Assembly: GCA_016208975.1 (NCBI GenBank)
Contig: JACQXA010000002.1
Span: forward strand, 74,848-138,847
Reading direction: 5' to 3'
DNA length: 64,000 nt
DNA from: Nitrospinota bacterium
Lineage (GTDB): Bacteria > Nitrospinota_A > UBA7883 > JACRLM01
The notes beneath the pieces are model-generated. The model was not told the DNA's origin, ran no database searches, and worked only from the letters and a program-made list of their open reading frames with translations. Positions 1 through 64,000 of this stretch are shown here, piece after piece. A program made the translations under genes and the position numbers. Each line of letters starts with the position of its first letter. Within the stretch, counting starts at the first letter, position 1.

Positions 1-521
1 CAGTTATAGATAACCTCCACAGGGCACGAAGGTTTCATCAGCCATTTATCCGCGCTTTGCTGGCAGAACCGGCTTTGATAAGCCACATAATTGGCTTTGC
101 CCATCACCGCCCGCATGGGGATATTAATCTCGTCATAATCCGGTCCGGCCCAGCCGGGATACCCCACGCCGTTCTGGTTTAGCGCCACCTTCGCGCCGCA
201 ATCCGCCGCCCAGTCCGCCAGAACATGGGCGTGAGGCGGCAGGGCGGAACTGACCAAATAGAGTATGTTGAAATTGTCCGTCTCGGGGTAGGCCTCTTCC
301 AGATGGGCCAGTTTCACCCGGCCTCCATGCAGGAACCCTCCGGTGGAAGGGGCCTTGCCCCCATAATTTACCGCCGGGCCTGTTTTCGGCGGGGTGAACC
401 GGCGGCCAGCCAGCGACCCGGCGAACCGTCTTTCTTCGATAAAGTCTAAAGCCGCCTTCAGCTTTTTCTTAAGCCCCAGCGGAACAGCCCGTTTCAACAG
501 GGGCGGCAGATGAAGGCTCAT
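1..521 (-). CDS. Glycosyltransferase family 4-like protein, N-terminal part (runs off window start)
   Basis: Manual translation from ATG at 521 is open to the window edge: MSLHLPPLLKR...LNQNGVGYPGWAG...VAYQSRFCQQSADKWL...VEVIYN; resembles a GT-B N-terminal domain. Not in the ORF track. Confidence 0.6.
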   Translation of the reverse strand, partial: MSLHLPPLLKRAVPLGLKKKLKAALDFIEERRFAGSLAGRRFTPPKTGPAVNYGGKAPSTGGFLHGGRVKLAHLEEAYPETDNFNILYLVSSALPPHAHVLADWAADCGAKVALNQNGVGYPGWAGPDYDEINIPMRAVMGKANYVAYQSRFCQQSADKWLMKPSCPVEVIYN

Positions 522-876
522 GCCCCGCCCCCGCAGGTTAAAACAGCGCTTTCCCTCATTTTTCCAAGCCTATCCAGCTGTTGACGGTTTCCGGCCAAAC
601 GCGGCGTAAATCGCAGATATACCCTACCCTATCCGGTATTAATCCGCCAATAGCCGAATGGGGCAAAACGGCCTTTCCGGGGGCGCCCAAAAAATAGCTA
701 TGTACATTTTATAAAAACCTGCTAACCTGATGGTGTTGTTTGGACGCCAAATTTTGGCCGAAGCTGACGCTATTAACCTGCCTCAGATTTTCCTTCCAAG
801 ATTGGGCAACGGGCCGGGGCTTACCTTACGAGTCGCCTCGTCTCACATTTTTATTTTTTTTAAGGATCTATCGTAC

Positions 877-1143
877 ATGAATATCTTCGTTGGAAACCTC
901 CCCTTCTCCGCTACTGAAAATGACCTGCGCTCGCTGTTTGAAGAATTCGGCGAAGTGGAGACGGTCAACGTGATTAAGGACCGTGAAACCGGCAGGTCCC
1001 GTGGTTTCGCTTTCGTCGAAATGAACAATTCCGACGCCGACGCGGCCATTAAGAACCTCAACGGTAAAGAGTTCCAGGGCCGCGCCATAAAGGTGAATCA
1101 GGCCGAGCAGAGGAAAGCCCGCGCTCCAAGACGCTCCTGGTAG
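877..1143 (+). CDS. RRM (RNP-1) RNA-binding protein
   Basis: MNIFVGNLPF (RNP2) and RSRGFAFVEM (RNP1); AAGGA RBS before ATG 877; the ORF-track extension to 730 looks non-coding. Confidence 0.93.
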   Translation: MNIFVGNLPFSATENDLRSLFEEFGEVETVNVIKDRETGRSRGFAFVEMNNSDADAAIKNLNGKEFQGRAIKVNQAEQRKARAPRRSW

Positions 1144-1160
1144 TAACCACTCCCACACAT

Positions 1161-1200
1161 GGATAAGCCCCGAAAGGGGCTTTCCCAACCTCTTTTTTTT
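1161..1200 (+). terminator. Intrinsic terminator/attenuator-like hairpin between the RRM and helicase genes
   Basis: AAGCCCC-GAAA-GGGGCTT stem-loop followed by a T-run at about 1193-1200. Confidence 0.55.
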
Positions 1201-1213
1201 GGAAACACCCTAA

Positions 1214-2470
1214 ATGACCATTTCTTCGTTCTCCGAATTGGGCCTTATTGAGCCCATTCTCCGCGCCTTGCGTGACGAAAAGCACGAACAGCCCACGCCC
1301 ATTCAGGCCCAGGCTATTCCGCACGCCGTACAAGGCCGCGATATATTAGGTTGCGCGCAAACCGGCACGGGTAAAACCGCCGCGTTCGCCATTCCCATAC
1401 TCCAGCGCCTCACCGAGGGAAAACGCCAGGGGCAAAGGAACGCGCCGCGCGCCCTCATCCTCACACCCACCCGGGAACTTGCCGAACAGATAAACACCAG
1501 CGTTCGCGCCTATGGCAGGCATCTAAAACTTTGGCAGGCCGTGGTATACGGCGGCGTGGGAATGGGCGGCCAGATAAAGGCCATCTCCCGCGGCGCGGAC
1601 ATCCTTGTGGCCACTCCCGGCCGCCTGCTGGACCTTATGCGCCAGCGGGTGGTTTCGCTGGGCTCTCTTGAGATATTCGTCCTCGACGAGGCAGACAGGA
1701 TGCTGGACATGGGTTTCATAACCGATGTCACCAAGATAATCTCGGCCCTGCCCTCCAACCGGCAGACCATGTTTTTCTCCGCCACCATGCCCCCTGCCGT
1801 CACCGGCCTTGCGGGCGAGCTGTTGAACGACCCGGTTTCCGTGAAGGTAAACCCCGTTTCGTCCACCGCCGAAAAGGTGGAGCAGAAAGTGATGTTCGTG
1901 GAGCGGCACGACAAGGAAGCCGCCCTGTTGAACCTTCTGAAAGATGAAGGCATCTTCCGGGCGCTGATTTTCACCCGCACGAAGCACAAGGCCAACAACA
2001 TCGCCGAAAAGCTGAACCGCAACATGGTGAGCGCCGAGGCCATCCACGGCAACAAGTCGCAGGCGGCGCGCATGAAGGCGCTTAAGAATTTCTCCGCCGG
2101 GCGCGCCAGGGTGCTTGTGGCCACGGACATCGCCTCCCGCGGGATTGACATCAAAGGCGTCACCCACGTGATAAATTTCGAGATGCCCAACGAGCCGGAG
2201 AGCTACGTGCATCGCATCGGGCGCACAGCCCGCGCCGGCGAGGCCGGTTCGGCCATCTCCCTTTGCGACAGCGAGGAGCGCTCCATCCTGCGGGCCATCG
2301 AACGGGTTATAAGGATCCCCATCACGGTGGACGAGGACCATCCGCACCATTCGGCGCAAGTGGCCGCTCCCAGACAGAAGGAACCGCGCAACTACGGCGG
2401 TTACAACCGGAACTCCCGTTTCAAACCCCGCAACAGCGGCGCTGGCTACAGGCCAAGTTCGGGCAGATAA
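1214..2470 (+). CDS. rhlE: DEAD-box ATP-dependent RNA helicase (RhlE-like)
   Basis: Q-motif, AQTGTGKT, PTRELA, TPGRLLD, DEAD, SAT and HRIGRTAR motifs. Confidence 0.93.
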   Translation: MTISSFSELGLIEPILRALRDEKHEQPTPIQAQAIPHAVQGRDILGCAQTGTGKTAAFAIPILQRLTEGKRQGQRNAPRALILTPTRELAEQINTSVRAYGRHLKLWQAVVYGGVGMGGQIKAISRGADILVATPGRLLDLMRQRVVSLGSLEIFVLDEADRMLDMGFITDVTKIISALPSNRQTMFFSATMPPAVTGLAGELLNDPVSVKVNPVSSTAEKVEQKVMFVERHDKEAALLNLLKDEGIFRALIFTRTKHKANNIAEKLNRNMVSAEAIHGNKSQAARMKALKNFSAGRARVLVATDIASRGIDIKGVTHVINFEMPNEPESYVHRIGRTARAGEAGSAISLCDSEERSILRAIERVIRIPITVDEDHPHHSAQVAAPRQKEPRNYGGYNRNSRFKPRNSGAGYRPSSGR

Positions 2471-2523
2471 CGTTTTTTCCCAGCCGGGCATGTTGCGATA
2501 ACCGGCCCGGCTGGAACCGCGTT

Positions 2524-2559
2524 CCGCCTTCTTCAACGGGTAATACCCGTTGAAGGCGG
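2524..2559. other. Strong stem-loop downstream of the helicase gene
   Basis: CCGCC(TTC)TTCAACGGGT-AAT-ACCCGTTGAAGGCGG; no clear U-tract. Confidence 0.45.
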
Positions 2560-2644
2560 GGCACGGTTAAATTTCCCCCATCAAACCAGCTTCCTCCGTA
2601 TAAAATAGCCCCAGTCAACCATCTTCTACGGAACCAATTTACAA

Positions 2645-3883
2645 ATGACCGTCTCTGAAAACGGGAAGTGGGCCCAGGGTCTTTTCTCAATCCCGGTTAT
2701 TGTGGCCGCCTTGGGCTACTTCGTGGACATTTACGACCTTATCCTGTTCGGCATCGTGCGCGTGCCAAGCCTGAAGGCCATAGGGTTCGAGGGCCAGGCA
2801 TTGCTGGACGAGGGTGTGTACCTTCTGAACATGCAGATGGGCGGGATGCTTTTAGGCGGCCTGGCCTGGGGCATTCTGGGTGATAAAAAGGGGCGCATAA
2901 AAATACTTTTCGGCTCCATCTTCCTCTACTCCATGGCCAATTTCGCCAACGCCTTCGTAAACTCCATAGAAAGTTACGCCATTCTCAGGTTCATCGCCGG
3001 GCTGGGGCTGGCCGGGGAACTGGGCGCGGGCGTAACGCTGGTGCTGGAAAGCCTGCCGCAAAAGTCGCGGGGTTACGGCACCGCCGTCATCGCCACCGTG
3101 GGGGTGGCGGGCGCCGTGCTGGCCAACATTGTGGCCAAGAATTTCGACTGGCGCACGGCCTATATAATCGGCGGTATTCTTGGCATGTTGCTTCTCATCC
3201 TGCGGGTGAGCATCTTCGAGTCCGGCATGTTCCGGCAGATGGAGGCTTCCGGCGTCAAGAAGGGGGATTTCCTGAGCCTCTTCAAGTCCAGGGAGCGGTT
3301 CGGCAAATATATGAACTCCATCATGATAGGGCTTCCCACCTGGTTCACCGTGGGGGTTATCATCACCTTCTCGCCGGAGTTCGCCAAGGCCATGAGCGTG
3401 CCGGAAGCGGTAAGCGCGGGCGACGCGATCATGTACTGTTACATCGGCCTTATTTTTGGCGACTTCGTGAGCGGCTTTTCCAGCCAGTACCTGGGGAGCA
3501 GGAAAAAGGTGGTGCTGGTGTTCCAGCTGATGTGCGGCTTTGTGATAGCCGTGTTTTTGTCGCTGGACGGCATAAGCGCCTCATTCTTTTATTTCATGTG
3601 CGGGATTATCGGCGTGGCGGTGGGTTACTGGGCCGTGTTCATCACCATCGCCGCCGAGCAGTTCGGCACCAACCTCCGCGCCACCGTGGCCTCCACCGTG
3701 CCCAATTTTATCCGGGGCACGGTGATACCCATCACTTACTCGTTCAAGATGGGCAAGGAGCATTTCGGCATCATCAACTCCGCCGCCCTTGTGGGGCTTG
3801 TGTGCCTGTTCCTGTCCATATACGCCCTGTTCAGGCTTGAGGAGACGTTCCACAAGGATTTAAATTACCTCGAGGAACATTAA
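2645..3883 (+). CDS. MFS transporter
   Basis: About 12 hydrophobic segments; motif A-like GILGDKKGRIK; FIAGLGLAGE. Confidence 0.88.
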   Translation: MTVSENGKWAQGLFSIPVIVAALGYFVDIYDLILFGIVRVPSLKAIGFEGQALLDEGVYLLNMQMGGMLLGGLAWGILGDKKGRIKILFGSIFLYSMANFANAFVNSIESYAILRFIAGLGLAGELGAGVTLVLESLPQKSRGYGTAVIATVGVAGAVLANIVAKNFDWRTAYIIGGILGMLLLILRVSIFESGMFRQMEASGVKKGDFLSLFKSRERFGKYMNSIMIGLPTWFTVGVIITFSPEFAKAMSVPEAVSAGDAIMYCYIGLIFGDFVSGFSSQYLGSRKKVVLVFQLMCGFVIAVFLSLDGISASFFYFMCGIIGVAVGYWAVFITIAAEQFGTNLRATVASTVPNFIRGTVIPITYSFKMGKEHFGIINSAALVGLVCLFLSIYALFRLEETFHKDLNYLEEH

Positions 3884-3898
3884 CCAGGCCTTGGGGCG

Positions 3899-4049
3899 GG
3901 TAGTGTCCCGGTTTGAAAGTGCAGGGGAGATTCTTCACTTACGGCCAGAAAGACAATATAAAAGCCGTTGATAACATTGTCATCCTGGGTGAAGCGCAAG
4001 CGAAGTGAGGGATCTGTCTATTATTTGGGATTCAAACTGAGACACCACC
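3899..4049 (+). mobile_element. 151-bp MITE, copy 1
   Basis: TIR GGTAGTGTCCCGGTTTGAA...TTCAAACTGAGACACCACC; flanks TTGGGGCG/ATGGGGCG (7/8 direct repeat). Confidence 0.88.
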
Positions 4050-4132
4050 ATGGGGCGTTTTATCGGGCAAATAGCCCGCCCGCCTGTTAGAATAAGCGGA
4101 TTGCAAGCGCAAAACAGGGGGTTCCAAAGACT

Positions 4133-5569
4133 ATGGACAACCACCGGATTCGCAAGACAAAGATTATCTGCACCCTCGGCCCCGCCTCCTCCTCCCTCGA
4201 AATGATCGTAAAGCTTGCCCATGCCGGGATGAACGTGGCCAGGCTGAATTTCTCCCACGGGACCCATGAATATCACAAGCTTTCCATAGCGGCCATCAGG
4301 CAGGCCAGCGCCCAGACGGGAAAACGCATCGGCATCCTGCAAGACCTGGGCGGGCCCAAGATAAGGCTGGGGGAATTGCGGACGCCCCAGATAATCCTAA
4401 AACCGGGACAACCGGTAACGCTTACAACCGGAGAAACCGCCGAGGGAAACGAAATTCCCGTCAATTACGCATACCTGGCCGAAGATGTCTCCCCCGGTTC
4501 CAAAATCCTGCTGGCCGACGGGCTGGTGGAACTGGCGTTGGAGCGCATAGAAGGGGGCAAGCTTAAGTGCGTCACCATAACCGGCGGGATACTTACCTCC
4601 CACAAGGGGGTGAACCTGCCGCTGTGCAACCTCAGGACACCGGCGTTCACCAAGAAGGACCAGGCGGACCTGGAGTTCGGCCTGATGAATGGCGTGGATT
4701 TTGTGGCCCTCTCCTTCGTGCGCGGCGTGGCGGATCTGCTCCCCGTAAAGGAGGCCATCTCCCGCTCACGAAGCGCCAAACCCATGTTGCTGGCCAAGAT
4801 AGAGAAACCCCAGGCCGTGGAAAGCCTCAACGAGATATTGCCAATGGTGGACGGGATCATGGTGGCCCGGGGAGACCTTGGGGTTGAAACCCCTTTCGAA
4901 AGGCTTCCCATAATCCAGAAAAGCGTTATCACAGCCGCCCGCAGGGCCGGAAAGCCGGTTATCACCGCCACGCAGATGTTACGCTCCATGATAGACAGCC
5001 CCAGGCCCACCCGCGCCGAAGCCACCGACACGGCCAACGCCATCCTCGACGGGACAGATGCGCTGATGCTGTCCGAGGAGACCGCCGCCGGAGATTACCC
5101 CGTGGAGGCGGTAACCACTTTGGACATGATAGCCAGGGCAACGGAGGAGAGTTACGATTCGGCCAAATACATGGACGAGCCGGAATCGGCGTTCGTGCAG
5201 GATACCGAGGCGGCCATGAGCCGCGCCGCGTGCGGCCTGGCGCTTAAATTGGGCGCGGTCTGTCTGGCCACATCCACCCTTACCGGGCACACCGCGCGGA
5301 TGATCTCCCGCTTCAGGCCTTCCATGCCCATCATAGGGTTTACATGCGACGAAGACACATTCAGAAAGCTCAATCTTTCATGGGGCGTCATACCCGCGCT
5401 GATTCCCCAGACACAGGATTTGGGGACGCTTTGCCGCACCGCTGAGCGGTTCGCCAGGGATAACGGCCTGGGCGCGGCCGGGGACAGGATAATAGTTACC
5501 GCCGGTTACCCGCTTTGGGTTTCCGGCTCCACCAACATTGTGGAGGTGATAACCATAAACGGTTCATGA
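4133..5569 (+). CDS. pyk: Pyruvate kinase
   Basis: RKTKIICTLGPAS, ARLNFSHG, AKIEK, MVARGDLGVE, ATQMLRSM, PTRAEATD. Confidence 0.96.
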   Translation: MDNHRIRKTKIICTLGPASSSLEMIVKLAHAGMNVARLNFSHGTHEYHKLSIAAIRQASAQTGKRIGILQDLGGPKIRLGELRTPQIILKPGQPVTLTTGETAEGNEIPVNYAYLAEDVSPGSKILLADGLVELALERIEGGKLKCVTITGGILTSHKGVNLPLCNLRTPAFTKKDQADLEFGLMNGVDFVALSFVRGVADLLPVKEAISRSRSAKPMLLAKIEKPQAVESLNEILPMVDGIMVARGDLGVETPFERLPIIQKSVITAARRAGKPVITATQMLRSMIDSPRPTRAEATDTANAILDGTDALMLSEETAAGDYPVEAVTTLDMIARATEESYDSAKYMDEPESAFVQDTEAAMSRAACGLALKLGAVCLATSTLTGHTARMISRFRPSMPIIGFTCDEDTFRKLNLSWGVIPALIPQTQDLGTLCRTAERFARDNGLGAAGDRIIVTAGYPLWVSGSTNIVEVITINGS

Positions 5570-5575
5570 CAGGCG

Positions 5576-7492
5576 TTATTGTTCCGCCTTTTTGATGGTG
5601 AACCGGAATACGCTCCCTTCGCCCGGGGTGGATTCCACCCAAATATTCCCTCCCCCCATTTCCACGATCTTCTTGCACATGGCAAGCCCGACACCGGTGC
5701 CTATACGGTCTTTTGCGGGCCGCAGACGCTGGAACATTTTAAAGATGAGTTCATGGTATTGAGTTTCTATCCCCACCCCGTTATCCTTTATTGAAAGCTC
5801 TATTAACCCCTCGCGCTCCACCGCTTTAATCTCCACCTCGGGTTTCACGCTGGAATCCGTGTAGGTGATGGCGTTGGCTATCAGGTTATGGAAAACGATG
5901 GATAGTTGATCCGGATCCGCTTTAACCTTGGGCATGGCGCCCAGTTTGATCGCGGCCCCCGTCCGCTCCATCATTTCCCGGAGGCTTATAAGCGCGTTTC
6001 CGGCGCATTCCGCGGGATCCACGTTGTCCCGGGGATTAAAATGGGCCGACAGGCGCGAATACGCCAGAAGGTCCTGGATTACGGCCTGGAGGCGCCGGGC
6101 CCCGTCCACGGCGAAGTTTATGAAACTGTCCGCCTCCGCGTCCAGCTTGCCTTTGTAATTTGACGCAAGGATCTGAAGGTAGCTTGCGATAGTCCTCAAA
6201 GGCTCCTGCAGGTCGTGCGACGCCACATAGGCGAACTGCTCCAGCTCCTGGTTGGACCTTATAAGGTCTTCCGTGGTTTTTTCCAGCGCGTCTTCCCGCT
6301 CTTTTAAATGGGTGATGTCGTGGAAAACCACAAGCCCCAACTCTCCTATGGATGAATAGTTGAGGATAACTTCCCGTTTGGATCCCTCCTTCCGCGTGAT
6401 GGACACCCGCACCGGCTCCATGCCCGCCATTTCCCGGTCCGCCTTCTCCATGGCCTCTTCCCATGTTCGCAAGACCCGCGTGCGATACTCCTCATCGGGG
6501 CAAGCCTTGCCCCACCACTGGCCGGTGTCGGCTATCTCGTTGGGCGCATAGCCGGACATCTCGCTGAACTTTTTATTGGAGAACACTATCTTTTGCTCTT
6601 TGTCGGTGATTATCATCGGCGTTGGGGACGCCTCCACCACCTGGAGCGTGCGTAGCTCGCTGGCGTGAAGCCTGCTTTCCACCCGCTCCCGCTGGGCCAT
6701 CTCTTCCCTAAGCTGGTCATTGGCCCATTCCAGCTCCGCGCGGGTTTTATACTCGCTTTCAGTTGTGGCCCTTATTTTCCGGTAGCTCAACGTTAGCCCC
6801 AGAATACCAATTACCCATATCAACGAGTAAGCGATCGCGTGCCGCTCATTCTCCAGCCTCTGCCCCGCATAGTAGCTTTCCAGAGGCGCCGAGACACTTA
6901 CGCCGCCCCTGATGTCCCCCACCTTGTACCCTTGCTCCGCATGGCACTTCAGGCACCCTTCTTTGGTATATATTGGCCGCATGAACCGCAGGAAAGGCTT
7001 TCCGTTCATCTCCGTCACCTCTGAAACCTCCTTCACACCCGCTTCAAAGGCTTTCAGGGCGCTCTCCTCCCATGGATCCGGCTTGTTTATGGGGTTTTTC
7101 AGGCTAAGGCTTGTTATATGGCCGAAAAACCTTTTGGTCCTTGCGAAATATTCATTTACCTGCCGCGCCATGTACGCCGGGTTCATGAGCGTCAGTTTTC
7201 TTCCCGAAGGTGTCGTGATGTCTCTCTCCGGTATATTGGAAAGGTAGATGTTTGGCGGTGTATTGGCGTCCACTGGCACATATACCCCGCCGTGCGAGGC
7301 GGCCCATTCCCTGAAAGCCACGTCTTTGGCGTAATTGGCCTGCGCCTCGTTCCTGGCGGTTTGCAATGTGAATTGGTGTATTTTCCACCTGTCCCACACC
7401 GCCAGCGATACTATAAGCAAAGACCACAGGACGAACGCCAGCGCCGAATACCTTTTCAGCGCCGCGCCCAGATGGTCTTGACGGTTTACCAT
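5576..7492 (-). CDS. Membrane sensor histidine kinase: periplasmic DUF3365/Tll0287-like c-heme domain, PAS, HisKA, HATPase
   Basis: Two TM segments flank a domain with CLKCH; ASHDLQEPLR H-box; N, G1 and G2 boxes (GTGVGLAMC). Confidence 0.88.
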   Translation of the reverse strand: MVNRQDHLGAALKRYSALAFVLWSLLIVSLAVWDRWKIHQFTLQTARNEAQANYAKDVAFREWAASHGGVYVPVDANTPPNIYLSNIPERDITTPSGRKLTLMNPAYMARQVNEYFARTKRFFGHITSLSLKNPINKPDPWEESALKAFEAGVKEVSEVTEMNGKPFLRFMRPIYTKEGCLKCHAEQGYKVGDIRGGVSVSAPLESYYAGQRLENERHAIAYSLIWVIGILGLTLSYRKIRATTESEYKTRAELEWANDQLREEMAQRERVESRLHASELRTLQVVEASPTPMIITDKEQKIVFSNKKFSEMSGYAPNEIADTGQWWGKACPDEEYRTRVLRTWEEAMEKADREMAGMEPVRVSITRKEGSKREVILNYSSIGELGLVVFHDITHLKEREDALEKTTEDLIRSNQELEQFAYVASHDLQEPLRTIASYLQILASNYKGKLDAEADSFINFAVDGARRLQAVIQDLLAYSRLSAHFNPRDNVDPAECAGNALISLREMMERTGAAIKLGAMPKVKADPDQLSIVFHNLIANAITYTDSSVKPEVEIKAVEREGLIELSIKDNGVGIETQYHELIFKMFQRLRPAKDRIGTGVGLAMCKKIVEMGGGNIWVESTPGEGSVFRFTIKKAEQ

Positions 7493-7601
7493 GACTAGTT
7501 AGAACCCAGCTTTGAGCAATACCAACCCACTTCCTATTTTGGGGCATAACGCGCACAGACGCCAGAGTTGGTTAAATAATTAAAAGCGCCGCGCGGTTAT
7601 A

Positions 7602-10307
7602 TCAGCTTTCCGGAATGTCCCGTCGAAGCGGGATGGTGATGGTGAACACCGTGCCTTTGCCCGGCTCGCTGTCCACGGTAATGGTCCCATTGTGCTTTTG
7701 AATGATGGTGTGCGACAAGGCCAGCCCCAGCCCAGTCCCCTTCCCCGCCGGTTTTGTGGTGAAGAACGGATCGAATATCCGTTTCAGGTTTTCTTTGGAC
7801 ATCCCCTCGCCGTCATCGCGGACCTCCACCATCACCGTATCTTCCCCGTCGCTGGTGCGGACGGTTATTGTCCCTTTATCTTTTATCGCCTGGGCGGCGT
7901 TCACAAAAAGGTTCAAGAACACCTGTCCCAGCTGGTTTGGGATGCATTCCACTATGCTCGCGTTTTTCGATTCGTACTTCCGCGCAACCTCCGCCTTATA
8001 TTTGATCTCGTTCCGCGCTATGTTGAGCGCCCCGTCTATTATTATGTGGACGTCCGTAGCCTCCCAATGCTCTTCAGACACATGGACGAACGGCTTTAGA
8101 TCCTTAACTATCGTGATTATCCTCTGCGTCCCTTCCATGGACTCTTCCATGATCTCCCGGAACTCCTCCCTTAACGGGCGGGACTCATCCAGAAGCTTTT
8201 CCACGGCCTCCGGGCTGTCCTTTAACCCGTCTATCAGCCCGAAAAGCTTTTCCACGGCTTTCTTTATATAAATCTGGTTGGAGCTGACGAAGCTGATGGG
8301 GTTGTTTATCTCGTGGGCTATTCCCGCCGCAAGATTGCCTATGGAGGCCATTTTTTCCGACTGCAAAAGCATCTGCTCAGAGGTTTTTCGCGCCGTTATG
8401 TCTCTTAACAAGCCCACAGCCATCCATTTGCCGTGTATTTTCACGGCGGACAAGGACAACTCGGCGGGGAAGATGGAGCCGTCGCTTTTCTGGGCGCTTA
8501 TCTCCGTTACTCTGCCTATCATCGCCCCGGTTCCGGTTTCACCGAACCGCTTTATCCATTCTTCATGGCGCTTCCTGACATCCGGCGGTATTATCAGCTC
8601 CGACATTTTCCCGCCCAGCGCCTCTTCGGCGGGGTATCCAAATATCCTTTCCGCCGATTCGTTCCAGGAACGGATTTTACCCTCTTCGTCTATCAGCAAT
8701 ACAGCGTCCTGGGCCGCCTCGGCGATAAGCCGGAATTTTTCCTCCGCCTGCCTCCGGGCGGCGCTCTCCCGGATGAAATTGATCCCAAACGCCATGTCCT
8801 CCGCCATTTCCTCGAGTAGCTCCACCTCATCGCCGCTGAAAGCTTCCGGCGATCCGGAGTAAACATTTATGATCGCCGCCACCGCTCCCCCTATCAATAT
8901 TGGCATCGCCGCGTAAGAGGCGTATCCGCAGGCTTTGGCGTCCTGGATGGCCCCGTTACTTTCCTTTTTACCAAGTATGGCCCGGTCAATGAAAGCCGCT
9001 TTCGACTGGATAACCCCGGCCAGGGGCCCTTCTCCGGCTGAAAGCCCGGGCCACCGGCGCTCGATGGGTATGTCGTCCATTTTTTCGTATCCCGCGCTGG
9101 CCGCCACCCGAAGGGTTTTTGGTTCGCCATTATCAACGTAGCATATCCATGCCATGCGGTATCCGCCAACCCTGACTATCACCTGGCATATGGCGTTTAA
9201 CAGGTCCCCCTCGGTGCTGGACCTTACAAGGACCCGGTTGCCCCGGCTGAGCATCCTCAACGCCCTGTTCAGCCTTATCAGCTCCTCCTCGGCATTCTTG
9301 CGTTCCGTTATGTCCAGCGCCGCGCCCACCATCTTTGCCCCGGCCTCGTTTTCTTCCCTGTATGCCCTGCATTGGGCGCTTATGTGGCGTATGGAGCCGT
9401 CGGGCCTCACAATCCGGCTTTCCACGTCCACCGGCTCTTTTTTCGTAAGGGCGCTTTCGATGACGGTTTTCACCAACTCCCTGTCATCCGGATGGGTCAT
9501 CGAGATAAACAGGTCGAACGAGGGCGGGAATTTGGCGGGGCTTATCCCCAATATCACATACATCTCGGACGACCAGGTAACGTGATTCTTGTTTATGTCC
9601 ATGCTCCAGGTTCCAAGCCGCGCCGTCTCCTGGGCGCGCCGCAGGGTCTCCTGGCTTTCCCGAAGCCTCTCCTCTATCTTTTTCCGTTCCTCCACCTCCG
9701 CCACCAGCGCCGCCGTCCTTTGCCTTACTTTTTCCTCCAGCTGTTCGTTGAGGGTGGCCAGCCCCTGTTGAACCTTGCTCAACTCCTTGTTCTGCTCTAT
9801 GGCGTTTTCGTAGATGGACAGGAGCAGGCTCATTATCCGCTCCCGGTTGGAGGTAACGGTGAAACGCTTGCCGCCGTAAGTGATGGTGGTGGGGGCTTCT
9901 TCCCGCTTAGGCAAGACCTCTATATGGTTCTCCAGGAAATAAGCCACCTTGGAAAGCAGGAACGCGGGGTTGTAAGGCTTTGTGATGTAGTAATCCGCCC
10001 CGGCCTCCAGGCTCTTTATCACATCCTCCACTTCGGACAGCTGGGTGAGCAGGATGACCGGAGCCTTTACCTCTTCCTCCTTCTTTATCCGCATGCACAT
10101 GCCCCAGCCGTCCATCTTGGGCATGAGCACGTCGCTTATTATCAGCGCGGGTTTGCGCCATTTGGCCATGGAAAGCCCCTCCTCGCCATCCCGGGCGCGG
10201 ATTATCTGGAAACCCTCCTGCTCAAGGATCCGCTGTAAAAGGACAGCCTGAACGTCGCTGTCCTCCACTATCAGTATTTCCCTCTTCGGCATACCCGTGG
10301 GACTCAT
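7602..10307 (-). CDS. Hybrid sensor kinase REC-PAS-GAF-PAS-HisKA-HATPase
   Basis: N-terminal REC (IVEDS, SDVLMP); PAS domains (THPDDR, WNESAERIFG); GAF; IAHEINNP H-box; FFTTKPAGKGTGLGL. Confidence 0.9.
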   Translation of the reverse strand: MSPTGMPKREILIVEDSDVQAVLLQRILEQEGFQIIRARDGEEGLSMAKWRKPALIISDVLMPKMDGWGMCMRIKKEEEVKAPVILLTQLSEVEDVIKSLEAGADYYITKPYNPAFLLSKVAYFLENHIEVLPKREEAPTTITYGGKRFTVTSNRERIMSLLLSIYENAIEQNKELSKVQQGLATLNEQLEEKVRQRTAALVAEVEERKKIEERLRESQETLRRAQETARLGTWSMDINKNHVTWSSEMYVILGISPAKFPPSFDLFISMTHPDDRELVKTVIESALTKKEPVDVESRIVRPDGSIRHISAQCRAYREENEAGAKMVGAALDITERKNAEEELIRLNRALRMLSRGNRVLVRSSTEGDLLNAICQVIVRVGGYRMAWICYVDNGEPKTLRVAASAGYEKMDDIPIERRWPGLSAGEGPLAGVIQSKAAFIDRAILGKKESNGAIQDAKACGYASYAAMPILIGGAVAAIINVYSGSPEAFSGDEVELLEEMAEDMAFGINFIRESAARRQAEEKFRLIAEAAQDAVLLIDEEGKIRSWNESAERIFGYPAEEALGGKMSELIIPPDVRKRHEEWIKRFGETGTGAMIGRVTEISAQKSDGSIFPAELSLSAVKIHGKWMAVGLLRDITARKTSEQMLLQSEKMASIGNLAAGIAHEINNPISFVSSNQIYIKKAVEKLFGLIDGLKDSPEAVEKLLDESRPLREEFREIMEESMEGTQRIITIVKDLKPFVHVSEEHWEATDVHIIIDGALNIARNEIKYKAEVARKYESKNASIVECIPNQLGQVFLNLFVNAAQAIKDKGTITVRTSDGEDTVMVEVRDDGEGMSKENLKRIFDPFFTTKPAGKGTGLGLALSHTIIQKHNGTITVDSEPGKGTVFTITIPLRRDIPES

Positions 10308-10311
10308 CGAA

Positions 10312-11394
10312 TCACCTTTCCCTTTCAACCCTGGGGACCATGGATATAATGACGTCCGCTATCTGGTCCAGCGGAAGCACGTATCGGGCGGCTCCCCTGT
10401 CTATGGCGCTTCTCGGCATGCTGTGGACTACGCTGGTAGCCTCGTCCTGCGCTATGGTCATGCCCCCGGCGGATTCTATGGCTTTCATCCCTTCCGCCCC
10501 GTCATCGCCCATGCCCGTTAGAAGTATCCCCATGGCGGCGCTGGCGTACCTTTCCGCCACGGATTTAAAGGCAAGGTTTATGGATGGGCGGTGCCCAAGG
10601 TAAGGGGGTGTTTGCGCGTACCTGAACAGGCCTGCCTTGTCTATCAGCAAATGCGCCCCTTCTTGGGCAAAATAGGCGTGGCCCGGGAAAGGATAGTCCC
10701 CGTTCCCGGCCACGCTGATCTTGATTTGGCTGTTGGACTGCAACCACTCCACAAGCCCCTCCATAAACCCTTCCGTAATATGCTGGACGCAAATCACCGG
10801 CATGGGAAAACCGTGGGGCAGTTGGGAAAGGATAGAGTAAAGGGCCTGGGGGCCGCCCGTGGACGCCCCAATGGCCACCGCCCTTATGACCCCTTTGCTA
10901 TTGATATTATCCCCCGGCGCGCCATATCCTTTTCCAGCTATCCCCATCTTCCGGATCACATGCACGCCGGCCAGTATTTTCACTTTGCTGACAAGCTCTC
11001 CGGACATATGCATGTATTCGGATTCCAAAGACGCGCGGGGTTTTGTGAAAACGTCTATGGCCCCCGCCTGCAACAGTTCGAACGCGTTGTGCGAATTTTT
11101 TTCCACCGACACGCTGACCACCAGTATGGGGCGCGGATATTTTTCTATGACCTGTCTGGTGAATTCCAGCCCCCCCATACCGGGCATGTGCAGGTCCGTA
11201 AGGACAACCGCCGGATCCAGCGCGGGAATCATCCTTAAAGCCTCCTCGCCGCTCTGCGCCATGCCTATCACCTCTATGTCCGGTGATGTGGACAACATCC
11301 TTCTCAACAGCGTCAACGCCACCATCGAATCGTCCACCAGCAGAACCTTGATTGTCCCGCCGTGGCGGCCGCTTTTGTTAGAAGCCACTTCCAT
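10312..11394 (-). CDS. cheB: Chemotaxis methylesterase CheB (REC + esterase)
   Basis: REC domain; GASTGG catalytic Ser, QHI, TGMGDDG; AAGGAG RBS before ATG 11394. Confidence 0.94.
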   Translation of the reverse strand: MEVASNKSGRHGGTIKVLLVDDSMVALTLLRRMLSTSPDIEVIGMAQSGEEALRMIPALDPAVVLTDLHMPGMGGLEFTRQVIEKYPRPILVVSVSVEKNSHNAFELLQAGAIDVFTKPRASLESEYMHMSGELVSKVKILAGVHVIRKMGIAGKGYGAPGDNINSKGVIRAVAIGASTGGPQALYSILSQLPHGFPMPVICVQHITEGFMEGLVEWLQSNSQIKISVAGNGDYPFPGHAYFAQEGAHLLIDKAGLFRYAQTPPYLGHRPSINLAFKSVAERYASAAMGILLTGMGDDGAEGMKAIESAGGMTIAQDEATSVVHSMPRSAIDRGAARYVLPLDQIADVIISMVPRVERER

Positions 11395-11482
11395 TACCGC
11401 GCTCCTTGGGGTCAAGTCTAAGGAATGGAGACCGTGTCGCCAGGGGGAGGCGCTCCGTAGCCTTCCAAATACTTCTTATCTC

Positions 11483-13735
11483 TCAAATAAATCTCCTGAG
11501 GGTTTCACCAAGGATTTTCTGGTCGAACGCCGGTTTTGGGATATAGGCGTTTGCCCCGGCCTCCAATCCCTTCTTCTTGTCCTCATCGGAGGCGAGGGTT
11601 GTAACCAATATCACCGGCAGTTCCTTAAGCCTTGCATCCTGGCGTATCCTGGCGGTTAAGGCGAGGCCGTCCATGTTGGGCATCATGATGTCCGACACCA
11701 CCACGTCGAACTGCCGCTCCGCCAGTTTGCCCCACGCGTCCATCCCGTCCACCGCCGTGGCCACTTCGTATCCAAAACCCTCGATAATCCTTTTTATCTG
11801 CGTCCGCGTGGTTATGGAGTCCTCCACCAGCAGGATCGCCCGTTTCGTTTCCCGCGCCGCGGCTTTCACCGGGGCCGGAGCCCGCGCCATGGCCTTTTTC
11901 CGGGCTGTTGATAGCATGTCCACCGGGTTTAGCGCAACGCATACTTCCCCGTTACCAAGGATGGTGGAGCCGGTCACGTTGCGCACCCGTTTCAGCAATT
12001 GGCTGTGGGGTTTTATCATTATCTCCTGCTCGTCCACCAACTCGTCCACCCGCAGGGCCATGATTTCATCCCCCGCCTGGATAACCACGCAGGGGAACGC
12101 CCCGCCCTTCCCGGCGGTCCCATTTTTCCGCCCCTTGCCGGCGGCGCCGGGCAGTTCCAGAATATCGCTGAGCCGGGCTATGGAGGTGGGGCGGCCGCTG
12201 AAAGATATGGTCTCCCGGCCTTCCATGGGAAACATTTCCTCGGGTGACACCATAATGGTCGAATTGGTGAATTCTATGGGTATGGCGTAACTCTTCCCCT
12301 CCGCCCTGACTATGAGGACCCGGGTGGTGGCCAGGGACACGGGCAATATTATCTTTATCACGCATCCAGCCCCAGCGGCGGATTCCACCCGGACGGAGCC
12401 TTTAAGCGATTCCGTTTTCGCCTTTACCGTGTCCAGCCCAACCCCCCGGCCGGAGATGTCCGTCACAAACGCGCTGGTGGAAAACCCTGGAGCGAATATG
12501 ATGGATTTCAGCTCCTCGTCGGGCGTCTCCTCCGCCCCTTCGGCCGCTATTATCCCGCGCTTTATGGCCTCGCGCTTTATGGCTTCCGTGTCCAGCCCCC
12601 GGCCATCGTCGGACACTTCTATTATTATGTTCGTCTCGGTACGCAACGCTTTCAGGCGGATCGCGCCGGTTCCGGGCTTCCCCAGCCGCTCCCGCTCTTC
12701 CGGGGGCTCAATGCCATGGTCTATGGCGTTTCTTATAAGGTGCATGACAGGGTCTTTCATCTCTTCTATCACGCGCTTGTCCGCTTTCGTGTCGCCTCCG
12801 GTTATCTCCAGCTTTACCTCTTTGTTCCTTACCCGCGAAAGGTCCCGCGCCATTCTGGGGAAAAGGTCGAACAGCGTGGAGAATGGCAATAACCGGATGT
12901 CGCGGATCCCGCCCTCCAGCGCGCCGGAAATAAAATCCAGTTTTGAATTGTCTTCGTTAATGGCGTCCCGGAGGGAATTAAAGGAGTCTGTGGCGCGGCT
13001 GATCAGCTCCCCGGCCCGGGATTGGTTAACAAGAGACCCGGCGGATGATACGTTCCGCGGCTCCATCCTGCTGGCGTAAATCACCGGGGCCAGCTCTTTT
13101 ACCAGCTCGTCCCACAGGTTCAGCGCGTCGTCCGCCTGGGAAAGCCTGTGCGCCATGCGGGTTTTCAACACCACAAGCTCCCCGGTCTGGTTCATCAGCT
13201 CGTCCAGCTGGCCGGTTTTAACGCGGACGGTGTCTATCTGGTATGGGGCGGAGTGGGATACCTCCGGCGCGACGGGTTCCGGCCTGTCCTGGCCGGATGC
13301 AGGTTTACCCGCTGGCGGCGCGGCAGTTGGCGGTTCTTCCGGGCCGTCATTTCCCGCCTCGCCGGTTAACCGCCGGATCACTTCCTCAACATCCACTCCA
13401 GCGGGGGCCTCGCCGGTGACGGCTTCGTTAACAAGTTTTTTCACGGAGTCCATGGCGGAGTACATCCGGTCGGCCATGGCATGGGTGAACACTTTTTCTC
13501 CGTTCCTGATTGGGGCGAGCATATCCTCCATGCTGTGCGCTATGCGTTCCACGCCCATGATGCCGAGCATTCTGGAGGAGCCTTTGAGGCTGTGGACCTC
13601 CCGGAGCAGGTCCTCATAAAAGGCGCTGTCAGCAGGTTGCCCGCTTTCCAGATGGAGAAGGTATTTTTCCATTTTGGGCAGGCGCTCATCGCACTCCGTC
13701 CGGTACAGATCGCGCATCTCCCTGTCTTTTATCAT
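11483..13735 (-). CDS. cheA: Hybrid CheA (Hpt, dimerisation, HATPase, CheW, C-terminal REC)
   Basis: HSLKGSSRM Hpt; HLIRNAIDHG; FSTSAFVTDISGRGVGL; C-terminal LLVEDS...DIMMP. Confidence 0.93.
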   Translation of the reverse strand: MIKDREMRDLYRTECDERLPKMEKYLLHLESGQPADSAFYEDLLREVHSLKGSSRMLGIMGVERIAHSMEDMLAPIRNGEKVFTHAMADRMYSAMDSVKKLVNEAVTGEAPAGVDVEEVIRRLTGEAGNDGPEEPPTAAPPAGKPASGQDRPEPVAPEVSHSAPYQIDTVRVKTGQLDELMNQTGELVVLKTRMAHRLSQADDALNLWDELVKELAPVIYASRMEPRNVSSAGSLVNQSRAGELISRATDSFNSLRDAINEDNSKLDFISGALEGGIRDIRLLPFSTLFDLFPRMARDLSRVRNKEVKLEITGGDTKADKRVIEEMKDPVMHLIRNAIDHGIEPPEERERLGKPGTGAIRLKALRTETNIIIEVSDDGRGLDTEAIKREAIKRGIIAAEGAEETPDEELKSIIFAPGFSTSAFVTDISGRGVGLDTVKAKTESLKGSVRVESAAGAGCVIKIILPVSLATTRVLIVRAEGKSYAIPIEFTNSTIMVSPEEMFPMEGRETISFSGRPTSIARLSDILELPGAAGKGRKNGTAGKGGAFPCVVIQAGDEIMALRVDELVDEQEIMIKPHSQLLKRVRNVTGSTILGNGEVCVALNPVDMLSTARKKAMARAPAPVKAAARETKRAILLVEDSITTRTQIKRIIEGFGYEVATAVDGMDAWGKLAERQFDVVVSDIMMPNMDGLALTARIRQDARLKELPVILVTTLASDEDKKKGLEAGANAYIPKPAFDQKILGETLRRFI

Positions 13736-13800
13736 TTCCAACGGCTCCCCTTAAGACCGCGCGCCAGCGTAATCCCGATCCGCCTAAATCCGTTCTACCC

Positions 13801-15249
13801 TCACACAAGCTCCTTGAGATTTATCGCCGTTTCCTTCAGCTTCTCCACCCCTATTTTCGTCTGGCTCACTCCGGCGGCAGTCTCCCTTACCCCACCGCTT
13901 ATGGAGTTCATGGCCTCCACCACCTGCCGCATGGCCGTGTCCTGCTGTTTGGCGTTGAGCATCACCTTTTGGGCGTTCTCGAATATGGACTTCATGGATT
14001 CGGAAATGCTGGTGAACACATCGGCCATTTCCCGGGACAGCCTGGCGCTGTCGTCTATGGTTTTCGTCCCCTCCTCCGAGGCCATCACCACGGAGTTGGT
14101 GGCTTTCTGGATGTCCAAGACCAGGGTGTTCACCCTTTCTATGGATTTCTTGGTCTGGTCGGCCAGTTTCCTTATCTCCTGCGCCACCACGGCGAAACCC
14201 CGCCCATGCTCCCCCGCCCTGGCCGCCTCCACCGCCGCGTTCAGCGCCAGCAGGTTCACCTGGTTGGCTATGTCATTCACCAGCGCCGCGATGCCGCCTA
14301 TCTGGCCCGTCTGCTCGCTTAACCTTAGTATCTGTTCGGATATGATCCGCGCCTTGTCCTTGGTCCTCCCCATGCTCTCCAGCGTGCTTTGCACCGAGCC
14401 AAACCCCTTTTCGGAAAGCGTTACCCCCTTCTGGGACGTTACCGCCGCCGTCTCCGCCTGCTCCGATGACTGGCGGGAAGACACCCCCAGCTCCTCCACC
14501 GTGGCGCTGGTCTCGTTCACCGCCGATGCCTGCTGGTTGGCGGTACGCTCATGCTCGTTGACCGTGGCCGATATTTCCGTTGCGGCGCTGGTTATGGAGC
14601 TGACTATTTCGGTGACGCTCTTGAACGTCTCGTTGGATATGAAATAGGCCATCCCCATGGAGAAAGCCACCAATACAAACGCCCCGGCGATAAGCTCGTA
14701 AATTACGGACGTTATCGTATCGGCGACTTTATTCTCCTCCTCTTTCATGATCTCCATTTCCTTCTTGTTGAAATCCGCGGAGACTTTGTCTATCTCGTTT
14801 GTGACAGGTCTTCCTGCCAGTACGAGGGCCACTACATCCCCTTTTCTGGCGCCCTCGATGACGCCTATCACCGGCTCGGCTATCTCCTTCTCGTATTTTC
14901 CGGCAAGCTCCACAAGGCGGTTCAGGCGGATCCTTTGTTCCGCATTCACAAGGACTTTTTCCAGACTTTGAGCGCGGACATGTATTTCTTTCGAAGATTC
15001 CTCAAGCGATGTTATGTGGCCTTTATCATGGGTAATTACGTAACCCCTGGTGGCTCGCACCATCTTGTACATGTGGCGGGTCAGCTCGTTGGCTTGATTG
15101 ACTTTCTCCAGGGTATCCGCGACCCTGCCGAAGCCATCCGAAAGCGATTGCAGATTGACAAACACCACCACCGCCATTATCACGAATATAAGGATTGGCG
15201 CGGAAAACCCGAGGAGGATCCGGTTCTTGAGTCTCATGTTCTTCCACAT
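13801..15249 (-). CDS. Methyl-accepting chemotaxis protein with CHASE3-like periplasmic domain
   Basis: Two TM helices; signalling hairpin [31 protein letters not shown]. Confidence 0.93.
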
Positions 15250-15314
15250 CGTCTGCCCCTTCCTTTTGCGCCGAACCGTTGGCCCGGGTTAATGACGGCG
15301 TTTACCGCTTGCCG

Positions 15315-16340
15315 TCAAACAGTTTCGTTTACCACCAGGTCCCCCTTCTCCAGCATCTTTTCCAGGTCTATTATCAAAACCATCCCCTCTTTAATCTGGA
15401 ACACGCCCGTTAAATATTCCTCCTGCCCGGCCTCGCGGCCCATTGGCGCCGGAAGCGTTTCCGAGGGGCGCAGATACACCACGTCGCGGGCTTCATCAAC
15501 AATCACCCCCACGTTCAGCTCCCCCGCTTTCACCACCATCACTTTGGTATCCAGCCCGGCGGGCGGAGCCTGCAGGCCCAGAAACCCCCGGATGTCTATT
15601 ATGGTGAGGATATCCCCCCGCTGGTTCATGTTCCCGATCACGTGGGGCGGGCAACAGGGCACCGGCATGAGGCTTTTTAAGTTTGTGAATTCCAGTATCA
15701 GGTTAAGGTCCACCGCGTAGCCCTCGCCCGCCAGGCCGATCACGGCATAAGGCGTAAGGCCAATCTGCAAGGGCTCCACAATGTCTTGCTGTAAACTGCG
15801 GGCCCGCTCCCGGAAAACGGCCAGGTTTTCCGGCGTGACGGCCTCCACCGCGCCGGGGCGGGCTGATACAGCCAAGCCTTTCTCCGCTACCGCTCCGGCT
15901 TCCGGATATTCGACGCTTTGAGCCAGGCTCCCAAGGTTGAGGACCATCACTATTTTGCCGTCAAGTTTGGCCTCCCCTTTTACCAGTTTCGGCTGGCGCT
16001 GGCCTCCGGCAAGCGCGGCGGAAGGCGATGAGATATCCTCCGTGTCCAGATTTTCGACGGCAAGCGCCTCATTAACTATCAGGCCCACCATCGCGTTTTC
16101 AACCATCACCACCACCACCACGTCCCACAAGCAATAGGGTGATGGCGCGCGGCCAAAACGCAAATCCAGATCCACAACAGGTATTATTTTCCCTCGAAGG
16201 TTGAATAAGCCTTTGATATACGTGGGAAATTCTTCGGCGGGGATAAGCTCTGGAATCCAGATTACTTCAAGCACGGCTTGCGCCTCAACGGCGTACCATC
16301 CACCACGATGGCTCAGGATGAGATAAGGCTCGTTCTGCAT
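15315..16340 (-). CDS. cheW: Tandem double-CheW protein
   Basis: Two CheW repeats (GLFNLRGKIIPVVDL; GNMNQRGDILTIIDI). Confidence 0.9.
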   Translation of the reverse strand: MQNEPYLILSHRGGWYAVEAQAVLEVIWIPELIPAEEFPTYIKGLFNLRGKIIPVVDLDLRFGRAPSPYCLWDVVVVVMVENAMVGLIVNEALAVENLDTEDISSPSAALAGGQRQPKLVKGEAKLDGKIVMVLNLGSLAQSVEYPEAGAVAEKGLAVSARPGAVEAVTPENLAVFRERARSLQQDIVEPLQIGLTPYAVIGLAGEGYAVDLNLILEFTNLKSLMPVPCCPPHVIGNMNQRGDILTIIDIRGFLGLQAPPAGLDTKVMVVKAGELNVGVIVDEARDVVYLRPSETLPAPMGREAGQEEYLTGVFQIKEGMVLIIDLEKMLEKGDLVVNETV

Positions 16341-16397
16341 ATACCCAGCTCGACTAAGCTGAAGCCATTCCGGACCAACCCTTACTAAAAAATATTA

Positions 16398-17885
16398 CTA
16401 CACCGCCAGGCCCTCTTCCAGCATTTTTTCCAGATGGTTTATAAGCTCTTTGGCCGTCATGTTCCCGTAAGGCGCTATCAACGCCTTCTCCGGCCCCGCC
16501 TTCAGTACCGCCAGCGCGGACAGGCGCATTTTTCGCGCCCGGTCAAAATCGTTTTCATTTTCGTGGATGGCCGCCATGTCCATATACGCCGGGATATATT
16601 TCGGCGCCAGGTATATTACTTTATTAAGCTCCTCTTTGGCTTTCGCGCGATCCCCGTTTTCCTCGGCGATGTTCGCCAGCAGATAATGGGGCTCCACGGA
16701 GTTCCAGTCCGCCGCCACGGCCCTTTCCAGATAAGCGGCCGCTGTTTTATGGTCGCCGGTGTTGGCCATGGCCCGGGCGGCGTAACAAAGGGCTTTTACC
16801 GATCCCGGCGCGTCCCGCAGGATATTCTCCGCTTTCGCCGCCGCTTCCTGGTAACGGCCCTGTTCCAGCGCGGCTTCCAGTCCTTTAAACGGGTCTTGCG
16901 GGGATTCCGGCTCTGGAGCCGGATCTTCATTCCCTGCGGGCGGAACATACCTGACCGGCGCTGAGATAATATGCGGCTCCGGTATTTGTATGAAGTTTTG
17001 GAATACAGGCTCCCCGCGGGTTTTAGGCGCCACCAATGCCATGGATGGTTGGGCCTGGCCGGATGTTTTCTGGTAAACCACCGATTCCGGATATACCTTG
17101 TGGCTCAAGCCCTCAACCGGCGTGGAGAACAACTCGCCATGGCCCGTTATCAGATAACCGCCATCGCCAAGGGCGGCGGAGAGTTTATTTACGATGGCCG
17201 TCACGAAGTTCCGCTCGTAGTACAAGAGAAGGTTGCGGCACAGGATAAGGTCCATCCCTTCCGGGTAATCCGCGCCAGCCAGGTCTGCCGCGCGGAACGT
17301 GACCATTTTCCTTATATGGCCGCGTAGCTCCCATTGCCTTTCATTTAGCTTCTTGAAATATTTATTCCGGCCATCTTTGGAAATCGAGCGGAAAGACCAT
17401 TCCCCGAATATCCCGCCCCGGGCTTTCGCCAAAAAATCCTCCCTCACGTCGGAGCCAAGGATCATCGCTTCCCACCCGGAATTTTTGGGTATCAGCTCAT
17501 CCAACACCATGGCCAGCGAATACGGCTCCTCACCGGTGGCGCAACCGGCGCTCCATATCCTCAGGGTTTTATCTTCACCGCGCCGTTTTATAATTTCGGG
17601 CAATATCACGCTCCGGATAAGGGCGAACTGGCCCCGGTCCCTGAAGAAATATGTTTCCCCCACGGTGAAATGCGCGGCCAGCTCGTGGCGCTCCAGCTGG
17701 CCTTGCTCCGTGTCTGAATCCACCAGCTGGTAGTATTCTTCCGGCGAGCGTGATTTGCCGGACTTTATCCGGGTGAGGATGGCGGAGCGCAGGATGTTTT
17801 CGTCGCCCGGGCGCGGGCGCAACCCTATTTTGACCGATACAAGCTCCCCGAAGGCGCGCAGGAGCTTTTCATCAATATCCGGCAT
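16398..17885 (-). CDS. cheR: CheR methyltransferase with C-terminal TPR (WspC-like)
   Basis: TVGETYFFRD, IWSAGCATGEEPYS, DLILCRNLL; TPR helices at the C-terminus. Confidence 0.92.
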   Translation of the reverse strand: MPDIDEKLLRAFGELVSVKIGLRPRPGDENILRSAILTRIKSGKSRSPEEYYQLVDSDTEQGQLERHELAAHFTVGETYFFRDRGQFALIRSVILPEIIKRRGEDKTLRIWSAGCATGEEPYSLAMVLDELIPKNSGWEAMILGSDVREDFLAKARGGIFGEWSFRSISKDGRNKYFKKLNERQWELRGHIRKMVTFRAADLAGADYPEGMDLILCRNLLLYYERNFVTAIVNKLSAALGDGGYLITGHGELFSTPVEGLSHKVYPESVVYQKTSGQAQPSMALVAPKTRGEPVFQNFIQIPEPHIISAPVRYVPPAGNEDPAPEPESPQDPFKGLEAALEQGRYQEAAAKAENILRDAPGSVKALCYAARAMANTGDHKTAAAYLERAVAADWNSVEPHYLLANIAEENGDRAKAKEELNKVIYLAPKYIPAYMDMAAIHENENDFDRARKMRLSALAVLKAGPEKALIAPYGNMTAKELINHLEKMLEEGLAV

Positions 17886-17963
17886 TACCAGGCGCCGAGT
17901 ATGTTTTTACTTCCCTTATATTACGCCCAAACCGTTTTACGGGCCAGAAGGGAGAAAAGAGGT

Positions 17964-18677
17964 TTAATAACGGGTGGTAATGTCTGTAAGCCAAGCTGGC
18001 GACGCATTAGTCAGAATGCTTTCAATATGTTTATCGGCTCCGGATAACACGGCCACTCCGGTGGCAAGTAGCGTAATGCCCAACGCGGGTTTTAGCGTTC
18101 CTCCAGCGGAAGCAAGTTTGTTACGCAACCCAATCGCATAACGCCCCGCGTATGAAAGGAAAACAAGGGGAGTAACCGCGCCAAGGGCGAAAAATGCCAT
18201 CACGGCAGAGGCATTTATCAAGGATTCATGGCTCATGGCAAGCCCGATGGCCGCGCCGAGCGTGGGCCCGGCGCAAGGCGCCCATAGCGCCCCCAATAAA
18301 ACCCCAAGCGCAACCTGCCCCCCAATTCCGCTGGCGTTGAATGCGCCCGCATAGTTTTTCACACCAGCCAGCAACGGCTCGGCCATCTTCATAAACCTTA
18401 AATGCATTGCGCCGGCCAGCATGAAAGCTCCAGCCAGAAACAGAATGGCCGCCGCTCCTGCCCTGATTGTTCCCTGGCCGATTCCAATCAACTGGCCAGC
18501 GACCGGCAAAACCATTCCCATGGCTGTAAAAGAGATTACCAGACCACCCATCACCGCCAAGGGGCCAAGCCTGCCCTCTCGCATGGCCCCGGCCAATATC
18601 ACTGGAGCCAGCGGTAACACGCATGGCGACAGTATTGACAAAACGCCAGCCGCATATCCGAGAATTATGGAAAGCAT
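17964..18677 (-). CDS. ccdA: CcdA/DsbD-transmembrane-domain thiol transfer protein
   Basis: LSPCVLPL and WAPCAGPTL conserved cysteines; about 6 TM; ATG overlaps the upstream TGA. Confidence 0.88.
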   Translation of the reverse strand: MLSIILGYAAGVLSILSPCVLPLAPVILAGAMREGRLGPLAVMGGLVISFTAMGMVLPVAGQLIGIGQGTIRAGAAAILFLAGAFMLAGAMHLRFMKMAEPLLAGVKNYAGAFNASGIGGQVALGVLLGALWAPCAGPTLGAAIGLAMSHESLINASAVMAFFALGAVTPLVFLSYAGRYAIGLRNKLASAGGTLKPALGITLLATGVAVLSGADKHIESILTNASPAWLTDITTRY

Positions 18678-19084
18678 CAAATTCCCTTTTCAAACAGCGC
18701 GCGGATTTTCCCCGGATCCGTTTCACCCACGGAACGCCCCGCTTCCTTGTTCCCCTTAAACACTATCAGGGTGCTTTGATACGATATTTTCAGAAGTTTT
18801 AAGGCCTCCTTATCCGTGTCAAAGTTGACCTTGAACACAATTGCGGTGGCGAACTTGCCGTCTTTCGAAAGATTTTCGATTACAGGCTCCTGTTTTTTGC
18901 AGGTTGGGCACCAATCGGCATGGGCGCCCACAATGATTGTAACGCCGCTTTTTTGGGCCTCAGCGAATTTTTTGCCGTCGAATGGCATTATCTCCGCCGC
19001 GCCCGCTGTTTGGCCGGCCGATATTGAAAGCGCCACCATAAGGGGGACGGCCCTGGCAAAAAACCTCAATGAACCTCTTCCCAT
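18677..19084 (-). CDS. Exported thioredoxin-family protein
   Basis: Signal peptide-like N-terminus; WCPTC active site; GGAGG RBS before ATG 19084. Confidence 0.88.
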   Translation of the reverse strand: MGRGSLRFFARAVPLMVALSISAGQTAGAAEIMPFDGKKFAEAQKSGVTIIVGAHADWCPTCKKQEPVIENLSKDGKFATAIVFKVNFDTDKEALKLLKISYQSTLIVFKGNKEAGRSVGETDPGKIRALFEKGI

Positions 19085-19110
19085 TTGTTCCCTCCGCATA
19101 ATCAGTAGCG

Positions 19111-19233
19111 TTATACAAAACTCCATCCAATAAAGGCCACAATGGCAAGCCCTGCCATCACCAGCATCGCCTTCTCATGCTTGCATAGGCCTTTTTTGGC
19201 CTTGCACCCTTCCATATTGCACATAATAGACAT
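19111..19233 (-). CDS. Small Cys-rich membrane peptide (40 aa), absent from the ORF track
   Basis: MSIMCNMEGCKAKKGLCKHEKAMLVMAGLAIVAFIGWSFV; GAGG RBS about 10 nt upstream; collinear with trx-ccdA. Confidence 0.6.
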   Translation of the reverse strand: MSIMCNMEGCKAKKGLCKHEKAMLVMAGLAIVAFIGWSFV

Positions 19234-19347
19234 GGGTCATCCGCCTCTATAATTGGGATTATTTAATCCATTCCTGGTTGAGCCTTATATAGGCTCTTAT
19301 AGTTTAGTGATAACAGGTGGATGAATATTACAAACGGCTAGCGGCCA

Positions 19348-20490
19348 TTACTGAAGCTCTATGGACCCGCTCCACAATTTGTAGGACGATTTGCCTGTTT
19401 CCGTAAGGGCTTGTGATATGAGCCCCATTGTCGGAGCGCTGGCGTTTTCCACCGTGGATTTGAAAAACCCATGGTAGAAATAATCCGGATACACCGATAT
19501 TGAAAATACAATCCGCGATGCGGAGCCAATATGGCCGTCGTATATGTATTCCCTTTTTTCCCCTGGCGCCAGACGGGTGTCATATTCCTCCACGCTGATG
19601 TCCAGGCTCACCTTGCGCCCAATCTTATATTCCCTTTCGGATCCTGGGATCGTTTTCCCGGAAGAATCCTCCAAATGAGCCCTGATAATCACCAGCGGGG
19701 TTACATAAGTTGGGAAATAATGCCCCGCGCCGGAGTTTGTAACCGCAAGCGCCGCCTTTTTCCCATCCCACACCTGTTGTATATCCAGGGCGCTTAAAGT
19801 CATCCGCTTATCGTGAATCCCCTTAAAAAGATGCTCCCTGTTTGGCATATGGCAATTCTGGCACTGGACGCCATCCTTAGCCCAATTGCTTTTTTGCCAT
19901 TCCGCGTAGGTATTAACAAGCAATTTGCCGTTTAGTTTATAACCATCATTCAGCTGGTGACACGCGGCGCAGAATTCCGATTTCCCGTAAAAATCCCGGG
20001 CGTAATAACCATTGTGGCCTCGCAAATCACTTTGCGCGGTTTCCAGTTTCCCATTTCGCGGCGGCCCGTAAACTTTTCCGTATCGCACATGGCATACGGC
20101 GCAACTGACGCCTGCATGTTTAAGGCGCCCATCATAGCCCCGGTTTGGCGCATAACCCCCGCCGCTTGCGCTTTTGAACTCTTGTTGCTCCGCCAGCGGA
20201 GCGTGGCAGAAATAGCATGAATTGGCGGTGTCCGGCTGGTTTTCGGGATCGAGTTGACCAAGAAGCCCCGGACCTGCGGCCCTTGCGTGTAATGACTCTT
20301 TCCAGGGGTCAAGCTGGGCCATATGGCAAGAGCCGCAGTCTTCCGGGTAAAGCGAATATATACTTGCCCCGCCACGAGCCGGGCGGCGCCAGTGGGAGTT
20401 AAGGGAAGAGCCCCCCTCCGCCGAAAAAGGAAGGGAGCCCCCTATACCCGCAAATAAGACGAGTGGAACAATCCAGCCTATTTTGCGCAA
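19348..20490 (-). CDS. Pentaheme cytochrome c (c554/c552-like domain plus C-terminal beta domain)
   Basis: Five CxxCH motifs: CGSCH, CYFCH, CAVCH, CAACH, CQNCH; signal/anchor RKIGWIVPLVLFAG; TTG start at 20490 is inferred. Confidence 0.85.
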   Translation of the reverse strand: MRKIGWIVPLVLFAGIGGSLPFSAEGGSSLNSHWRRPARGGASIYSLYPEDCGSCHMAQLDPWKESLHARAAGPGLLGQLDPENQPDTANSCYFCHAPLAEQQEFKSASGGGYAPNRGYDGRLKHAGVSCAVCHVRYGKVYGPPRNGKLETAQSDLRGHNGYYARDFYGKSEFCAACHQLNDGYKLNGKLLVNTYAEWQKSNWAKDGVQCQNCHMPNREHLFKGIHDKRMTLSALDIQQVWDGKKAALAVTNSGAGHYFPTYVTPLVIIRAHLEDSSGKTIPGSEREYKIGRKVSLDISVEEYDTRLAPGEKREYIYDGHIGSASRIVFSISVYPDYFYHGFFKSTVENASAPTMGLISQALTETGKSSYKLWSGSIELQ

Positions 20491-20735
20491 GGATTCTTGG
20501 CGCAGGGATTCTTGGCGCACGGGTTCTTGTCTCCCTGCTTTTTGTCACTGCTTTTCTTCTTTTTAGTGTCGCAAGGATTTGCCGCGCAGGGATTCTTTGT
20601 CTTGTTCGCGTCAGCCGCCGCGCAAGGATTCTTGGCGCAGGGGTTTTTATCCGCGGCCATGGCCGGAGACACACCGGCGAACCCAATTCCCGTGGCGATT
20701 ACCGTAGCAATAAGCAATTTCGTGATCTTCGTCAT
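20478..20735 (-). CDS. Secreted NPC-repeat peptide (7 x NPC)
   Basis: Sec signal ending AMA; KNPCA repeats from about 15-bp tandem DNA units; GGGGG RBS-like tract. Confidence 0.8.
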   Translation of the reverse strand: MTKITKLLIATVIATGIGFAGVSPAMAADKNPCAKNPCAAADANKTKNPCAANPCDTKKKKSSDKKQGDKNPCAKNPCAKNPCAK

Positions 20736-20809
20736 AACAAGTCCCCCTTTTTTGGATTGATTGACAAGTGAATAACACTACAACCTGATTCCCTCCAGGT
20801 CATCGCGCC

Positions 20810-21280
20810 TCAGCGCCTTTTGTAAGAAGCCGTATATTCCCGGTAATACGCCGCCATTGCCGTCATTTCCACCGAGTTGGGATCTAACGGGTTTGCGGCC
20901 ATGGGATTTAACATGCAATAGTTGACCATCTGGTCAAGCGTCAGAATGTCCCCAGTCATTTTTACGTGGTGCGGCCACCCTTTAACCTTGTCGAGGTTCA
21001 GGTTCTCATGGTCCGCATGGCATGACATGCACGATAGGCCGCTGGTCCCCAGTGCTTCGGAGTTCCAAAGCTTCTTCCCCATGGACACGAGCTTTTCGTA
21101 ATCCGTGATCCTCTCCAGTCGAATGTGTTTCCTGTCATCCGATGACACCGCGGCTGGGGCGCATGGGTTGGGGGCGCTTCTTGAAGCGCCGCAGGGATTC
21201 TTGTTTTCTGCGGCCGCATTATTAGCGGCCCCGATACAAGCCGCCACTGTAATCAGGATTACCGTCAACGTTTTTACCAT
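20810..21280 (-). CDS. Monoheme cytochrome c, SoxA/TsdA-like (probable His/Cys ligation), with N-terminal NPC repeats
   Basis: Signal peptide; KNPC and PNPC; CMSCH; QMVNYCMLNPM resembles the SoxA/TsdA distal-Cys segment. Confidence 0.75.
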   Translation of the reverse strand: MVKTLTVILITVAACIGAANNAAAENKNPCGASRSAPNPCAPAAVSSDDRKHIRLERITDYEKLVSMGKKLWNSEALGTSGLSCMSCHADHENLNLDKVKGWPHHVKMTGDILTLDQMVNYCMLNPMAANPLDPNSVEMTAMAAYYREYTASYKRR

Positions 21281-21504
21281 TCCCGCCTCGTGTCTATAAT
21301 GTGGTGGTTATCTGAATAACCGGCATTGATAACGCCGGGCAGGCTCGGATGCCCTTTATGCGCGCCTTCCGGCGTAATCCCCGGCCTTCAGCGTCATCTT
21401 TATTGCCCCATATCCTTTTAACTCAAAGAATAATTTATTATACGCATTATGAGGTTTTGTCAATTCATTCACCCAAAATGCGCCACGGCCCTCTTTTTGG
21501 CGTT

Positions 21505-21744
21505 TCACGTTTTCCCTAACAGCCTGGCGATAATCCTGTCCTCCAGGCTTTTGCTTTCCGCGTCCGTGAGGGATGGCCCGTCAGAGAAATATTTCCTTAC
21601 GGCGCCGCGCAGGGCTCGCATGTGCCCCCAATATCTGGAACAGGGGCCGCACATGAAAAGATGCGCCATCTGTTTCAACTTACCCATATGGGAAAGCTCT
21701 TTCCCGGAGCCAAGGTTTTCGACAACTTCCTTGCACGACATCAT
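21505..21744 (-). CDS. Zinc-finger (zf-HC2/ZAS) anti-sigma factor
   Basis: MSCKEV...HLFMCGPC (Hx3Cx2C); directly follows the ECF gene. Confidence 0.85.
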   Translation of the reverse strand: MMSCKEVVENLGSGKELSHMGKLKQMAHLFMCGPCSRYWGHMRALRGAVRKYFSDGPSLTDAESKSLEDRIIARLLGKT

Positions 21745-21749
21745 GACTT

Positions 21750-22343
21750 TTAGCTCTTCCAGCCCGATTTTACCTCGAGGCACTCCCGCAACCTGTTTCG
21801 CGCCCTGTAAAGTAGCACTCCAAGATTAGTGACGGTAATCCCCAGGGTATTACAGATTTCTTCACTCTCCAGGTCGTCCACTTCCTTCAGCGTGAACGCG
21901 GCCCGCTGGGTTAATGGAAGCTTTTCGAGACACGCATGGAACTTTTCCGATGTCTCCGCGGCTAAAACAAATTCCTCGGGGCTGGCGGGCGGCCTCACCC
22001 AATGGCCCCGTAAATCGAACCTCGCCGCCACAACATCGTCCACGGGGTCGTGTTTCCGCAGTTTCGCCAGCTCCCGGCACTTCTCAAGCCCCTTCCTGTA
22101 AAGAATGGCGAATATAAACGTGCGGACGCTGGAACGCCCCTCAAAGGCGGGTACCTTCTCATAGAACGTGATCCAGGTGTCCTGAACCATTTCCTTGGCG
22201 GTTTCCGGGTCGAAACCCATCCCCACCGCCGCGTTATGCAAGTGCCTGGTGTAAGCCCGCACCAGCCGCTCAATGGAGGCCGCGTCTTGCGCCACCACTT
22301 TTTTAATGAACCCGGCCGAGCTTACATCCCACGCTTCCGCCAT
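21750..22343 (-). CDS. ECF sigma factor (TIGR02943/ECF13-like)
   Basis: FEGRSSVRT, FDLRGHW..P, EICNTLGI..NLGVLLYRARNRLRECLE. Confidence 0.88.
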   Translation of the reverse strand: MAEAWDVSSAGFIKKVVAQDAASIERLVRAYTRHLHNAAVGMGFDPETAKEMVQDTWITFYEKVPAFEGRSSVRTFIFAILYRKGLEKCRELAKLRKHDPVDDVVAARFDLRGHWVRPPASPEEFVLAAETSEKFHACLEKLPLTQRAAFTLKEVDDLESEEICNTLGITVTNLGVLLYRARNRLRECLEVKSGWKS

Positions 22344-22416
22344 GTCCCCCGTCACACATCCTCTTGGCATTTGCCGTTATGGCGCGCCCTATTTCTAATG
22401 AGAACGCCGCCTGTCC

Positions 22417-22908
22417 TTAAGACAACCCCGGCTCCAGCTTTCCGTTGAGGCCGATATATTTACCCGTCCGCAGATGCTTTTCCAGCCCGTCAACAACCTG
22501 GCCCAGCATCTTCCTCATCATCGGTCTCATCATCACCGGCCCCATGATCTTCCCGAATATCCCGCCTTTCATTTCGAAATGGACAGACAAGGTGAGCAGG
22601 GTCTTGCCCTGCCCCGCGTCCTTCAAATCGAAATGGACCACCCCCTCCTTTAGGGGCATGCTTCCGTCCCTTATTGCTACGGTCATGGATTCGCCCTCTT
22701 TCCATCCGGTCACCTCTTCATCCACATGCCCCTGGCCGTTATAGAACTCGCAAGTCCTCTTGGCGCCAACGCCGCATTTAACGGCGCTATGTAACGTGGA
22801 TTTCTCCACCATGGGGTGAAACACATGAACGTTGCCGAAATCGGAAAGCTTTTGCCACACTTCGCTCCGGGGCGCGTCCACCAGTTTCTCAAGCTTGAAC
22901 TCCGTCAT
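22417..22908 (-). CDS. SRPBCC/polyketide cyclase-like protein
   Basis: VDAPRSEVWQKLSDF...GVGAKRTC START-like pattern. Confidence 0.8.
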   Translation of the reverse strand: MTEFKLEKLVDAPRSEVWQKLSDFGNVHVFHPMVEKSTLHSAVKCGVGAKRTCEFYNGQGHVDEEVTGWKEGESMTVAIRDGSMPLKEGVVHFDLKDAGQGKTLLTLSVHFEMKGGIFGKIMGPVMMRPMMRKMLGQVVDGLEKHLRTGKYIGLNGKLEPGLS

Positions 22909-22954
22909 GGCTCCTCCTGAATTTATTGGAAGCGTTATCCGCTTTTAACGTGGC

Positions 22955-23374
22955 CTAGTTGCGGCAATATTTCTCCAAACCCAGAAGCGAAGCCCCCAGG
23001 GCCTCCCTTATCATCTGGCGCATTCCCTCGGCCACGTCCGCCCCGGCGGCGTAAGCCGACCACCAGGTAACCTGGGTGGCCCCGCCGTCCACGGCCTTCA
23101 CCTCTATCGTTCCTTCGTAACCTTCCACCGGCAAACCGCTGGTGATCCGGTATTTGAACCGTTTATGGCTCTCGTCTATCTCGTCCACAACTTCGTTCAG
23201 TTTTGTCCCGTCGCCCATTTCGCAGAACCTTTTGGAGCCGGGCCCAGCCCCCTCCACCCTGCAAGAAGTGATCATCGGCGACCATTTATCCACACCCCCC
23301 ACGGAAGCGATAACCTTCCACACCTTCTCGGCCGGAACCGAAAGCTTAACCATCACGCCCACTATCTCTTTCAT
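22955..23374 (-). CDS. SRPBCC/polyketide cyclase-like protein
   Basis: VPAEKVWKVI...WSPMITSC...GPGSKRFC. Confidence 0.82.
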   Translation of the reverse strand: MKEIVGVMVKLSVPAEKVWKVIASVGGVDKWSPMITSCRVEGAGPGSKRFCEMGDGTKLNEVVDEIDESHKRFKYRITSGLPVEGYEGTIEVKAVDGGATQVTWWSAYAAGADVAEGMRQMIREALGASLLGLEKYCRN

Positions 23375-23494
23375 TTCCCTCTCCTCTTTTTAAGGGTAAT
23401 TCGACCTGTTTAGCCAGAGTCTCCCCTTGTTAGTGGCGGGAGCCCCTGAAATCTTACATAGCAAAACGCACGTTTTGTTTTATGGCCCAAAAAA

Positions 23495-24073
23495 TCACCC
23501 CTCCAGCGCGGACAGGGCGGTTTCCACCACTTTATGAATCATCTTCCTGTCCTTAACCACCCTGCCGTAGATACTCAACCCCTGGACCACCATTAAAAAA
23601 TAGTTGGCCAGCGCCTTCGCGTTTTTGCCCGAAGCTATTTCGCCTTTCTTCTGGGCGGCCTTGATGGCGTCCTCCAGCAGGCCTGTCAGCTCCGCGCAAA
23701 AACCCGCCACCCGGGTGATGGCCCTGTCGTTCACCACGCTCTTTTCGGTCAAGGTGTTCACATACAGACAGCCCTTGTAATCCCTGGTGGCCATTATTGG
23801 CGGGAACGCGAAAAGAAACTCTTTGATGGACGGCAACCCTGGAGTTTCCCGGAGGCCGTTCACGGCCCGCGTCAGCACGGTGTGGTAATAGCTGTCAAGC
23901 GAAGCCTCGAAAAGCCCTTCTTTACTGCCGAACTCCCGGTACATGCTGAAGGTGTTCAGCCCCGTGGCGGCCACCAGATCGGCCATGGAGGCCGCTTCGA
24001 ACCCTTTGCTCCAGAAAACGAGCGCGGCCTGTTCCAGCACCTCGTCCCTGTCGTATTCTTTAGCTCGCGGCAT
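23495..24073 (-). CDS. TetR/AcrR-family regulator (NemR/ComR-like)
   Basis: MPRAKEYDRDEVL...FWSKGFEAASMADL...FGSKEGLF helix-turn-helix. Confidence 0.9.
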   Translation of the reverse strand: MPRAKEYDRDEVLEQAALVFWSKGFEAASMADLVAATGLNTFSMYREFGSKEGLFEASLDSYYHTVLTRAVNGLRETPGLPSIKEFLFAFPPIMATRDYKGCLYVNTLTEKSVVNDRAITRVAGFCAELTGLLEDAIKAAQKKGEIASGKNAKALANYFLMVVQGLSIYGRVVKDRKMIHKVVETALSALEG

Positions 24074-24093
24074 TTCCTGACCCTCCGGCCATT

Positions 24094-24123
24094 ATTATAT
24101 AAACGTTCATTTTGATATGTCAA
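24094..24123 (-). promoter_or_regulatory. Sigma70-type promoter of the TetR-SRPBCC unit
   Basis: Minus strand TTGACA-N18-TATAAT, about 20 nt upstream of ATG 24073. Confidence 0.65.
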
Positions 24124-24181
24124 TTCCCATTTATCTTCCAACAGCCGGGGGCCTCCCATCCGGGTTTTTCAGGCGCAACAG

Positions 24182-24203
24182 TCCTGACGCCACGCTGTCA
24201 GGA
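24182..24203. promoter_or_regulatory. Palindromic operator-like site
   Basis: TCCTGAC-N8-GTCAGGA upstream of the VOC fragment. Confidence 0.45.
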
Positions 24204-24271
24204 GCGGTCTGTTACATTCCCTCATGTCGTGACTGTTTTTAACCGGAAATCCTTTGAAGGAGGTCAACGTT

Positions 24272-24460
24272 ATGGGCTCAAAGAGGGGTCATGTGGCGGT
24301 TTGGTTCGAAATACCCGCCGCCAATTATCAGCGCGCCGTAGGATTTTATGAAAAAGTCTTCGCCGTTAAACTAAAGGAAGAAACCTTCGGCGGTATGAAA
24401 GGGGCTGTTTTATTGGGGCAAGGTGTGGACGATTTTAAACGCCAGCGCTCCGGCGAATAG
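24272..24460 (+). pseudogene. Truncated VOC/glyoxalase-family gene
   Basis: GGAGG RBS; VAVWFEIPAANYQRAVGFYEKVF VOC start, then similarity is lost and it stops at 62 aa. Confidence 0.65.
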
Positions 24461-24562
24461 TTTAATTACCAGCGCCAGCCACCGTCCGCATCCTCCTTAA
24501 CATACAAATTAAAGACCGGATTAACCGCTTCTGCTACCATATCGAAAGGGGGGATATATCTC

Positions 24563-26794
24563 ATGCCTTTTGAAATCGGAGAACGCATCGGGGGACGTTT
24601 CGAGATACACCGGATTTTCGGGGGAGCCGGAAAATCCGGGATGGGCGTGGTCTATGTTTGCTACGACCACGAAAAAGGGGGCGTGCTGGCCCTCAAGACC
24701 TATCAGGAGGGCTTCTTTTACGACAAGGCCCTTCTGGACAGTTTCAAGCGGGGCGCGCTGGCGTGGATCCATCTGGACAGGCACCCCAACGTGGTACAGG
24801 CGTATGGCGTATTCCAGCTGGGCGGGCGGCTTTACCTGGGCCTTGAATACATTGCCCCCGATCAGGAGGACCGCAACAACCTTACCCATTATCTCCGTGG
24901 CAAGATATCCCTGGAAAAAGCTTTACGGTGGGGTGTGCAGTTCTGTGACGCCATCGAACACGCCCGGTTGAAGGGGATCACCCCCCACCGGGACATCAAA
25001 CCCGATAACCTGATGGTCACCCGGACCGGGGATCTGAAGGTCAGCGATTTTGATTTGGCGGGGATTGGCAAGCTGGCCGCCCCGCCCGCGGACTCCCAAG
25101 GCTCTCCCCAAGCCGCGCATGGGCTTTCGTTCATAAATGCCGGTAACGGAAAAGTGGTGGCGGGCACCCCGCCATGGATGGCCCCCGAGCAGTTCGAAGG
25201 GGAGACGGATGTGCGGAGCGACATATACAGTTTTGGCGTCACTCTCTATCAGATGGCGGCTAAGGGCCAGCTTCCGATAGTATCCGATGACGGCGACTGG
25301 CGTTCGGCCCACTTAAAACAGACCCCGGAACCGCTAAAAAACATGCTTTGGCCCATAATCCAGCGCTGTCTTGATAAAAATCCGGCAAAGCGTTTCGGCG
25401 GGAGCGACCCGGCCAGCGGGTTTGTGGAGCTTAGGGACACGCTGGTTCAGCTGTGGGAGCGGGAAATGCCCAACATGCCCGTGCCGGAGCCGCCGGTTGG
25501 CAGGGTGTTCGAGGCGAAGGACCATTGCGAAAGGGGAGTGTCCTTCGCGGAGCTGGGCCTGCACGACCAGGCCTTGAGGGAATACAAGAAAGCCATAGAG
25601 CTGGATCCGGATTATCCCGTGGTCTATCTGAACGCCGGGGCTTCGCTGGCCCACAAGGGAATTTACAAGGAAGCGGTAAAGGCATACGCCAAGGCGCTCA
25701 AGCTGAACCCGGACATGGCGGAGGCCTACGCCAACTACGGCGCTATCTTAAAGGAAGAAGGGAAACTGGACGAGGCGGAAAAGGCCTATCGCAAGGCCAT
25801 CTCGCTCAAGCCGGAGCTGGCTGGAGCGTACGAAACGCTGGGGATCATCCTCTCCGAAACGGGCCGCAACGAAGAGGCCATCACCATAATCCGGAAAGCG
25901 GTGGAAAAAGACTCCTCCAACCCCGGCCACCATTACGCTCTGGGCGTATCGCTGGAGAGGGGCAAAAAACCCGAGGAGGCGTTCCTTTTTTTCCAGCAGG
26001 CGGTGAGGCTTGCTCCCAGCAATCCGCATTACCTTTACGGGCTGGGCAATTCATTCAGGATGCTGGGGAATATGCAGGGCGCGGTGGAGGCCTGGCAGGA
26101 ATGCGCCGCGATGGATCCGAAACATTCAATGGTCCGGTTCAACCTTGGCATTGCTTATGAGAGGGCGGGGTATCTGGACGGCGCCTGCTCATGGTACGAA
26201 GCGGCCATCAAGGCCGATCCGAAAGACCCCAGCGCTTATTACAATTACGGCCTGCTACTGGCCAACGCCACCATTTATGGCGATGCCGCCGACGCTTTCG
26301 AAAAGTTCGCGCAATACGCCACGCCGGAACTGGCCCAGCATGTGGAAACCGCGAAAGGGAACGCCGCCAGCCTTCGCGGCGAGGAAGAGCGTTACCAGAA
26401 GCTGATGGCGGACATGCCCGAGGCGGTGTACAACCGGGGGCTGGCCAATCTCAACCTGGGGCGGCTGGCCGCGGCAAAACCGTTTCTGGACAAAGCCAAC
26501 GCCATGCGGCAAGGCTACGGGCCAGCCCTGTGCGGGCTTGGCATCTGGCATGAGAAATCCGGCGATTTTACGAAAGCCGCTGAATGTTACCGCCGCTCGA
26601 TTTCCAGCGCCCCGGATTATGTGGTGGCCTGGAACAACCTGGGCTGGGCCAGCTATAACCTTGGCGATTTGAAGACCGCCAGGGAGGCTTACGAGAAGTA
26701 CCTGGCCGTAGCGCCACCGGAACAGAAAGCCTGGGCCGACGGGGCGCGGCAGGTTCTGGCCGAGATTAAAGCAAAGCTGGCCCAGGCGAGGTAA
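24563..26794 (+). CDS. Hanks-type Ser/Thr protein kinase with multiple C-terminal TPRs
   Basis: GKSGMGVVY, ALK, HRDIKPDN, DFD (DFG variant), GTPPWMAPE; more than 8 TPR-like repeats. Confidence 0.9.
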   Translation: MPFEIGERIGGRFEIHRIFGGAGKSGMGVVYVCYDHEKGGVLALKTYQEGFFYDKALLDSFKRGALAWIHLDRHPNVVQAYGVFQLGGRLYLGLEYIAPDQEDRNNLTHYLRGKISLEKALRWGVQFCDAIEHARLKGITPHRDIKPDNLMVTRTGDLKVSDFDLAGIGKLAAPPADSQGSPQAAHGLSFINAGNGKVVAGTPPWMAPEQFEGETDVRSDIYSFGVTLYQMAAKGQLPIVSDDGDWRSAHLKQTPEPLKNMLWPIIQRCLDKNPAKRFGGSDPASGFVELRDTLVQLWEREMPNMPVPEPPVGRVFEAKDHCERGVSFAELGLHDQALREYKKAIELDPDYPVVYLNAGASLAHKGIYKEAVKAYAKALKLNPDMAEAYANYGAILKEEGKLDEAEKAYRKAISLKPELAGAYETLGIILSETGRNEEAITIIRKAVEKDSSNPGHHYALGVSLERGKKPEEAFLFFQQAVRLAPSNPHYLYGLGNSFRMLGNMQGAVEAWQECAAMDPKHSMVRFNLGIAYERAGYLDGACSWYEAAIKADPKDPSAYYNYGLLLANATIYGDAADAFEKFAQYATPELAQHVETAKGNAASLRGEEERYQKLMADMPEAVYNRGLANLNLGRLAAAKPFLDKANAMRQGYGPALCGLGIWHEKSGDFTKAAECYRRSISSAPDYVVAWNNLGWASYNLGDLKTAREAYEKYLAVAPPEQKAWADGARQVLAEIKAKLAQAR

Positions 26795-26802
26795 CACGCC
26801 CG

Positions 26803-29199
26803 ATGAAGATGCTTCCCTATTCGCCCGGTGTGGTAGCCGCATGGCAAATAGCGGTGATGGAAACCACCGGCGCCCGCATGGCGCGCATCGCCCCGGAACA
26901 ATATCTTTGCGGCCTGATGAAGCTTGCCGAGGCCGCCGGATATATTGAGCGCTCGGGCCAGCTTGCCCCGGCGGACGAGCAGATATTGCGCATGGAGGTG
27001 GAAACCGTAAACCGCCTGCTCTCCCAATCGGGGATAGACCGGGTGGCCGCAAGACGCCGGTTGCGCCAGATTGTGGGAGTCGGGGCTTACGATTGGTCCG
27101 GCGAAAAGGTGGTCCACCGCGACGCGCTCCTCAAGAAAATGTTCGACCGTGGAAACGCCATCGCCACGGCTTTCCGGGCCCCGGCTGTAAACACCGTACA
27201 TTTGCTGGAAGCCGTTTGCGAATCCCCCACGCCAATTATCAAACGGCTGTTCCGGGAACTGAACGCGGAGCTTCCCGCGCTGGAACGGCTGGCGGAACAG
27301 GCCAACGGCGCTCTTGCTCCACCTCCCCAGCCCGGCGCGGAGCCGTTATCGCAAGATACGGTGTCACCGGGGGAAGCTCCCGCAGGGTCCGCCGAGAACG
27401 ACCTTAGAACGCTCGGGCGGGACCTTACGGCGCTGGCCAAGGCGGGCAGGATAGACCCTCTCATTGGCCGCCGGGAAGAACTTTCGCGGATCGAACGGGT
27501 CCTTACGAGAAAGACGAAATCCAACCCCGCGCTTGTAGGCGAGGCGGGCGTGGGCAAAACCGCCGTGGTGGAAGGGCTGGCGCTCCGCATCGCCCAAGGG
27601 GCCATAACCCCGGCGTTGCGGGATTGCAGGGTTGTGGAAATCCGCATGAGCGCCCTCATCGCTGGCACAAAATACCGGGGGGATTTTGAGGAGCGTTTAA
27701 ACCGCATCGTATCCGCCGCCGAGGCCGACCCGAAGCTTATCCTGTTTCTGGACGAGTTGCACACCCTCATAGGCGCCGGGGATGGCGGCGGAGGCGGGCT
27801 GGACGCGGCCAACATATTAAAACCGGCGCTGGCCCGGGGTTCCATGCGATGCATCGGGGCCACCACTTTCGACGAATACGAGCGGCGCATCGAGAAAGAC
27901 CCGGCGCTGGCGCGGCGGTTCATGAAGGTGGTCATCAACGAGCCGTCGGAAGATGAAGCCCTGGAAATCCTGCGCGGGGTAAAACCTGCGTTTGAGTCTC
28001 ATCACGGGATGGTGATAGAAGACACAGCCGTGGAAGCGGCGGTGCGCCTTTCGGCGCGATATTTAAAGGACCGGCGATTGCCCGACAAAGCCATAGATCT
28101 GCTGGATGAAGCCTGCTCCATGATAAAGGTGGAAACGCTTGGCCCTTCAACTGGCGCTAAACCCCTGGGGCCTGTCACGGCGCGGGCCGTGGCGGAAGTT
28201 GTGGCCGAGCGCACAGGGATAAACGTTACGGAAGCTGAAAACGGCCAGTCCGCCCGGTTTCTTGATCTCGAAGAAATCCTGCTGGCCCGCGTTGTGGGGC
28301 AGGACAATGCCGTGAGGGCCGTATCAGCCCGTTTGCGCGTTTCGGGCGCGGGCCTGCGCGACCCAGGCAAACCGGTGGGTGTCTTTCTGTTCATGGGGCC
28401 CACCGGAGTTGGCAAAACATACCTGGCCGAACAGTTGGCCATGGCGCTCTTTGGCGACGAACGCGGCATGATACGCATAGACATGAGCGAATTCATGGAA
28501 GCCCACACCGTGGCGCGGCTGACGGGCGCGCCTCCCGGCTACGTGGGGCACGATGAAGAGGGGCAGTTGACCGGGGCGTTGAAGAAGCGCCCTTACTCAC
28601 TGGTGCTCCTTGATGAGGTGGAGAAGGCCCATCCGCAGGTGTGGGACCTGTTCCTGCAAGTCTTCGATGACGGGCGGTTGACCGACGGCAAGGGGCGCAC
28701 GGTGGACGCTTCCCACGCGGTGTTCGTGATGACCAGTAACATCGGCTCCAACAAGGTTCGGGAACGACCCTTGGGATTCACCAGTCATGACGTGGAAAAC
28801 GATGATAGCCGCAAGGGTTACTTGATGGCCCTGGCGGAACGCTTCCGGCCAGAGCTGATCAACCGTATAGACGACGTGGTGGTGTTCAATCCACTGGATG
28901 AAGATGGCATCCGCTCCATCGCCCGCATGGCCCTGTCGGGCATTGGCGAGATTCTGGCGCGACGTTCCATTGCTTTTAATGCGGACGATGACGCTATCAA
29001 TATTATCGCCAGCAAAGGGTTCGACCCAACCTATGGCGCAAGACATCTGCGCCGCGTCATGGAAACACTGGTGGACAAACCTTTGAGCGAATATCTTCTA
29101 AAAGGCGAGATAACCGGCGGCGACACTATAACTATGAAGGTCCGGGGTGATGAAATAACTTTCGTTAAAACAGCGAAGCAAGCGGCGGAGAACGCTTGA
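26803..29199 (+). CDS. ClpA/ClpC-like Hsp100 AAA+ ATPase (Clp_N + two AAA modules, no middle domain)
   Basis: GEAGVGKT/LDELH; KYRG and GYVG pore loops; GPTGVGKT/LDEVEKA; LGF ClpP-docking loop. Confidence 0.9.
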   Translation: MKMLPYSPGVVAAWQIAVMETTGARMARIAPEQYLCGLMKLAEAAGYIERSGQLAPADEQILRMEVETVNRLLSQSGIDRVAARRRLRQIVGVGAYDWSGEKVVHRDALLKKMFDRGNAIATAFRAPAVNTVHLLEAVCESPTPIIKRLFRELNAELPALERLAEQANGALAPPPQPGAEPLSQDTVSPGEAPAGSAENDLRTLGRDLTALAKAGRIDPLIGRREELSRIERVLTRKTKSNPALVGEAGVGKTAVVEGLALRIAQGAITPALRDCRVVEIRMSALIAGTKYRGDFEERLNRIVSAAEADPKLILFLDELHTLIGAGDGGGGGLDAANILKPALARGSMRCIGATTFDEYERRIEKDPALARRFMKVVINEPSEDEALEILRGVKPAFESHHGMVIEDTAVEAAVRLSARYLKDRRLPDKAIDLLDEACSMIKVETLGPSTGAKPLGPVTARAVAEVVAERTGINVTEAENGQSARFLDLEEILLARVVGQDNAVRAVSARLRVSGAGLRDPGKPVGVFLFMGPTGVGKTYLAEQLAMALFGDERGMIRIDMSEFMEAHTVARLTGAPPGYVGHDEEGQLTGALKKRPYSLVLLDEVEKAHPQVWDLFLQVFDDGRLTDGKGRTVDASHAVFVMTSNIGSNKVRERPLGFTSHDVENDDSRKGYLMALAERFRPELINRIDDVVVFNPLDEDGIRSIARMALSGIGEILARRSIAFNADDDAINIIASKGFDPTYGARHLRRVMETLVDKPLSEYLLKGEITGGDTITMKVRGDEITFVKTAKQAAENA

Positions 29200-29227
29200 T
29201 GGATAGATGCGGGGGATTGAAATGATT

Positions 29228-29240
29228 TGGCTCCCTAAGG
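29228..29240. repeat. att-like repeat A (resembles tRNA-Asn 3' end)
   Basis: TGGCTCCCTAAGG, then ATGGGCAAT at 29261; the same core occurs at 30410, 31385 and 38901. Confidence 0.4.
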
Positions 29241-29302
29241 CATTTAACCCGTGCCACATGATGGGCAATAATAATTTTAGTGGGATGTTCCGTTCTGAGA
29301 TA

Positions 29303-30199
29303 TCAGACCGGGCCGGGTGGAAGGCCTCCCGCCACTTTATCCTTTAACGCCGCCAGGGTTTCCGCGATCGCCGCCGAACCCGGATTTTGCCGCAAACCCT
29401 CGGCCAGCGCCTTAACGGCTTTTTCGAGGTTCCCCCTCTTCAGCGCGTCATCGGCCACGCTCAACGTGGCCAGCTCGTCGAACACCCCGGCGGCGTGGTT
29501 GCCCACGCGAAGAAGATAACCGTTCGGGTTAAGGGTGAACATGAAACGCTCCCGGGCAAGATCGGTAACGAAATCCAGATTAGCTGAAAGGAAATCCTCG
29601 ATGGCTTCATACGGCCCTTCGCCATGCTCAGGTAATACGGGATGGCCGTTCACATTGGAATCCTCAACGATAAGGTACTGCCCCACGGAAACCAAAGGAG
29701 CGTAAGCGGCCAGCTCGGCGTTAACGTTTTTCCTTGAATGGTCGGAGTCCAGGATGACCATCACGGTCTTCCCCTCGCACTCTTTTTGTACCGCCTCTAC
29801 GATAGCCGGATCCGTGGAGAAACCTCTCATGTAAGTGATCAGCGGATGGACCGGGCGCCAGCTTCCCACTGTCTGCTCGCCTTTAACGTCCACGGTTATC
29901 ACCCTGCCTTTTCCCAAAAGCTGGCATATGCACGCCATGAAATAAGCGCTTCCGCCCATCAGGGTGCCTGTTTCCAGAATTATGTCAGGCTGGCGCTCGG
30001 TTATTATTTCCTGATATATCCAGAGATCCAGCGGATTTTTTATGGCGAAATAGCCCAACCACGAAACGTCAAGCGTAAACCTTCCGTCTCTCCACACCCG
30101 GTAATAAAGCTTGTGAAAATCCTCAACAATGCGGCGCTCGTCATTGGTAAGCGCCCTTATCTCGGCGGGTGGAGTATATACCACTTTTTTTTCCGGCAT
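29303..30199 (-). CDS. CmcI/cephalosporin-hydroxylase-family methyltransferase
   Basis: KNPLDLWIYQEII...PDIILETGTLMGGSA; VILDSDH; YLIVEDSN; start set at MPEKK. Confidence 0.85.
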   Translation of the reverse strand: MPEKKVVYTPPAEIRALTNDERRIVEDFHKLYYRVWRDGRFTLDVSWLGYFAIKNPLDLWIYQEIITERQPDIILETGTLMGGSAYFMACICQLLGKGRVITVDVKGEQTVGSWRPVHPLITYMRGFSTDPAIVEAVQKECEGKTVMVILDSDHSRKNVNAELAAYAPLVSVGQYLIVEDSNVNGHPVLPEHGEGPYEAIEDFLSANLDFVTDLARERFMFTLNPNGYLLRVGNHAAGVFDELATLSVADDALKRGNLEKAVKALAEGLRQNPGSAAIAETLAALKDKVAGGLPPGPV

Positions 30200-30409
30200 G
30201 GGCCTCGCAAATGAAAGTAATTTTCCATTGATTATACATACGCCGGGGAAAATGTTGAATGTGTTGTTAAACCCGCCGTCTTTCCATTCATCGCTGGTGG
30301 GGGGGGGTGGATTACCGCATCGTAGATTCAAATCACGGATACCCTTCCTAATTTCCGTAACACGGGGGAATTGTGAAACTGGAGCCAAGCGCCCAGTTTG
30401 GAGGTGTCT

Positions 30410-30440
30410 TGGTTCCCTAGGAAGGGAGAAAACGGGCAAT
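30410..30440. repeat. 31-bp direct repeat, left copy
   Basis: TGGTTCCCTAGGAAGGGAGAAAACGGGCAAT; 29/31 identical to 31385-31415. Confidence 0.8.
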
Positions 30441-30504
30441 GGAAGGTGGATTGTCAGGGCTTTAAACAGCTTTTTGAATCTTAATAATCCAGTTCCAGGA
30501 TCCT

Positions 30505-30655
30505 GGTAGTGTCTCAGTTTGAAAGTACAGGAGAGATCCTTCACTTACGCCCAAAATGACAATATAAAAGCAGTTGATAACATTGTCATCCTGAACGAAG
30601 CGCAAGCGAAGTGAAGGATCTGTCTATTATTTGAGATTCAAACTGGGACACCACC
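30505..30655 (+). mobile_element. 151-bp MITE, copy 2
   Basis: Same TIRs and internal hairpin; flanks AGGATCCT/GGAATCCT (6/8). Confidence 0.88.
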
Positions 30656-30698
30656 GGAATCCTTGCGTGCTATTATGCTTTCCATTATAATCTATTCC

Positions 30699-30983
30699 AT
30701 GATAATAACGTTTGCCTGCAAACGGACCGAAGCATTTTTCCGGAAAGGAAAAGCGTCGGGACTCCTTGCGGGGCAGATACAGAATGCCGCATCAAGAAAG
30801 TTGCAGATGCTACATTTCGCCGTGGATGTGAATGACCTTAAAGTTCCACCGGGCAACCAGCTTGAGGCGCTTAAAGGGAGCCGAAAAGGTCAATACAGCA
30901 TCAGGATAAACAACCAATATCGAATATGCTTCCGGTTCGAGGGAAGCAACGCTTACGACGTGGAGATAGTGGACTATCACTAA
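30699..30983 (+). CDS. higB: HigB (RelE/ParE-family) toxin
   Basis: MIITF...RKLQML...DLKVPPGNQLEALKGSRKGQYSIRINNQYRICF...VEIVDYH. Confidence 0.92.
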   Translation: MIITFACKRTEAFFRKGKASGLLAGQIQNAASRKLQMLHFAVDVNDLKVPPGNQLEALKGSRKGQYSIRINNQYRICFRFEGSNAYDVEIVDYH

Positions 30984-31003
30984 GCCATGAGGAGACAAGG
31001 GAA

Positions 31004-31309
31004 ATGATTGGATTGAAAGTCGAACATCCCGGGATAATTCTCCGGGAAGAGTATCTGGAGCCCCTGGGTATCACGCAAACCCAGCTCGCCCGGGAAACCG
31101 GCATCAGCTATCTGCGGGTGAACGAACTGGTCAACGGTAAAAGAGGGATCACCCCCGACACCGCCATGCGGCTGGCGAAATATCTGGGAACGTCCGCTGA
31201 ATACTGGATGAACTGGCAATCGGCCTTCGACCTGCAAAAAGCCGAGACCGAACATCACAAAGAGTATGAGCGGATTCCCGCTTTTACGCCACAGTTGATC
31301 ACTCGTTAA
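31004..31309 (+). CDS. higA: HigA antitoxin (XRE HTH)
   Basis: HPGIILREEYLEPLGITQ...ITPDTAMRLAKYLGTSAEYWMNWQ. Confidence 0.93.
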   Translation: MIGLKVEHPGIILREEYLEPLGITQTQLARETGISYLRVNELVNGKRGITPDTAMRLAKYLGTSAEYWMNWQSAFDLQKAETEHHKEYERIPAFTPQLITR

Positions 31310-31384
31310 GAAGAGAATCCATCGTTACACGGTAAATGATTTCCGCCAGCAGGTTGGAAAAGGTTCTGCGGCCAAGATTTTGAA

Positions 31385-31415
31385 TGGCTCCCTAGGAAGG
31401 GAGAAAATGGGCAAT
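31385..31415. repeat. 31-bp direct repeat, right copy
   Basis: TGGCTCCCTAGGAAGGGAGAAAATGGGCAAT; abuts the IS3 relic. Confidence 0.8.
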
Positions 31416-31855
31416 TGACCTTCTCCCAATTTTCCGGAGCGCGGGCATCTTCCGGTTGCGGCGTTTCGTCCGCAAGGATAGCCCCTCCTCGTGGTATATC
31501 CGCTCGCTCCGTTTGTGGTTTGTCTCCAGCCCCTCCGCCCGTAACATCGCATGCAACCTGGGCAAACCAAACCGCCGGTTCCTGGCCGCCAGTTCACGCA
31601 TCCGTTTCCGCAACGTGTCGTCCTTGCCGGAATCATCAACCTCATAATGAAACGTGGAACCGGCGATTCCAGCCAAACAGCATGCCCGGTAATGCCGCGC
31701 TGGCGGCAAAGGTATTATGTTTTTTTTGCCAGCCTCGGATTCCTTCAATATCCCGATGATCCGCTCTCCCGTTAACCGTTCCTTCATGCGAATCCTCCTT
31801 TAAGTATTCTAAGGGCACGCGCCTTGAAAACGCTCCAATCATCTGGTGAAGGTCA
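31416..31855 (-). mobile_element. Internally deleted IS3-family (IS407-group-like) element, 440 bp
   Basis: Imperfect IRs starting TGACCTTC at both ends (18/25); OrfA N-terminus (ERIIGILKESEAG) fused to OrfB N-terminus (LAARNRRFGLPRLH...NHKRSERIYHEEGLSL); no DDE core. Confidence 0.8.
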
Positions 31856-32036
31856 TAATATCCCGCCAATTTTGGGATATACGCTCGAATAATATCTACT
31901 TTTCCTGAACATCTTTACGCGGTATGTCCGGTTGCGAACAAGACCGCCACACCTGTTCTTCCTTTTCAACGATACAAGCACTATGTTTGTTTCAGAATAT
32001 GTGTTCGTTATTTAACTATTGTTTGGAGGACTAGGT

Positions 32037-32519
32037 ATGACCGCCGCGCCGGACAAATTACGCTTTATTTTCCACGGTCTGCTTTTGGCGACTCTTTTAA
32101 TCGCGGCTCCCGCCATTGCGGAGAACCATACGTCCGCCGTGAAGGCAAGCGCTAAAACGGATGTTCTGGTTGTCAACGCCAGCGGATTCATACATGACCG
32201 AGGCGTGGCTGTCGCAAACCTGTTCCGCGAGGGGGAGGATATATTCCGGAAGCCGTCAATCCGCGTAATGGCGAATATTTCCAATGGAAAGGCCGTTTTC
32301 GCTATTCCCGATCTTAAATACGGAACCTACGCTGTCACTGTGTTTCACGACGAAGACGGCAATGGCGATCTGGATCACAACATGCTCCACATGCCGGCGG
32401 AGCCGCTGGGATTTTCAAACGGTTTTAAGATGTCGCTGTTCTCGGGATTGCCAAGCTTCGCAAAACTTAAGTTTGCTTTCGCGCCAGGCGGCAAACCACT
32501 GGATATCACCGTCCGGTGA
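32037..32519 (+). CDS. DUF2141-family exported protein
   Basis: YGTYAVTVFHDEDGNGDLD...PAEPLGFSN. Confidence 0.8.
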   Translation: MTAAPDKLRFIFHGLLLATLLIAAPAIAENHTSAVKASAKTDVLVVNASGFIHDRGVAVANLFREGEDIFRKPSIRVMANISNGKAVFAIPDLKYGTYAVTVFHDEDGNGDLDHNMLHMPAEPLGFSNGFKMSLFSGLPSFAKLKFAFAPGGKPLDITVR

Positions 32520-32544
32520 CGTCGCATAAAGGAAGATACGGATC

Positions 32545-33768
32545 ATGACATTTCTAAAGATCGCATTTGGCAATCTCAAGCGCAATCGCAGGCGGACATT
32601 GTCCACGATAGCCGTCATCTGCGTTGGCGTTAGCATGATGGCTCTCACCAACGGGTTTACAGACGGCGTAACCGCCAGCATGTCCGGCTCGCTGGTAAAC
32701 CAAATTGACGGCCACTTGAGAATAGAGCACCGCGACTACAAGAAATACGCAATCACGGATCAGGAGAAGATTCTGATTAAGGATTTTCGCGAGCTTGCGG
32801 ACGAGGTGGGGCGAAATCCGCATGTTATTGCCGTCATGCCGAGAGTTTTGACAGGCGGGTTGATTGGCAAGGACGACAAGAGCACAACTTTCTTTGCGAC
32901 TATCTCCAGTTTTGAAACTTTAAGCAAAGTGCTTCCCGACTACGCAAATAACCTGACCGCCGGGGAACCATTGTTACCCGCCGATCCCGATGGAGTATTG
33001 ATCGGAAAGGCGCTTGCGCAGAGCCTTGCCCTGAACATCGGTGATGAAGTGGCTCTATTGTCCAAAACTGTTCATGGAGAACAAAGTAGCGCGCTTGCTC
33101 ATATCCGGGGGATTGTGACTTTCCCGCAAGACCCCATAGTTGAACAAAGCCTGATAGTGGCCGGGATGGGCAAGAGCATGAAAGAGAACCTTCTGGATAT
33201 AGGCGAAGGGGCGACACAACTGCTGGTTCGGCTGGACGATATCAATAACGTTCCTGAAGTCGCGGAGAGCCTGAACAGGCAATTTGAATCGCAAAACCTG
33301 CCTTGGAGAGTTGTTCCCTGGTACGAGAGCAAGACCTACAGCCAGATTGTGGGAATGCTCAATGGAATAAACGTGGTGATCATGTTCATTCTGGCGCTGA
33401 TGCTTGGAGTAATAACAAGCAATGCGCTCCTGATGGCGTTCTTCGAGCGTATAAATGAAATCGGCTCACTGCGCGCCATTGGAATGCGCAAGCTGGAAAT
33501 CCGCCAATTGCTTTATTACGAGGCGGCGATTACCGGAGCTGTTGGAACGCTGGCCGGGCTGGCCCTTGGAGCGGCGCTGATTTTCTCCGCGTCTCATTTT
33601 GGCGTCCCGCTCGGGAGTTTTTTGAACCAGCTGGTGCGCCCAACGCTGACGGCAATCAGTTTCGCCGCGTCGGCTGTGGTTCCAATTATAGCCATCATGG
33701 CGGCAGCCACCGCGCCCATCCGTTTGGCAACCAGGATGAGCGTAATCGAATCCCTCAATTACCGCTGA
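32545..33768 (+). CDS. ABC transporter permease, LolE/FtsX-like
   Basis: IAFGNLKRNRRRTL; large periplasmic domain; FERINEIGSLRAIG. Confidence 0.88.
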   Translation: MTFLKIAFGNLKRNRRRTLSTIAVICVGVSMMALTNGFTDGVTASMSGSLVNQIDGHLRIEHRDYKKYAITDQEKILIKDFRELADEVGRNPHVIAVMPRVLTGGLIGKDDKSTTFFATISSFETLSKVLPDYANNLTAGEPLLPADPDGVLIGKALAQSLALNIGDEVALLSKTVHGEQSSALAHIRGIVTFPQDPIVEQSLIVAGMGKSMKENLLDIGEGATQLLVRLDDINNVPEVAESLNRQFESQNLPWRVVPWYESKTYSQIVGMLNGINVVIMFILALMLGVITSNALLMAFFERINEIGSLRAIGMRKLEIRQLLYYEAAITGAVGTLAGLALGAALIFSASHFGVPLGSFLNQLVRPTLTAISFAASAVVPIIAIMAAATAPIRLATRMSVIESLNYR

Positions 33769-33780
33769 AAGGAGGCGGCC

Positions 33781-35004
33781 GTGTTTTTTGAGCTTGCATA
33801 CAAGAATCTTTGGCGCAACAAGCGCAGAACGATTCTGGCGGAAATATCCATCACTTTAGGTGTGTTGGTGATTATCTGCACCGGAAATTTTTTAAATGGA
33901 ATGCAACGAGGCTGGGCAATGCTGGAAATCAACTCAAACACGGGCGCGTTCCAGGTGGAGCACAGGGATTACAAGGAAAAAGGCAAGGCCGAACCGCTGA
34001 AAACGACGCTGGAGAACAGCGCCGCGCTCATAGACGAGATCAGCGTGGCGCCCGGGGTAAGCGGCGCTTTTGGAAAACTAAAATTCACCGGCATGGTCAG
34101 CAGAGGGCTTAAAAGCACGTTTTTCGATGGGGTGGCGGTGGATGTAACGCGGCTGAAAAATACTCTCACCCGGCAGGAGGATATGATTACAAGCGGGAAG
34201 CCTTTGGATGAAACACCGGGCGGAGTTGTTTTAGGGGCCGATCTCGCCGACTCGCTTGGAATCAAAACCGGCGATCCGGTGACCATAGTCGTGCAGACGT
34301 TCCACGGCGGTTTGAACCTCACCTATGGCGCTTTGGCTGGAGTAAAAAACGGACGCCACTTCCCGTCATCCACCTATCTGGAAATGCGTTTGGACGAGGC
34401 TCAAAAGCTACTCCGGGCGCCAGGCCGCGTATCCCAGATCGTTGTGAGAGTAAATGATTTCGACAAGATTCCAGATGTAATTGACCGCGTGACCTCAGTG
34501 ATATCAAACAAGGGTATTCCATTCACCACGCGGGCCTATCCCGAACTCATCCAGATGTACGCCACCGCGAAAGCGTCATTCAATTTCATATCAAGAATTG
34601 TTGGCCTTGTCCTGCTTATTCTGGTCGGCGGTGGAGTCGGCAACGTGATGGCAATGGCCGTTATGGAGCGCAAAAGCGAGATTGGCGCCATGCGCGCCAT
34701 GGGTATGGAGAAGGGGCAGGTACGGCGGCTGTTTCTCACCGAAGGTCTCATCATTGGCGGAGCCGGGGCTTTGGCAGGTTTTTTGGTGGCGACAGCGTGG
34801 ACGTTCGTCATGGCGGCTCACGGAGGGCTACATCTGCCGCCGCCGCCCGGAACAAGCCAGGATTTGGCCATTATCCCACTGGTGGATCCGCTGATAACAG
34901 TTTATGGAATTGCGATGCCGCTTATCGTCGCGTTGATAGCGTCATGGTGGCCAGCGTCGGAGTCCGCCGAAATCAGCCCGGTTCAAGCAATCACGGAGGT
35001 GTAA
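33781..35004 (+). CDS. ABC transporter permease, LolE/FtsX-like
   Basis: LAYKNLWRNKRRT; MERKSEIGAMRAMG; ISPVQAI. Confidence 0.88.
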   Translation: MFFELAYKNLWRNKRRTILAEISITLGVLVIICTGNFLNGMQRGWAMLEINSNTGAFQVEHRDYKEKGKAEPLKTTLENSAALIDEISVAPGVSGAFGKLKFTGMVSRGLKSTFFDGVAVDVTRLKNTLTRQEDMITSGKPLDETPGGVVLGADLADSLGIKTGDPVTIVVQTFHGGLNLTYGALAGVKNGRHFPSSTYLEMRLDEAQKLLRAPGRVSQIVVRVNDFDKIPDVIDRVTSVISNKGIPFTTRAYPELIQMYATAKASFNFISRIVGLVLLILVGGGVGNVMAMAVMERKSEIGAMRAMGMEKGQVRRLFLTEGLIIGGAGALAGFLVATAWTFVMAAHGGLHLPPPPGTSQDLAIIPLVDPLITVYGIAMPLIVALIASWWPASESAEISPVQAITEV

Positions 35005-35006
35005 TC

Positions 35007-35798
35007 ATGAAAAATAATCAATTGTTCACTATTCGCGCTGTGGCTCGCGTTATGGCGGTTATTCTCACGGCGTTTTTTATCTCTGGCCCATCGGTGGCGG
35101 GCCACGCTGGCGAGCGTAAGCTTACCGCCTTACAGATACTCGATCTGGCGGACGACCATTGGGATTTGAAGCTCAAGAATTCCATCGTGGAGCTTGACAT
35201 GCTCGTCTATCGGGAGAATGAACTGCGGACGACATATAAAATGAAGCTTAAATATCAGGACAATTATCACGTGCTGGCCGAGACTCTTTATCCTCCCCGC
35301 AATGAGGGGGAGAAGATGTTGCAATCCGGCAGGAAAAATTATTGGCTGTTTTTGCCAAACATCAACAAGGCCATGAAAATATCCGAATCCAATAGCCTGT
35401 CAAACAGCGATTTTTCCAACTCCGACCTGTTGTCGCCACGCTTAAGCCACGAGTACACGGCGGCTCTTGCTGGAACGGAAACACTGCGGGATGTTGAAAC
35501 GTACAAGCTGGAACTGCTGGCGAAAGACGAAAGCTCTTTATACGCAAAGATCGTTTACTGGGTGAGGAAAGGCGATTTCTTCCCTGTGCGCCGCGATTAC
35601 TACACGTTCTCCGGGCAATTGTTAAAGCGGCTGGACTTGAAATGCTCATCGCCGGAGTTGAAGGGAATGCTGGACACGTTTGTAATGAGCAGTGTGCTGG
35701 AAAAGGACAAGAAGACTGTTCTCTGTTACACCAGGCATACTCCAAAGGTGACTTATCCGGATGACACTTTTTCGCCCAGCGCCCTGATGAAACGATGA
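35007..35798 (+). CDS. LolA-like outer-membrane lipoprotein-sorting protein
   Basis: Signal peptide; YPPRNEGEKML...WLFLPNI...SNSDFSNSDL; RRDYY...LLK; GGAGG RBS before ATG 35007. Confidence 0.8.
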   Translation: MKNNQLFTIRAVARVMAVILTAFFISGPSVAGHAGERKLTALQILDLADDHWDLKLKNSIVELDMLVYRENELRTTYKMKLKYQDNYHVLAETLYPPRNEGEKMLQSGRKNYWLFLPNINKAMKISESNSLSNSDFSNSDLLSPRLSHEYTAALAGTETLRDVETYKLELLAKDESSLYAKIVYWVRKGDFFPVRRDYYTFSGQLLKRLDLKCSSPELKGMLDTFVMSSVLEKDKKTVLCYTRHTPKVTYPDDTFSPSALMKR

Positions 35799-35825
35799 TG
35801 GAAGCGAGATAACACGGAGGATTCA

Positions 35826-37172
35826 ATGAAAGCAAGTTACCTGCTCTTCGCCGCCGCATTGATTGCTTCGCAAACGAGCCGGCCGTCTCTTGCGCATGCG
35901 GCTGAAACCTTGTCCGCTTCCGGCGTTCAGGAAGATGCGTTTGGAAATGACGATCCGTTCGCTGTGATTGGCGCCGAAAACAAATTGCCGCATCAAGACG
36001 CAGTGGAATCAGGAATAGCCGGAAACAAACCGCAGGCGAGGGCCGAAGTGTTCTTCAAGGCGTATAACGCTGATATCAACATGAACTCCAGAGTCAATCC
36101 AGGAAACCGGATTCAGAAACTTAAAGAGATCACAGGAGCCGCCGAAACCAGAGTGACCATTTCCGATAGTATGGCCGCTGAAAACACGCTTCGCTGGCTT
36201 TTTAAAGGCTTCGCCGCAGGGCCAGATTATCACGAAGCGGACGGGACGCAACGCGGCAAGGAATCCCGGATTGACGAGCTTTTCGTTGACTGGAGGAGCG
36301 AGCGGTTATTCGTGAGCGCCGGCAAGAGGCGCGTCAACTGGGGGCACGCGCAGGGATTCAACCCCGTGAATGTGGTTGCTCCGCAAAGAGACCCGCTAAA
36401 TCCCGGCTATCAATCCGAAGGCCAGCCGTTGGTTTGGGGCAGTTTCAGCGGCGCAATTGGAGTGATTGACATCATCCTCACCCGCAACTACGACGAGAAT
36501 TGGAACAGCGATAAATATCGTTGGGGGCTGAAATTGGGCTATTCAGGCTCCGACATTGATTTCGCCGTTTACTATTTTGACGGAGAAGAATATTCAGCCG
36601 GTAAGCCTTTTGAGAGGATGCTGGGCGCTTCCTTTGCGGCAGAGGCCGCGCCCGGCGTGACGCTATACGCCGAAGGGGCTCGGGTGGCCCGTAATTACAG
36701 GCCGTATTACTCGGCCGCAGGCTCCGCGCTGAACACAGGCGAAGGCTATTTCCAGGGAGTCATAGGCTCGTCAATCAGCCTTGGCGGCAAGTCCAGCATG
36801 TTTATCGAATACTTATATAACGGCCAAGGGTATTCAAACGATGAGCGGGGCAACTATCTGCGGGCGGTTGATGCAATGCTGGCCAACAGCGCCGCACAAG
36901 CTATATCGGGTGATTTCACCCTCGCCGGATTAAACAGGCGCTATCTGCTGGCAAGCGTCAAGAAAGAGTATCGCGAGAAATACAACTTCGGCATAAGCGT
37001 GATTGTGGCGGAGGATAAATCCAACTCCACTCGAGCTGAAGTCTCTTATGCCATCTCGGATTATTACGAGGCGCAGGTCTCTTATCTGGATTACTCCGGC
37101 GGGATGGACTCCGAGTTCGGCGCCAACCCGTACAGGGGATTGCTCGAAATCAGCTTAAAAGCCAGTTTTTAA
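35826..37172 (+). CDS. Putative outer-membrane beta-barrel protein
   Basis: Signal peptide; AGKRRVNWG..GFNP; alternating beta strands; terminal Phe. Confidence 0.7.
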   Translation: MKASYLLFAAALIASQTSRPSLAHAAETLSASGVQEDAFGNDDPFAVIGAENKLPHQDAVESGIAGNKPQARAEVFFKAYNADINMNSRVNPGNRIQKLKEITGAAETRVTISDSMAAENTLRWLFKGFAAGPDYHEADGTQRGKESRIDELFVDWRSERLFVSAGKRRVNWGHAQGFNPVNVVAPQRDPLNPGYQSEGQPLVWGSFSGAIGVIDIILTRNYDENWNSDKYRWGLKLGYSGSDIDFAVYYFDGEEYSAGKPFERMLGASFAAEAAPGVTLYAEGARVARNYRPYYSAAGSALNTGEGYFQGVIGSSISLGGKSSMFIEYLYNGQGYSNDERGNYLRAVDAMLANSAAQAISGDFTLAGLNRRYLLASVKKEYREKYNFGISVIVAEDKSNSTRAEVSYAISDYYEAQVSYLDYSGGMDSEFGANPYRGLLEISLKASF

Positions 37173-37186
37173 ATGGGGAGGAAAGT

Positions 37187-37909
37187 ATGAACATCCAACT
37201 AAAATCGGTCGGCAAAGAATACACGCTTGGAAAGACAACGGTGAGCGCCTTGCGAGACGCGTCGCTGACCGTTGAGCAAGGCGAATATGTGACCATCACC
37301 GGCCCTTCGGGCAGTGGCAAGTCCACTTTGCTGCATCTTATGGGCGCGCTTGATCAGCCGACCTCCGGCGAAATATTGATGGACGGCGAGCCGGTGAACA
37401 AGCTGGACGACAGTAGCCTGGCCCGGATACGCCGCGACCGGATTGGGTTTATTTTCCAATCGTTCAACCTGATTCCGGTGCTGAGCGTCTATGGGAACGT
37501 TGAATTCCCGCTTATCCTGAAAAAGACACCGAAAAAAGAGCGCAGAGACCGGGTGCTCGCGATTTTGGACCGCGTGGGCCTGGGCGACAGGGCGGACCAT
37601 AAAACCGAGGAGTTGAGCGGCGGGCAACGCCAGCGTGTTGCCATAGCGCGAGCGCTTGTGACAAACCCAAGCGTCATCCTCTCTGACGAGCCGACCGCTA
37701 ACCTGGATTCAAAGACAGGACGCGAGATTATCGAACTGATGCAAACTCTCAACGATGAACAGAGGGTTACATTGGTCTTCGCCACCCATGACCGCGGCAT
37801 TGTCGCGGACGCGCGGCGTGTTATCAGCGTGCTCGACGGAAGGATCCTGGAAGACAAAATAGTGTCGAAGGAAACATGCGCAAGTGTTGGCCAGCGCTGT
37901 TCCCGGTGA
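37187..37909 (+). CDS. ABC transporter ATP-binding protein, LolD/MacB-like
   Basis: GPSGSGKS, LSGGQRQRVAIARAL, DEPTANLD. Confidence 0.93.
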   Translation: MNIQLKSVGKEYTLGKTTVSALRDASLTVEQGEYVTITGPSGSGKSTLLHLMGALDQPTSGEILMDGEPVNKLDDSSLARIRRDRIGFIFQSFNLIPVLSVYGNVEFPLILKKTPKKERRDRVLAILDRVGLGDRADHKTEELSGGQRQRVAIARALVTNPSVILSDEPTANLDSKTGREIIELMQTLNDEQRVTLVFATHDRGIVADARRVISVLDGRILEDKIVSKETCASVGQRCSR

Positions 37910-37980
37910 CGGTTGGCAAGCTTGCCATCCCCCGTGTGGAAGCATATGGATATGACAGTTATAAAATGGAGGAAGCGTTA

Positions 37981-38100
37981 ATGAACCAAAGAGTTAAAAT
38001 AATCGCGATATCAATAGCGGTTGCGGCGGGCCTGATGGGAATCGCCTATTTTGCGGCGGCGCAAGTCATCGGCTTCATGGCAAAGATGCATGGTTCCTGA
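37981..38100 (+). CDS. Small single-TM peptide (39 aa)
   Basis: GGAGG RBS; MNQRVKIIAISIAVAAGLMGIAYFAAAQVIGFMAKMHGS. Confidence 0.6.
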   Translation: MNQRVKIIAISIAVAAGLMGIAYFAAAQVIGFMAKMHGS

Positions 38101-38229
38101 TGGATTTCTTTCCGCAGGAATGACATTCGCCGTGTCCACGCGGCTTAAATGCCGCCGGCTTGTTTCATGTCACGCAATACTTCTGGTAAGATGCCCAGCA
38201 AGGCAAATAACGGCGCTAGGAACGGAATA

Positions 38230-38823
38230 ATGGATTCGAAAAATCCCGATAGGCGGGTTCAAAAAACACTGGGCCTTTTGAGCCATGCGCTAATCGCCCT
38301 TATCAAGGAACGTAGCTACGAATCCATCAAGGTGCAGGATATTTTGGACCGCGCAAATGTGGGCAGGTCAACGTTCTATTCCCACTTTAAGGATAAGGAC
38401 GATTTGCTGATTAAGGGGTTTGACAACTTGCGCCGCCTCCTTAATTCCGCCCACAACTCCGGCAATGATTATCCTGGTTCAGCATTAATTTCATTTAGCG
38501 GCGCGATGTTCTCCCATGCGTACGATCATAGGCAAATATATCAAGCCACCGCAGGAGGGCAAACCGGCCTTCTTATCATGGGCCAGATGGAAAAGATAAT
38601 ATTTGAAACAATTGCAGAGCGCCTGAAAACGGAGAAAAAGCGGCGTGGGAAATTCGCAATTGAAATTCCGGACGAATTGTTCTGCCATCACCTTGCCTCG
38701 GCGTTCACCTCGGTTATTAAATGGTGGCTGGACAGAAGAACGCCCGTGTCCGCAACCAGGATGGACGAATATTTCCAGGCATTGGCAAAACCATTGCTGG
38801 AAAGATCGTTCGGGAAGAACTGA
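38230..38823 (+). CDS. TetR/AcrR-family regulator
   Basis: DRRVQKT...IKVQDILDRANVGRSTFYSHFKDKDDLL. Confidence 0.9.
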   Translation: MDSKNPDRRVQKTLGLLSHALIALIKERSYESIKVQDILDRANVGRSTFYSHFKDKDDLLIKGFDNLRRLLNSAHNSGNDYPGSALISFSGAMFSHAYDHRQIYQATAGGQTGLLIMGQMEKIIFETIAERLKTEKKRRGKFAIEIPDELFCHHLASAFTSVIKWWLDRRTPVSATRMDEYFQALAKPLLERSFGKN

Positions 38824-38900
38824 TATACGATTGCCAGAGCAGTTTCTGCGGAGCGCAACGGACGCCACCTGCAACGCATTTAGCGTCAACATAATAAGAA

Positions 38901-38976
38901 TGGCTCCCCGGGACGGACTCGAACCGCCGACATGGTGGTTAACAGCCACCCGCTCTACCGACTGAGCTACCGGGGA
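38901..38976 (-). tRNA. tRNA-Asn(GTT)
   Basis: TCCCCGGTAGCTCAGTCGGTAGAGCGGGTGGCTGTTAACCACCATGTCGGCGGTTCGAGTCCGTCCCGGGGAGCCA: 76 nt, GTT anticodon, encoded CCA. Confidence 0.97.
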
Positions 38977-39035
38977 AAACACGAACCTAAAATTTAATCA
39001 AATCCACCCTTCAATGTCAAAACGTATTTTAATGG

Positions 39036-39186
39036 GGTGGTGTCCCAGTTTGAATCTCAAATAATAGACAGATCCTTCACTTCGCTTGCGCTTCGCCCAG
39101 GATGACAATGTTATCAACGGCTTTTATATTGTCATTCTGAGCGTAAGTGAAGAATCTCCCCTGTACTTTCAAACTGGGACACTACC
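39036..39186 (-). mobile_element. 151-bp MITE, copy 3 (inverted)
   Basis: Same sequence in reverse orientation; no 8-bp flanking duplication (TTTAATGG/CCAGCTGT). Confidence 0.86.
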
Positions 39187-39307
39187 CCAGCTGTAAAAAG
39201 CAATCCGCCTCATGCCAACTCCCTGAAAAATACAGCGCTTTTTCGCCTTCCAGCGCCGCCCGCTAAAAAGGTTCCCCCGCCATTTCCACCACCCGGCGCC
39301 CCATGGT

Positions 39308-40450
39308 ATGCTTTCCGCCATGGAAAACGAGATCACCCAAAAACTCCAACTTCTAAGAAACCGGCTGGAAGCCATCATGCGCGGCGCCGAGTCTGCCGGA
39401 CGCTGGCATAAGCCGCTTATGGCGCTCTCCACCCTTTACGGCTCCACCATGACGGCGCGAAACCGTTTGTACGATAAGGGAACCCTTAAAACAGGCCGCG
39501 CCCCCTCGGCGGTGATCAGCGTGGGCAACATCACCATGGGCGGCTCGGGTAAAACGCCGCTGGTGGAGCTTATTTGCCGCAAACTATCCGGTCATAAAAC
39601 CGGTATCCTCTCCAGAGGCTATGGCGGTAGCGCCCCCGGCCCGTTTTACATGGTGGGCGGGCCCGAGGGGATTTTAGGCGAACCTCCGCCCATTTCCGCC
39701 GACGAGCCGTACATGCTGGCCCGCAGGCTTCCGGGCGTTGTGGTGGCCTGCGCGCCCAACAGGCTTTACGGAGCGCGGAAAATGGCCGAAAAATACGGGG
39801 TGGACACGATAATACTGGATGACGGATTCCAGCGCCGCTCCATAGCGCGGGATCTGGACATCCTCGCGCACGACGCTTTCACCCCGCTGGCGTCCAACTT
39901 CGTTTTCCCAAGGGGAACCCTTCGGGAGCCTCTGGATGGAATAAACAGAGCCGGCATTATTGTGATCACAGCGCCGGACGGCGCGCCGGAGACCATTATC
40001 TCCCAAGCTGTGGATGAAGTTAGAAGTCTCGCCCCCGGCAAACCTGTGGCCGTAGCTTTGGGCTCCATAGCCGGATTCAAAAGCCTTAACGGTCAGCAAA
40101 GCGTAAACGTCAACGGCCCGGCGCTGGCGTTTTGCGGCGTGGGCGCCCCGGAAAGGTTCAAGATGTCGCTGGAAAAAACCGGGGTAAAGGTTTCGGAGTT
40201 TATTACCTTCCCGGACCATCACAAGTACCAGGTGGGCGATATAGAGCTAATCCGCAAAGCCGCGGCGGATATGGAGGCGGAGTTCATCGTGACCACGGAG
40301 AAAGACGCCGTGCGCCTGATAAGGTTTATGGGCGCGTTGGCCAGCATGCCGGTTTGCTATGCGGAGTATGGCCTGCGGATAACCCGGGGTGAAAGCGAAT
40401 TGAACGCCGCGCTGGCGGGGGCTTTAAAAGGAGCCACCGGCGCCGGGTAA
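39308..40450 (+). CDS. lpxK: Tetraacyldisaccharide 4'-kinase
   Basis: VISVGNITMGGSGKTP, LSRGYG, DEP, ILDDGFQ, FPDHH, TTEKDAVR. Confidence 0.94.
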   Translation: MLSAMENEITQKLQLLRNRLEAIMRGAESAGRWHKPLMALSTLYGSTMTARNRLYDKGTLKTGRAPSAVISVGNITMGGSGKTPLVELICRKLSGHKTGILSRGYGGSAPGPFYMVGGPEGILGEPPPISADEPYMLARRLPGVVVACAPNRLYGARKMAEKYGVDTIILDDGFQRRSIARDLDILAHDAFTPLASNFVFPRGTLREPLDGINRAGIIVITAPDGAPETIISQAVDEVRSLAPGKPVAVALGSIAGFKSLNGQQSVNVNGPALAFCGVGAPERFKMSLEKTGVKVSEFITFPDHHKYQVGDIELIRKAAADMEAEFIVTTEKDAVRLIRFMGALASMPVCYAEYGLRITRGESELNAALAGALKGATGAG

Positions 40451-40452
40451 CA

Positions 40453-41691
40453 TCAGTCGAACTTCCAGTCGGTCGCCGCGCCCTTTTTTATGGGAAAGGT
40501 TTCCGCGAGCCAGTTTGAAACCGCATGGGCCGCCACCGCGTGCCCGGCGCCGTTCCAATGCACGCCACCTTCATATAGTACGGCGTATTTGCCGTTCACC
40601 TGGCTGAAGGGATGGTACAGCCGCATGTAAGGTATCTTCTCGTTTCGCAGGAACGGCTCCAGGTCGTCCTCCACCGACAGGTAATAAGGCTGGTTCGGCC
40701 CGGCGGCCTGGGGCTCCAAAGCCTCCCGTTTGGGGATTATCACCACGCCGAACTTGCCGCCGTCTTTCTCCACTTCGGCCTTAAGTTTTTTGATTATCAG
40801 ATGCGTCAGCAGGAAAGCCTCTTTCCATTTGTCCGACGGCGTTTTCGTCCACAACGGCCCATAAGCCTTGTCGAAAGCGTCGCTCTTCCCCTCGTCCTCC
40901 TTATGCGCCAAACCGAACAGCGGCGCAAGCCGGTATTCCCACAAAAGGTTAAGCTTCACCTCGTGGAGCAATAGCGACCTTAAGCACATGAACCGGAACG
41001 GTTCGTATCCGTTTATCCTCATCGGGTCGTTATACGGGTCCACGAAAGATTTGGCCAGCGGCCCTTTATACGGATGATTTTTCAGAATAATATCCGTCTT
41101 CCCCTCGTTAAGCGTGAAATAGGGTTTTTCGGTGGGGGCTCTCATCATTTCGGCGAACAGGCCCGCGGCGTTGTCCCGGATGTCGTTCCCAACGTAGATG
41201 TGCAGGACGGTTATGTCCGGTTTCAGCGCCTTTCCCTTGCTCTGGTAGAAAAGAAGCTCCTGGTCGGTCCCGTACCCGTTGGTTCCGGCGTTCACAATCT
41301 CCGCCTCGTACCCGGCCCGGCGCAGGCGGAACTCGGTTACGCTCTTGTACATCTCCTCGAAGTTGTAGGCGTTGTCGTACAGGAAAGAGTCCCCAAGAAA
41401 CAGGACCCGCGTGTCCGGCCCTTTCTGCGCCGCGTATTCCCTGTCCCGCGCGCCCATGGAGTTTATGGATGTGTGGATAAGCCCGTTCCATGTCTCCACG
41501 TATCCCGCCGCGTAAGGTTCCATACTCCAGCCGGTGTTCCCGTCCGCCACATGGAAGGAGCGCCAGTTGTACAGATGATGAGCCATTTTCCGCTCGTTCA
41601 TCCGCAGGAACATTTCGATGGCCCCCAGGTATAGCAGGGCGAATATAAGGATAGTGGCAACGGTGAACAGCAGGTTTTTTATGAAAGACAT
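40453..41691 (-). CDS. SGNH/GDSL hydrolase-family membrane-anchored protein
   Basis: FLGDSF, NAGTNGYGTDQE, GND, VHWNGAGH. Confidence 0.82.
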   Translation of the reverse strand: MSFIKNLLFTVATILIFALLYLGAIEMFLRMNERKMAHHLYNWRSFHVADGNTGWSMEPYAAGYVETWNGLIHTSINSMGARDREYAAQKGPDTRVLFLGDSFLYDNAYNFEEMYKSVTEFRLRRAGYEAEIVNAGTNGYGTDQELLFYQSKGKALKPDITVLHIYVGNDIRDNAAGLFAEMMRAPTEKPYFTLNEGKTDIILKNHPYKGPLAKSFVDPYNDPMRINGYEPFRFMCLRSLLLHEVKLNLLWEYRLAPLFGLAHKEDEGKSDAFDKAYGPLWTKTPSDKWKEAFLLTHLIIKKLKAEVEKDGGKFGVVIIPKREALEPQAAGPNQPYYLSVEDDLEPFLRNEKIPYMRLYHPFSQVNGKYAVLYEGGVHWNGAGHAVAAHAVSNWLAETFPIKKGAATDWKFD

Positions 41692-41770
41692 TTAAACCAC
41701 GCCTAATGTTTGGGATTAACGGGATAACAACCCATAAACGGGTAAATCATATCCCGCCGCCGTCCGCAAT

Positions 41771-42754
41771 TCAACGGGAGCCCTCCACCATGGCCCGCAT
41801 GCCCTCCTCCACGGAATAGGGCGGCGTCCAGCCTAGCGCGACCCTGATTTTAGAACTATCCACACGAAGGGAGCCGAACAGCTTTTCCACCGCGCCGCTG
41901 GTGATGGGCATTTTTCGCCCCATCAGCGCGCCAGCCATGTCCCCTGCCTGTCCCAAAGTTTTCATCAAACCTAATGGCACGGCTGGAATCCTCAATCTCT
42001 TATCCATAGCCTCGCCGATAAGCCTGTACAGGCGCGAAGTGGAAATATCCTCCCCGTCGCTCACAAGAAAAATCCCGCTGGCGGCAGATGGATTTTTTGA
42101 ACATGCAATAATAGCGTCCACCAGGTTGTCCACGAATATCAGGCTCCGCAAGTTCGTGGCGGCGCCAAGTGGCAACGGAATCCCCTTTCGCGCGGCTTTC
42201 ACCAGCGCGGCCATGTTCCCCTTCACGCCGGGCCCGTAAACCAGCGGGAACCGGAGGATGACAAGCTCCACGCCACCGCGCGCGCATATCCCTTTTAAAA
42301 CGTTCTCCGCCTCAAGCTTGGTTTTGCCGTAATCGTCCTCCGGCGCGCAGACCGATGTTTCGGTGTACGGGATTTCTAAGGTTCGTTCACCCATGGCTTT
42401 TACGGAACTGGCGAAAACTATCCTTTTCACCCCCGCCTCCACGGCCCGCTCACCCAGAACACGGGAAGCTTCCACATTCACCCGGTAATATTCCGTGGCC
42501 GGATTTTGGGCCTTGTCATGCATTACGTGGGCCCGGCCCGCCAGATGGATAACCGTATCCACCCCGGCAAGAGCGCCCGGCAAATCCGCGCTCGCCTCCA
42601 ACTCCCCGGTTATAACCGTTTTAACGCCCTCTGGAAGCCCTTTGCCGCCCTTGGCCGACCGCAAGGCGCAAACCGCCTCGTGCCCTTCCAGAAGAAGCCG
42701 TGGAACCAGCCGCCTGCCAACAAAACCGGAAGCCCCCGTCACCAGAACTTTCAT
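41771..42754 (-). CDS. NAD-dependent epimerase/dehydratase
   Basis: TGASGFVG; YGKTK; LVYGPGVKGN. Confidence 0.88.
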   Translation of the reverse strand: MKVLVTGASGFVGRRLVPRLLLEGHEAVCALRSAKGGKGLPEGVKTVITGELEASADLPGALAGVDTVIHLAGRAHVMHDKAQNPATEYYRVNVEASRVLGERAVEAGVKRIVFASSVKAMGERTLEIPYTETSVCAPEDDYGKTKLEAENVLKGICARGGVELVILRFPLVYGPGVKGNMAALVKAARKGIPLPLGAATNLRSLIFVDNLVDAIIACSKNPSAASGIFLVSDGEDISTSRLYRLIGEAMDKRLRIPAVPLGLMKTLGQAGDMAGALMGRKMPITSGAVEKLFGSLRVDSSKIRVALGWTPPYSVEEGMRAMVEGSR

Positions 42755-42758
42755 GGGT

Positions 42759-43325
42759 TCAGTGTTTCACCCCATGGCCGGTAATGGCCTTGATAAACGT
42801 CAGGAACAGTATGTATATGTCCAGCGGGAACGACTGGCGCTCCTTGTAATAAAGGTCCATCTCCACCTTGTCGGGGATGGAAAGCTCGTCCCGCCCGTTC
42901 ACCTGCGCCCATCCGGTAAGGCCGGGCCTCAAATCGTTTATGCCATATTTTTCCCGCAGGGCCACCAGGTCGTCCTGGTTGAAAAGCGCCGGGCGGGGGC
43001 CAACGAAGCTCATGTCCCCCTTTATGATGTTCCAAAGCTGGGGGATTTCGTCCAGGCTTGTTTTGCGCAGAAACCCTCCGATGGGGGTAAGGTGGTTATG
43101 CGGATCGGCCAGAAGATGGGTGGCCACCTGCGGCGTGTCTATCTTCATGCTACGCACTTTGGCCATGGGAAAATGCTTCCTGTGGCGCCCCACCCGCTCG
43201 GAAAAATAAAGCACGGGGCCTGGCGATGTTATTTTAACGGCCAGCGCCACAAAAACCATTATCACCGCCAACAGTGGGGCCAACGCCAGCGCCAACGCCA
43301 GGTCGAATACTCTCTTCAGCGTCAC
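42759..43325 (-). CDS. Polyprenyl-phosphate sugar phosphotransferase (Bac_transf, PglC-like)
   Basis: KRVFDL; RKTSLDEIPQLWN..GDMSFVGPRP; PGLTGWAQVNGR. Confidence 0.92.
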   Translation of the reverse strand: MTLKRVFDLALALALAPLLAVIMVFVALAVKITSPGPVLYFSERVGRHRKHFPMAKVRSMKIDTPQVATHLLADPHNHLTPIGGFLRKTSLDEIPQLWNIIKGDMSFVGPRPALFNQDDLVALREKYGINDLRPGLTGWAQVNGRDELSIPDKVEMDLYYKERQSFPLDIYILFLTFIKAITGHGVKH

Positions 43326-44467
43326 AGTCCCGCCCCGGCCAGTTTGCGTTCGTAAAGGGCCAGTGTTTTTTGCGTCACGATCTTTTCAGAGAACTTTTCT
43401 ATAACGGCCGCCCGCCCGGCGTCGCCCATTTTGCGCCGCAAGGCCGGATCGGTTGACAGTTTTTCTATGGCTCCGGCCAGGGCGTTTACATCCCGCAACG
43501 GGACCAGCAGGCCGTTCTCGCCATGCCGGGTTATCTCGCGGCACCCGGCTATGTTGTAAGCCACGATGGGCCGGGCCGCCGAAGCCGCCTCGATGAGTGA
43601 TTTTGGCACCCCTTCGCCGTAAAAGGAGGGCAGGGCCACTATGGACGCTTTCTTCAAGGTATCCGGCATGTCGTCCCGCTGGCCCCAATATTCCACCACG
43701 CCTTCATCGTTCCACTCAGCCAGCTGGCTCGGAGCTATGGATGATGGATTATGTTCATCCGGAGACCCAGCCAGGGCCATGCGGACGGCGGCCCCGCGGG
43801 ACTTTAATATCCGCGCCGCCTCCACGAAATCATAAACCCCTTTAGTGGCAAGCATTCTGGAAGACAATAGAACCACCGGCGCGCCGGAAGGCTCCTTGCC
43901 CGGGGGGGTGAAAACGTCCGTATCCACTCCGGAGCCCATTATCAGTTCCGCTTGGCTTGGCGTAACGATTTTCCCGCTAACGAACGTGTTCATGTCGTCC
44001 GGGTTCTGGAAAATCGCGCAGGATTTTTTGCGTCCCATGGCCAGCCGCAGTACGGTTTTTATGGCGGTCCGGGTGACCGACGCTTTGAACCCCTGGGCCA
44101 CAAAAATATGCCCAAGCCCCGCCAGCGCGTTCACCGTGACCGGCACACCGGCCAAAGACGCGGCGATGGAGCCATAGACCACCGGTTTTAACGCCACGTG
44201 ATGGGCCACATGGGGCTTCACCCGTTTATAGATAGCCACTATTTCCGCAATCGCCATTGCCTCGGAGAATGGGTTCAGCGACCGGCGGGACAGGCTCAGC
44301 GGTGCAAGCGAAAACCCTTCTGCGGCAATCTTATCGCCGTGGCGGTTCACCGCCGTAGCCACGGTAACCTCGTATCCCGCGTCCCGCGCGGCCCTGGCCA
44401 AAGCCAGCCTGTGGGAGTGGAAGTACCAGTCCTCGGTGATAAAAAACAGGATTTTTCGCTTCGTCAT
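43322..44467 (-). CDS. GT4 glycosyltransferase (PglA/CapM-like)
   Basis: TEDWYFHSHRL; SRMLATKGV; EGVPKSLIEA; start set at MTKRK. Confidence 0.9.
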   Translation of the reverse strand: MTKRKILFFITEDWYFHSHRLALARAARDAGYEVTVATAVNRHGDKIAAEGFSLAPLSLSRRSLNPFSEAMAIAEIVAIYKRVKPHVAHHVALKPVVYGSIAASLAGVPVTVNALAGLGHIFVAQGFKASVTRTAIKTVLRLAMGRKKSCAIFQNPDDMNTFVSGKIVTPSQAELIMGSGVDTDVFTPPGKEPSGAPVVLLSSRMLATKGVYDFVEAARILKSRGAAVRMALAGSPDEHNPSSIAPSQLAEWNDEGVVEYWGQRDDMPDTLKKASIVALPSFYGEGVPKSLIEAASAARPIVAYNIAGCREITRHGENGLLVPLRDVNALAGAIEKLSTDPALRRKMGDAGRAAVIEKFSEKIVTQKTLALYERKLAGAGL

Positions 44468-44548
44468 CCGGTTATTATGAGTTTGATAATGGCCGTAATG
44501 GGAGATTTTGTCATTTCGGCGGGTATAAGGCAATATGCCCCGAAATTG

Positions 44549-44699
44549 GGTAGTGTCCCAGTTTGAAAGTACAGGGGAGATTCTTCACTTACGCTCAGAA
44601 TGACAATATAACAGCCGTTGATAACATTGTCATCCTGAGCGAAGCGCAAGCGAAGTGAAGGATCTGTCTGTTATTTGAGATTCAAACTGGGACACCACC
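44549..44699 (+). mobile_element. 151-bp MITE, copy 4
   Basis: Perfect 8-bp target duplication CGAAATTG on both sides. Confidence 0.92.
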
Positions 44700-44791
44700 C
44701 GAAATTGACACCTGCATGGCTCACGGCTACCATACTTGCTCGAGGATGGCGCGAGGCGCCTGTTTTCGCAACATTTAACCGCTAAGGCGTT

Positions 44792-45937
44792 TTGATGCCC
44801 AGTTTGCCCCGTTCCAACCATAACCGCGTTATCCTTTTGCTGGCGGCGGTAATATTTATCGCCCACAACGCCTGGTTCCTCCGCTCCCCCATCATCATGA
44901 GCGGCGACACGCCCAGGTATATAGACTCGGCGGATTACCTTCTGGCCCACGGCGCAATAGTTGGGCGCGACCAGAATTATTCCGGGTTCGTGGCTTACCT
45001 GGCGTTTATGAAAATACTGGCGCCTGAAGGGGAATCGTTCAAAATAGCCGCCATCGCGGTCCAGACCTTTATTTCCCTCATCGCCTTTCTATGCGTTTAT
45101 GGAACCGGGGCGCGGGTGTTCTCCGAGACTGCCGGGGCGCTGTCGGCTCTGTTCTTCTCGCTGAACCATTACGCCATATACTGGATCCAGTATGCGCTTA
45201 CCGACTCGCTGTTCATTTCGTTCGTCATCATATCCGTATGGGCGCTGGTCCGTTTCGGCGAAAACGGGCGATGGATATGGCTGGCGGCCCCAGCCTGCCT
45301 GTTCACCGCCGCGCTCCGGCCCAACGGGGTGTTCATATTCCCGGTGTTTCTTGTTTATCTGCTGTCATATTTGTCCCGGAAGGTTCAAATAGCCATCTAC
45401 TCGGCCTGTATTGCGGCGGCCATCGCGGCCTCCCCCTTCCTGATGACGGAGTTCCAGAAAGCCACGGACCATATACAGGTGATGGACAACCTCACCGGCG
45501 GTTATCTTGTGTGGGGGCTGGACAAAATTGAAATGCCCCCGTTCCAATGGGAAAAAAAGAACGTGATAGAAGATTCGTTCACCTATTTCACCGCCTATCC
45601 CAAGGACACTCTCAAGCTTTTCGCCACCCGGCTCTACACCGCCTACATCTTTACCCGGAGCGGCTACACTCCCGCCCACAACGCTTTCCTGCTCACGGTC
45701 CTGCCGGTGTTCTACATTCTCGCCGCCGCCGGGGCCGTCAGGAGTTATATTACGGTCTTCACCCGCGACAGGTTGCTTGTAATGGGCGTCATCGCCGTTC
45801 AAAGCGCCATACTGGCCCTCACTTTCAGCGATTACGACCCCCGGTTCACGTGCTACATTATTACCCTTGTGGCGCTGTTCTCGGCCTACGGCGCCGAATG
45901 GATTGGAATAATCACCGTTGGGAAACGCGGCGTTTAA
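44792..45937 (+). CDS. GT-C (ArnT/PMT-like) integral membrane glycosyltransferase
   Basis: GDTPRY early loop, LTDSLF, LRPNG; many TM segments. Confidence 0.72.
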   Translation: MMPSLPRSNHNRVILLLAAVIFIAHNAWFLRSPIIMSGDTPRYIDSADYLLAHGAIVGRDQNYSGFVAYLAFMKILAPEGESFKIAAIAVQTFISLIAFLCVYGTGARVFSETAGALSALFFSLNHYAIYWIQYALTDSLFISFVIISVWALVRFGENGRWIWLAAPACLFTAALRPNGVFIFPVFLVYLLSYLSRKVQIAIYSACIAAAIAASPFLMTEFQKATDHIQVMDNLTGGYLVWGLDKIEMPPFQWEKKNVIEDSFTYFTAYPKDTLKLFATRLYTAYIFTRSGYTPAHNAFLLTVLPVFYILAAAGAVRSYITVFTRDRLLVMGVIAVQSAILALTFSDYDPRFTCYIITLVALFSAYGAEWIGIITVGKRGV

Positions 45938-45952
45938 TGGAGCGTTGTTGAT

Positions 45953-47395
45953 ATGCCGGCATCAGTTTATCTAGACCCCGCCCGGGACGAATATACCCGC
46001 AAGCGGATGGAGCATTGGGACTCGCTGGCGCCGGATCTGGACCAATACAAACGCCACAGCGCCGCGTACCATAAAAGGCTGGCCGGGGTTTACCGGTTCA
46101 TCATCCCCCAGGGAAGCCGGGTGCTGGAGATGGGATGCGGCCGGGGCGACCTTCTGGCGGCGTTAAAGCCCGGCAAAGGCGTGGGGGTGGATTTTTCAGC
46201 GGAAACAATCCTGGCGGCCCGCCAGAGGCATCCACAGCTGGAATTCATCAACGCCGACGCGCACGATTTGGATATGGCCGGGGAGTTCGATTTCATCATC
46301 CTGTCCGACCTGCTTAACGACCTGTGGGACGCGCAACAGGCCCTGGAGCGCGTCCGGAAGCTTTGTTCGCCCCGCACGAGGGTTGTGATGAACCTCTACA
46401 GCAAGCTGTGGGAGGCGCCGCTGTCATTCACCAAACGGCTGGGGCTCTCCACGCCGAACCTTACGCAGAACTGGCTTACCGTGGAGGATGTGGCGAACCT
46501 TTTGTCGCTCACGGATTTGGAGATGATCCGCAGTTTCGGCGAGGTGATGCTACCCCTTGATATTCCCGCCGTGACAACCATGTGCAACCGCTACCTTGTA
46601 AAACTGTGGCCATTAAGACATCTGGCGCTCACCAATTTCATCGTGGCGCGTCCGGTGGGTTTTGGGCCATCTCAAAAACCAGTGGTGTCCGTATTGGTTC
46701 CCGCGCGTAACGAGGCGGGGAACGTTCCGGACATTTTCAGGCGCGTGCCGCAAATGGGCGCGGGAACCGAGCTTATCTTCGTTGAGGGCCATTCCAAAGA
46801 CGACACCTATTCAGCCATCGAACGGGAGATTAATAACCACCCCGGAATGCGCGTGAAGCTGTTAAAACAGACCGGCAAGGGCAAAGGCAACGCCGTGCGG
46901 GAGGGTTTTACAGCGGCCACAGGCGACGTGCTGATGATCCTGGACGCGGACCTTACCGTGCCGCCGGAAGACCTGCCCCGGTTCCTGGAGGTGATAACCT
47001 CCGGCAAGGGGGAGTTCGTCAATGGTGTACGTTTAGTCTATCCCATGGAAGACCAGGCCATGCGGTTCCTGAACCTGCTGGGCAACAAGTTCTTCAGCCT
47101 GGCCTTCTCGTGGCTTTTGGGCCAGCCGGTAAAAGACACGCTGTGCGGCACGAAGGTTCTGCGAAAAAGCGATTACGAGAACATCGCCGCCAACCGGAGC
47201 TATTTCGGCGATTTCGACCCCTTTGGCGATTTTGACCTGATATTCGGCGCCGCCAAGGCCAACATGAAGATTGTGGACCTGCCCGTGCGATACCGCGCCC
47301 GCCTTTACGGCGAGACCAACATAAACCGCTGGAGCCACGGCGCCCTGCTTCTGCGCATGGTTGCCTTCGCAATGAGCCGTATAAAGTTCATATAG
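45953..47395 (+). CDS. Bifunctional SAM-methyltransferase/GT2 glycosyltransferase
   Basis: VLEMGCGRG; VPARNEAGN; GKGNAV; ILDADL; DTLCGTK. Confidence 0.9.
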   Translation: MPASVYLDPARDEYTRKRMEHWDSLAPDLDQYKRHSAAYHKRLAGVYRFIIPQGSRVLEMGCGRGDLLAALKPGKGVGVDFSAETILAARQRHPQLEFINADAHDLDMAGEFDFIILSDLLNDLWDAQQALERVRKLCSPRTRVVMNLYSKLWEAPLSFTKRLGLSTPNLTQNWLTVEDVANLLSLTDLEMIRSFGEVMLPLDIPAVTTMCNRYLVKLWPLRHLALTNFIVARPVGFGPSQKPVVSVLVPARNEAGNVPDIFRRVPQMGAGTELIFVEGHSKDDTYSAIEREINNHPGMRVKLLKQTGKGKGNAVREGFTAATGDVLMILDADLTVPPEDLPRFLEVITSGKGEFVNGVRLVYPMEDQAMRFLNLLGNKFFSLAFSWLLGQPVKDTLCGTKVLRKSDYENIAANRSYFGDFDPFGDFDLIFGAAKANMKIVDLPVRYRARLYGETNINRWSHGALLLRMVAFAMSRIKFI

Positions 47396-47473
47396 GTTCC
47401 AGAAAACCGCCGGTTGCTATAAAATGCCCCTGTCGCGCCCTGTTGGGGCGCCTTTCGGGGATCGTTAAATACC

Positions 47474-48403
47474 GTGGAAAAAACATCGAAAATATTTGTG
47501 GCCGGACACAAGGGGCTGGCGGGGTCGGCCATTTGCCGCGCTCTTGAAAAAAACGGTTACTCCAACCTTCTTCAGCGGGACAGGGGCCAGCTCGACCTTG
47601 AGGACCAGCGTTCCGTGCGGGAGTTTTTCAAGTCTGAAAAGCCGGAATATGTTTTTCTGGCGGCGGCGCGGGTGGGGGGCATCATGGCCAACAACACGTA
47701 CCGGGCCGAGTTCATCTACAACAACCTGATCATCCAGACCAACGTGATAGACGCCGCCTGGCGCGCCGGAACGCAACGGCTGATGTTTTTGGGTAGCTCC
47801 TGCATCTACCCGCGCCATTGCCCCCAGCCTATGAAGGAGGAACACCTGCTCACCGGCCCGCTGGAGCCCACCAACGAGCCCTACGCCGTGGCCAAGATAG
47901 CCGGAATAAAAATGTGCGAGGCTTATAACGCCCAGTACGGCGCAAGCTTTGTGTCCGTCATGCCCACGAACCTGTACGGGCCGAACGATAATTTCGACAT
48001 ACACAACGCCCACGTCCTGCCCGCCCTTCTGCGCCGGGTGCACGAGGCGAAAAAAGCCAAAGCGCCGGAAATAGTCGTATGGGGCACCGGAACCCCCACC
48101 CGGGAGTTCCTGCACGCCGACGACATGGCCTCAGCCTGCCTTTTCGTAATGCAAAAAGGGATTACGGAAATGGTGAACATCGGCACTGGCGTGGATGTTA
48201 CCATCGCCGAGCTGGCTCGGCTGATATGCAGTGTTGTGGGGTATGAGGGGGAGGTGAAGTTTGACCCTTCAAAACCCGACGGCACGCCCCGCAAAAGGCT
48301 GGATGTCTCCCGGTTGGGCGAATACGGCTGGAACGCGGGAATAAGCCTGGAGGAAGGGCTGGAAAGCGCCTACCGCTGGTTTTTGGCCAGCAAATACGTC
48401 TGA
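47474..48403 (+). CDS. fcl: GDP-L-fucose synthase
   Basis: [45 protein letters not shown]. Confidence 0.94.
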
Positions 48404-48407
48404 CAGG

Positions 48408-48803
48408 TCAGTACTGCTTCTCGTAACTGGCAAGGTCGGTATTCGGCTCCCGCTTCTTCCAGTAGGTGGCGGCGCTCTTGTCTATTCGCCTGTCCATGGG
48501 GTCCTTGCCCAGGGCGCGCATGATAAGCCCCGTGGGGGTGATGATCAAATAAAACACGATGGCCAGCAACAGCCGCGTGTTAAACCACGCCAGAGCCGCG
48601 GCGAACTTTATCCAAAGCCGGTAGAAGGGCAGAAGCGCCATGGGGGCGAAAGCCGCGAAGAAGGCGAAGAACGCCGACGCGCCTAGGAAATAAGGATAGG
48701 CCGCCCGCCCGCGCCACCACAAAATCCCGCCGATGACGCCGAAGATGACGGTGAAACCTGTCCAGGTTGTTCGTACTTCTTTTACGCTCTCGCCTATGGC
48801 CAT
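48408..48803 (-). CDS. SxtJ-family membrane protein
   Basis: Three hydrophobic segments; IITPTGLIMRALGKDPM...YW..R...YEKQY. Confidence 0.82.
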   Translation of the reverse strand: MAIGESVKEVRTTWTGFTVIFGVIGGILWWRGRAAYPYFLGASAFFAFFAAFAPMALLPFYRLWIKFAAALAWFNTRLLLAIVFYLIITPTGLIMRALGKDPMDRRIDKSAATYWKKREPNTDLASYEKQY

Positions 48804-50623
48804 TAGTCCAGCTCGAACTCCTTTTGCCAGTCGGTGTCCCCCTCAAGGGCGGGCTGTTGGGTCTTGTCCAGCACATAGTTGCCCAGCACCAGGTAATCCA
48901 TGTTGGTGCGCATGAAACACTTGTAGGCCTCGGCGGGCCTGCAAACGATGGGTTCGCCCCGCACGTTGAAGGAGGTGTTGATTATCACCGGGCAACCGGT
49001 GATCCGCTCGAATTTCTTTATCAGCTCGTAATATGCGCCGTTGCGCTCCCTGTCCACGGTCTGGAGCCGGGCAGAATAGTCCACGTGGGTTATGGCCGGT
49101 ATGTCCGACCGGGGGACGTTGAGCTTCTCTATGCCGAAAAGCTGTTCCTGCTCGGCGGTCATGGCCTTGCGGTGATCGTTCCGCACCGGGGCCACCATGA
49201 GCATGTAAGGGCTCTCGGCGTCATAATCGAAATAATCCGCCACCCGCTCCCGCAATACCGACGGGGCGAAGGGGCGGAACGATTCGCGGAATTTTATCTT
49301 CAGGTTCATCACCGACTGCATCTCCGGGGAGCGCGCGTCGCCGATGATGCTCCGGGCCCCCAGGGCGCGCGGGCCGAACTCCATGGGCCCGTAGAACCAG
49401 CCTATGACCTTTTCCGAGGCGACAAGTTTGGCCACGGCCGTGGTCAATTCGTCCTCGCTGGAATATTTTGTGAACGGGGCGCCGCTTTCCTCCAAGTATT
49501 TTCCGATTTCCTCGTCGGAATAATGGGGGCCAAGGTAAGAGCCCCTCTGAACGTCCCGTTTGCCGTCGGCCTTCCTGGGTTGGCCTTCCACCTTGTGCCA
49601 GGCGAACAGCGCCGCTCCCAAGGCCCCTCCGGCGTCTCCGGCGGCGGGCTGTACCCATATCTCGTCAAAAACCTTCTCGGCCAGCAGTTTCCCGTTGGCC
49701 ACGCAGTTCAAAGCCACACCCCCGGCCAGGCAAAGCCTGGAAAGGCCGGTCACCTTCCGGGCATGGCGGCCCATGCGCAACATGGCCTCCTCGGTCACCA
49801 CTTGCACCGACCGGGCCAGGTCCATCTCTTTCTGGGAAAGCCGGGTCTCCGGTTTTCTGGGCGGGCCGCCGAACAGGGCGTGGAATTTTTCCGATGTCAT
49901 GGTAAGCCCGGCGCCGTAGTTGAAATAGCCCATGTCCAGCTTGAAGGAGCCGTCTTCCTTGAGGTCTATTAAATGCTTGTAGATGAGATCCACATATTTC
50001 GGCTCTCCATAAGGGGCCAGGCCCATCACCTTGTACTCGCCGGAATTCACCTTGAACCCGGTGTAGTAGGTGAACGCCGAATATAAAAGCCCCAGCGAAT
50101 GGGGGAAATGCATTTCGTAGAGCAACTCCAGGCCGTTACCCCTGCCCACGCCCAGCGAGGTGGTGGCCCACTCCCCCACCCCGTCCACGGTCAAAATGGC
50201 CGCCTCTTCAAAGGGCGACGGGTAGAAGGCCGAGCCCGCGTGGGACTCGTGATGCTCCGGGAATATTATCTTCCCCTCGTATCCCAGCTTTTCGCGGAGG
50301 TGGTCCCGCATCCACAGCTTTTCCTTCAGCCACAGGGGGATGGCCTTGAAGAACGTGGTGATCCCCTGCGGAGCGTAAGCCAGGTAGGTCTCAAGGATGC
50401 GCTCGAACTTTATCCAGGGTTTGTCATAGAAAGCCACGGCCCCGAGGTCGGCCACGGTGATGCCCGCCTTCTCCAGACAGAACCGCACCGCGTGCTCCGG
50501 ATAGTCGGCGTCGTGCTTTTTCCGCGTGAAACGTTCCTCCTGGGCGGCGGCCACTATCTGGCCGTCTTTCAACAGCGCCGCGGCGGAGTCGTGATAGAAC
50601 GCGGATATCCCCAGTATGTAAAT
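48803..50623 (-). CDS. O-carbamoyltransferase (NodU/CmcH/TobZ/SxtI family), apparent ATT start
   Basis: YILGISAFYHDSAAAL, EERFTRKKH, EHHESHA, DGVGE, GGVALNC, EFGPRALG, NTSFN; RBS GGAG, then an in-frame TAA, then ATT at 50623. Confidence 0.9.
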   Translation of the reverse strand: MYILGISAFYHDSAAALLKDGQIVAAAQEERFTRKKHDADYPEHAVRFCLEKAGITVADLGAVAFYDKPWIKFERILETYLAYAPQGITTFFKAIPLWLKEKLWMRDHLREKLGYEGKIIFPEHHESHAGSAFYPSPFEEAAILTVDGVGEWATTSLGVGRGNGLELLYEMHFPHSLGLLYSAFTYYTGFKVNSGEYKVMGLAPYGEPKYVDLIYKHLIDLKEDGSFKLDMGYFNYGAGLTMTSEKFHALFGGPPRKPETRLSQKEMDLARSVQVVTEEAMLRMGRHARKVTGLSRLCLAGGVALNCVANGKLLAEKVFDEIWVQPAAGDAGGALGAALFAWHKVEGQPRKADGKRDVQRGSYLGPHYSDEEIGKYLEESGAPFTKYSSEDELTTAVAKLVASEKVIGWFYGPMEFGPRALGARSIIGDARSPEMQSVMNLKIKFRESFRPFAPSVLRERVADYFDYDAESPYMLMVAPVRNDHRKAMTAEQEQLFGIEKLNVPRSDIPAITHVDYSARLQTVDRERNGAYYELIKKFERITGCPVIINTSFNVRGEPIVCRPAEAYKCFMRTNMDYLVLGNYVLDKTQQPALEGDTDWQKEFELD

Positions 50624-50662
50624 GGCTTATTCTCCCAATTAAAAGGAACCGCCCGGTGGCTT

Positions 50663-50821
50663 CTAGAACAACGTGTATATGAAAGGCGCCAAAGCGGAAC
50701 CTTCCGTGAACACGATGAGCGCCCCGAGGGCCAGCAGAATAAGAATTATGGGCCCCAGCCAGAATTTTTTCCTGACTTTAAGGAAATCCCAGAACTCTCC
50801 CAACACTGAAGACTTGGACAT
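50663..50821 (-). CDS. DUF5989/SxtK-family small membrane protein
   Basis: EFWDFLKVRKKFWLGP...SALAPFIYTLF. Confidence 0.88.
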   Translation of the reverse strand: MSKSSVLGEFWDFLKVRKKFWLGPIILILLALGALIVFTEGSALAPFIYTLF

Positions 50822-50931
50822 GTAATCACCGCTATTTGATATAGTTCGCTCCCGCGCCCGCCACTGCGGACACAAGTTGAGGTGGGATTTTACCCCATCA
50901 ACCACCCTCAATTCAAATTTTTCTGCCCATG

Positions 50932-51082
50932 GGTAGTGTCCCAGTTTGAATCTCAAATAATTGACAGATCCTTCATTCCGCTTGCGCTTCGCTCAGGATG
51001 ACAATGTTATCAACGGCTTTTATCTTGTCATTCTGAGCGTAAGTGAAGAATCTCCCCTGCGCTTTCAAACTGGGACACCACC
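50932..51082 (-). mobile_element. 151-bp MITE, copy 5 (inverted)
   Basis: Perfect 8-bp target duplication TGCCCATG on both sides. Confidence 0.92.
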
Positions 51083-51182
51083 TGCCCATGCCGGGGGCAA
51101 ACAGCCAGCGCCGGGAATGGTAAAATGGTTTAATGGTTTTAAAATACACACATAATGCGGCCTCAGCCCAGGCGTTAAAAAA

Positions 51183-51716
51183 ATGAGCCTGGCTGGCTGG
51201 TTAAAGCGCCTTTTCCTGAAAGATGGGGGCCCTCCATTAAGCGGGCGGAGCCTGCTTGCCATTGGGGGTATAGTGGCGTTGCTCCTGTCCATATCCCCCG
51301 AAATCGTAAAACAGCATCAGGCGGTGACAGGAGTCCGTCACCTGGAGGAAACCCCCGGTTCCGTTCCCTGGACGACACTTGAGAAGGTGGATATTAACTA
51401 CATCACGGACAAGAACAGGTTATTCAGCGTGGAGGCCCAGCCGGAGGTATTAACCCTTAATGGGAAGAGCGCCCGCGTCACGGGTTTCATAACTCCGCTG
51501 GAGCCGGGAACGCAACTGCGCAAATTCATCCTGGCGCGAACGCCGCCCACCTGTTTCTTTTGTGTCCCGGGAACCCCGGCCAACATGGTTTACGTGGAGA
51601 CGGCCAATCCCGTGGCCTATAAACAGGAGCCGGTGACCGTGGAAGGGATTTTCAGTTTCGACAGCGACATGACAGACGGGATTTTATACCGGCTCCGGGC
51701 AACATCGGCGGAATAA
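51183..51716 (+). CDS. DUF3299-family protein
   Basis: LNGKSARVTGFITPL...FILARTPPTCFFCVP...MVYV. Confidence 0.78.
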   Translation: MSLAGWLKRLFLKDGGPPLSGRSLLAIGGIVALLLSISPEIVKQHQAVTGVRHLEETPGSVPWTTLEKVDINYITDKNRLFSVEAQPEVLTLNGKSARVTGFITPLEPGTQLRKFILARTPPTCFFCVPGTPANMVYVETANPVAYKQEPVTVEGIFSFDSDMTDGILYRLRATSAE

Positions 51717-51737
51717 CCAATAGCCATTCAGGGCGGA

Positions 51738-53660
51738 TTATCTCCTGACGGCCTTTAGCTCCACCATGTTGCCCGCAAGGCTCTGGGCCGGGCTTTTGAG
51801 GCGTTTCAATATCTGGTGGTACACCCCTTCGCCGTCCTCCAGGCAGTTGTCCACCGCCCAACGGGCCAGCTCCTCGACGCCGTCCAACGCCTCGTCCCCG
51901 CCAACCACGGTCCTTATTTTCGGGTGGGCGGTGGCGCCCAGCGTCTCCCCATCCCCGTTTAGGAACTCCTGGAGCTTCTCGCCGGGGCGCAGGCCGGTGT
52001 ACTTGATTTCTATGTCCCGCCCGGGCTCGAATCCGGCCAGCCTTATCATTTTCTTCGCCAGGTCGGCTATCTTCACCGGTTCGCCCATGTCCAGCAGGAA
52101 AAGCCCCCCCTGGCCGCCCATGGCGCCAGTCTGCAATATCAACAGCACCGCCTCGGGGATAGTCATAAAATAACGCTCCACGTCCGGGTGGGTTACGGTA
52201 ACCGGCCCCATGTCCTCTATCTGCTTCAGGAACAGCGGCACCACCGACCCGTTGCTTCCAAGGACGTTTCCGAACCGCACGGCCATGTAAATGGTCTTGG
52301 CGTTCCTCGACCGGCTTTTTATGTAAAGCTCGCACATCCTTTTGGTGGCGCCCATGGCGTTGGAAGGGTCCACCGCCTTGTCCGTGGAGATGAGCACGAA
52401 CCGCTCCACCCCGTATTTCTCCGCCAGGGCCGAAAGCGCCACGATGCCGCCCACGTTGTTCCGCACGGCCTCGCCCTTGTTCATTTCCATAAGGGGCACA
52501 TGCTTGTGCGCGGCGGCGTGGAACACGAACTGGGGCCGCTCCTCGGCGAAAACCATGTCCATCCTGGCGCTGTCCGCCACGTCGGCGCAATGGTAGCTTA
52601 TGGGCATCGAGCCGGTGAAACCGTTCATGTTCACGCCGAGGTGGTACAGGTAATTCTCGCAAACGTCCACCAGCGCCAGTTTGGACGGGCCGAACTCTGC
52701 TATCTGCCGGGCCAGCTGGGCGCCTATGGAGCCCCCGGCCCCGGTTATAAGCACCCGTTTGCCTTTCAAAAGCCCCTCCACCCGTGAAAAATCTATGCTC
52801 ACAGGCTCCCGGTTGAGCAGGTCCTCGATCTGTATGTTGCGCAGATGCGACACGTCAATCTTGCCATGCTCCCCGTCCAGATAGGCGGGGATAACGCGCA
52901 TGGTCACGTTATGCGCCCTGCAGGCGGTGTTCATCTCCTCCAGCTTCTCGCCGGACAGCTGGGAGGCCACCAATAGCTCCCGCACGCCGAGCCGGGTCAC
53001 AATGTCCTCGAAATTATCCATGGAGCCGAGTACCGTGTAACCGTGGATGGACGAGCCGGAGAATTGCTGGTTGTCGTCTATTATCCCCACAAGGTCGTAC
53101 CGGCCGGCCCATTCGCCGCCGGTCATACCGCGCAATAATAGCTCGCCCCGTTCGTTGGCGCCGTATATGACAGCGGGCATCCCCCCTTCACGTTTACCGG
53201 CGCGGGACGGGCGCAAGGCGTTAAGCAGTGTTTTCATCCCCAGCCCGCGGCTGTAGTAAAGCCGGATGGACACCCGGAACAGGCCCACCAGCGCCAGGGT
53301 GTTTATGGAATCTATTATGAAAACCGAGCGGGATACCATGCCGGCCGCCGAGGAGTAGTACCAGAAGAACAGCCCCACCATGATAGTGGCGAAGCTTACC
53401 GCCACCGCCTTGACAAGGTTTATAAGGTCCACAAGGCTTGTGTACCTCCACATGCCCGACTCCAGCCCGTAAAAGGCGAAAACCACCAGTTTGAGCGCAA
53501 TGACGGCCGGAGCGGTCCTCCAGAAGAAATCGTTAACCTCCCCGGCGCCGGTCTCGAACCGGAGCCAGTAGGCCAGCCAGTACGCGACGAATATCAACGC
53601 CGCGTCGGTGGCCAGCACTATGTAAGTGTGCGGGTTCCTTATGGCTATTCGGGCCTTCAT
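51738..53660 (-). CDS. UDP-N-acetylhexosamine 4,6-dehydratase (PglF/WbpM/CapD-like)
   Basis: Four N-terminal TM; TGAGGSIG; HAAAHKHVP; ISTDKAV; VRFGNVLGSNGSV. Confidence 0.92.
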   Translation of the reverse strand: MKARIAIRNPHTYIVLATDAALIFVAYWLAYWLRFETGAGEVNDFFWRTAPAVIALKLVVFAFYGLESGMWRYTSLVDLINLVKAVAVSFATIMVGLFFWYYSSAAGMVSRSVFIIDSINTLALVGLFRVSIRLYYSRGLGMKTLLNALRPSRAGKREGGMPAVIYGANERGELLLRGMTGGEWAGRYDLVGIIDDNQQFSGSSIHGYTVLGSMDNFEDIVTRLGVRELLVASQLSGEKLEEMNTACRAHNVTMRVIPAYLDGEHGKIDVSHLRNIQIEDLLNREPVSIDFSRVEGLLKGKRVLITGAGGSIGAQLARQIAEFGPSKLALVDVCENYLYHLGVNMNGFTGSMPISYHCADVADSARMDMVFAEERPQFVFHAAAHKHVPLMEMNKGEAVRNNVGGIVALSALAEKYGVERFVLISTDKAVDPSNAMGATKRMCELYIKSRSRNAKTIYMAVRFGNVLGSNGSVVPLFLKQIEDMGPVTVTHPDVERYFMTIPEAVLLILQTGAMGGQGGLFLLDMGEPVKIADLAKKMIRLAGFEPGRDIEIKYTGLRPGEKLQEFLNGDGETLGATAHPKIRTVVGGDEALDGVEELARWAVDNCLEDGEGVYHQILKRLKSPAQSLAGNMVELKAVRR

Positions 53661-53870
53661 TATTTCCTTTATCGGCCGCCGGGGGCCCCTTCTTTATGGG
53701 CCCGCCGCCGCCTGCGTTAAATAGTGGTTGTCACACGCTTGAGGTTGAAATTGTAACATCTTTGCCGTTCCCCCGTAAAATGCCCCCCGCCGGGCGGCCC
53801 GGCGAATATATAATGCTCTGGCGTGGCGCGGGCCACGGAGCGTTTCAAATCAAACTGGTAACCGGGAAAA

Positions 53871-54863
53871 ATGACCGTTAAGGGAACCGTTCTTGTCACC
53901 GGCGGGGCCGGATATATAGGGAGCCATTGCGCCCTTTATCTGCGGGAAAACGGATGGGAGACTGTAATCCTCGACAACCTTTCCACCGGACACAAGGAAT
54001 CGGCGCTGGGGCAAAGGCTTGTGGTGGGCGACGTGGGGGACGGAGCCCTGCTGGACAGCGTATTCAAGACGCGCTCCATATCGGCGGTGATGCATTTTGC
54101 GGCCAGCGCTTACGTGGGTGAGTCTGTCACGGACCCGGCCAAGTATTACCGCAACAACGTGGTCAACGGCCTGGCCCTGCTGGACGCCATGAGGCGCAAC
54201 GGCGTTTCAAACCTTGTGTTTTCCTCCACCTGCGCCGTGTATGGAAATCCGGAGCGGACGCCTTTGACGGAAACCCACCCCAAGGCCCCCATAAGCCCAT
54301 ACGGTTTCTCCAAGCTGGCGTTTGAACGGATGGCGGAGGATTTTTCCAGCGCATACGGCCTTAAACCGGTGTTCCTGCGCTATTTCAACGCCGCCGGGGC
54401 CGACCCGGAAGGAAGGCTTGGTGAAAACCACGACCCGGAAACCCATCTTATCCCGCTGGCCATCCAGGCCGCCCTGGGCCGGCGCGGGCCGGTAACCGTG
54501 TTCGGCGCGGACTATCCAACCCCCGACGGAACCTGCGTCAGGGATTATGTGCATGTTATGGACCTGGCAGACGCGCATCTAAAAGCCATGGAGCATTTGT
54601 TAAACGGCGGCGCGCCCTCCGCGTTCAACCTTGGCTCGGGAACCGGCTATTCCGTGCGGGAGGTGGTAGCCATGGTGGAGAAAGTTGGCGGGAAATCCGT
54701 GCCGGTCATTGAGGGGCCCAGACGGGCGGGAGACCCTCCGGCGCTGGTGGCCTCATCGGCCAGGGCGCTGGAAACGCTAGGCTGGAAACCGCGATACGCG
54801 GAGCTTGAAGCCATAGTTAAAACAGCGTACGAGTGGCATAAGAAACAGGTTGGAAGTTTTTAA
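53871..54863 (+). CDS. galE: UDP-glucose 4-epimerase
   Basis: TGGAGYIGSH, YYRNN, YGFSK, LRYFNAAGA, DGTCVRDYVHV. Confidence 0.94.
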   Translation: MTVKGTVLVTGGAGYIGSHCALYLRENGWETVILDNLSTGHKESALGQRLVVGDVGDGALLDSVFKTRSISAVMHFAASAYVGESVTDPAKYYRNNVVNGLALLDAMRRNGVSNLVFSSTCAVYGNPERTPLTETHPKAPISPYGFSKLAFERMAEDFSSAYGLKPVFLRYFNAAGADPEGRLGENHDPETHLIPLAIQAALGRRGPVTVFGADYPTPDGTCVRDYVHVMDLADAHLKAMEHLLNGGAPSAFNLGSGTGYSVREVVAMVEKVGGKSVPVIEGPRRAGDPPALVASSARALETLGWKPRYAELEAIVKTAYEWHKKQVGSF

Positions 54864-54893
54864 AGCGGTGAAACCTTCGTCTGCGGTGGTAGT

Positions 54894-55988
54894 TTACCCA
54901 TTGCAGGCCCATTCAAATGTTTTCTTCAGATAATTCAAGTTTGATCTATAGGGGATTAATCCATCATGTTGTAACCTTCCCACCACTATCCCTGGAGCTA
55001 TACCCATTCCGGATGAAAACTCCATTATTCCTTTTCTGGTAAAAAGCCCTTTTCTTTTGAATGGTTCATAATACGCTTTGGGGATTAACAAATTAGAAGC
55101 GAAAAGATTGGCCTCTTTTTCTTCTTTTTCCAAAGATCCCCCGATATTTTTCTCAACAAATATTTCCTTTCTTCCATGTAGCAATATATGCCCAGCCTCA
55201 TGAAAGAAAGAAAACCAGAATTGATCATCCGTTTTATAACGCAAAGTAAGCTGGATAACCGGTTTCCCGGCAAACCAATGCGTCGCGCCGTGAACCCTGG
55301 TGTTCTTTAATTCCTGAACCAGAGCCAGCACCACGCCATTGTTAGCGCAATATTCCTTTAAAGCGGGCTCGAACTTCCAGGCCTTTTCTTTAGTTAAACC
55401 CCTTATTTCACGAAGAACCCCCTTAAAAGAACCCCCATCGAAGTCTGGAACGTTTGTTGTTTGCGCCTCCAACTGGCCTTTACGAAGCCATGCCGCAAGC
55501 GCCCATCTATCACTTTTAAACGCTTGTGAGTGGCGAAAAGCTATTTCCGGCCTGTTCCATATTTCAACGCATTCCTTGGGCGAGGCCACACCAAAAAAAT
55601 CCATGATTTCCTGGAGCTTCTCAACAGGATTACGATAATCCGCAATCCATCCGCGTTGCGCTAATTCGCGGTATGGGACATCATTCAAAAAACCGGTTTC
55701 CTTTCCCAGCGCGGAACGCTCGTTGTTTTTGGCGATGGCGTCCTGGTAATTCCGCTCCAGATTTGTCCAAAACCCGCAAGGTATCCCAAGAACCCGCTCA
55801 AGCTGAATGGAGGTTTCCGGCGTTATGGCCGTAGTCCCCATTATTATGCCGTTAATCGTCTTTTTTGGCCGCCCCATGCGCTGGGCCAGTTCCGCCTGTG
55901 ACATACCAATGGCCTCAAGGGTCTCACCCAGCGTCTCGCCTGGCGGTACGGCGTAATCAGGCTCATAATTCGGGGATGTCTCAACCAT
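54894..55988 (-). CDS. HigA-type HTH fused to an ImmA/IrrE-family Zn metallopeptidase
   Basis: AVPPGETL...SQAELAQRMG HTH; FWFSFFHEAGH (HExxH); E..ANLFA. Confidence 0.88.
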   Translation of the reverse strand: MVETSPNYEPDYAVPPGETLGETLEAIGMSQAELAQRMGRPKKTINGIIMGTTAITPETSIQLERVLGIPCGFWTNLERNYQDAIAKNNERSALGKETGFLNDVPYRELAQRGWIADYRNPVEKLQEIMDFFGVASPKECVEIWNRPEIAFRHSQAFKSDRWALAAWLRKGQLEAQTTNVPDFDGGSFKGVLREIRGLTKEKAWKFEPALKEYCANNGVVLALVQELKNTRVHGATHWFAGKPVIQLTLRYKTDDQFWFSFFHEAGHILLHGRKEIFVEKNIGGSLEKEEKEANLFASNLLIPKAYYEPFKRKGLFTRKGIMEFSSGMGIAPGIVVGRLQHDGLIPYRSNLNYLKKTFEWACNG

Positions 55989-56319
55989 GGTAATCCACTA
56001 TATCCAAAATGCTGATTTTCGTTATTTTCCTATAATCCGGTGAAACGTCAGGCAATGTGGGCGCTGGATTATGCGCGGACTCAAAAACCAGACGAAATGG
56101 ATGATTAAGGTCAACGGCAAATTTACCTTCCATTTCACCCTTCAAAGAATGCAATCTTGCCGCCGGTAACAACCTCATTTCAGCCAGATTTTCCGCCGCC
56201 TGTAATTGAACAAGCCGCAATTTCAGTTTTTTAGCGCGCGTATCTCCAAGTGATCTGATTGACTCCCGCTCGGAAGAACATATCTTCCTCATCTTCCGGC
56301 TATTAAAGTGTATATCCAC
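55981..56319 (-). CDS. HigB-like (RelE-family) toxin/killer-suppression protein
   Basis: RLHSLKGEMEGKFAVDLNHPFRLVF...ILDIVDYHG; overlaps the antitoxin start. Confidence 0.82.
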   Translation of the reverse strand: MDIHFNSRKMRKICSSERESIRSLGDTRAKKLKLRLVQLQAAENLAEMRLLPAARLHSLKGEMEGKFAVDLNHPFRLVFESAHNPAPTLPDVSPDYRKITKISILDIVDYHG

Positions 56320-56405
56320 CGCGGTTACATATCAAGATAAATCATATACGGATACCGTTAACGTTTTTTTTAATTACATTCCGGGCCAGGCGGGGCCTAT
56401 TCCAG

Positions 56406-57287
56406 CTATCGCGCCTCCTCCATGCACAGCCCCAGCGACTGTTCCCATTGGGGCATGCAAAGCCCGAAGGTTTTTTCCACCTTCTCCACCGACAGCGCCG
56501 AATGGGCGGGCCGCCGGGCGGGTAAGGGGTATTCAGCGGTCTTGATGGGAATAACGTCCACAGGCGCATCCAGTTTCATCCGTTTGATAATGGCCCGGGC
56601 CTGTTGAAAGCGGGTTACGTTCCCCTTGCACGCCACGTTGTAAACGCCCTCAAAACCCTCGAACGAAACCCCCTTGGGGCCGGATAGTTTTGAAATTATC
56701 TGCGCCGTGGCCTCGGCCACAACCCGCGCCCACGTGGGGGAGCCGGTCTGGTCCGCCACCATCCTGATTTCGCCACCCTGCCTTGCACGGTTCATTACCG
56801 ACGCAAGAAAATTTGGGCGCGCCATGGCCGAATACACCCACGCCGTCCTTAATATCAGGTATGGCGCCCCGGAGGCCATCACCCCCATGTCCCCTTCCAG
56901 CTTGGTGTGCCCATACACATTAAGCGGAGCGGTGGCGGCCTCTTCGGTGTACGGGATTTCTAAGGTTTCGCCGTCGAACACGTAATCGGTGGAGTAATGG
57001 ATTATCGCCGAGCCGGCCTTCCTCGCCTCCTGCGCCATGAGGGTCGGGGCGATGGCGTTTATCATCCGCGCCTTTTCAGGCTCGGCCTCCGCGCGGTCCA
57101 CGGCGGTGTAGGCGGCGGCGTTCACTATGATGTCGGGTTTCATCGAGCCGATAGCGGCGGCGATGGCGCCGGGATCCACCAGGTCCAGGTCATACCTGTC
57201 TGGCGCGGCCACTTCACCCAGCGTTGACAGTGTCCGCTGAAGCTCCCAGCCTGTCTGGCCGTTCTTGCCCGTAAGAAGGATCTTCAT
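56406..57287 (-). CDS. rfbD: dTDP-4-dehydrorhamnose reductase
   Basis: TGKNGQTG, AAYTAVD, YSTDYVFDG, YGHTK, ARRPAHS. Confidence 0.94.
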   Translation of the reverse strand: MKILLTGKNGQTGWELQRTLSTLGEVAAPDRYDLDLVDPGAIAAAIGSMKPDIIVNAAAYTAVDRAEAEPEKARMINAIAPTLMAQEARKAGSAIIHYSTDYVFDGETLEIPYTEEAATAPLNVYGHTKLEGDMGVMASGAPYLILRTAWVYSAMARPNFLASVMNRARQGGEIRMVADQTGSPTWARVVAEATAQIISKLSGPKGVSFEGFEGVYNVACKGNVTRFQQARAIIKRMKLDAPVDVIPIKTAEYPLPARRPAHSALSVEKVEKTFGLCMPQWEQSLGLCMEEAR

Positions 57288-57314
57288 GAACCGCCCTTCC
57301 CGCAATGCCTGGTG

Positions 57315-57863
57315 TTATTCAGGCAGATGGCTTTTGTCCAACTGCGCCAGCCTGGGCGCCTTGGCGTCTTTCTCCGACACCACGGGGTTTTGCGACGGCC
57401 ATTGAACGCCTATGTCTCCATCGTTCCAGAAAATGGAATGCTCGGCCCGGGAGCTGTAATAGTCGTCGCATTTGTAGGCCACCAGCGCCCGCTTGCTTAA
57501 CACATAATATCCGTGGGCGAAACCGGGGGGTATATAAACCTGCCGCCGGTTTTCCGCCGATAAAATCACGGACGCCCATTTGCCGAAGGTGGGCGAGCCT
57601 TTCCGTATGTCCACCGCCACGTCGAACACTTCGCCGTAAAGGGCGTAAACCAGCTTTGCCTGGGGGTTGGGGAATTGATAGTGGAGCCCGCGCAGGACGC
57701 CCCGTTTGGAGAAGGCCACGTTGTCCTGCACGAAATGGCCGATGGCCCCGGCGGCGGTGTATCTTTGCTCCTGCCAGGTTTCCATGAAGAATCCCCGGCT
57801 GTCGCCAAAAACGTCCGGCTCGAAAATTTTTATCCCGTCCAGCCCCGCCTCAAGAATCTTCAC
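57315..57863 (-). CDS. rfbC: dTDP-4-dehydrorhamnose 3,5-epimerase
   Basis: [27 protein letters not shown]. Confidence 0.95.
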
Positions 57864-58743
57864 CGGGCCACCTTTGCTGTAACAACCCCAGAAGATACCT
57901 GCCGTACCCGTTGTTGTTCATGGATTCGCCTATGGCCGTAAGATCATCGGCGCTGATGAGGCCCCGGTTGAAGGCTATCTCCTCGGGACAGCATATTTTA
58001 AGCCCCTGCCGTTTCTCTATGGTGTCCACGAAATTGGCCGCGTCCAGTAAAGCGTCGTGGGTGCCCGTGTCAAACCACGCCTGGCCCCGGCCCATCTTCT
58101 CCACAGTAAGCTCGCCGCGCTCAAGGTAAACGCGGTTTAAATCCGTTATCTCCAGCTCCCCCCGGGCCGACGGTTTCAACCCCTCGGCGGTTTCCACCAC
58201 GCCGTTGTCGTAAAAATACAGCCCCGTCACCACGAAGTTCGATTTGGGCTTGGCCGGTTTTTCCTCTATGCCCACGGCGCGGCCTTTGGCGTCGAACTCT
58301 ATGACCCCATACCGCTGGGGCTCGTTCACCCAATAGCCGAACACCGTGGAGCCCCGCTCCCGCGATGCGGCCCGTTTCATCATGTCCGCCAGCCCGTCAC
58401 CGTAGAAAATGTTGTCACCCAATATCAGGCAACACCCTTCCCCCGCCAGGAAATCTTTTCCTATAAGGAACGCCTGGGCTATTCCCTCCGGTTTTTCCTG
58501 GGTGGCGTAGCTTATGCGGATACCCCATTGGGAGCCGTCTTTCAGCTGGCGCTCGAACTGCGGCCGGTCCCCCGGCGTGGTGATTATGAGGATGTCGTTT
58601 ATGCCGCCCAGCATCAGCACGCTGAGCGGATAGTAAATAAGCGGCTTGTCGTAAACCGGCATGAGCTGTTTGCTCACGCTTATGGTGAGGGGGAAAAGCC
58701 TTGTGCCCGTGCCCCCTGCCAGGATAATGCCTTTTGTGATCAT
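57850..58743 (-). CDS. rfbA: Glucose-1-phosphate thymidylyltransferase
   Basis: [41 protein letters not shown]. Confidence 0.96.
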
Positions 58744-58744
58744 T

Positions 58745-59809
58745 TTATTTTCCGCTTACGCCCAGCCGCTCGCCTTTATATGTTTCCCTGGTCACCGCGG
58801 CCACCCATTCCTCGTTATCGAGATACCATTGTACGGTTTTCCGCAGACCGGCGGGAAAGGTTTCCGACGGGCGCCAGCCCAGCTCTTTTTCTATCTTTCC
58901 GGCGTTTATGGCGTAACGGCGGTCATGACCGGGCCTGTCCTGAACGAAGGTTATCAGCTTTTCGTGAGGCCTGTGGGGCGATTGCGGGAAAAGCTCGTCC
59001 ATGATGGCGCATATCATCTTCACAACGTCCATGTTCTTCATCTCCGCCCCGCCGCCGATGTTGTATGTCTCCCCTGCCCGGCCCTTTTCCATCACAAGCC
59101 TTATGGCTTCGCAATGGTCTTTCACGTACAGCCAGTCCCGCACGTTCTGCCCGTCCCCATATACCGGCATGGGCTCGCCCCTGCGGGCCTTGCTTATCAG
59201 GAGCGGGATGAGCTTTTCGGGAAACTGGTACGGGCCATAGTTATTTGAGCAATTGGTGATGTTCACCGGCAGGCCGTAAGTGTGATGATACGCCCGCGCC
59301 AAATGGTCCGAAGCGGCCTTGGAGGCGGCGTAAGGGGAATTGGGGGCATAAGGGGTTTTCTCGGTGAACCGCTCATCGCCGGGCCCCAGGGAGCCGTAAA
59401 CCTCGTCCGTGGACACATGGACAAACTTGAACCCGTCCCTTTTAGCTCCCGATAGCGTGGAATAATAACCCCTCACCGCCTCTAATAGCTCGAACATGCC
59501 GTTTACGTTGGTTGATATGAAGTCTCCGGGGGAATCTATGGATCTGTCCACATGGGACTCGGCGGCGAAATTTACAATGTGATCCGGAGCGTGTTCCGTC
59601 AGTAGCGTTTTCACCAGCGCCCGGTCCCGGATGTCGCCATGGATGAAAATGTGGTTGGGATTTTTTTCCAGCGGCTTGAGGGTTTCCAGATGCCCGGCGT
59701 AGGTTAGCGCGTCCAGATTCACAACGCGGTACTGGCCGCCCGGAGTGAGGGCTATTGAAAAGTTGCCGCCAATAAACCCGGCTCCTCCAGTCACAAGAAC
59801 CGTTTTCAT
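58745..59809 (-). CDS. rfbB: dTDP-glucose 4,6-dehydratase
   Basis: [47 protein letters not shown]. Confidence 0.96.
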
Positions 59810-60130
59810 TATTCCGCTCTGCTGGGCTCCATGGTTATGTTTTTTCCGGCTCGATACAATATGGTTTAGTGAACCGCCAAAATCAAGCCTTATGCCAGCC
59901 ATTTTGCCAGCAAATTGGACATGCCCTATAAAATCCTAATGTAACTTTTCAAGTTCCGTTATCAAAATCCTGATTTATCGCGGGCTATTTTCTTTGTTAG
60001 GGGTATAAGTAGAAACTATGTGCACCTTTCCATGGTTACAGCCTGGAATGGCGTTTGGAGCATAGTCCGGTTATTTCCCTGCAATTCCGCTCTTTTCCTT
60101 CCCAATGAAACATTGGGTCATCACCGGTTC

Positions 60131-60200
60131 CGGTTTGAAGTGTTTTATCTTTCTTTTATCTTACTTTTAAATCTTTTAATGCTTTTAGATGTTTAGACAG
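60131..60200. other. AT-rich tract, candidate DNA-unwinding element
   Basis: T-rich strand with repeated (T)CTTTTA(T/A) in otherwise GC-rich DNA, about 50 bp before the iterons. Confidence 0.55.
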
Positions 60201-60250
60201 CCGTAACGCAAGCTTATTTAATGCGTTGAAAGGGCTTGGGGCGCCAGATG

Positions 60251-60404
60251 TTCTACGAAAGGCGCCCATATATTCTACGTAAGGTTACCGTTCCTTCTAC
60301 GTGAGGCGCCCTTATGTTCTACGAAAGGTGTACGTTTTCAATATGTAAGGGCGCCATGGCTTCTACGTAGGGAGAACATATCTTCTATGAAACGCCGGAG
60401 GTGT
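60251..60404 (+). repeat. Iteron array: 7 tandem 22-bp units
   Basis: Units start at 60251, 60273, 60295, 60317, 60339, 60361 and 60383; consensus about TTCTACGWAAGGCGCCC; a partial unit lies in register at 60229. Confidence 0.85.
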
Positions 60405-60538
60405 ACATAAATTCTAAGATCCCGGGACGCTGTAATGGAAAGATAACCCTGCATTGCCCAATTATAGCTCTAATAGCTATTAAATCAGGCGTTATAGTGA
60501 AAGACCGGCCAGGTTTAATAATCCTCTTTAACGCCCGT

Positions 60539-60605
60539 TTCAACGATAGGCGCCCGTTTTTTCTATGGAAAGGCGCCCATTCTTTCTATGTCAAGCCGGG
60601 TTGGA
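60539..60605 (+). repeat. Second iteron-like block (3 units)
   Basis: TTCAACGATAGGCGCCC (60539), TTCTATGGAAAGGCGCCC (60561), TTCTATGTCAAGCC (60584). Confidence 0.65.
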
Positions 60606-60617
60606 GCAAAAGAAAAT

Positions 60618-60698
60618 CCTGAAAAGCATGAAAAACATGGGGAATTTGCTAAACATGGCATACATGGCATACCTGAAAAACCTGAAACGGTAGAAAAA
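60618..60698 (+). repeat. Degenerate 9-bp tandem repeat (9 units)
   Basis: CCTGAAAAG CATGAAAAA CATGGGGAA TTTGCTAAA CATGGCATA CATGGCATA CCTGAAAAA CCTGAAACG GTAGAAAAA. Confidence 0.6.
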
Positions 60699-60752
60699 AT
60701 GGGCGCCTTTGAAAACCCTTGGGGAAAAGGAAATGTTGGTGTACATTTTTAA

Positions 60753-60781
60753 TTGACTTCGTACACCATAAAAATTAAAGT
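60753..60781 (+). promoter_or_regulatory. Sigma70-type promoter of the rep gene
   Basis: TTGACT-N17-TAAAGT. Confidence 0.55.
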
Positions 60782-60871
60782 TATATCCGGTTGGTTGGTG
60801 GAAGGAACTTTTTAAAGCGGCGCCTGGCCGTTTATATTGCGGTTCCGGTTATCTTGAAGGGGGTTAATGCC

Positions 60872-62248
60872 GTGGCTTCCGGCGCGAAGAAGATAGAAGA
60901 CACAAAACCCATAAAGGCCCACAGTTCGGCCATTCAGGTCACACACAAGCTCACGCTGGTGCAACACAAGGCGTGGCTGGTGCTGTTGCGCAACGCCTAT
61001 CACGAGCTGGCCAACAACAATATCAAAAAGCACAAGATGCGCATGCAGGAGCTGGCGCTTTACCTGGGCTACACCAACAACCGTAACGACAAATACCTCA
61101 AAAACGTCCTGGAAGAGCTTGTGGACACGAAAGTGGCCTGGAACGTCTTCGACAAGGACGGTGAAGACGAATGGGGCGTGGCGGCCATGCTGGCCGGTTG
61201 CAAGGTGAAAAAAGGGGTGGTGGAGTACGACTACTCCTCGTTCCTGCGAGAGAAGCTTTACAACCCCAAGATGTTCGCCCTGCTCAACCTGAAGATCCTC
61301 AACAAGTTCCGCAGTAAATATGCGCTGGCCATATACAACCTTTGTAAAGACTATGTGGGCGCCGGCCAGGCGCCGCTGGTGGGGCTGGACAAGTTCCGCG
61401 AGTTTGTGGGGCTGGACACGGGCGAGTACACCGATTTTAAGAGCATGAACCGCCGGGTGATAAAAGAGCCGTTAAAAGAGATCAACGCCCTGTCGGACAT
61501 CAACGTGAAGGTGGACTACATCAAGGAAAAGCGCAAGGTTGTGGGGCTCAAATTCATGATAAGGGCCAACCCGCAACTTTCGCTTGATATAGACTCGGTC
61601 ACCGAAAAGGTCATGGGCCAGCCCTCGGAGTTCGATGAGGATATGGACGCGCCGCCAGACAAGGCCAACAGGGCCGGGGCGGTGGTGGACAGGCTTGTAT
61701 CCTTCGGCGTCACGGAAAAGCAGGCCAGGAAGCTCTCGGAGAGCCACGAATACGGTTACATCATGGAGAACCTGGACGTGGTGGAGAAACAGTGCCGCTC
61801 GGGCCGGGTGCAGAACGTGCCCGCATACACCGTGACCGCCATAAGGGAAGACTACCGCCCCCGCAAAACCTTCATCCAGGCGGAAATGGCGGCCAAAGAG
61901 GCGGAGAAGAAAAAGGCCCGCACAAAAAAGGCCAGGGAGGAAATTTTAAAACGCCTGCTGGACGAGTTCGACGCCAAAAGCCTCGAAAAAGCGATACACG
62001 TCCTGAAACCGAAGGAGAAGGAAAAACTCCAGGGGGATTTCCTTCAACACGTAAGGGGGGAATCTTTCCTTTCCCAATACTACGCCCGCAACGGGTTCGA
62101 GAACATGGTGGTTAAAGGGGCCTATTTCGCCTTCGCCAAGGAAAGGCTGGGCATTCCCAGGCCCGGCGCGCAATCGCTTGTGAAAATGCTGGAGTCTGCC
62201 GGATACAGGGCCACGGAGTTCAAGGAAGAGCTTTCGCTTTATGAATAA
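60872..62248 (+). CDS. Rep_3/RepB-family replication initiator protein with C-terminal extension
   Basis: KLTLVQHKAWLVLL, LNLKILNKFRSKYALAIY, YTDFKSMNRRVIKEPLKEIN, RKVVGLKF (double winged-helix Rep pattern); GTG start after AAGGGG inferred. Confidence 0.87.
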   Translation: MASGAKKIEDTKPIKAHSSAIQVTHKLTLVQHKAWLVLLRNAYHELANNNIKKHKMRMQELALYLGYTNNRNDKYLKNVLEELVDTKVAWNVFDKDGEDEWGVAAMLAGCKVKKGVVEYDYSSFLREKLYNPKMFALLNLKILNKFRSKYALAIYNLCKDYVGAGQAPLVGLDKFREFVGLDTGEYTDFKSMNRRVIKEPLKEINALSDINVKVDYIKEKRKVVGLKFMIRANPQLSLDIDSVTEKVMGQPSEFDEDMDAPPDKANRAGAVVDRLVSFGVTEKQARKLSESHEYGYIMENLDVVEKQCRSGRVQNVPAYTVTAIREDYRPRKTFIQAEMAAKEAEKKKARTKKAREEILKRLLDEFDAKSLEKAIHVLKPKEKEKLQGDFLQHVRGESFLSQYYARNGFENMVVKGAYFAFAKERLGIPRPGAQSLVKMLESAGYRATEFKEELSLYE

Positions 62249-62307
62249 AGGGGTTTTCGGCTTGATTCCGGGCGTCCCTCTTTAAACCTCTCCGCCAGCG
62301 GGTCCAT

Positions 62308-63411
62308 ATGCCAAAAAAAGTCCTTTTCCTCATCCTGATGTTTCTGATACCAGTGGCGGTCTTGTCCGCCTTTCTGGAGTTTGCCGCGCCGCTCATCATC
62401 AAGACCCCCCACCTGGTTTACAAAGAATGGCCCGGCAGGCCCGTTACCTTCCATCCGGGCATGAAACACCGCGCCGTTACGGATTATTACGACAACTGGT
62501 TCACCGCCAACCCGCTGGGGTTTAACGACACGGAACACGCCCCCGCCAAACCCGCCGGTGTGGTCAGGATACTTATCCTTGGGGATTCCTTCGTGGAGGC
62601 GCTCCAGGTTAAGCCGGAGGAAAACGCCGCCCGGGTCATGGAAAGGCTGGCAGAAGAGCGGGGAATGGCCCTGGAGGCTGTTTCCATGGGGATGTCCGGC
62701 TATGGGCAGGGCCAACAGCTTAAGACCTATGAGACCATCGGAAAAACCTTCAACCCCGATATGGTCGTTATCTATTTTTGCGCCAACGACCTTAACGACA
62801 ACATGGAGCGTCCGGAATACAGCCTGTCGCCCGATGGCAAGCTTATGGCCGTGGAAAAAGAGATTCCCGCTGAAAGCTGGAAAACCGCGCTGGTCCGGGG
62901 CCTTCTGAACCGTTTAGAATCGTACTTCATCGTAAAAGAGGTTTTCGGCAGGGGCTACCGCCTGTTTTTCGCCACCGCAGAAGAGGTTCGCGCCGCCCGG
63001 ACGGCCCAGGCCGGGGTGGCTGGCGGGGGCGGGATCGACGAGGGGGCGCTGGCCCATTACGCGGAGCCGGAAAAGCTGAAATCGTTCGAGACGCTGGTGA
63101 AAAGCCTGCATGAGACGGTGACGGTGAGGGACGGCAAACCGCTGGTTGCGGCGTTGGTGTCCGCCGGGGTGGTTTCCCCATCGCTGGAGTTTGAAAAGTT
63201 TTTGGACGAAATGGAGAAGGTTTACCATGAGGCCGGAGTTGATACGCTGAATCTCCAGCGGCTTTTTGTGGAGCGGTACCGGCGGGAAAAAACCCCGCCC
63301 CATTTCGAGCGGGATGTCCATTGGAACGCCGTGGGGCATCTATGGGCCGCCGGGGCCATTCTGGAGCGGGTGGAAAAACAATTGGGCGCAAAGGGGGTTA
63401 AAAATGGTTGA
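62308..63411 (+). CDS. SGNH/GDSL hydrolase-family membrane-anchored protein
   Basis: ILGDSFVEA, GMSGYGQGQQ, AND, DVHWNAVGH. Confidence 0.82.
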   Translation: MPKKVLFLILMFLIPVAVLSAFLEFAAPLIIKTPHLVYKEWPGRPVTFHPGMKHRAVTDYYDNWFTANPLGFNDTEHAPAKPAGVVRILILGDSFVEALQVKPEENAARVMERLAEERGMALEAVSMGMSGYGQGQQLKTYETIGKTFNPDMVVIYFCANDLNDNMERPEYSLSPDGKLMAVEKEIPAESWKTALVRGLLNRLESYFIVKEVFGRGYRLFFATAEEVRAARTAQAGVAGGGGIDEGALAHYAEPEKLKSFETLVKSLHETVTVRDGKPLVAALVSAGVVSPSLEFEKFLDEMEKVYHEAGVDTLNLQRLFVERYRREKTPPHFERDVHWNAVGHLWAAGAILERVEKQLGAKGVKNG

Positions 63412-63784
63412 AACCGGGGGAAGGCTGATATTCGTGTATAACGCCGGGTCATCGCTGTTCGACAAGATAACCGATTTCACCCACAAGATCATCTCTCCGG
63501 CCACATACAGCTGTAACTTGTGCATGATCACTTTCGATTCGCTGGGCATGAAAAAAGAGTGGGCCGATTTTATTAAAACCCTCTCCCCTCCCCCGGTTTT
63601 CCTGCATAAAGACGAGTTCGCGGAAAAATACCCCGCCCTGGCCCAGGGGCCTTTCCCGGCGGTGTTTCTGGAGAAGGAGGGACAGTTGGGCCTTTGGATC
63701 ACCCCCGCCGAGATCGCCTCCGCCGGTGAGGTGGACGGGCTGAAAAAGCTGGTTTTGGAAAAAACCGGAATGCCCGGGAAATGA
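63404..63784 (+). CDS. Conserved hypothetical protein with CxxC
   Basis: LIFVYNAGS...HKIISPATYSCNLCMITF; overlaps the upstream stop. Confidence 0.7.
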   Translation: MVETGGRLIFVYNAGSSLFDKITDFTHKIISPATYSCNLCMITFDSLGMKKEWADFIKTLSPPPVFLHKDEFAEKYPALAQGPFPAVFLEKEGQLGLWITPAEIASAGEVDGLKKLVLEKTGMPGK

Positions 63785-63870
63785 AAGAAAAATGTTATGC
63801 CCCGGACGCCGGGGGATATAAACTATAAGCCTTTTGATAAATCCGATTCGAGACAGCCAGACATTAAACT

Positions 63871-64000
63871 ATGAGCGGTGAAAAGATACTGGTTACCGGC
63901 GCGGCTGGTTTTATAGGGTTCCATCTCTCCCTGCGGCTTATGCGGGAGGGTAAATCCGTAACCGGGCTGGACAACCTTAACGATTATTACGACGTTAACC
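63871..64000 (+). CDS. NAD-dependent epimerase (UDP-glucuronate 4-epimerase-like), 5' part
   Basis: [13 protein letters not shown]...[12 protein letters not shown]; runs off window end. Confidence 0.88.

Follow-up and report, generated by a model that had tools for sequence, protein, structure and literature searches.

Insertion sequences of the IS1 family have GGnnnTG-type ends and duplicate 8-9 bp of their target, and ISfinder classes a single-ORF, passenger-carrying branch within this family. The IS1595 family is a sister family of IS1; it is characterized by 8-bp duplications and GG-starting TIRs, and some of its members carry passenger genes. The Correia elements (NEMIS) of Neisseria and the ERIC/IRU repeats of enterobacteria are high-copy, intergenic, hairpin-forming near-palindromes of ~100-200 bp, and the Correia elements duplicate TA and have 26-bp TIRs of another type. 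Built-in sigma-70-like promoters have been reported in Correia elements, and promoters and IHF sites are documented in other MITEs (PMC10969869). Chunjie, a MITE found in Geobacter uraniireducens, is intergenic, has conserved TIRs and direct repeats, and occurs in tens of copies accompanied by partial copies (PMC10969869).

Here we describe a 151-bp non-coding mobile element that is present in five copies in a 64,000-nucleotide stretch of a groundwater Nitrospinota genome (the window). It shares with the Correia and ERIC/IRU repeats a size in the 100-200 bp range, an intergenic position, a hairpin-forming near-palindromic structure and a high copy number, and with Chunjie the general design of a bacterial MITE that lies between genes and has direct repeats and conserved TIRs. 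It differs from the Correia elements in its 8-bp duplication and IS1-type ends, and from Chunjie in size (178-235 bp there, 151 bp here), host and sequence. The resemblance to the IS1 family lies in the GGnnnTG-type ends and in the length of the target duplication, which is 8 bp here; in contrast to that family, the window contains only a miniature non-coding derivative. The five copies and their surroundings are as follows.

3899..4049, plus strand: MITE copy 1, the oldest-looking, 89-94% identical to the other copies; 16 bp past an MFS transporter gene, with pyruvate kinase starting 84 bp on; flanks 3891-3898 TTGGGGCG and 4050-4057 ATGGGGCG, identical at 7/8 positions.
30505..30655, plus strand: MITE copy 2, upstream of a CmcI-like methyltransferase gene; flanks AGGATCCT and GGAATCCT, 6/8.
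39036..39186, minus strand: MITE copy 3, the nearest of the five to the consensus and 98% identical to copy 4; 59 bp separate it from the 5' end of a tRNA (38904-38976, minus strand), and it lies 121 bp before lpxK; flanks TTTAATGG and CCAGCTGT, no duplication.
44549..44699, plus strand: MITE copy 4, flanked by a GT4 glycosyltransferase gene and a PMT_2-family gene in divergent orientation; flanks CGAAATTG on both sides (44541..44548 and 44700-44707), 8/8.
50932..51082, minus strand: MITE copy 5, in which the A/G asymmetry of the two termini is swapped relative to the interior; flanks TGCCCATG on both sides (50924-50931 and 51083-51090), 8/8.

When the window was searched with the TIR pattern GGTRGTGTCCCAGTTTGAA, allowing up to 3 mismatches, 10 matches were obtained against a chance expectation of ~0.01, and these fall into five inward-facing pairs (3899/4049, 30505/30655, 39036/39186, 44549/44699 and 50932/51082). 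A repeat finder recovered the same five copies as units of 151-155 nt in both orientations, with pairwise identities of 89.4-98.0%. The initial annotation of this DNA, which had described five 151-bp intergenic copies in both orientations bounded by 19-bp TIRs, is thus confirmed in its coordinates and in its ends. Within a single copy the 19-bp TIRs are complementary at 18/19 positions, and their consensus is GGTAGTGTC[C/T]CAGTTTGAA. The left TIR of copy 2 is of the T type (GGTAGTGTCTCAGTTTGAA) and has the same sequence as the consensus end of the IS family described below. A sixth copy lies 9.3 kb left of the window; like copy 2, it matches the T-type family end exactly across 20 bases. The interior of the MITE is almost wholly self-pairing and unrelated to full-length IS elements. 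Coding capacity is absent: the ORFs that touch the copies are only over-extended starts of adjacent genes, such as the GTG at 30544 and the TTG at 44533, which lie in or beside a copy and whose genes probably start further in. With these starts discounted, all five copies are intergenic, at distances of 16-160 bp from gene starts or ends.

Target duplications of 8 bp are present at four of the five copies; the pattern reported previously, perfect at copies 4 and 5, 7/8 at copy 1 and 6/8 at copy 2, was reproduced. A target consensus compiled from 133 ends reads S-R-NNNN-Y-S, to which the copy 4 duplication CGAAATTG conforms. The missing duplication of copy 3 did not figure in the initial annotation; given that this copy is the nearest to the consensus, it is a point against the explanation that we favor. 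An inversion involving copy 3 and a second copy was rejected as its cause within the window, where no reciprocal flanks occur. We similarly rejected the idea that copies 2 and 3 form a composite transposon around the 8.4 kb between them, because both the outer and the inner flanks mismatch.

The 19-mer end of the MITE was found at at least 120 loci in many phyla, compared to a calculated chance expectation of about 17 matches in 596 Gb. The same 19-20 terminal bases bound transposons of 1.4-4.8 kb that have perfect 8-bp duplications and an IS1-like transposase, and, among the loci listed, 11 inward-facing pairs enclosing 1.0-4.1 kb show perfect 8-bp duplications. A transposase gene is present at 36 of the 120 listed loci, near full length in 25 of these, and its 3' end abuts one TIR. 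The parental elements also carry a conserved small basic ORF and variable cargo. Similarity between the MITE and the full-length elements is confined to the terminal 19-22 bp, and further MITE families (L011, L066, L080, L083, L130 and the Ga0123338 family) combine the same ends with different interiors. A scan of JGI data with the C-type end returned 18 loci, all of them other MITE families and elements; the MITE of this window was not among them. The initial annotation had placed no cognate transposase in the 64-kb window, and none was found there by tblastn (best E 0.66). In the searchable literature the TIR of this lineage is not printed in any paper, and strings from the interior match unrelated primers only. 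Judged from the shared termini, these ends tie an uncultured groundwater Nitrospinota genome to a very widespread, cargo-carrying, IS1-related lineage. MITEs with unrelated interiors arose repeatedly from this lineage, which makes it useful for studying MITE birth, and MITEs in general show which transposases act in a lineage.

The cognate transposase is encoded by one continuous ORF (~275-295 aa) and has a helix-turn-helix at its N terminus; it has no N-terminal extension that could hold a zinc finger, and none is present. Its best NCBIfam match is IS1 (NF033558), with E values of 2.5e-15 to 3.4e-18 and scores of 57-66 bits that lie below the curated cut-off of 100, and Pfam DDE_Tnp_IS1 exceeds the gathering score in two of four transposase proteins. 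By BLASTP the transposase matches E. coli InsB (E 2e-7) and the HTH of InsA (E 2e-5); its HTH is thus InsA-like and its C-terminal catalytic block InsB-like. Plasmid homologues in PLSDB at 64-70% identity are named "IS1 family transposase", as are many in JGI and NCBI. The ends of the MITE and its parents begin GGTAGTG, conforming to the GGnnnTG type of IS1, and the E. coli IS1A end GGTAATGACTCC, read from NC_000913.3, agrees with GGTAGTGTCTCA at 9/12 bases. Compared to classical IS1, the parental lineage has one ORF rather than an InsA (zinc finger plus HTH)/InsB pair joined by a -1 frameshift, which was not seen in the parental transposases; it occurs in many phyla and adds the small basic ORF and the cargo. 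Because the score falls below the NCBIfam cut-off and neither the zinc finger of InsA nor the frameshift is present, the parent is assignable by its protein sequence to the "IS1 family" in the broad, single-ORF sense only.

The initial annotation had instead assigned the ends to the IS1595 family, from which the MITE would then be derived and by which it would be mobilised. The 8-bp duplications and GG-starting TIRs suit this family equally, and three of the four transposase proteins show weak similarity to its profile, NF033547 (E 8.5e-6 to 2e-4; 21-26 bits against a cut-off of 75). However, the IS1 profile scores ~10 orders of magnitude better (E 1e-15 to 1e-18 versus 1e-4 to 1e-6), neither the Pfam IS1595 DDE nor the zinc-ribbon domain matches the transposase proteins at E <= 0.01, and the annotation of the homologues, the direct BLASTP matches to InsA and InsB, and the agreement with the IS1A end all favor IS1. 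We regard derivation from an IS1595 element as highly improbable, and the earlier assignment does not hold; since IS1 and IS1595 are sister families, it was nevertheless close.

Taken together, these observations lead us to read the 151-bp repeats as a non-autonomous MITE with IS1-type ends that is moved in trans by an IS1-related transposase, with a probability of about 0.85. Movement in trans, as proposed in the initial annotation, is supported by the existence of transposase-bearing elements with these TIRs and by the lack of a transposase in the MITE. The 19-bp ends would serve as the binding and cleavage sites of the DDE transposase of this widespread lineage. Because the MITE encodes nothing, it would be mobilised by the transposase of a full-length element that shares its cell. 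The enzyme would cut its target with an 8-bp stagger and a weak preference for S-R-N-N-N-N-Y-S, and repair of the stagger would give rise to the duplications. A helper element may reside in this very genome, and transposition may still be ongoing.

The palindromic structure of the element also brings to mind a REP/BIME-type palindrome mobilised by a tyrosine (RAYT) transposase, or else a family of structured RNA genes, rather than a DDE derivative. The long imperfect palindrome and the GTAG within the ends fit such an origin, and a palindrome in an unrelated genome (L103:1372-1440) looks similar to the interior arm GTCATCCTGAGCGAAGCG...AAGGATCT. RAYTs, however, are not known to make 8-bp target duplications, which are present here. 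Elements with a DDE transposase have the very same ends, within the window every occurrence of the interior cassette is bounded by TIRs, and an Rfam search of the MITE gave chance-level matches only and no family. We give this origin almost no credence. Capture of the interior from a free-standing palindrome family was likewise rejected: the window has no TIR-less copy, and 140 foreign loci yielded only one similar palindrome.

The whole MITE is predicted to fold as one long hairpin on either strand (-71 to -72 kcal/mol, z about -10). Its center holds the following features, given for copy 4.

44600..44633, both strands: central AT-rich palindrome with sigma-70-like motifs, which are consensus matches only.
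44600-44627, plus strand: promoter-like motif, ATGACA-16-TAACAT, with a TG-extended -10.
44633-44605, minus strand: promoter-like motif, ATGACA-17-TATATT, with a TG-extended -10.

Both predicted promoters point outward, each through one arm, and sigma-70-like sites number 4-5 per 400 bp versus 0.4 in shuffled sequences. In contrast to the promoters of Correia elements, the promoter-like motifs of the present element are known by consensus match only. MITEs can change the expression of neighboring genes, and the hairpin and promoter-like motifs may have a regulatory effect on the neighbors of these copies. Taken further, the repeats could be an immobile cassette retained by the host, comparable to Correia elements in function, in which the genes on either side benefit from the hairpin, acting as a terminator or mRNA stabiliser, or from the outward promoters. 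The strong fold on both strands, the excess of extended -10 sites over shuffles, the proximity of all five copies to gene ends or starts, the lack of empty-site alleles in four assemblies (see below) and the promoters and IHF sites of other MITEs (PMC10969869) are all consistent with this idea. On the other hand, covariation in the fold was no better than in shuffles among the five sequences, and no Rfam family matched. Palindromy by itself yields symmetric promoter-like strings, and purifying selection against genic insertions explains the intergenic positions equally well. A regulatory role is, moreover, compatible with a MITE origin, not exclusive of it. We consider an immobile cassette unlikely, and retain the trans-mobilised MITE as the preferred explanation.

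With respect to a helper for this MITE, contigs of 7.5-11 kb in the four source metagenomes match the L013 transposase gene at 81-83% nucleotide identity and the complete family ends at 25/25 bases. The depth of these IS1-like contigs is 0.66-0.80x that of the host contigs, steady across all four runs. The two IS1-like elements carried on this 7.5-11 kb sequence are a possible, candidate helper. The protein of the source-run contig was not among the best 120 homologues; the three candidate proteins come from other samples. The initial annotation had called the element recently active, and on this point the evidence is divided: recent movement is suggested by the two duplications without mismatch and by one pair of copies at 98% identity, but no empty-site allele was seen in the four assemblies or in JGI contigs. 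Specifically, no joint skipping a MITE was found in four Logan assemblies, whose contigs drop rare variants, and an exact 22-mer across the reconstructed empty site of copy 4 had 0 matches in JGI metagenome contigs. The nearest homologue of the protein flanking copy 4 is just 57% identical, and for this reason no orthologous-site comparison was possible. No look-alike window was present among the windows scanned.

MITEs break assemblies, and every Logan contig of this region terminates inside a MITE copy. Summed k-mer depth over the MITE is ~700-1,900x single-copy depth. The genome-wide copy number is at least 11 and likely in the tens to hundreds. Scaling the density of five copies in 64 kb up to the genome as a whole, as was done in the initial annotation, is risky: mobile DNA typically accumulates in polysaccharide-biosynthesis regions, and the window is one of them. 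A more far-reaching and doubtful proposal is that this Nitrospinota lineage, together with one or more co-occurring populations, contains several hundred copies, as Correia-like regulatory repeats of independent, IS1-like origin concentrated in surface-polysaccharide loci. If this were true, the outward promoters and long hairpin in each copy could let every insertion rewire both of its neighbors. As it stands, the element is real but fairly ordinary mobile DNA and changes no concept. At copy 4, the right duplication overlaps a TTGACA -35-like hexamer at 44705-44710.

The TIR pattern GGTRGTGTCCCAGTTTGAA matched ten times in the window when up to three mismatches were allowed, against ~0.01 matches expected by chance. 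The ten matches form five inward-facing pairs, each delimiting a non-coding element of 151 bp, and a repeat finder likewise recovered all five, two of them inverted relative to the other three:

3899, copy 1: 8-bp flanks matching at 7/8 positions
30505, copy 2: 8-bp flanks matching at 6/8 positions
39036, copy 3: flanks TTTAATGG and CCAGCTGT (window 39028-39194), unrelated, no target duplication
44549, copy 4: CGAAATTG on both sides, identical
50932, copy 5: TGCCCATG on both sides, identical

Pairwise identity among these copies is 89.4-98.0%, copy 1 being the most diverged and copy 3 the nearest to all others. All five are intergenic; two ORFs that apparently overlap copies begin with GTG or TTG in or beside the element and have better starts further in. 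The initial annotation was thus correct in describing five intergenic 151-bp copies and their flanks, although it passed over copy 3, and our search of the window for a cognate transposase likewise found none. Copy 3 lacks a target duplication although it is closest to the consensus (98% identical to copy 4). This would be accounted for by recombination between two copies located elsewhere or by a deletion next to the element; no reciprocal flanks for copy 3 were found within the window. A sixth host copy (locus L144:1-40) lies ~9.3 kb beyond the left edge of the window and adjoins an MNT/HepT toxin-antitoxin pair (L144:74-678).

The structure is that of a textbook MITE. Its G+C content is 45%, compared with 56% for the window, and its two 19-bp TIRs differ at position 4 (A versus G). 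In copy 5 (50932-51082) this asymmetry (GGTAGTG versus GGTGGTG) is swapped relative to the orientation of the interior, as if recombination between the two arms of the element had inverted its interior. Nearly the whole 151 nt can pair as one hairpin, with predicted energies of -71 to -72 kcal/mol for both strands (z ~ -10) and 95% of cells pairing across the five copies. Covariation in the five copies was no better than in shuffles, leaving selection on the structure without support, and an Rfam search returned no family. A palindrome in a deltaproteobacterial MAG, GAGATCCTTCGCTGCGCTCAGGATGAC...GTCATTCTGAGCGAAAGC (L103:1372-1440), resembles the interior arm GTCATCCTGAGCGAAGCG...AAGGATCT. On both strands the AT-rich centre contains sigma-70-like promoter motifs whose -10 boxes are TG-extended. 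These motifs are consensus matches only; each would face outward through one arm. Beside copy 3, in the stretch 38991-39054, a promoter-like TTGACA-18-TAAATT is wedged between the element and a tRNA at 38904-38976 on the minus strand, and a further promoter-like site, a hybrid, is made up of the TIR TTCAAA and the flanking TAAAAT.

Elements bearing a transposase between the same TIRs, which the initial annotation had proposed as a check, were found in other genomes. We scanned one genome per prokaryotic species (596 Gb) for the end GGTRGTGTCYCAGTTTGAA, for which ~17 chance matches were calculated, and found it at at least 120 loci. Hosts among the matches listed include Acidobacteriota, Alpha-, Beta-, Gamma- and Delta-proteobacteria, Bacteroidota, Binatia, NC10, Nitrospirales, Verrucomicrobiota, Planctomycetota, Chloroflexota, Actinomycetota, a Bacillota isolate and a CPR genome. 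Among these matches, facing end pairs enclose 1.0-4.1 kb, with perfect 8-bp duplications in 11 cases. A conserved ORF of ~275-295 aa (MNKLSIEKR...SINTVTKLL...) is present in 36 of the 120 loci listed and is near full length in 25 of those 36, its 3' end abutting one TIR; a small basic ORF occupies the opposite end in 24 of the listed loci, and variable cargo fills the middle. The MITE has only the terminal 19-22 bases in common with these full-length elements. The family end consensus is GGTAGTGTCTCAGTTTGAAAT(T), from which most MITE ends in the window depart at position 10 alone, with C instead of T; the left end of copy 2 and the sixth copy match the family end exactly across 20 bases. On an Acidiphilium plasmid (NZ_CP041717.1, 4001-5721 of locus L122), an IS1-family transposase of this lineage adjoins a RES-domain toxin and MbcA/ParS/Xre antitoxin pair, in line with the defence and toxin-antitoxin cargo described for these elements.

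The initial annotation had assigned the parent to the IS1595 family, whereas our comparisons consistently favour IS1, as judged from sequence similarity. For each of four transposases the best NCBIfam match was IS1, with E values of 2.5e-15 to 3.4e-18 and scores of 57-66 bits that stay under the curated cut-off of 100 bits. The IS6 profile scored ~1e-7 in three of them and 2e-3 in the fourth, and the IS1595 profile 8.5e-6 to 2e-4 in three. With Pfam, two of the four exceeded the gathering score of DDE_Tnp_IS1, and none of the four yielded an IS1595 domain. In BLASTP against E. coli IS1A, the InsA helix-turn-helix matched at E 2e-5 and the InsB C-terminal catalytic block at E 2e-7. The IS1A end GGTAATGACTCC is identical to GGTAGTGTCTCA at 9/12 bases. 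The annotation of plasmid homologues (64-70% identity) is 'IS1 family transposase'. In a large protein collection 7,992 of 8,000 scored candidates had E <= 1e-60, and many of these bear the same name. Unlike classical IS1, the parent lineage has a single ORF, without a frameshift or a zinc finger, and therefore belongs to IS1 in the broad sense only. IS1595 is a sister family of IS1, so the earlier assignment was near.

The hairpin, intergenic habit and promoter-like motifs are shared with Correia and ERIC elements (PMC10969869), from which this MITE is set apart by ends of the IS1 type and by its 8-bp duplications. In other organisms, independent MITE families combine these ends with unrelated interiors of 41-165 bp (loci L011, L066, L080, L083 and L130 and those of JGI sample Ga0123338/9); they include elements of 41, 57, 124 and 161 bp and a ~165-bp family. 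The ~165-bp family of JGI sample Ga0123338/9 (L123-L125, L128, L132, L136, L138) sits at many contig ends, indicating high copy number. The recurrence of these ends around unrelated interiors indicates that the IS1-related lineage spawns MITEs repeatedly.

Across 133 ends, a weak palindromic preference, S-R-N-N-N-N-Y-S, is seen in the 8 bases next to the element, and the copy 4 duplication fits it; such a preference is what would result from a symmetric staggered cut of 8 bp. The sixth copy abuts GGAATTTACCT, and in a Syntrophus MAG a full-length element unrelated to it (L013:4771-4801) abuts GGAATTTGCCT. These flanks agree at 10/11 bases, and GAAAT(T/C)(C/G) adjoins many other ends as well, which suggests that target choice is more specific than the weak consensus conveys.

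Four groundwater metagenome runs each contain 96-97% of the words sampled from the window, and assembly of these runs is interrupted within each of the MITE copies. Summed over the MITE, word depth was ~20,000-80,000 against a backbone of 38-45, a quantity that is not a copy number, and the ratio differs among runs (about 700-1,250). The MITE also terminates contigs of a different depth profile and is therefore present in at least one additional population. The many copies per genome extrapolated earlier are plausible at tens to hundreds, but the window is a polysaccharide-biosynthesis region and its MITE density may therefore be atypical. Contigs of 7.5-11 kb in the four runs have 81-83% nucleotide identity to the L013 transposase gene and carry complete family ends (25/25 bases), stopping exactly at the terminal base. 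Their depth, 0.66-0.80x that of host contigs in all four runs, is compatible with, though no proof of, a candidate helper in the same population or in a subpopulation of it.

Two perfect duplications and a 98% identical pair argue that some insertions are young, and the MITE may, as the initial annotation proposed, have been recently active. An empty-site allele, however, was not seen: no contig in the four assemblies joined flanks across a copy, and the reconstructed empty site of copy 4 was absent from the JGI contigs. For a flank gene, the nearest homologue reaches just 57% identity.

Two further genes were noted in the polysaccharide region:

60791-62248, plus strand: ORF with plasmid-type replication initiator domains Rep3_N and Rep3_C, within the chromosomal sugar-nucleotide/polysaccharide cluster
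54894-55988, minus strand: gene with HTH_3 and Peptidase_M78 (ImmA/IrrE-type) domains

The former may have been left behind by an integrated plasmid.

What the first reader, a model, noticed from the sequence alone, without database searches (positions are those of the whole stretch)
17964..22343. Candidate undescribed periplasmic thiol/oxidant-defence system: ECF-ZAS, NPC-repeat proteins, two cytochromes c, Trx and CcdA
Seen: one same-strand run of ECF sigma, Hx3Cx2C anti-sigma, NPC-repeat monoheme cytochrome, secreted 7xNPC peptide, pentaheme cytochrome, 40-aa Cys peptide, exported WCPTC thioredoxin and CcdA. Known: ECF13-type sigma/ZAS pairs control msrAB in Neisseria; CcdA/Trx deliver electrons to the periplasm; the Met-rich peptide MrpX with MsrP is a sacrificial HOCl scavenger. 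Inference: a cysteine-based analogue in which NPC repeats trap oxidants, sulfane sulfur or soft metals and are recycled by Trx/CcdA or the hemes. I know of no characterised system with this composition, but could not search.
Basis: partly seen in the sequence, partly recalled or inferred. Interest (0 to 1): 0.8.

Follow-up and report, generated by a model that had tools for sequence, protein, structure and literature searches.

The report
Sigma-controlled periplasmic poly-cysteine redox module
An uncultured groundwater bacterium has a stress-sigma-controlled gene cluster for secreted Asn-Pro-Cys repeat "thiol arms", two cytochromes related to sulfur enzymes and a thioredoxin/CcdA reductant line; the set recurs in several phyla, I found no published description, and its substrate is still unknown.

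Summary
All eight genes are present on the minus strand at the stated coordinates.

- **Conserved core.** It is an Asn-Pro-Cys (NPC) repeat cytochrome followed directly by a pentaheme cytochrome, found in about 105 species genomes of five phyla. The monoheme domain is SoxA-like, and its invariant Cys122 aligns with the SoxA heme ligand Cys114. The pentaheme is a relative of the polysulfide reductase MccSep/ExtKL. It lacks the heme-ligating Cys and has Tyr in place of selenocysteine.
- **Trx/CcdA link.** Thioredoxin and CcdA recur beside NPC genes in three different gene orders (L102, L106/L103, L086).
- **Regulation.** The motif TGTAAnAT-N14-yCACTAA occurs three times in the window against 0.05 expected. 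The sites lie before the sigma operon, inside the sigma gene, and before the 40-aa peptide-trx-ccdA operon. L102 has the same three sites.
- **Neighbouring genes.** Zetaproteobacteria place arsenite methylation genes next to the core, under a related motif. Other lineages place rhodaneses there, three of them selenoproteins.

Best reading: a stress-induced periplasmic poly-thiol carrier or buffer for thiophilic species, recycled by heme and thioredoxin routes. The proposed oxidant-scavenger role is neither shown nor excluded.

The parts
23430..23458 (-). Candidate ECF promoter P1 (TGTAAGAT-N14-CCACTAA), about 55 nt upstream of the first SRPBCC gene. It would drive SRPBCC-SRPBCC-sigma-anti-sigma.
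   Evidence: three motif hits in the 64-kb window against 0.05 in dinucleotide shuffles. L102 has the same kind of site upstream of its sigma operon.
22955..23374 (-). SRPBCC/Polyketide_cyc2 protein, 139 aa, first gene of the putative sigma operon.
   Evidence: PF10604, 83.9 bits. Not conserved with the module; L102 has a histidine kinase in this position.
22417..22908 (-). Second SRPBCC/Polyketide_cyc2 protein, 163 aa.
   Evidence: PF10604, 64.3 bits.
21750..22370 (-). ECF sigma factor, 206 aa.
   Evidence: Sigma70_r2 and r4_2; TIGR02937 72.5 bits against a cutoff of 42.9. The best subfamily model, TIGR02943, scores 110 bits, below its cutoff of 162.
21826..21854 (-). Candidate internal promoter P2 (TGTAATAC-N14-TCACTAA) inside the sigma region-4 coding sequence, about 80 nt upstream of the anti-sigma start.
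   Evidence: The same position is hit in L080 (5891) and L102 (3485). It overlaps conserved codons (C-N...T-N), so coding constraint may contribute.
21505..21783 (-). Soluble zinc-type (ZAS) anti-sigma factor. The likely start is ATG 21744, giving 79 aa.
   Evidence: C5, H29, C33 and C36 are invariant in five homologues, and I saw no transmembrane segment. NF052368 scores 27 bits, below its cutoff of 50.
21437..21463 (-). Sigma-70-like promoter candidate upstream of the cytochrome gene: TTGACA, 15 nt, TATAAT.
   Evidence: Read from the sequence. The scan tool missed it because it requires a 16-18 nt spacer.
20810..21280 (-). Monoheme SoxA-type cytochrome c with an N-terminal tail carrying two NPC units. 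Candidate heme ligands are His88 and Cys122. It has a signal peptide, with a possible VAAC lipobox.
   Evidence: PF21342; the profile matches SoxA 1h31 at E 8e-12, and Cys122 aligns with Cys114. C84, C87, H88 and C122 are invariant.
20478..20735 (-). Secreted Lys-rich peptide with seven NPC repeats, 85-aa precursor.
   Evidence: Syntenic homologues are in L001, L009, L102, L106, L103 and about 34 of 80 genome loci.
19348..20520 (-). Soluble pentaheme cytochrome, a Tyr-type relative of MccSep/ExtKL. Its start overlaps the NPC gene by 43 nt.
   Evidence: PDB 9wt8, E 5.9e-17. There is a one-residue deletion at the position of Cys239, and Sec325 aligns with the invariant Tyr272. Tyr in 70 of 73 homologues. 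ExtKL model 54.6 bits against a cutoff of 250.
19304..19332 (-). Candidate ECF promoter P3 (TGTAATAT-N14-TCACTAA), about 70 nt upstream of the 40-aa peptide gene.
   Evidence: L102 has an equivalent site at 5358, upstream of its own 40-aa peptide-trx-ccdA genes.
19111..19233 (-). 40-aa mini-protein: an N-terminal Cys3His segment (C5, C10, C17, H19) followed by one transmembrane helix.
   Evidence: homologues in L081, L085 and L102 share M-x-[IL]-M-C-x4-C-K-x3-G-[LM]-C-x-H-E-K. A cytoplasmic N-terminus is inferred from the Lys-rich segment.
18677..19126 (-). Exported classic thioredoxin with a WCPTC active site. The likely start is ATG 19084.
   Evidence: PF00085; the best PDB matches are classic thioredoxins (5zpv, E 1.8e-23).
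17964..18680 (-). CcdA/DsbD-type membrane thiol-electron transporter with Cys in SPCVLP and WAPCAGP.
   Evidence: PF02683 and PF13386; a widespread subfamily of about 238 aa. Its closest relatives in L102, L103 and L106 sit beside NPC genes.

Best explanation
The cluster encodes a stress-induced periplasmic poly-thiol module.

**Induction (inferred).** A soluble zinc-type anti-sigma factor of the RsrA type holds the ECF sigma factor until a thiol-reactive agent in the cytoplasm inactivates it.

**Transcription (motif seen; function inferred).** The free sigma factor transcribes from TGTAAnAT-N14-yCACTAA promoters. One drives its own operon. The cytochrome, NPC peptide and pentaheme genes may follow by read-through. 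Another drives the 40-aa peptide-thioredoxin-CcdA operon.

**Capture (inferred).** The NPC thiolates sit on a free Lys-rich peptide and on the flexible tail of the SoxA-type cytochrome. In the periplasm they capture thiophilic species as S-X adducts or disulfides. Candidates are sulfane sulfur or polysulfide, selenite, As(III), or oxidants.

**Recycling (inferred).** Two reductant lines resolve the adducts:
1. The pentaheme cytochrome acts as an electron wire to the His/Cys heme of the NPC cytochrome. There, S-S/S-X bonds are cleaved or formed, as in MccSep and SoxAX.
2. In this lineage, thioredoxin is also recharged by CcdA from the cytoplasm.

**Shown here:** the gene content, the homologies, the aligned ligand Cys, the loss of Cys/Sec in the pentaheme, the co-occurrence, and the promoter motif. 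Substrate, direction of electron flow and sigma dependence are inferred.
For: - The NPC cytochrome is SoxA-like, with the heme-ligand Cys conserved.
- NPC arrays are the rule in this cytochrome family: 99 of the 146 newly returned representatives, with up to 30 NPC units in those printed.
- The pentaheme is an MccSep homologue without its own Cys/Sec. MccSep cleaves S-S bonds at a His/Cys heme (bioRxiv 10.1101/2025.11.18.688581).
- The cytochrome-pentaheme pair is conserved in Zetaproteobacteria, Nitrospinota, Nitrospirae and Thermodesulfobacteriota/Deltaproteobacteria. Tectomicrobia carry the cytochrome.
- Trx/CcdA lie beside NPC genes in three gene orders: the window and L102, L106/L103, and L086.
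- The promoter motif occurs three times in the window against 0.05 expected, with the same layout in L102.
- A related motif precedes NPC genes in about 25 zetaproteobacterial loci, and precedes ArsS in L026, L039 and L044.
- The ZAS motif is complete and the anti-sigma factors look soluble.
- Sulfur-transfer genes are neighbours: rhodanese in five loci, three of them selenoproteins, and DsrE plus a glutaredoxin-like protein in L069.
Against: - There is no experiment and no RNA data. The window comes from a groundwater metagenome.
- The window's cytochrome gene has its own sigma-70-like promoter and no ECF motif directly upstream.
- An ECF/ZAS pair lies next to the module in only about 12 of roughly 94 loci. 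Trx/CcdA do so in only a few.
- The internal site P2 overlaps conserved codons.
- The neighbouring genes point to different substrates in different lineages: arsenic in some, sulfur or selenium in others.
- Most carriers look like aerobes or microaerophiles, in which polysulfide chemistry is not obviously needed.
- Both AlphaFold models were too poor to place the ligands.
Confidence: 0.5

Rival explanations
1. Sox-like oxidative sulfur pathway. The NPC arms act as SoxY-type carrier cysteines. The SoxA-like heme oxidatively couples thiosulfate or sulfide to them. The pentaheme passes the electrons to the respiratory chain. Trx/CcdA play the SoxW/SoxV role of reactivating wrongly oxidised carriers.
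For: - SoxA homology with the ligand Cys conserved.
- A four-way parallel with SoxAX, SoxY, SoxW and SoxV; the roles of SoxV and SoxW are from my own knowledge.
- Rhodanese and DsrE genes are neighbours.
- The MccSep authors themselves relate its chemistry to the reverse of TsdA/SoxAX.
Against: - No SoxB, SoxX, SoxZ or SoxCD gene appeared among the Pfam-annotated or ORF-listed neighbours, though I ran no targeted search for them.
- The match is to the N-terminal heme-1 domain of SoxA, which is not the catalytic heme (my own knowledge).
- Regulation by a stress-type sigma/anti-sigma pair suits defence better than energy metabolism.
Confidence: 0.2
2. Arsenite or soft-metal(loid) sink. NPC arrays chelate As(III), or Sb, Hg or Cu(I), in the periplasm in the manner of a metallothionein. 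The module belongs to an arsenic regulon, and the cytochromes and Trx only keep the thiols reduced.
For: - ArsS+ArsM, with a peroxiredoxin-like protein, an ArsN1-like acetyltransferase or a MIP channel, lie directly upstream in 19 zetaproteobacterial loci (29 of the 65 have at least 3 kb upstream) and in Nitrospirae L080.
- The same promoter motif precedes ArsS in L026, L039 and L044.
- A mer operon lies 5 kb away in L003.
- The zetaproteobacterial linkers are rich in Met and His.
Against: - No ars genes are in this 64-kb window.
- The non-zetaproteobacterial neighbours are sulfur or selenium transfer genes.
- A simple chelator would not need a His/Cys heme fused to it in most family members.
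Confidence: 0.15
3. The NPC peptide is a sacrificial scavenger of HOCl or H2O2, a cysteine analogue of MrpX, repaired by Trx/CcdA.
For: - RsrA-like soluble ZAS anti-sigma factors typically sense oxidative thiol stress (my own knowledge), and the motif here is complete.
- Trx/CcdA sit behind the ECF-type motif.
- Peroxiredoxin-like genes occur in several loci.
Against: - No MsrP/MsrQ-like genes are in the cluster.
- The conserved partners are cytochromes from sulfur-enzyme lineages, not peroxidases.
- Trx/CcdA are absent from most loci.
Confidence: 0.1
4. Ordinary explanation. The two cytochromes are a respiratory electron-transfer pair. Trx/CcdA are their dedicated maturation factors, keeping the apocytochrome CxxCH reduced. 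The NPC repeats are merely flexible linkers.
For: - CcdA with a periplasmic thioredoxin-like protein is the standard reductant line for cytochrome c maturation (my own knowledge).
- WCPTC is the active-site motif I recall for E. coli CcmG.
- The same Trx-CcdA cassette occurs without NPC genes in the L104/L107/L108 arrangement.
Against: - The free NPC peptide has no heme motif yet is conserved, and it directly follows Trx-CcdA in L103 and L106.
- Cys is invariant within the repeats while the linkers vary.
- The thioredoxin is of the classic type, not the ResA/CcmG type.
- Stress-type regulation argues against a housekeeping role.
Confidence: 0.1

Closest known systems
SoxAX / SoxYZ / SoxV-SoxW thiosulfate-oxidising system (SoxA structures 1h31, 2c1d)
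   Same: - A His/Cys-ligated c-type heme domain: profile E 8e-12, with Cys122 aligned to Cys114.
- Cysteines on flexible arms as the likely reaction partners.
- A CcdA-type membrane protein and a periplasmic thioredoxin in the same cluster.
   Different: - A single heme domain, with no SoxX, SoxB, SoxZ or SoxCD seen among the neighbours.
- The carrier is a disordered multi-Cys NPC array, free or fused to the cytochrome, not one Cys on a folded SoxYZ protein.
- The partner is a pentaheme cytochrome.
- Regulation is by an ECF/ZAS pair.
MccSep (ExtKL, GSU2937-2936) pentaheme polysulfide/selenite reductase, PDB 9wt8 (bioRxiv 10.1101/2025.11.18.688581)
   Same: - Five CxxCH motifs in the same order and an all-β C-terminal domain: profile E 5.9e-17 over residues 39-333.
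- Periplasmic location.
- A rhodanese gene next to it in some loci (the ExtH parallel is from my own knowledge).
   Different: - The heme-2 ligand Cys239 is deleted.
- Sec325 is replaced by an invariant Tyr.
- There is an additional invariant His236.
- It scores far below the NCBIfam cutoff: 54.6 against 250.
- It is always paired with a separate His/Cys monoheme cytochrome.
SigR-RsrA type ECF sigma / soluble ZAS anti-sigma thiol-stress switches
   Same: A short soluble anti-sigma factor with a C-x23-H-x3-C-x2-C zinc motif, and a probably autoregulated operon.
   Different: - The promoter motif is TGTAAnAT-N14-yCACTAA.
- The putative regulon is periplasmic, rather than cytoplasmic thioredoxin or mycothiol genes.
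- The ECF group was not determined.
MrpX-MsrPQ sacrificial methionine-rich peptide system
   Same: A small secreted repeat peptide encoded next to a periplasmic repair or recycling system that draws on cellular electrons.
   Different: It is based on Cys, not Met. It has no molybdoenzyme MsrP and no heme-b MsrQ. The recyclers are c-type cytochromes and Trx/CcdA. No link to oxidants was shown.

Membership tests
SoxA/TsdA cytochrome c domain (PF21342) | Domain model matched above the curated cutoff | tested here: met
   49.2 bits against a cutoff of 27.
SoxA/TsdA cytochrome c domain (PF21342) | CxxCH together with a Cys axial heme ligand at the family position | tested here: met
   Cys122, in LDQMVNYC, aligns with Cys114 of 1h31 (residues counted from the printed alignment). 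Its role as the heme-1 ligand is from my own knowledge. Cys122 is invariant in 19 sequences. Actual ligation was not measured.
Sox thiosulfate-oxidising system | SoxX partner, SoxYZ carrier with a GGCGG arm, SoxB hydrolase | tested here: not met
   None was seen in the cluster or among the Pfam-annotated or ORF-listed neighbours, though I ran no targeted search for them. The SoxA equivalog TIGR04484 scores 44 bits against a cutoff of 110.
MccSep/ExtKL family | Five conserved CxxCH motifs | tested here: met
MccSep/ExtKL family | Heme-2 distal ligand Cys239 | tested here: not met
   Cys239 falls in a one-residue insertion relative to this family. 67 of 73 homologues read NGK.L..T with no Cys.
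MccSep/ExtKL family | Sec or Cys at position 325 | tested here: not met
   position 325 aligns with Tyr272. The motif GH.[FL]P[TS]Y.TP is present in 70 of 73 homologues.
MccSep/ExtKL family | NCBIfam NF040886 equivalog score | tested here: not met
   54.6 bits against a cutoff of 250.
ECF sigma factor | Sigma-2 and sigma-4 domains only; TIGR02937 above its cutoff | tested here: met
ZAS (zinc-binding) anti-sigma factor | H-x3-C-x2-C together with an upstream Cys; encoded directly after the sigma gene | tested here: met
   Model scores are below their cutoffs: NF052368 scores 27 against 50, and there is no Pfam hit for the window protein.
   No ECF-group classifier was available. The best NCBIfam subfamily, TIGR02943, is below its cutoff.
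CcdA/DsbD transmembrane family | PF02683 above its cutoff and two membrane-embedded Cys | tested here: met
   31.5 against 27.1. The motifs SPCVLP and WAPCAGP are in the sequence.
Thioredoxin | PF00085 match, WCxxC active site, export signal | tested here: met
   WCPTC is present. The signal peptide was judged by eye from MGRGSLRFFARAVPLMVALSISAGQTAGAAE.
MrpX-MsrPQ type scavenger system | MsrP molybdoenzyme and MsrQ next to a Met-rich peptide | tested here: not met
   No such genes lie between 15000 and 26000. The peptide contains no Met repeats.

The most novel reading that the evidence does not exclude
NPC arrays are genetically encoded poly-thiol arms whose cysteines serve in trans as the missing catalytic residues of a split MccSep-type enzyme. 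Under this reading the Tyr-type pentaheme supplies electrons and a substrate pocket. The NPC thiolates, or a Sec-rhodanese in some lineages, replace Cys239 and Sec325. The SoxA-type His/Cys heme loads or unloads S, Se or As adducts. Together they would form a previously unrecognised, sigma-controlled periplasmic system that captures and reductively detoxifies thiophilic chalcogens and metalloids in aerobic bacteria.
Probability: 0.15. Interest if true: 0.9.

Novelty: new variant of a known kind. Interest (0 to 1): 0.72.

Why it matters
- **A new periplasmic thiol biochemistry.** If the reading holds, this is a repeat peptide of reactive cysteines with two dedicated recycling routes, one heme-based and one thioredoxin-based.
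- **Where it occurs.** The carriers matter in iron, nitrogen and groundwater cycles: Zetaproteobacteria, Nitrospinota and Nitrospirae.
- **A role for an unexplained family.** It gives a function to a widespread uncharacterised cytochrome family, with 226 clusters at E ≤ 1e-10.
- **A link to MccSep.** It shows a branch of the newly described MccSep polysulfide reductase that has lost both catalytic residues.
- **A link to arsenic.** It ties arsenic-methylation genes to a periplasmic module through a shared promoter motif.
- **It is testable.** The sigma/anti-sigma pair and its clear promoter motif make the inducing signal directly testable.

Tried and rejected
- **Whole-genome tools were closed.** The fetch from genomes and the genome search did not run. 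I could not map the regulon genome-wide or search the rest of the genome for sox, ars or ccm genes.
- **No expression data.** Only DNA runs from a groundwater metagenome hold the region.
- **AlphaFold2 models were too poor to use.** The pentaheme gave pLDDT 55 and the NPC cytochrome 56. I ran no fold search and made no ligand-geometry claim.
- **The NPC peptide search found little.** It returned only two proteins, as expected for a low-complexity query. One is an orphan NPC gene beside split AhpC-like ORFs.
- **Rfam** found nothing between 17500 and 24200.
- **The generic promoter/terminator scan** gave no more hits than shuffled sequence.
- **A RiPP reading** (MNIO/bufferin-like) was considered and dropped. 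No maturase gene lies in or next to any locus examined.
- **Rhodanese as arsenate reductase** was considered and dropped. The L086 active-site loop is CRSAWR, of the CX4R sulfurtransferase type.
- **The strict zetaproteobacterial motif** (…CGAC) has no hit upstream of the window's genes. The variant of the window's clade ends in CACTAA.
- **Literature searches** for NPC repeats, Asn-Pro-Cys, and Zetaproteobacteria with ArsM found no description.

Full report
**Observation.**
- Family searches confirm an ECF sigma factor, a thioredoxin with WCPTC, a DsbD_TM/CcdA protein and two c-type cytochromes.
- The 85-aa ORF has a signal peptide. Its 58-aa mature part holds seven Asn-Pro-Cys units and 14 Lys.
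- The repeat is kept at the protein level. Asn and Pro codons vary between units, and only three 15-nt units register as a DNA tandem repeat.
- The anti-sigma factor most likely starts at ATG 21744. Its four zinc-ligand positions (C-x23-H-x3-C-x2-C) are invariant in five homologues from two sigma clades. All five are 80-100 aa, and I saw no membrane segment, so they resemble soluble RsrA-type switches.

**The monoheme cytochrome.** It matches the Pfam SoxA/TsdA cytochrome domain at 49 bits against a cutoff of 27.
- A profile of 19 family members hits SoxA of Rhodovulum (1h31) at E 8e-12. The invariant Cys122 falls on Cys114, which I recall as the thiolate ligand of SoxA heme 1. It is therefore very probably a His/Cys-ligated heme.
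- Its homologues almost all carry NPC arrays on an N-terminal tail and sometimes on a C-terminal tail.
- A search of 1.84 billion cluster representatives found 226 clusters at E ≤ 1e-10. Of the 146 newly returned representatives among the best 150, 99 carry at least two NPC units. Those printed carry up to 30.

**The pentaheme cytochrome.** A 15-member profile hits the recently solved MccSep (ExtKL of Geobacter, PDB 9wt8) at E 5.9e-17.
- MccSep is a periplasmic polysulfide and selenite reductase. Its heme 2 is ligated by His122 and Cys239, and Sec325 is the nucleophile (bioRxiv 10.1101/2025.11.18.688581).
- In the printed alignment the chain numbering matches the paper. Cys239 falls in a one-residue insertion that this family lacks, and Sec325 aligns with Tyr272.
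- Across 73 distinct pentahemes found next to NPC cytochromes, 70 read GH.[FL]P[TS]Y.TP, 67 read NGK.L..T with no Cys, and 72 carry an additional His at GI-H-D.
- The family is therefore a distinct Tyr-type branch that has lost both catalytic residues. It scores 54.6 bits against the 250-bit cutoff of the ExtKL model. I do not file it as MccSep.

**Co-occurrence.** A scan of one genome per species found 105 genomes encoding the cytochrome. They are Zetaproteobacteria, Nitrospinota, Nitrospirae, Tectomicrobia and Thermodesulfobacteriota/Deltaproteobacteria.
- The pentaheme follows directly in 59 of 65 zetaproteobacterial loci and in 15 of 29 other loci, of which 23 have at least 1.5 kb downstream.
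- A free secreted NPC peptide is present in about 34 of 80 loci.
- An ECF/ZAS pair lies next to the module in about a dozen loci.

Thioredoxin and CcdA are rare in that survey, appearing only in L086. Starting from the window's CcdA instead, its closest relatives give a different picture:
- L102 has sigma, anti-sigma, NPC peptide, pentaheme, 40-aa peptide, Trx(WCPTC) and CcdA. This is the window's order without the cytochrome.
- L106 has a divergent pentaheme, then Trx-CcdA-NPC peptide-NPC cytochrome.
- L103 has Trx-CcdA followed by a 3×NPC peptide.
- L086 has a ResA-like redoxin and a DsbD_TM protein upstream of the cytochrome, the pentaheme and a rhodanese.

Three different gene orders argue for a functional link between this reductant line and NPC proteins. 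The same cassette also occurs without NPC genes in a GST-MarR-GCS2-PAN arrangement. It therefore looks like a recruitable module.

The 40-aa peptide is a real gene. L081, L085 and L102 encode homologues with the same Cys3His spacing and a transmembrane helix.

**Regulation.**
- *Zetaproteobacteria.* TGTAA[GT]AA-N14-CGAC lies 70-100 nt upstream of the first NPC gene. A matrix built from these sites finds it before NPC genes in about 25 loci. It also lies 66-120 nt upstream of ArsS in L026, L039 and L044.
- *The window's sigma clade.* The motif is TGTAAnAT-N14-yCACTAA. In the window it occurs three times, all on the module strand within 4.2 kb, against 0.05 expected in shuffles.
  - P1 at 23458 lies before two SRPBCC genes that lead into the sigma gene.
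  - P2 at 21854 lies inside the 3' end of the sigma gene, upstream of the anti-sigma gene.
  - P3 at 19332 lies before the 40-aa peptide-trx-ccdA genes.
- *L102.* It shows the same three positions although its intergenic DNA has diverged.
- *L080.* It has the motif before its NPC peptide and its NPC cytochrome.
- *The window's cytochrome gene.* It lacks the motif. It has TTGACA-15-TATAAT at 21463-21437. It may also be read through from P1 or P2, since no terminator-like site lies in the 224-nt gap.

That the sigma factor recognises this motif is an inference.

**Neighbouring genes elsewhere.**
- Zetaproteobacteria place ArsS (449 bits against a cutoff of 300) and ArsM (361 against 263) directly upstream. 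A peroxiredoxin-like protein, a MIP channel or an ArsN1-like acetyltransferase often accompanies them. Nitrospirae L080 does the same.
- Deltaproteobacterial and Nitrospirae groundwater genomes place a rhodanese after the pentaheme. In L078, L083 and L088 this gene has an in-frame TGA within YCTU, and the frame continues through the rest of the domain. It matches the rhodanese-related (seleno)protein model above its cutoff for L083 and L088, the two I scanned.
- L069 has DsrE and a glutaredoxin-like gene.
- The window itself has no ars genes.

**Interpretation.** The two cytochromes descend from enzymes that form or cleave S-S/S-Se bonds at a thiolate-ligated heme. The pentaheme has given up its own thiolate and selenolate. 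The repeat cysteines sit on flexible, basic arms. Reductant lines and a thiol-type cytoplasmic switch are attached.

The most economical reading is a stress-induced periplasmic poly-thiol carrier or buffer. Its adducts or disulfides would be resolved by the heme pair and, in this lineage, also by thioredoxin and CcdA. The substrate is open. Sulfane sulfur or selenium fits the enzyme ancestry and the rhodaneses. Arsenite fits the zetaproteobacterial regulon. A plain cytochrome-maturation role for Trx/CcdA is a real rival, but it does not explain the heme-less NPC peptides placed directly after Trx-CcdA.

**Novelty and limits.**
- Literature searches found no description of NPC-repeat proteins.
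- Earlier notes of this scan describe the same family in other genomes with a Sox analogy. I treated them as leads.
- The genome is probably an uncultured Nitrospinota. The closest cytochrome homologue, at 67% identity, is in a groundwater Nitrospinota genome, and earlier notes agree.

Noticed in passing
L078:2041-2439, L083:11835-12233, L088:2403-2804: The gene after the pentaheme is a secreted rhodanese with an in-frame TGA in the active-site loop (YCTU[P/D]DE.TSARVA). Read as Sec, L083 and L088 match NCBIfam NF041203, rhodanese-related (seleno)protein, at 126 and 135 bits against a cutoff of 115; L078 shows the same read-through but was not scanned. The pentaheme next to it has lost its own Sec.
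   Followed up: partly
window 20478-20520: The 5' end of the pentaheme ORF overlaps the last NPC repeats in another frame, so KNPCAKNPCAK also reads RQESLRQESLRK. The same overlap and N-terminal sequence occur in L001 and L102, which suggests translational coupling.
   Followed up: partly
window 21437-21463 (minus strand): Perfect TTGACA and TATAAT hexamers, separated by 15 nt, lie in the 224-nt gap upstream of the NPC cytochrome gene. This is the one gene block in the cluster without the ECF-type motif directly upstream.
   Followed up: no
window 19280-19296: A perfect 6-bp-stem palindrome (GAGCCTTATATAGGCTC) lies between candidate promoter P3 and the start of the 40-aa peptide gene, in what would be the 5' untranslated region.
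   Followed up: no
L001:8078-9079, L023:6830-7822, L035:7013-7996, L072, L078: A MoaA-type radical SAM gene (Radical_SAM + Mob_synth_C in L001) lies within 6 kb of the module in five non-zetaproteobacterial loci, at different positions and on different strands.
   Followed up: no
L104, L107, L108: Close homologues of the window's Trx-CcdA pair sit in a conserved GST-MarR-GCS2-PAN domain-Trx-CcdA arrangement without NPC genes. The secreted Cys-rich PAN protein may be their client there.
   Followed up: no
L098:2902-3384: A GNAT whose best match is the arsinothricin-resistance acetyltransferase ArsN1 (113 bits, below its cutoff of 170) lies between ArsM and the NPC peptide gene.
   Followed up: partly
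L011:5188-6048 and L091:11617-12468: A second type of SAM methyltransferase lies downstream of the module in two Nitrospirae-like loci. Its top matches are ArsM-like but well below cutoff, and they score about the same as UbiE-type models.
   Followed up: partly
L103:2450-2660 and L106:4462-4625: The regions upstream of the Trx genes share AAAGGTTTCACC and CGTAACCT blocks. This may be a different regulatory site in that lineage, or simply close relatedness.
   Followed up: no

Follow-up and report, generated by a model that had tools for sequence, protein, structure and literature searches.

An exported, disordered NPC-repeat peptide from a Nitrospinota bacterium belongs to a widespread module and may serve as a periplasmic thiol carrier alongside c-type cytochromes

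Within the 64,000-nucleotide stretch of Nitrospinota DNA analysed here (the window), we identified a genuine gene for an exported, intrinsically disordered and strongly basic peptide (export signal recognised by inspection), which carries repeated Asn-Pro-Cys (NPC) motifs (Table 1). The peptide belongs to a widespread and apparently undescribed module, which is found both on its own, as a free peptide, and appended as a tail to periplasmic redox proteins, chiefly haem proteins. Its operon encodes, in order, an ECF sigma factor, a soluble zinc-type anti-sigma factor, a SoxA-like cytochrome that itself contains two NPC motifs, the NPC peptide, a pentahaem cytochrome, a 40-aa Cys-containing microprotein, a periplasmic thioredoxin (Trx) and CcdA. 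The peptide is probably a thiol carrier, or a thiol substrate, coupled to the cytochromes and to Trx/CcdA. An initial annotation had offered three functions (redox buffer, metal chelator or persulfide carrier), and the genomic context favours a haem-coupled thiol or sulfur carrier over a chelator.

Table 1. Positions of the NPC peptide gene, its sequence features and the surrounding operon in the window.
Feature	Coordinates	Strand	Basis
ECF sigma-70 factor, heads operon	21750..22370	-	TIGR02937, 72.5 bits vs cut-off 42.9
Short soluble anti-sigma, zinc-binding HxxxCxxC (HLFMCGPC)	21505..21783	-	NCBIfam anti-sigma, 2.9e-06; orthologues
SoxA/TsdA-like monohaem cytochrome c, upstream gene	20810..21280	-	PF21342, 49.2 bits vs cut-off 27
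Shine-Dalgarno-like AAGGGGGA	20742..20749	-	Read from minus strand; 6 nt 5' of peptide ATG
NPC-repeat peptide gene, 85 aa	20478..20735	-	ORF list and sequence; stop TAG at 20478-20480
Sec signal peptide, residues 1-27, predicted cleavage AMA/AD	20655..20735	-	By inspection
NPC block 1, two KNPCA units	20619..20648	-	Unit coordinates
NPC block 2, KNPCA and ANPCD	20568..20597	-	Unit coordinates
Lys-rich charged spacer TKKKKSSDKKQGD	20529..20567	-	Sequence
NPC block 3, KNPCA three times in tandem (15-bp units)	20484..20528	-	Unit coordinates; TRF array at 20485-20529
Pentahaem cytochrome c, T. tepidum c552 / ExtKL-MccSep fold family, downstream gene	19348..20520	-	Five CxxCH, alignment
40-aa Cys-containing single-helix microprotein	19111..19233	-	ORF and gene call
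Exported thioredoxin (WCPTC)	18677..19126	-	NCBIfam thioredoxin/DsbE-type; Pfam Thioredoxin in gene call
CcdA/DsbD-type membrane thiol-electron transporter	17964..18680	-	Pfam DsbD_TM, DsbD_2

The product reads MTKITKLLIATVIATGIGFAGVSPAMA before and ADKNPCAKNPCAAADANKTKNPCAANPCDTKKKKSSDKKQGDKNPCAKNPCAKNPCAK after the predicted cleavage site, and identical products have been called on three public contigs. Judged by eye, its N-terminus consists of a Lys-rich n-region, a hydrophobic core and an AMA/A cleavage site, and the gene has a strong ribosome-binding site. The 58-aa mature part contains seven cysteines (12% Cys density), every one within NPC, at Cys-to-Cys distances of 5, 12, 5, 18, 5 and 5 residues, giving Cx4C in four of the six intervals and no CxC, CC or CxxC clusters. 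Its composition is dominated by Lys (14), Ala (11), Asn (8) and Pro (7), and His, Phe, Trp and Tyr are all absent. The initial annotation of a secreted peptide with about 58 residues past the signal peptide, seven NPC motifs, mostly Cx4C spacing, abundant Lys and a lack of both His and aromatics was thus accurate, as was its statement that haem could not be bound through CxxCH, given a peptide without His and without CxxC; a c-type cytochrome identity for the peptide itself was discarded on the same motif. The disorder it had predicted also agrees with an AlphaFold2 model (mean pLDDT of 47.5), in which the mature part has no secondary structure and a pLDDT of <50 throughout. A pentapeptide-repeat beta-helix (A(D/N)LXX) was considered and rejected, as there was no Pfam pentapeptide match and the model contains no strands. 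Two plus-strand ORFs across the locus (20463-20771 and 20497-20760) are repeat artefacts with neither a signal peptide nor homologues.

The repeat had been described as a series of tandem units of about 15 bp. This description holds for three units, detected by TRF as a single array (period 15, 3.0 copies, 90% matches), whereas the other four units form two blocks of two with non-repeat spacers between them. The seven NPC cores vary solely at synonymous third positions (AAT/AAC; CCC/CCT/CCG), which argues that the repeat is maintained at the protein level by selection on the peptide, rather than being the product of fresh slippage. Repeat number, anticipated to be variable, does differ among orthologues (4, 5, 7, 8 or 9), but no variation was found within four metagenome assemblies, a comparison based on assembled contigs, which hide rare variants. 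Four groundwater DNA runs carry an identical contig with the locus, and none of the RNA runs in which the locus was sought contains it. Scans for sigma-70 promoters and terminators at the locus returned nothing exceeding shuffled sequences, an Rfam scan of positions 17800-22600 returned nothing credible (top match RpsF leader, E 0.9), and inspection by eye of the regions preceding sigma genes and NPC operons in four genomes revealed no shared ECF-type -35/-10 motif.

A DNA pattern built on the repeat (AAYCCNTGYGCNNNNAAYCCNTGYGC) matched three times at the locus versus none in 100 shuffles, and was unique to this locus within the 2.97-Mb genome; a reversed-pattern control gave no matches in 33 genomes. 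The initial annotation had suggested a pattern search for NPC repeats, and a degenerate NPCAxNPCA DNA pattern, scanned over ~185,000 species genomes, located the motif in many phyla, at a minimum of 120 loci. This approach was far more sensitive for NPC arrays than protein searches, among which a word-indexed search with the peptide retrieved four homologues, and phmmer over 1.84 billion representatives yielded 18 matches at E<=0.001, a small number because composition correction penalises the repeat. From the survey, we defined an NPC[A/G]-repeat module as three or more copies of [A/K]-N-P-C-[A/G/S] after a Sec signal peptide, in most cases recurring every 5-6 residues within an aromatic-free sequence rich in Ala and Lys, with a SoxA/TsdA-like His/Cys cytochrome, the pentahaem cytochrome family or both as neighbour or fusion partner. 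The window peptide fits this definition in both its sequence and its cytochrome neighbours. Full-text literature contained no papers with NPCAANPCAA-type strings, a word search combining NPCA, cysteine, repeat and periplasm gave nothing relevant, and we found no paper or family model that describes the motif.

Conservation of the peptide is confined to its repeated motif, A-[A/K]-N-P-C-A-A-[K/N]. Across 41 free peptides, Asn was present in 91%, Pro in 97% and Ala at +1 in 83% of motifs, and the N, P and C positions are 91-100% conserved against spacers that vary freely. The window peptide aligns with 11 of these free peptides, and all 12 aligned homologues share the same N-terminal layout. Homologues are organised as a signal peptide, an NPC block, a charged spacer, a second NPC block and a terminal KK, with the charged K/H-rich spacer between the two blocks recurring among them. 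Cysteine counts are often odd (seven here, and odd in 25 of the 41 related free peptides), indicating that the family is not built on obligatory internal disulfide pairs. Among the matches listed, 97 loci having three or more motifs contained 113 NPC-bearing ORFs, of which 46 encode free peptides of 60-140 aa. A further 27 are fused to a SoxA/TsdA-like His/Cys cytochrome domain, the same as that of the window neighbour, eight to cytochrome P460 and ~6 to another cytochrome c, such that haem proteins account for ~41 of the 67 fused NPC proteins in this set. Fusions to non-haem domains, again among the matches listed, involved YHS (seven, in cyanobacterial loci), DM13 (three), YceI (two) and BLH/DUF442 (one). 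In the fused proteins, the arrays form tails at the N- or C-termini of periplasmic proteins.

Relatives within the phylum keep the operon order of the window, with 4-9 NPC motifs per peptide. For example, genome G004 encodes the sigma factor, anti-sigma, NPC peptide, pentahaem cytochrome, 40-aa protein, Trx and CcdA, and variants of this arrangement occur in G003 and G027; the peptide with the pentahaem cytochrome alone is found in L031, L040, G004 and G003. An ECF sigma gene also precedes NPC genes at two Marinobacter loci and in three further genomes from the phylum. Two additional genomes from the phylum carry orthologues of the 40-aa microprotein (45% and 60% identity), and the public gene call for the thioredoxin uses a later start (135 aa). 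Trx and CcdA also adjoin NPC-SoxA-like genes at two loci elsewhere (L029, L102), and their place in the operon fits redox-cycled thiols.

Cytochrome genes flank the peptide gene on both sides. The SoxA-like neighbour has a CMSCH haem motif, a predicted axial Cys in VNYCM and two NPC motifs near its N-terminus. It aligns to residues 57-138 of SoxA 1H31, with the VNYCM Cys falling on chain A Cys114; His80 and Cys114 are presumably the haem-1 ligands of that structure, a numbering that agrees with our alignment. As the domain matches the N-terminal haem-1 rather than the catalytic haem-2, homology predicts His/Cys ligation and not catalysis. The pentahaem gene could begin at GTG 20520 or at TTG 20490, and with both starts it overlaps the peptide gene at the 3' end of the latter. 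The 5' extension ESLRQESLR was dismissed, being no more than the KNPCA units read in the +2 frame. A profile of the pentahaem family matched 5ZE8 (1.5e-15) and MccSep 9WT9 (4.9e-14) in the PDB, and the cytochrome shares CxxCH order and a conserved loop following the haem domain with MccSep/ExtKL and T. tepidum c552. The five CxxCH motifs are invariant in the family alignment, which has no invariant non-haem Cys, and five additional His are invariant, enough for five bis-His haems. MccSep, a structurally related pentahaem protein, is a polysulfide reductase that cleaves S-S bonds through a mobile nucleophile beside haem, and its haem ligand Cys239 and catalytic Sec/Cys325 are strictly conserved (bioRxiv 10.1101/2025.11.18.688581). 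The window family has Leu in place of Cys239 (NGKLLxNTY) and an invariant Tyr in place of Sec325 (GHxFPTYxTP), which sets it apart from MccSep; its gene adjoins an NPC peptide instead. This adjacency recurs at 13 other loci among the matches listed, and in eight of the 14 genomes of the phylum with a close orthologue.

Neighbourhoods of NPC genes elsewhere include sulfur-related functions. Among the matches listed, YeeE/YedE-type transporters (Sulf_transp) were adjacent at nine loci and a periplasmic rhodanese at five, with operons comprising, for example, a transporter, an NPC peptide, DUF6969 and a rhodanese. In the window itself, no YeeE, rhodanese or DUF6969 gene adjoins the operon. The genome holds soxXYZAB and a YeeE homologue, and hence the organism handles thiosulfate; its genuine SoxY (95.5 bits) is encoded away from the operon. 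In the Sox system, a carrier Cys on a flexible segment of SoxY is loaded oxidatively by the SoxA-family His/Cys-haem cytochrome of SoxAX, and thioredoxin-type SoxS/SoxW, fed by the CcdA homologue SoxV, rescues this carrier from wrong disulfides (PMC10451225). More generally, His/Cys haems of SoxAX and TsdA do thiosulfate chemistry, and SoxS with SoxV keeps SoxY active (PMC10451225). The counterparts in the window operon would be the SoxA-like cytochrome, the NPC peptide, Trx and CcdA. However, the NPC peptide has no SoxY fold, GGCGG arm or SoxZ partner (no Pfam or NCBIfam SoxY match, PF13501), and it has seven cysteines versus the one in SoxY. SoxB and SoxCD are also missing from the operon, with the canonical soxXYZAB cluster being separate in the genome, and the neighbouring cytochrome differs from SoxA in being single-domain and in resembling haem-1 rather than the catalytic haem-2.

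We propose that the NPC peptide acts as a mobile periplasmic polythiol carrier together with the cytochromes, Trx/CcdA and ECF control, an explanation that, taken whole, we rate at slightly under an even chance. The peptide thiolates, along with the two NPC motifs of the SoxA-like cytochrome, would be oxidised or loaded at its His/Cys-ligated haem, and the pentahaem cytochrome, tightly linked through an overlapping or adjacent gene, would pass electrons on. The exported thioredoxin, fed by CcdA from the cytoplasm, would reset peptides that are misoxidised or trapped in mixed disulfides, and the ECF sigma factor, freed by the soluble zinc-type anti-sigma during thiol-reactive stress, would switch the set on. 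More tentatively, the cargo may be sulfur, in which case sulfane sulfur or thiosulfate, borne as a Cys persulfide or S-thiosulfonate, would be the most likely form, following the logic of SoxY with SoxAX and of SoxS/SoxV. From this context we infer free, redox-cycling cysteines, action of the cytochromes upon them, and the nature of the cargo. Several observations run against such a carrier. The genome already encodes a SoxY within a complete Sox system, and the need for a second thiosulfate carrier is therefore not obvious. Fusions of NPC arrays to YHS, DM13 and YceI, and cupredoxin neighbours, would also fit a metal or general redox role. The cytoplasmic zinc-type anti-sigma suggests a stress response and not an energy-yielding pathway, and a DsbA-containing periplasm could simply oxidise the cysteines of the peptide.

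Other explanations accommodate parts of the same evidence. The peptide could be a metallothionein-like chelator or chaperone for soft metals and metalloids (Cu(I), Hg, Cd, As(III) or selenite) that is kept reduced by Trx/CcdA, which we consider unlikely. Like metallothioneins (including SmtA/BmtA), it is small, rich in Cys and Lys, free of aromatic residues and little structured without a ligand, and weak compositional matches were obtained to CopL (NF033807; 18.5 bits, E 0.0024) and, for a relative, to a eukaryotic metallothionein. The seven cyanobacterial YHS fusions, cupredoxins at three loci and FGE-like proteins at 13 (all among the matches listed) also suit metal handling, as do the selenium links of YedE- and ExtH-type neighbours and an anti-sigma of zinc type, which could sense thiophilic metals. 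Nonetheless, the CopL score lies far under the 40-bit cut-off, precluding membership, and the peptide had no significant metallothionein family match (no Pfam match at E<=0.01). Known metallothioneins also differ from this exported, periplasmic product, with its regular Cx4C spacing, 12% Cys, absence of CxC, CC and CxxC clusters and absence of His. Furthermore, its dominant genomic partners are haem and thiol-redox proteins rather than metal-homeostasis genes, with no CopA, Cus, Czc, Mer or Ars among the recurrent neighbours (98 loci, among the matches listed). A metallophore could also arise if the peptide were a RiPP precursor of the bufferin, oxazolin or 'CxxxxC' type, its cysteines being converted (e.g., to thiooxazoles) before Sec export. 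Bufferins and other MNIO precursors (Buf1/DUF2282, Buf2, Buf_EGKCG/oxazolins, 'CxxxxC') are likewise small, Sec-exported peptides with repeated Cys; some carry a fused cytochrome c or FGE-sulfatase domain, and some are subject to sigma/anti-sigma control (PMC11626156, PMC12452194). The NPC peptide shares the Sec signal peptide (by inspection) and Cys core that characterise bufferins, and its Cx4C repeats resemble those of signal-peptide-bearing MNIO precursors, including the 'CxxxxC' family (PMC12452194). The cytoplasmic, His-rich DUF6969, which adjoins NPC genes at 31 of 98 loci, in Proteobacteria (among the matches listed), could be a modifying enzyme; it had no relative in the PDB, no NCBIfam name and no papers in a full-text search. 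We regard such processing as extremely improbable. MNIO (PF05114) is absent from the whole 100%-complete genome (a Caulobacter control was positive), which also has no DUF2063 or DoxX gene, and MNIO, DUF2063 and DoxX are absent among the recurrent neighbours of the 98 loci (among the matches listed). DUF6969 was not detected in the phylum, in a search whose controls were also silent and which therefore does not prove absence, and all genes of the window operon are otherwise accounted for. NPC arrays on folded enzymes are also unlike leader-core RiPPs, and the NPC[A/G] motif and its cytochrome and Trx/CcdA partners differ from EGKCG and the bufferin setting.

The regulatory genes raise the prospect of a recyclable, sacrificial thiol buffer against envelope oxidants and electrophiles (HOCl/chloramines, reactive nitrogen species or peroxides), in which the peptide would be oxidised instead of essential proteins and then be re-reduced by Trx/CcdA or the cytochromes. 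The ECF sigma and short soluble HxxxCxxC anti-sigma have an RsrA-type architecture, Trx and CcdA belong to the operon, and AhpC/TSA-type genes adjoin the closest homologue (P0001). Cytochrome P460 is an NH2OH/NO-handling haem protein, and fusions to it would suit S-nitrosation chemistry. Such a buffer is nevertheless quite improbable, as it leaves unexplained the tight coupling to the pentahaem cytochrome and the His/Cys haem domain, as well as the YeeE and rhodanese operons, and Msr/peroxidase genes are absent from the recurrent neighbours (among the matches listed). Alternatively, the role could be haem-directed. NPC thiolates would then provide partner haem proteins, especially the pentahaem cytochrome with its lack of the MccSep Cys and Sec, with exchangeable axial ligands or with nucleophiles in trans, or they would aid cytochrome maturation. 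The prevalence of haem proteins among the fusions, the Leu and Tyr at the positions of MccSep Cys239 and Sec325, and the overlap of the peptide and pentahaem ORFs all speak for such a role, although the argument is drawn from alignments only, the five invariant extra His suffice for bis-His ligation, and arrays also occur on the non-haem domains YHS, DM13, YceI and BLH. We deem this role very unlikely. Finally, linker-like arrays at the termini of many unrelated periplasmic domains, and the disordered AlphaFold2 model, would suit a chemically inert role, in which the low-complexity array acts as a spacer or tether or as a structural element stapled by disulfides. This is highly improbable, since the free peptides at 46 loci (among the matches listed) link nothing, N, P and C are conserved against freely varying spacers, the differences between units are synonymous only, odd Cys counts are frequent, and the gene is kept beside redox partners across phyla.

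In a more speculative extension, which we hold to be doubtful, the NPC peptide would be a diffusible, gene-encoded periplasmic thiol cofactor, a counterpart of glutathione, giving a nucleophilic Cys in trans to pentahaem cytochromes without Cys or Sec and to His/Cys haem domains. If true, a thiol/disulfide (or persulfide) couple would be wired directly into the c-type cytochrome chain, with the NPC tails of P460, SoxA-like, YHS and DM13 proteins as tethered forms of the cofactor, and many bacterial phyla would share a protein-based redox or sulfur carrier of a new class.

To our knowledge, most bacteria have no small-molecule thiol pool belonging to the periplasm itself, and the known carrier cysteines of this compartment sit on folded proteins (SoxY, DsbC/G and Sud). 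The peptide is short enough for synthesis, and hence the competing chemistries (persulfide/thiosulfonate, metal, oxidant and haem ligation) are directly testable. The NPC module could also help to explain single-domain 'SoxA-like' His/Cys cytochromes, the Cys-less pentahaem family and DUF6969. If three features hold together (conservation that spans Nitrospinota-like groundwater bacteria, marine Proteobacteria and cyanobacteria, repeated fusion to haem enzymes, and linkage with Trx/CcdA, YeeE and rhodanese), a disordered, gene-encoded polythiol would represent a new redox or sulfur component of the bacterial envelope.

The ORF list of the window contains a minus-strand frame that encodes 85 residues, with AAGGGGGA located 6 nt 5' of its ATG. 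By inspection, residues 1–27 (MTKITKLLIATVIATGIGFAGVSPAMA) resemble a Sec signal peptide that would be cleaved between AMA and A, and the mature part comprises 58 residues, including 7 Cys, every one within an Asn-Pro-Cys (NPC) motif. The ORF, the RBS-like element, the signal peptide features and the seven NPC motifs confirm the secreted KNPCA-repeat peptide proposed in the initial annotation. Cys-to-Cys distances are 5, 12, 5, 18, 5 and 5, and the mature peptide further contains 14 Lys, 11 Ala, 8 Asn and 7 Pro (net charge approximately +9). His and aromatic residues are absent and no CxxCH was found in the peptide, as had been claimed. The mature array is predicted to be exported and disordered.

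Tandem Repeats Finder identified a single array of three 15-bp units (20485–20529). The remaining four are arranged as two pairs with unique spacers between, and the tandem organization first described thus holds for only part of the gene. The seven NPC cores differ at synonymous third positions only, suggesting a peptide under selection rather than a product of recent slippage. A degenerate DNA pattern for NPCAxNPCA had 3 matches in the window versus 0 in 100 shuffles, with no second locus in the 2.97-Mb, 4-contig genome. ORFs on the opposite strand across the same bases were rejected as repeat artefacts.

Genes of the NPC operon in the window, in operon order
Feature	Position	Strand	Remarks
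ECF sigma factor	21750–22370	-	First gene
Short soluble anti-sigma	21505–21783	-	HLFMCGPC, zinc-binding HxxxCxxC motif
SoxA/TsdA-like monohaem cytochrome	20810–21280	-	156 aa; two N-terminal NPC motifs
NPC peptide	20478–20735	-	85 aa; between SoxA-like and pentahaem genes
Pentahaem cytochrome	19348–20520	-	390 aa
Cys-containing single-helix protein	19111–19233	-	40 aa
Exported thioredoxin (Trx)	18677–19126	-	WCPTC
CcdA	17964–18680	-	Follows the thioredoxin gene

The pentahaem reading frame extends back into the last repeats of the peptide gene, where the KNPCA repeat DNA reads ESLRQESLR without stops in the +2 frame (20481–20520, minus strand), which makes the pentahaem ORF artificially long. 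Its start is ambiguous (GTG 20520 or TTG 20490); as both candidates overlap the 3' end of the peptide gene, the two genes are likely translationally coupled, and the same overlap occurs in orthologues from three genomes of the phylum (G003, G004 and G005). The 40-aa protein, MSIMCNMEGCKAKKGLCKHEKAMLVMAGLAIVAFIGWSFV, carries Cx4Cx6CxH and one transmembrane helix, and its conservation at the same operon position in two further members of the phylum (45% and 60% identity) shows that this is a real microprotein gene. Within the 224 nt separating the anti-sigma gene from the SoxA-like gene lies a perfect TTGACA and TATAAT pair (~21439–21465, minus strand), followed by an untranslated leader of ~150 nt. 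The pair may act as an internal promoter that does not depend on the ECF sigma factor; its spacing of only 15 nt is too short to count in the promoter scan.

A profile built from ten members of the pentahaem family matched Thermochromatium tepidum cytochrome c552 (5ZE8, 1.5e-15) and the Geobacter multihaem selenoprotein MccSep (9WT9, 4.9e-14). MccSep is a periplasmic polysulfide reductase in which Cys239 ligates haem 2 and the nucleophile is Sec325, carried on a DGUP loop; both residues are strictly conserved in its family (bioRxiv 10.1101/2025.11.18.688581). In our alignment of the window's family, the Cys239 position is Leu (NGKLLxNTY) and the Sec325 position an invariant Tyr in a conserved GHxFPTYxTP loop; hence, MccSep family membership was rejected and the protein is regarded as a fold relative. 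The alignment contains five extra invariant His and no invariant non-haem Cys, and this family appears to be a branch of the pentahaem cytochromes that lacks the Cys and Sec and is uncharacterised.

The SoxA-like protein aligns with residues 57–138 of Rhodovulum SoxA (1H31), a region belonging to SoxA's non-catalytic domain, with CMSCH falling on CADCH (His80) and the Cys of VNYCM on Cys114. In SoxA, His80 and Cys114 ligate haem 1, and a His/Cys-ligated haem is therefore expected here. The genome also encodes a YeeE homologue and a canonical soxX, soxY, soxZ, soxA (dihaem) and soxB cluster (G000:C4:~607,500–609,500; loci L140 and L142), and the organism, which accordingly lives with thiosulfate, is predicted to oxidise it. 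A third SoxA-like single-haem protein, without NPC motifs (G000:C4:772691–772939, locus L143; 151-aa ORF, CDMCH, MINWCI), adjoins a Tat-exported metallophosphoesterase and a MauG/peroxidase-like fragment.

The strict NPC pattern was present in 4 of 33 genomes of the phylum, and a relaxed pattern revealed orthologous clusters. G004 encodes sigma, anti-sigma, NPC peptide (4 NPC), pentahaem, 40-aa protein, Trx and CcdA; G003 encodes sigma, anti-sigma, NPC peptide (5 NPC) and pentahaem, with the 40-aa protein and an NPC-tailed YceI protein divergent; G027 encodes sigma, anti-sigma, SoxA-like (7 NPC) and NPC peptide (9 NPC); G005 encodes SoxA-like (6 NPC), NPC peptide (8 NPC) and pentahaem; and G028, G022 and G021 encode an NPC-tailed SoxA-like protein and pentahaem. 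No NPC gene was found near six more distant pentahaem orthologues (36–41% identity). The YceI-domain protein of G003 (locus L148, 5793–6632, plus strand) follows the microprotein gene and ends in a tail with three NPC motifs, suggesting that different periplasmic proteins within one regulon may be NPC-tagged. The anticipated variation in repeat number was seen among orthologues (4, 5, 7, 8 and 9, motif kept), but not across four groundwater metagenomes, whose locus contigs were identical (assembled contigs, in which rare variants would be missed). Short low-depth contigs from these groundwater samples (runs X1 and X4) matched repeat units only (20500–20528 and 20616–20645); one has a different C-terminus (...PANPCAKK stop), indicating another organism in the samples with its own NPC peptide.

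Protein searches returned few relatives (4 word-based and 18 exhaustive matches) because the peptide is of low complexity; these share a signal peptide, an NPC block, a charged Lys/His-rich spacer, a second NPC block and a C-terminal K(K). The motif search proposed initially proved productive at the DNA level: scanning one genome per species (~185,000 species) gave at least 120 loci, with 0 matches to the reversed control pattern in 33 genomes. Loci listed include Alpha-, Beta-, Gamma- and Zetaproteobacteria, Cyanobacteria, Nitrospinota, Gemmatimonadota, Myxococcota and others. Among the matches listed, 113 ORFs in 97 loci had at least three NPC[AGS]: 46 free peptides (≤140 aa) and, with Pfam-confirmed domains, fusions to SoxA/TsdA-like cytochrome c (27), cytochrome P460 (8), YHS (7), another cytochrome c family (about 6), lineage-specific domains (5), DM13 (3), YceI (2) and a BLH/DUF442 phosphatase-like domain (1). 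Across 41 distinct free peptides (A 29%, P 16%, C 15%, N 14%, K 10%, H 0.3%), the consensus is A-[A/K]-N-P-C-A-A-[K/N] (N 91%, P 97%, A(+1) 83%), conservation in the arrays is confined to N-P-C, and 25 of the peptides have an odd number of Cys, 16 an even number. The closest free-peptide homologue (P0001, 52% identity, locus L001) stands alone after a pentose-phosphate operon; its gene adjoins two contiguous short AhpC/TSA-type ORFs (103 and 98 aa) resembling one split peroxiredoxin-like gene. Pfam and NCBIfam hold no model for the repeat, and a literature text search found the motif strings in no paper. The window's peptide and its relatives define an NPC-repeat module, a description of which was not found in the literature searched.

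ORFs within 4 kb of NPC genes were clustered for 98 loci among the matches listed and named by Pfam and NCBIfam. The clusters comprised DUF6969 (31 loci: L009, L014, L035, L044, L082, L088, L099 and 24 others), the window's pentahaem family (14), FGE-sulfatase-domain proteins (13), YeeE/YedE-type Sulf_transp (9), DUF3179 (6), periplasmic two-domain rhodanese, DUF302 and dihaem cytochrome c (5 each), and cupredoxin, ECF sigma of the window's family and Trx plus CcdA (3 each). Others reflect lineage synteny (e.g., TRAP transporter and Usp in Thalassospira). Typical operons read transporter, NPC peptide, DUF6969, rhodanese, or NPC peptide, NPC-SoxA-like, DUF6969, unknown, DUF302, transporter, DUF3179. 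DUF6969 (PF22308), the commonest neighbour in Proteobacteria and usually directly downstream, is cytoplasmic with a His-rich HxxxH...HGHFH segment; no literature, PDB relative or NCBIfam name was found for it, and it could be a modifying enzyme or cytoplasmic partner. Haem proteins occur fused or adjacent to the array, above all the His/Cys SoxA-type domain and the pentahaem, and sulfur-trafficking YeeE, rhodanese and BLH/DUF442 recur next to it. An ECF sigma and soluble zinc-type anti-sigma precede the NPC set in the window's phylum and in Marinobacter, and several lineages encode a thioredoxin/CcdA reducing arm alongside it.

Tests of family membership placed the peptide outside the cytochromes c, SoxY, metallothioneins, CopL, pentapeptide-repeat proteins and MNIO RiPP precursors; its nearest known counterparts in kind are periplasmic cysteine carriers. 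Metal chelation would agree with the composition, with the YHS fusions and with cupredoxin neighbours, but is unlikely given a Cys pattern unlike that of metallothioneins and no recurrent copper, mercury, arsenic, RND metal-efflux or other metal-homeostasis gene at the 98 loci among the matches listed. A recyclable oxidant or electrophile buffer, which the ECF/zinc anti-sigma pair and Trx/CcdA would suit, is somewhat less probable still, as it leaves the cytochromes and sulfur genes unexplained.

The Cys/Sec-less pentahaem suggests that NPC thiols might serve as haem ligands or as an in-trans nucleophile, which we consider improbable. An inert linker is very improbable, being unable to account for 46 free peptides or strict NPC conservation. 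We give least credence to an MNIO-type RiPP precursor: the window's genome lacks an MNIO gene (the positive control worked) and none recurs near NPC genes at the 98 loci among the matches listed, although in Proteobacteria DUF6969 may yet act as a modifying enzyme.

In Sox, SoxXA oxidatively joins thiosulfate to a Cys on the flexible SoxY arm, and SoxY is kept active by SoxS, a thioredoxin-type periplasmic oxidoreductase, together with the CcdA homologue SoxV (PMC10451225). The same logic would unite haem proteins, NPC polythiol and Trx/CcdA here, and we therefore propose the peptide as a multi-site thiol carrier or substrate. From these gene-level facts, we infer thiol state, electron path and cargo as follows: the peptide would be loaded or oxidised at haem proteins, the pentahaem would pass on the electrons and Trx/CcdA would reset the peptide, while Lys next to NPC motifs may lower thiol pKa and attract anionic sulfur species. 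A carrier coupled to cytochromes is, in general terms, the reading we moderately favour; sulfur as its cargo is a tentative suggestion. The initial polythiol interpretation is thus partly supported, and genomic context refines it to a putative cytochrome-coupled thiol/sulfur carrier. Because the organism has soxXYZAB, the NPC operon would come second to it, probably serving in stress and not as the principal route of energy gain. The wide distribution of the module, the ease with which it can be tested and its links to several functionally uncharacterised protein families make it of interest.
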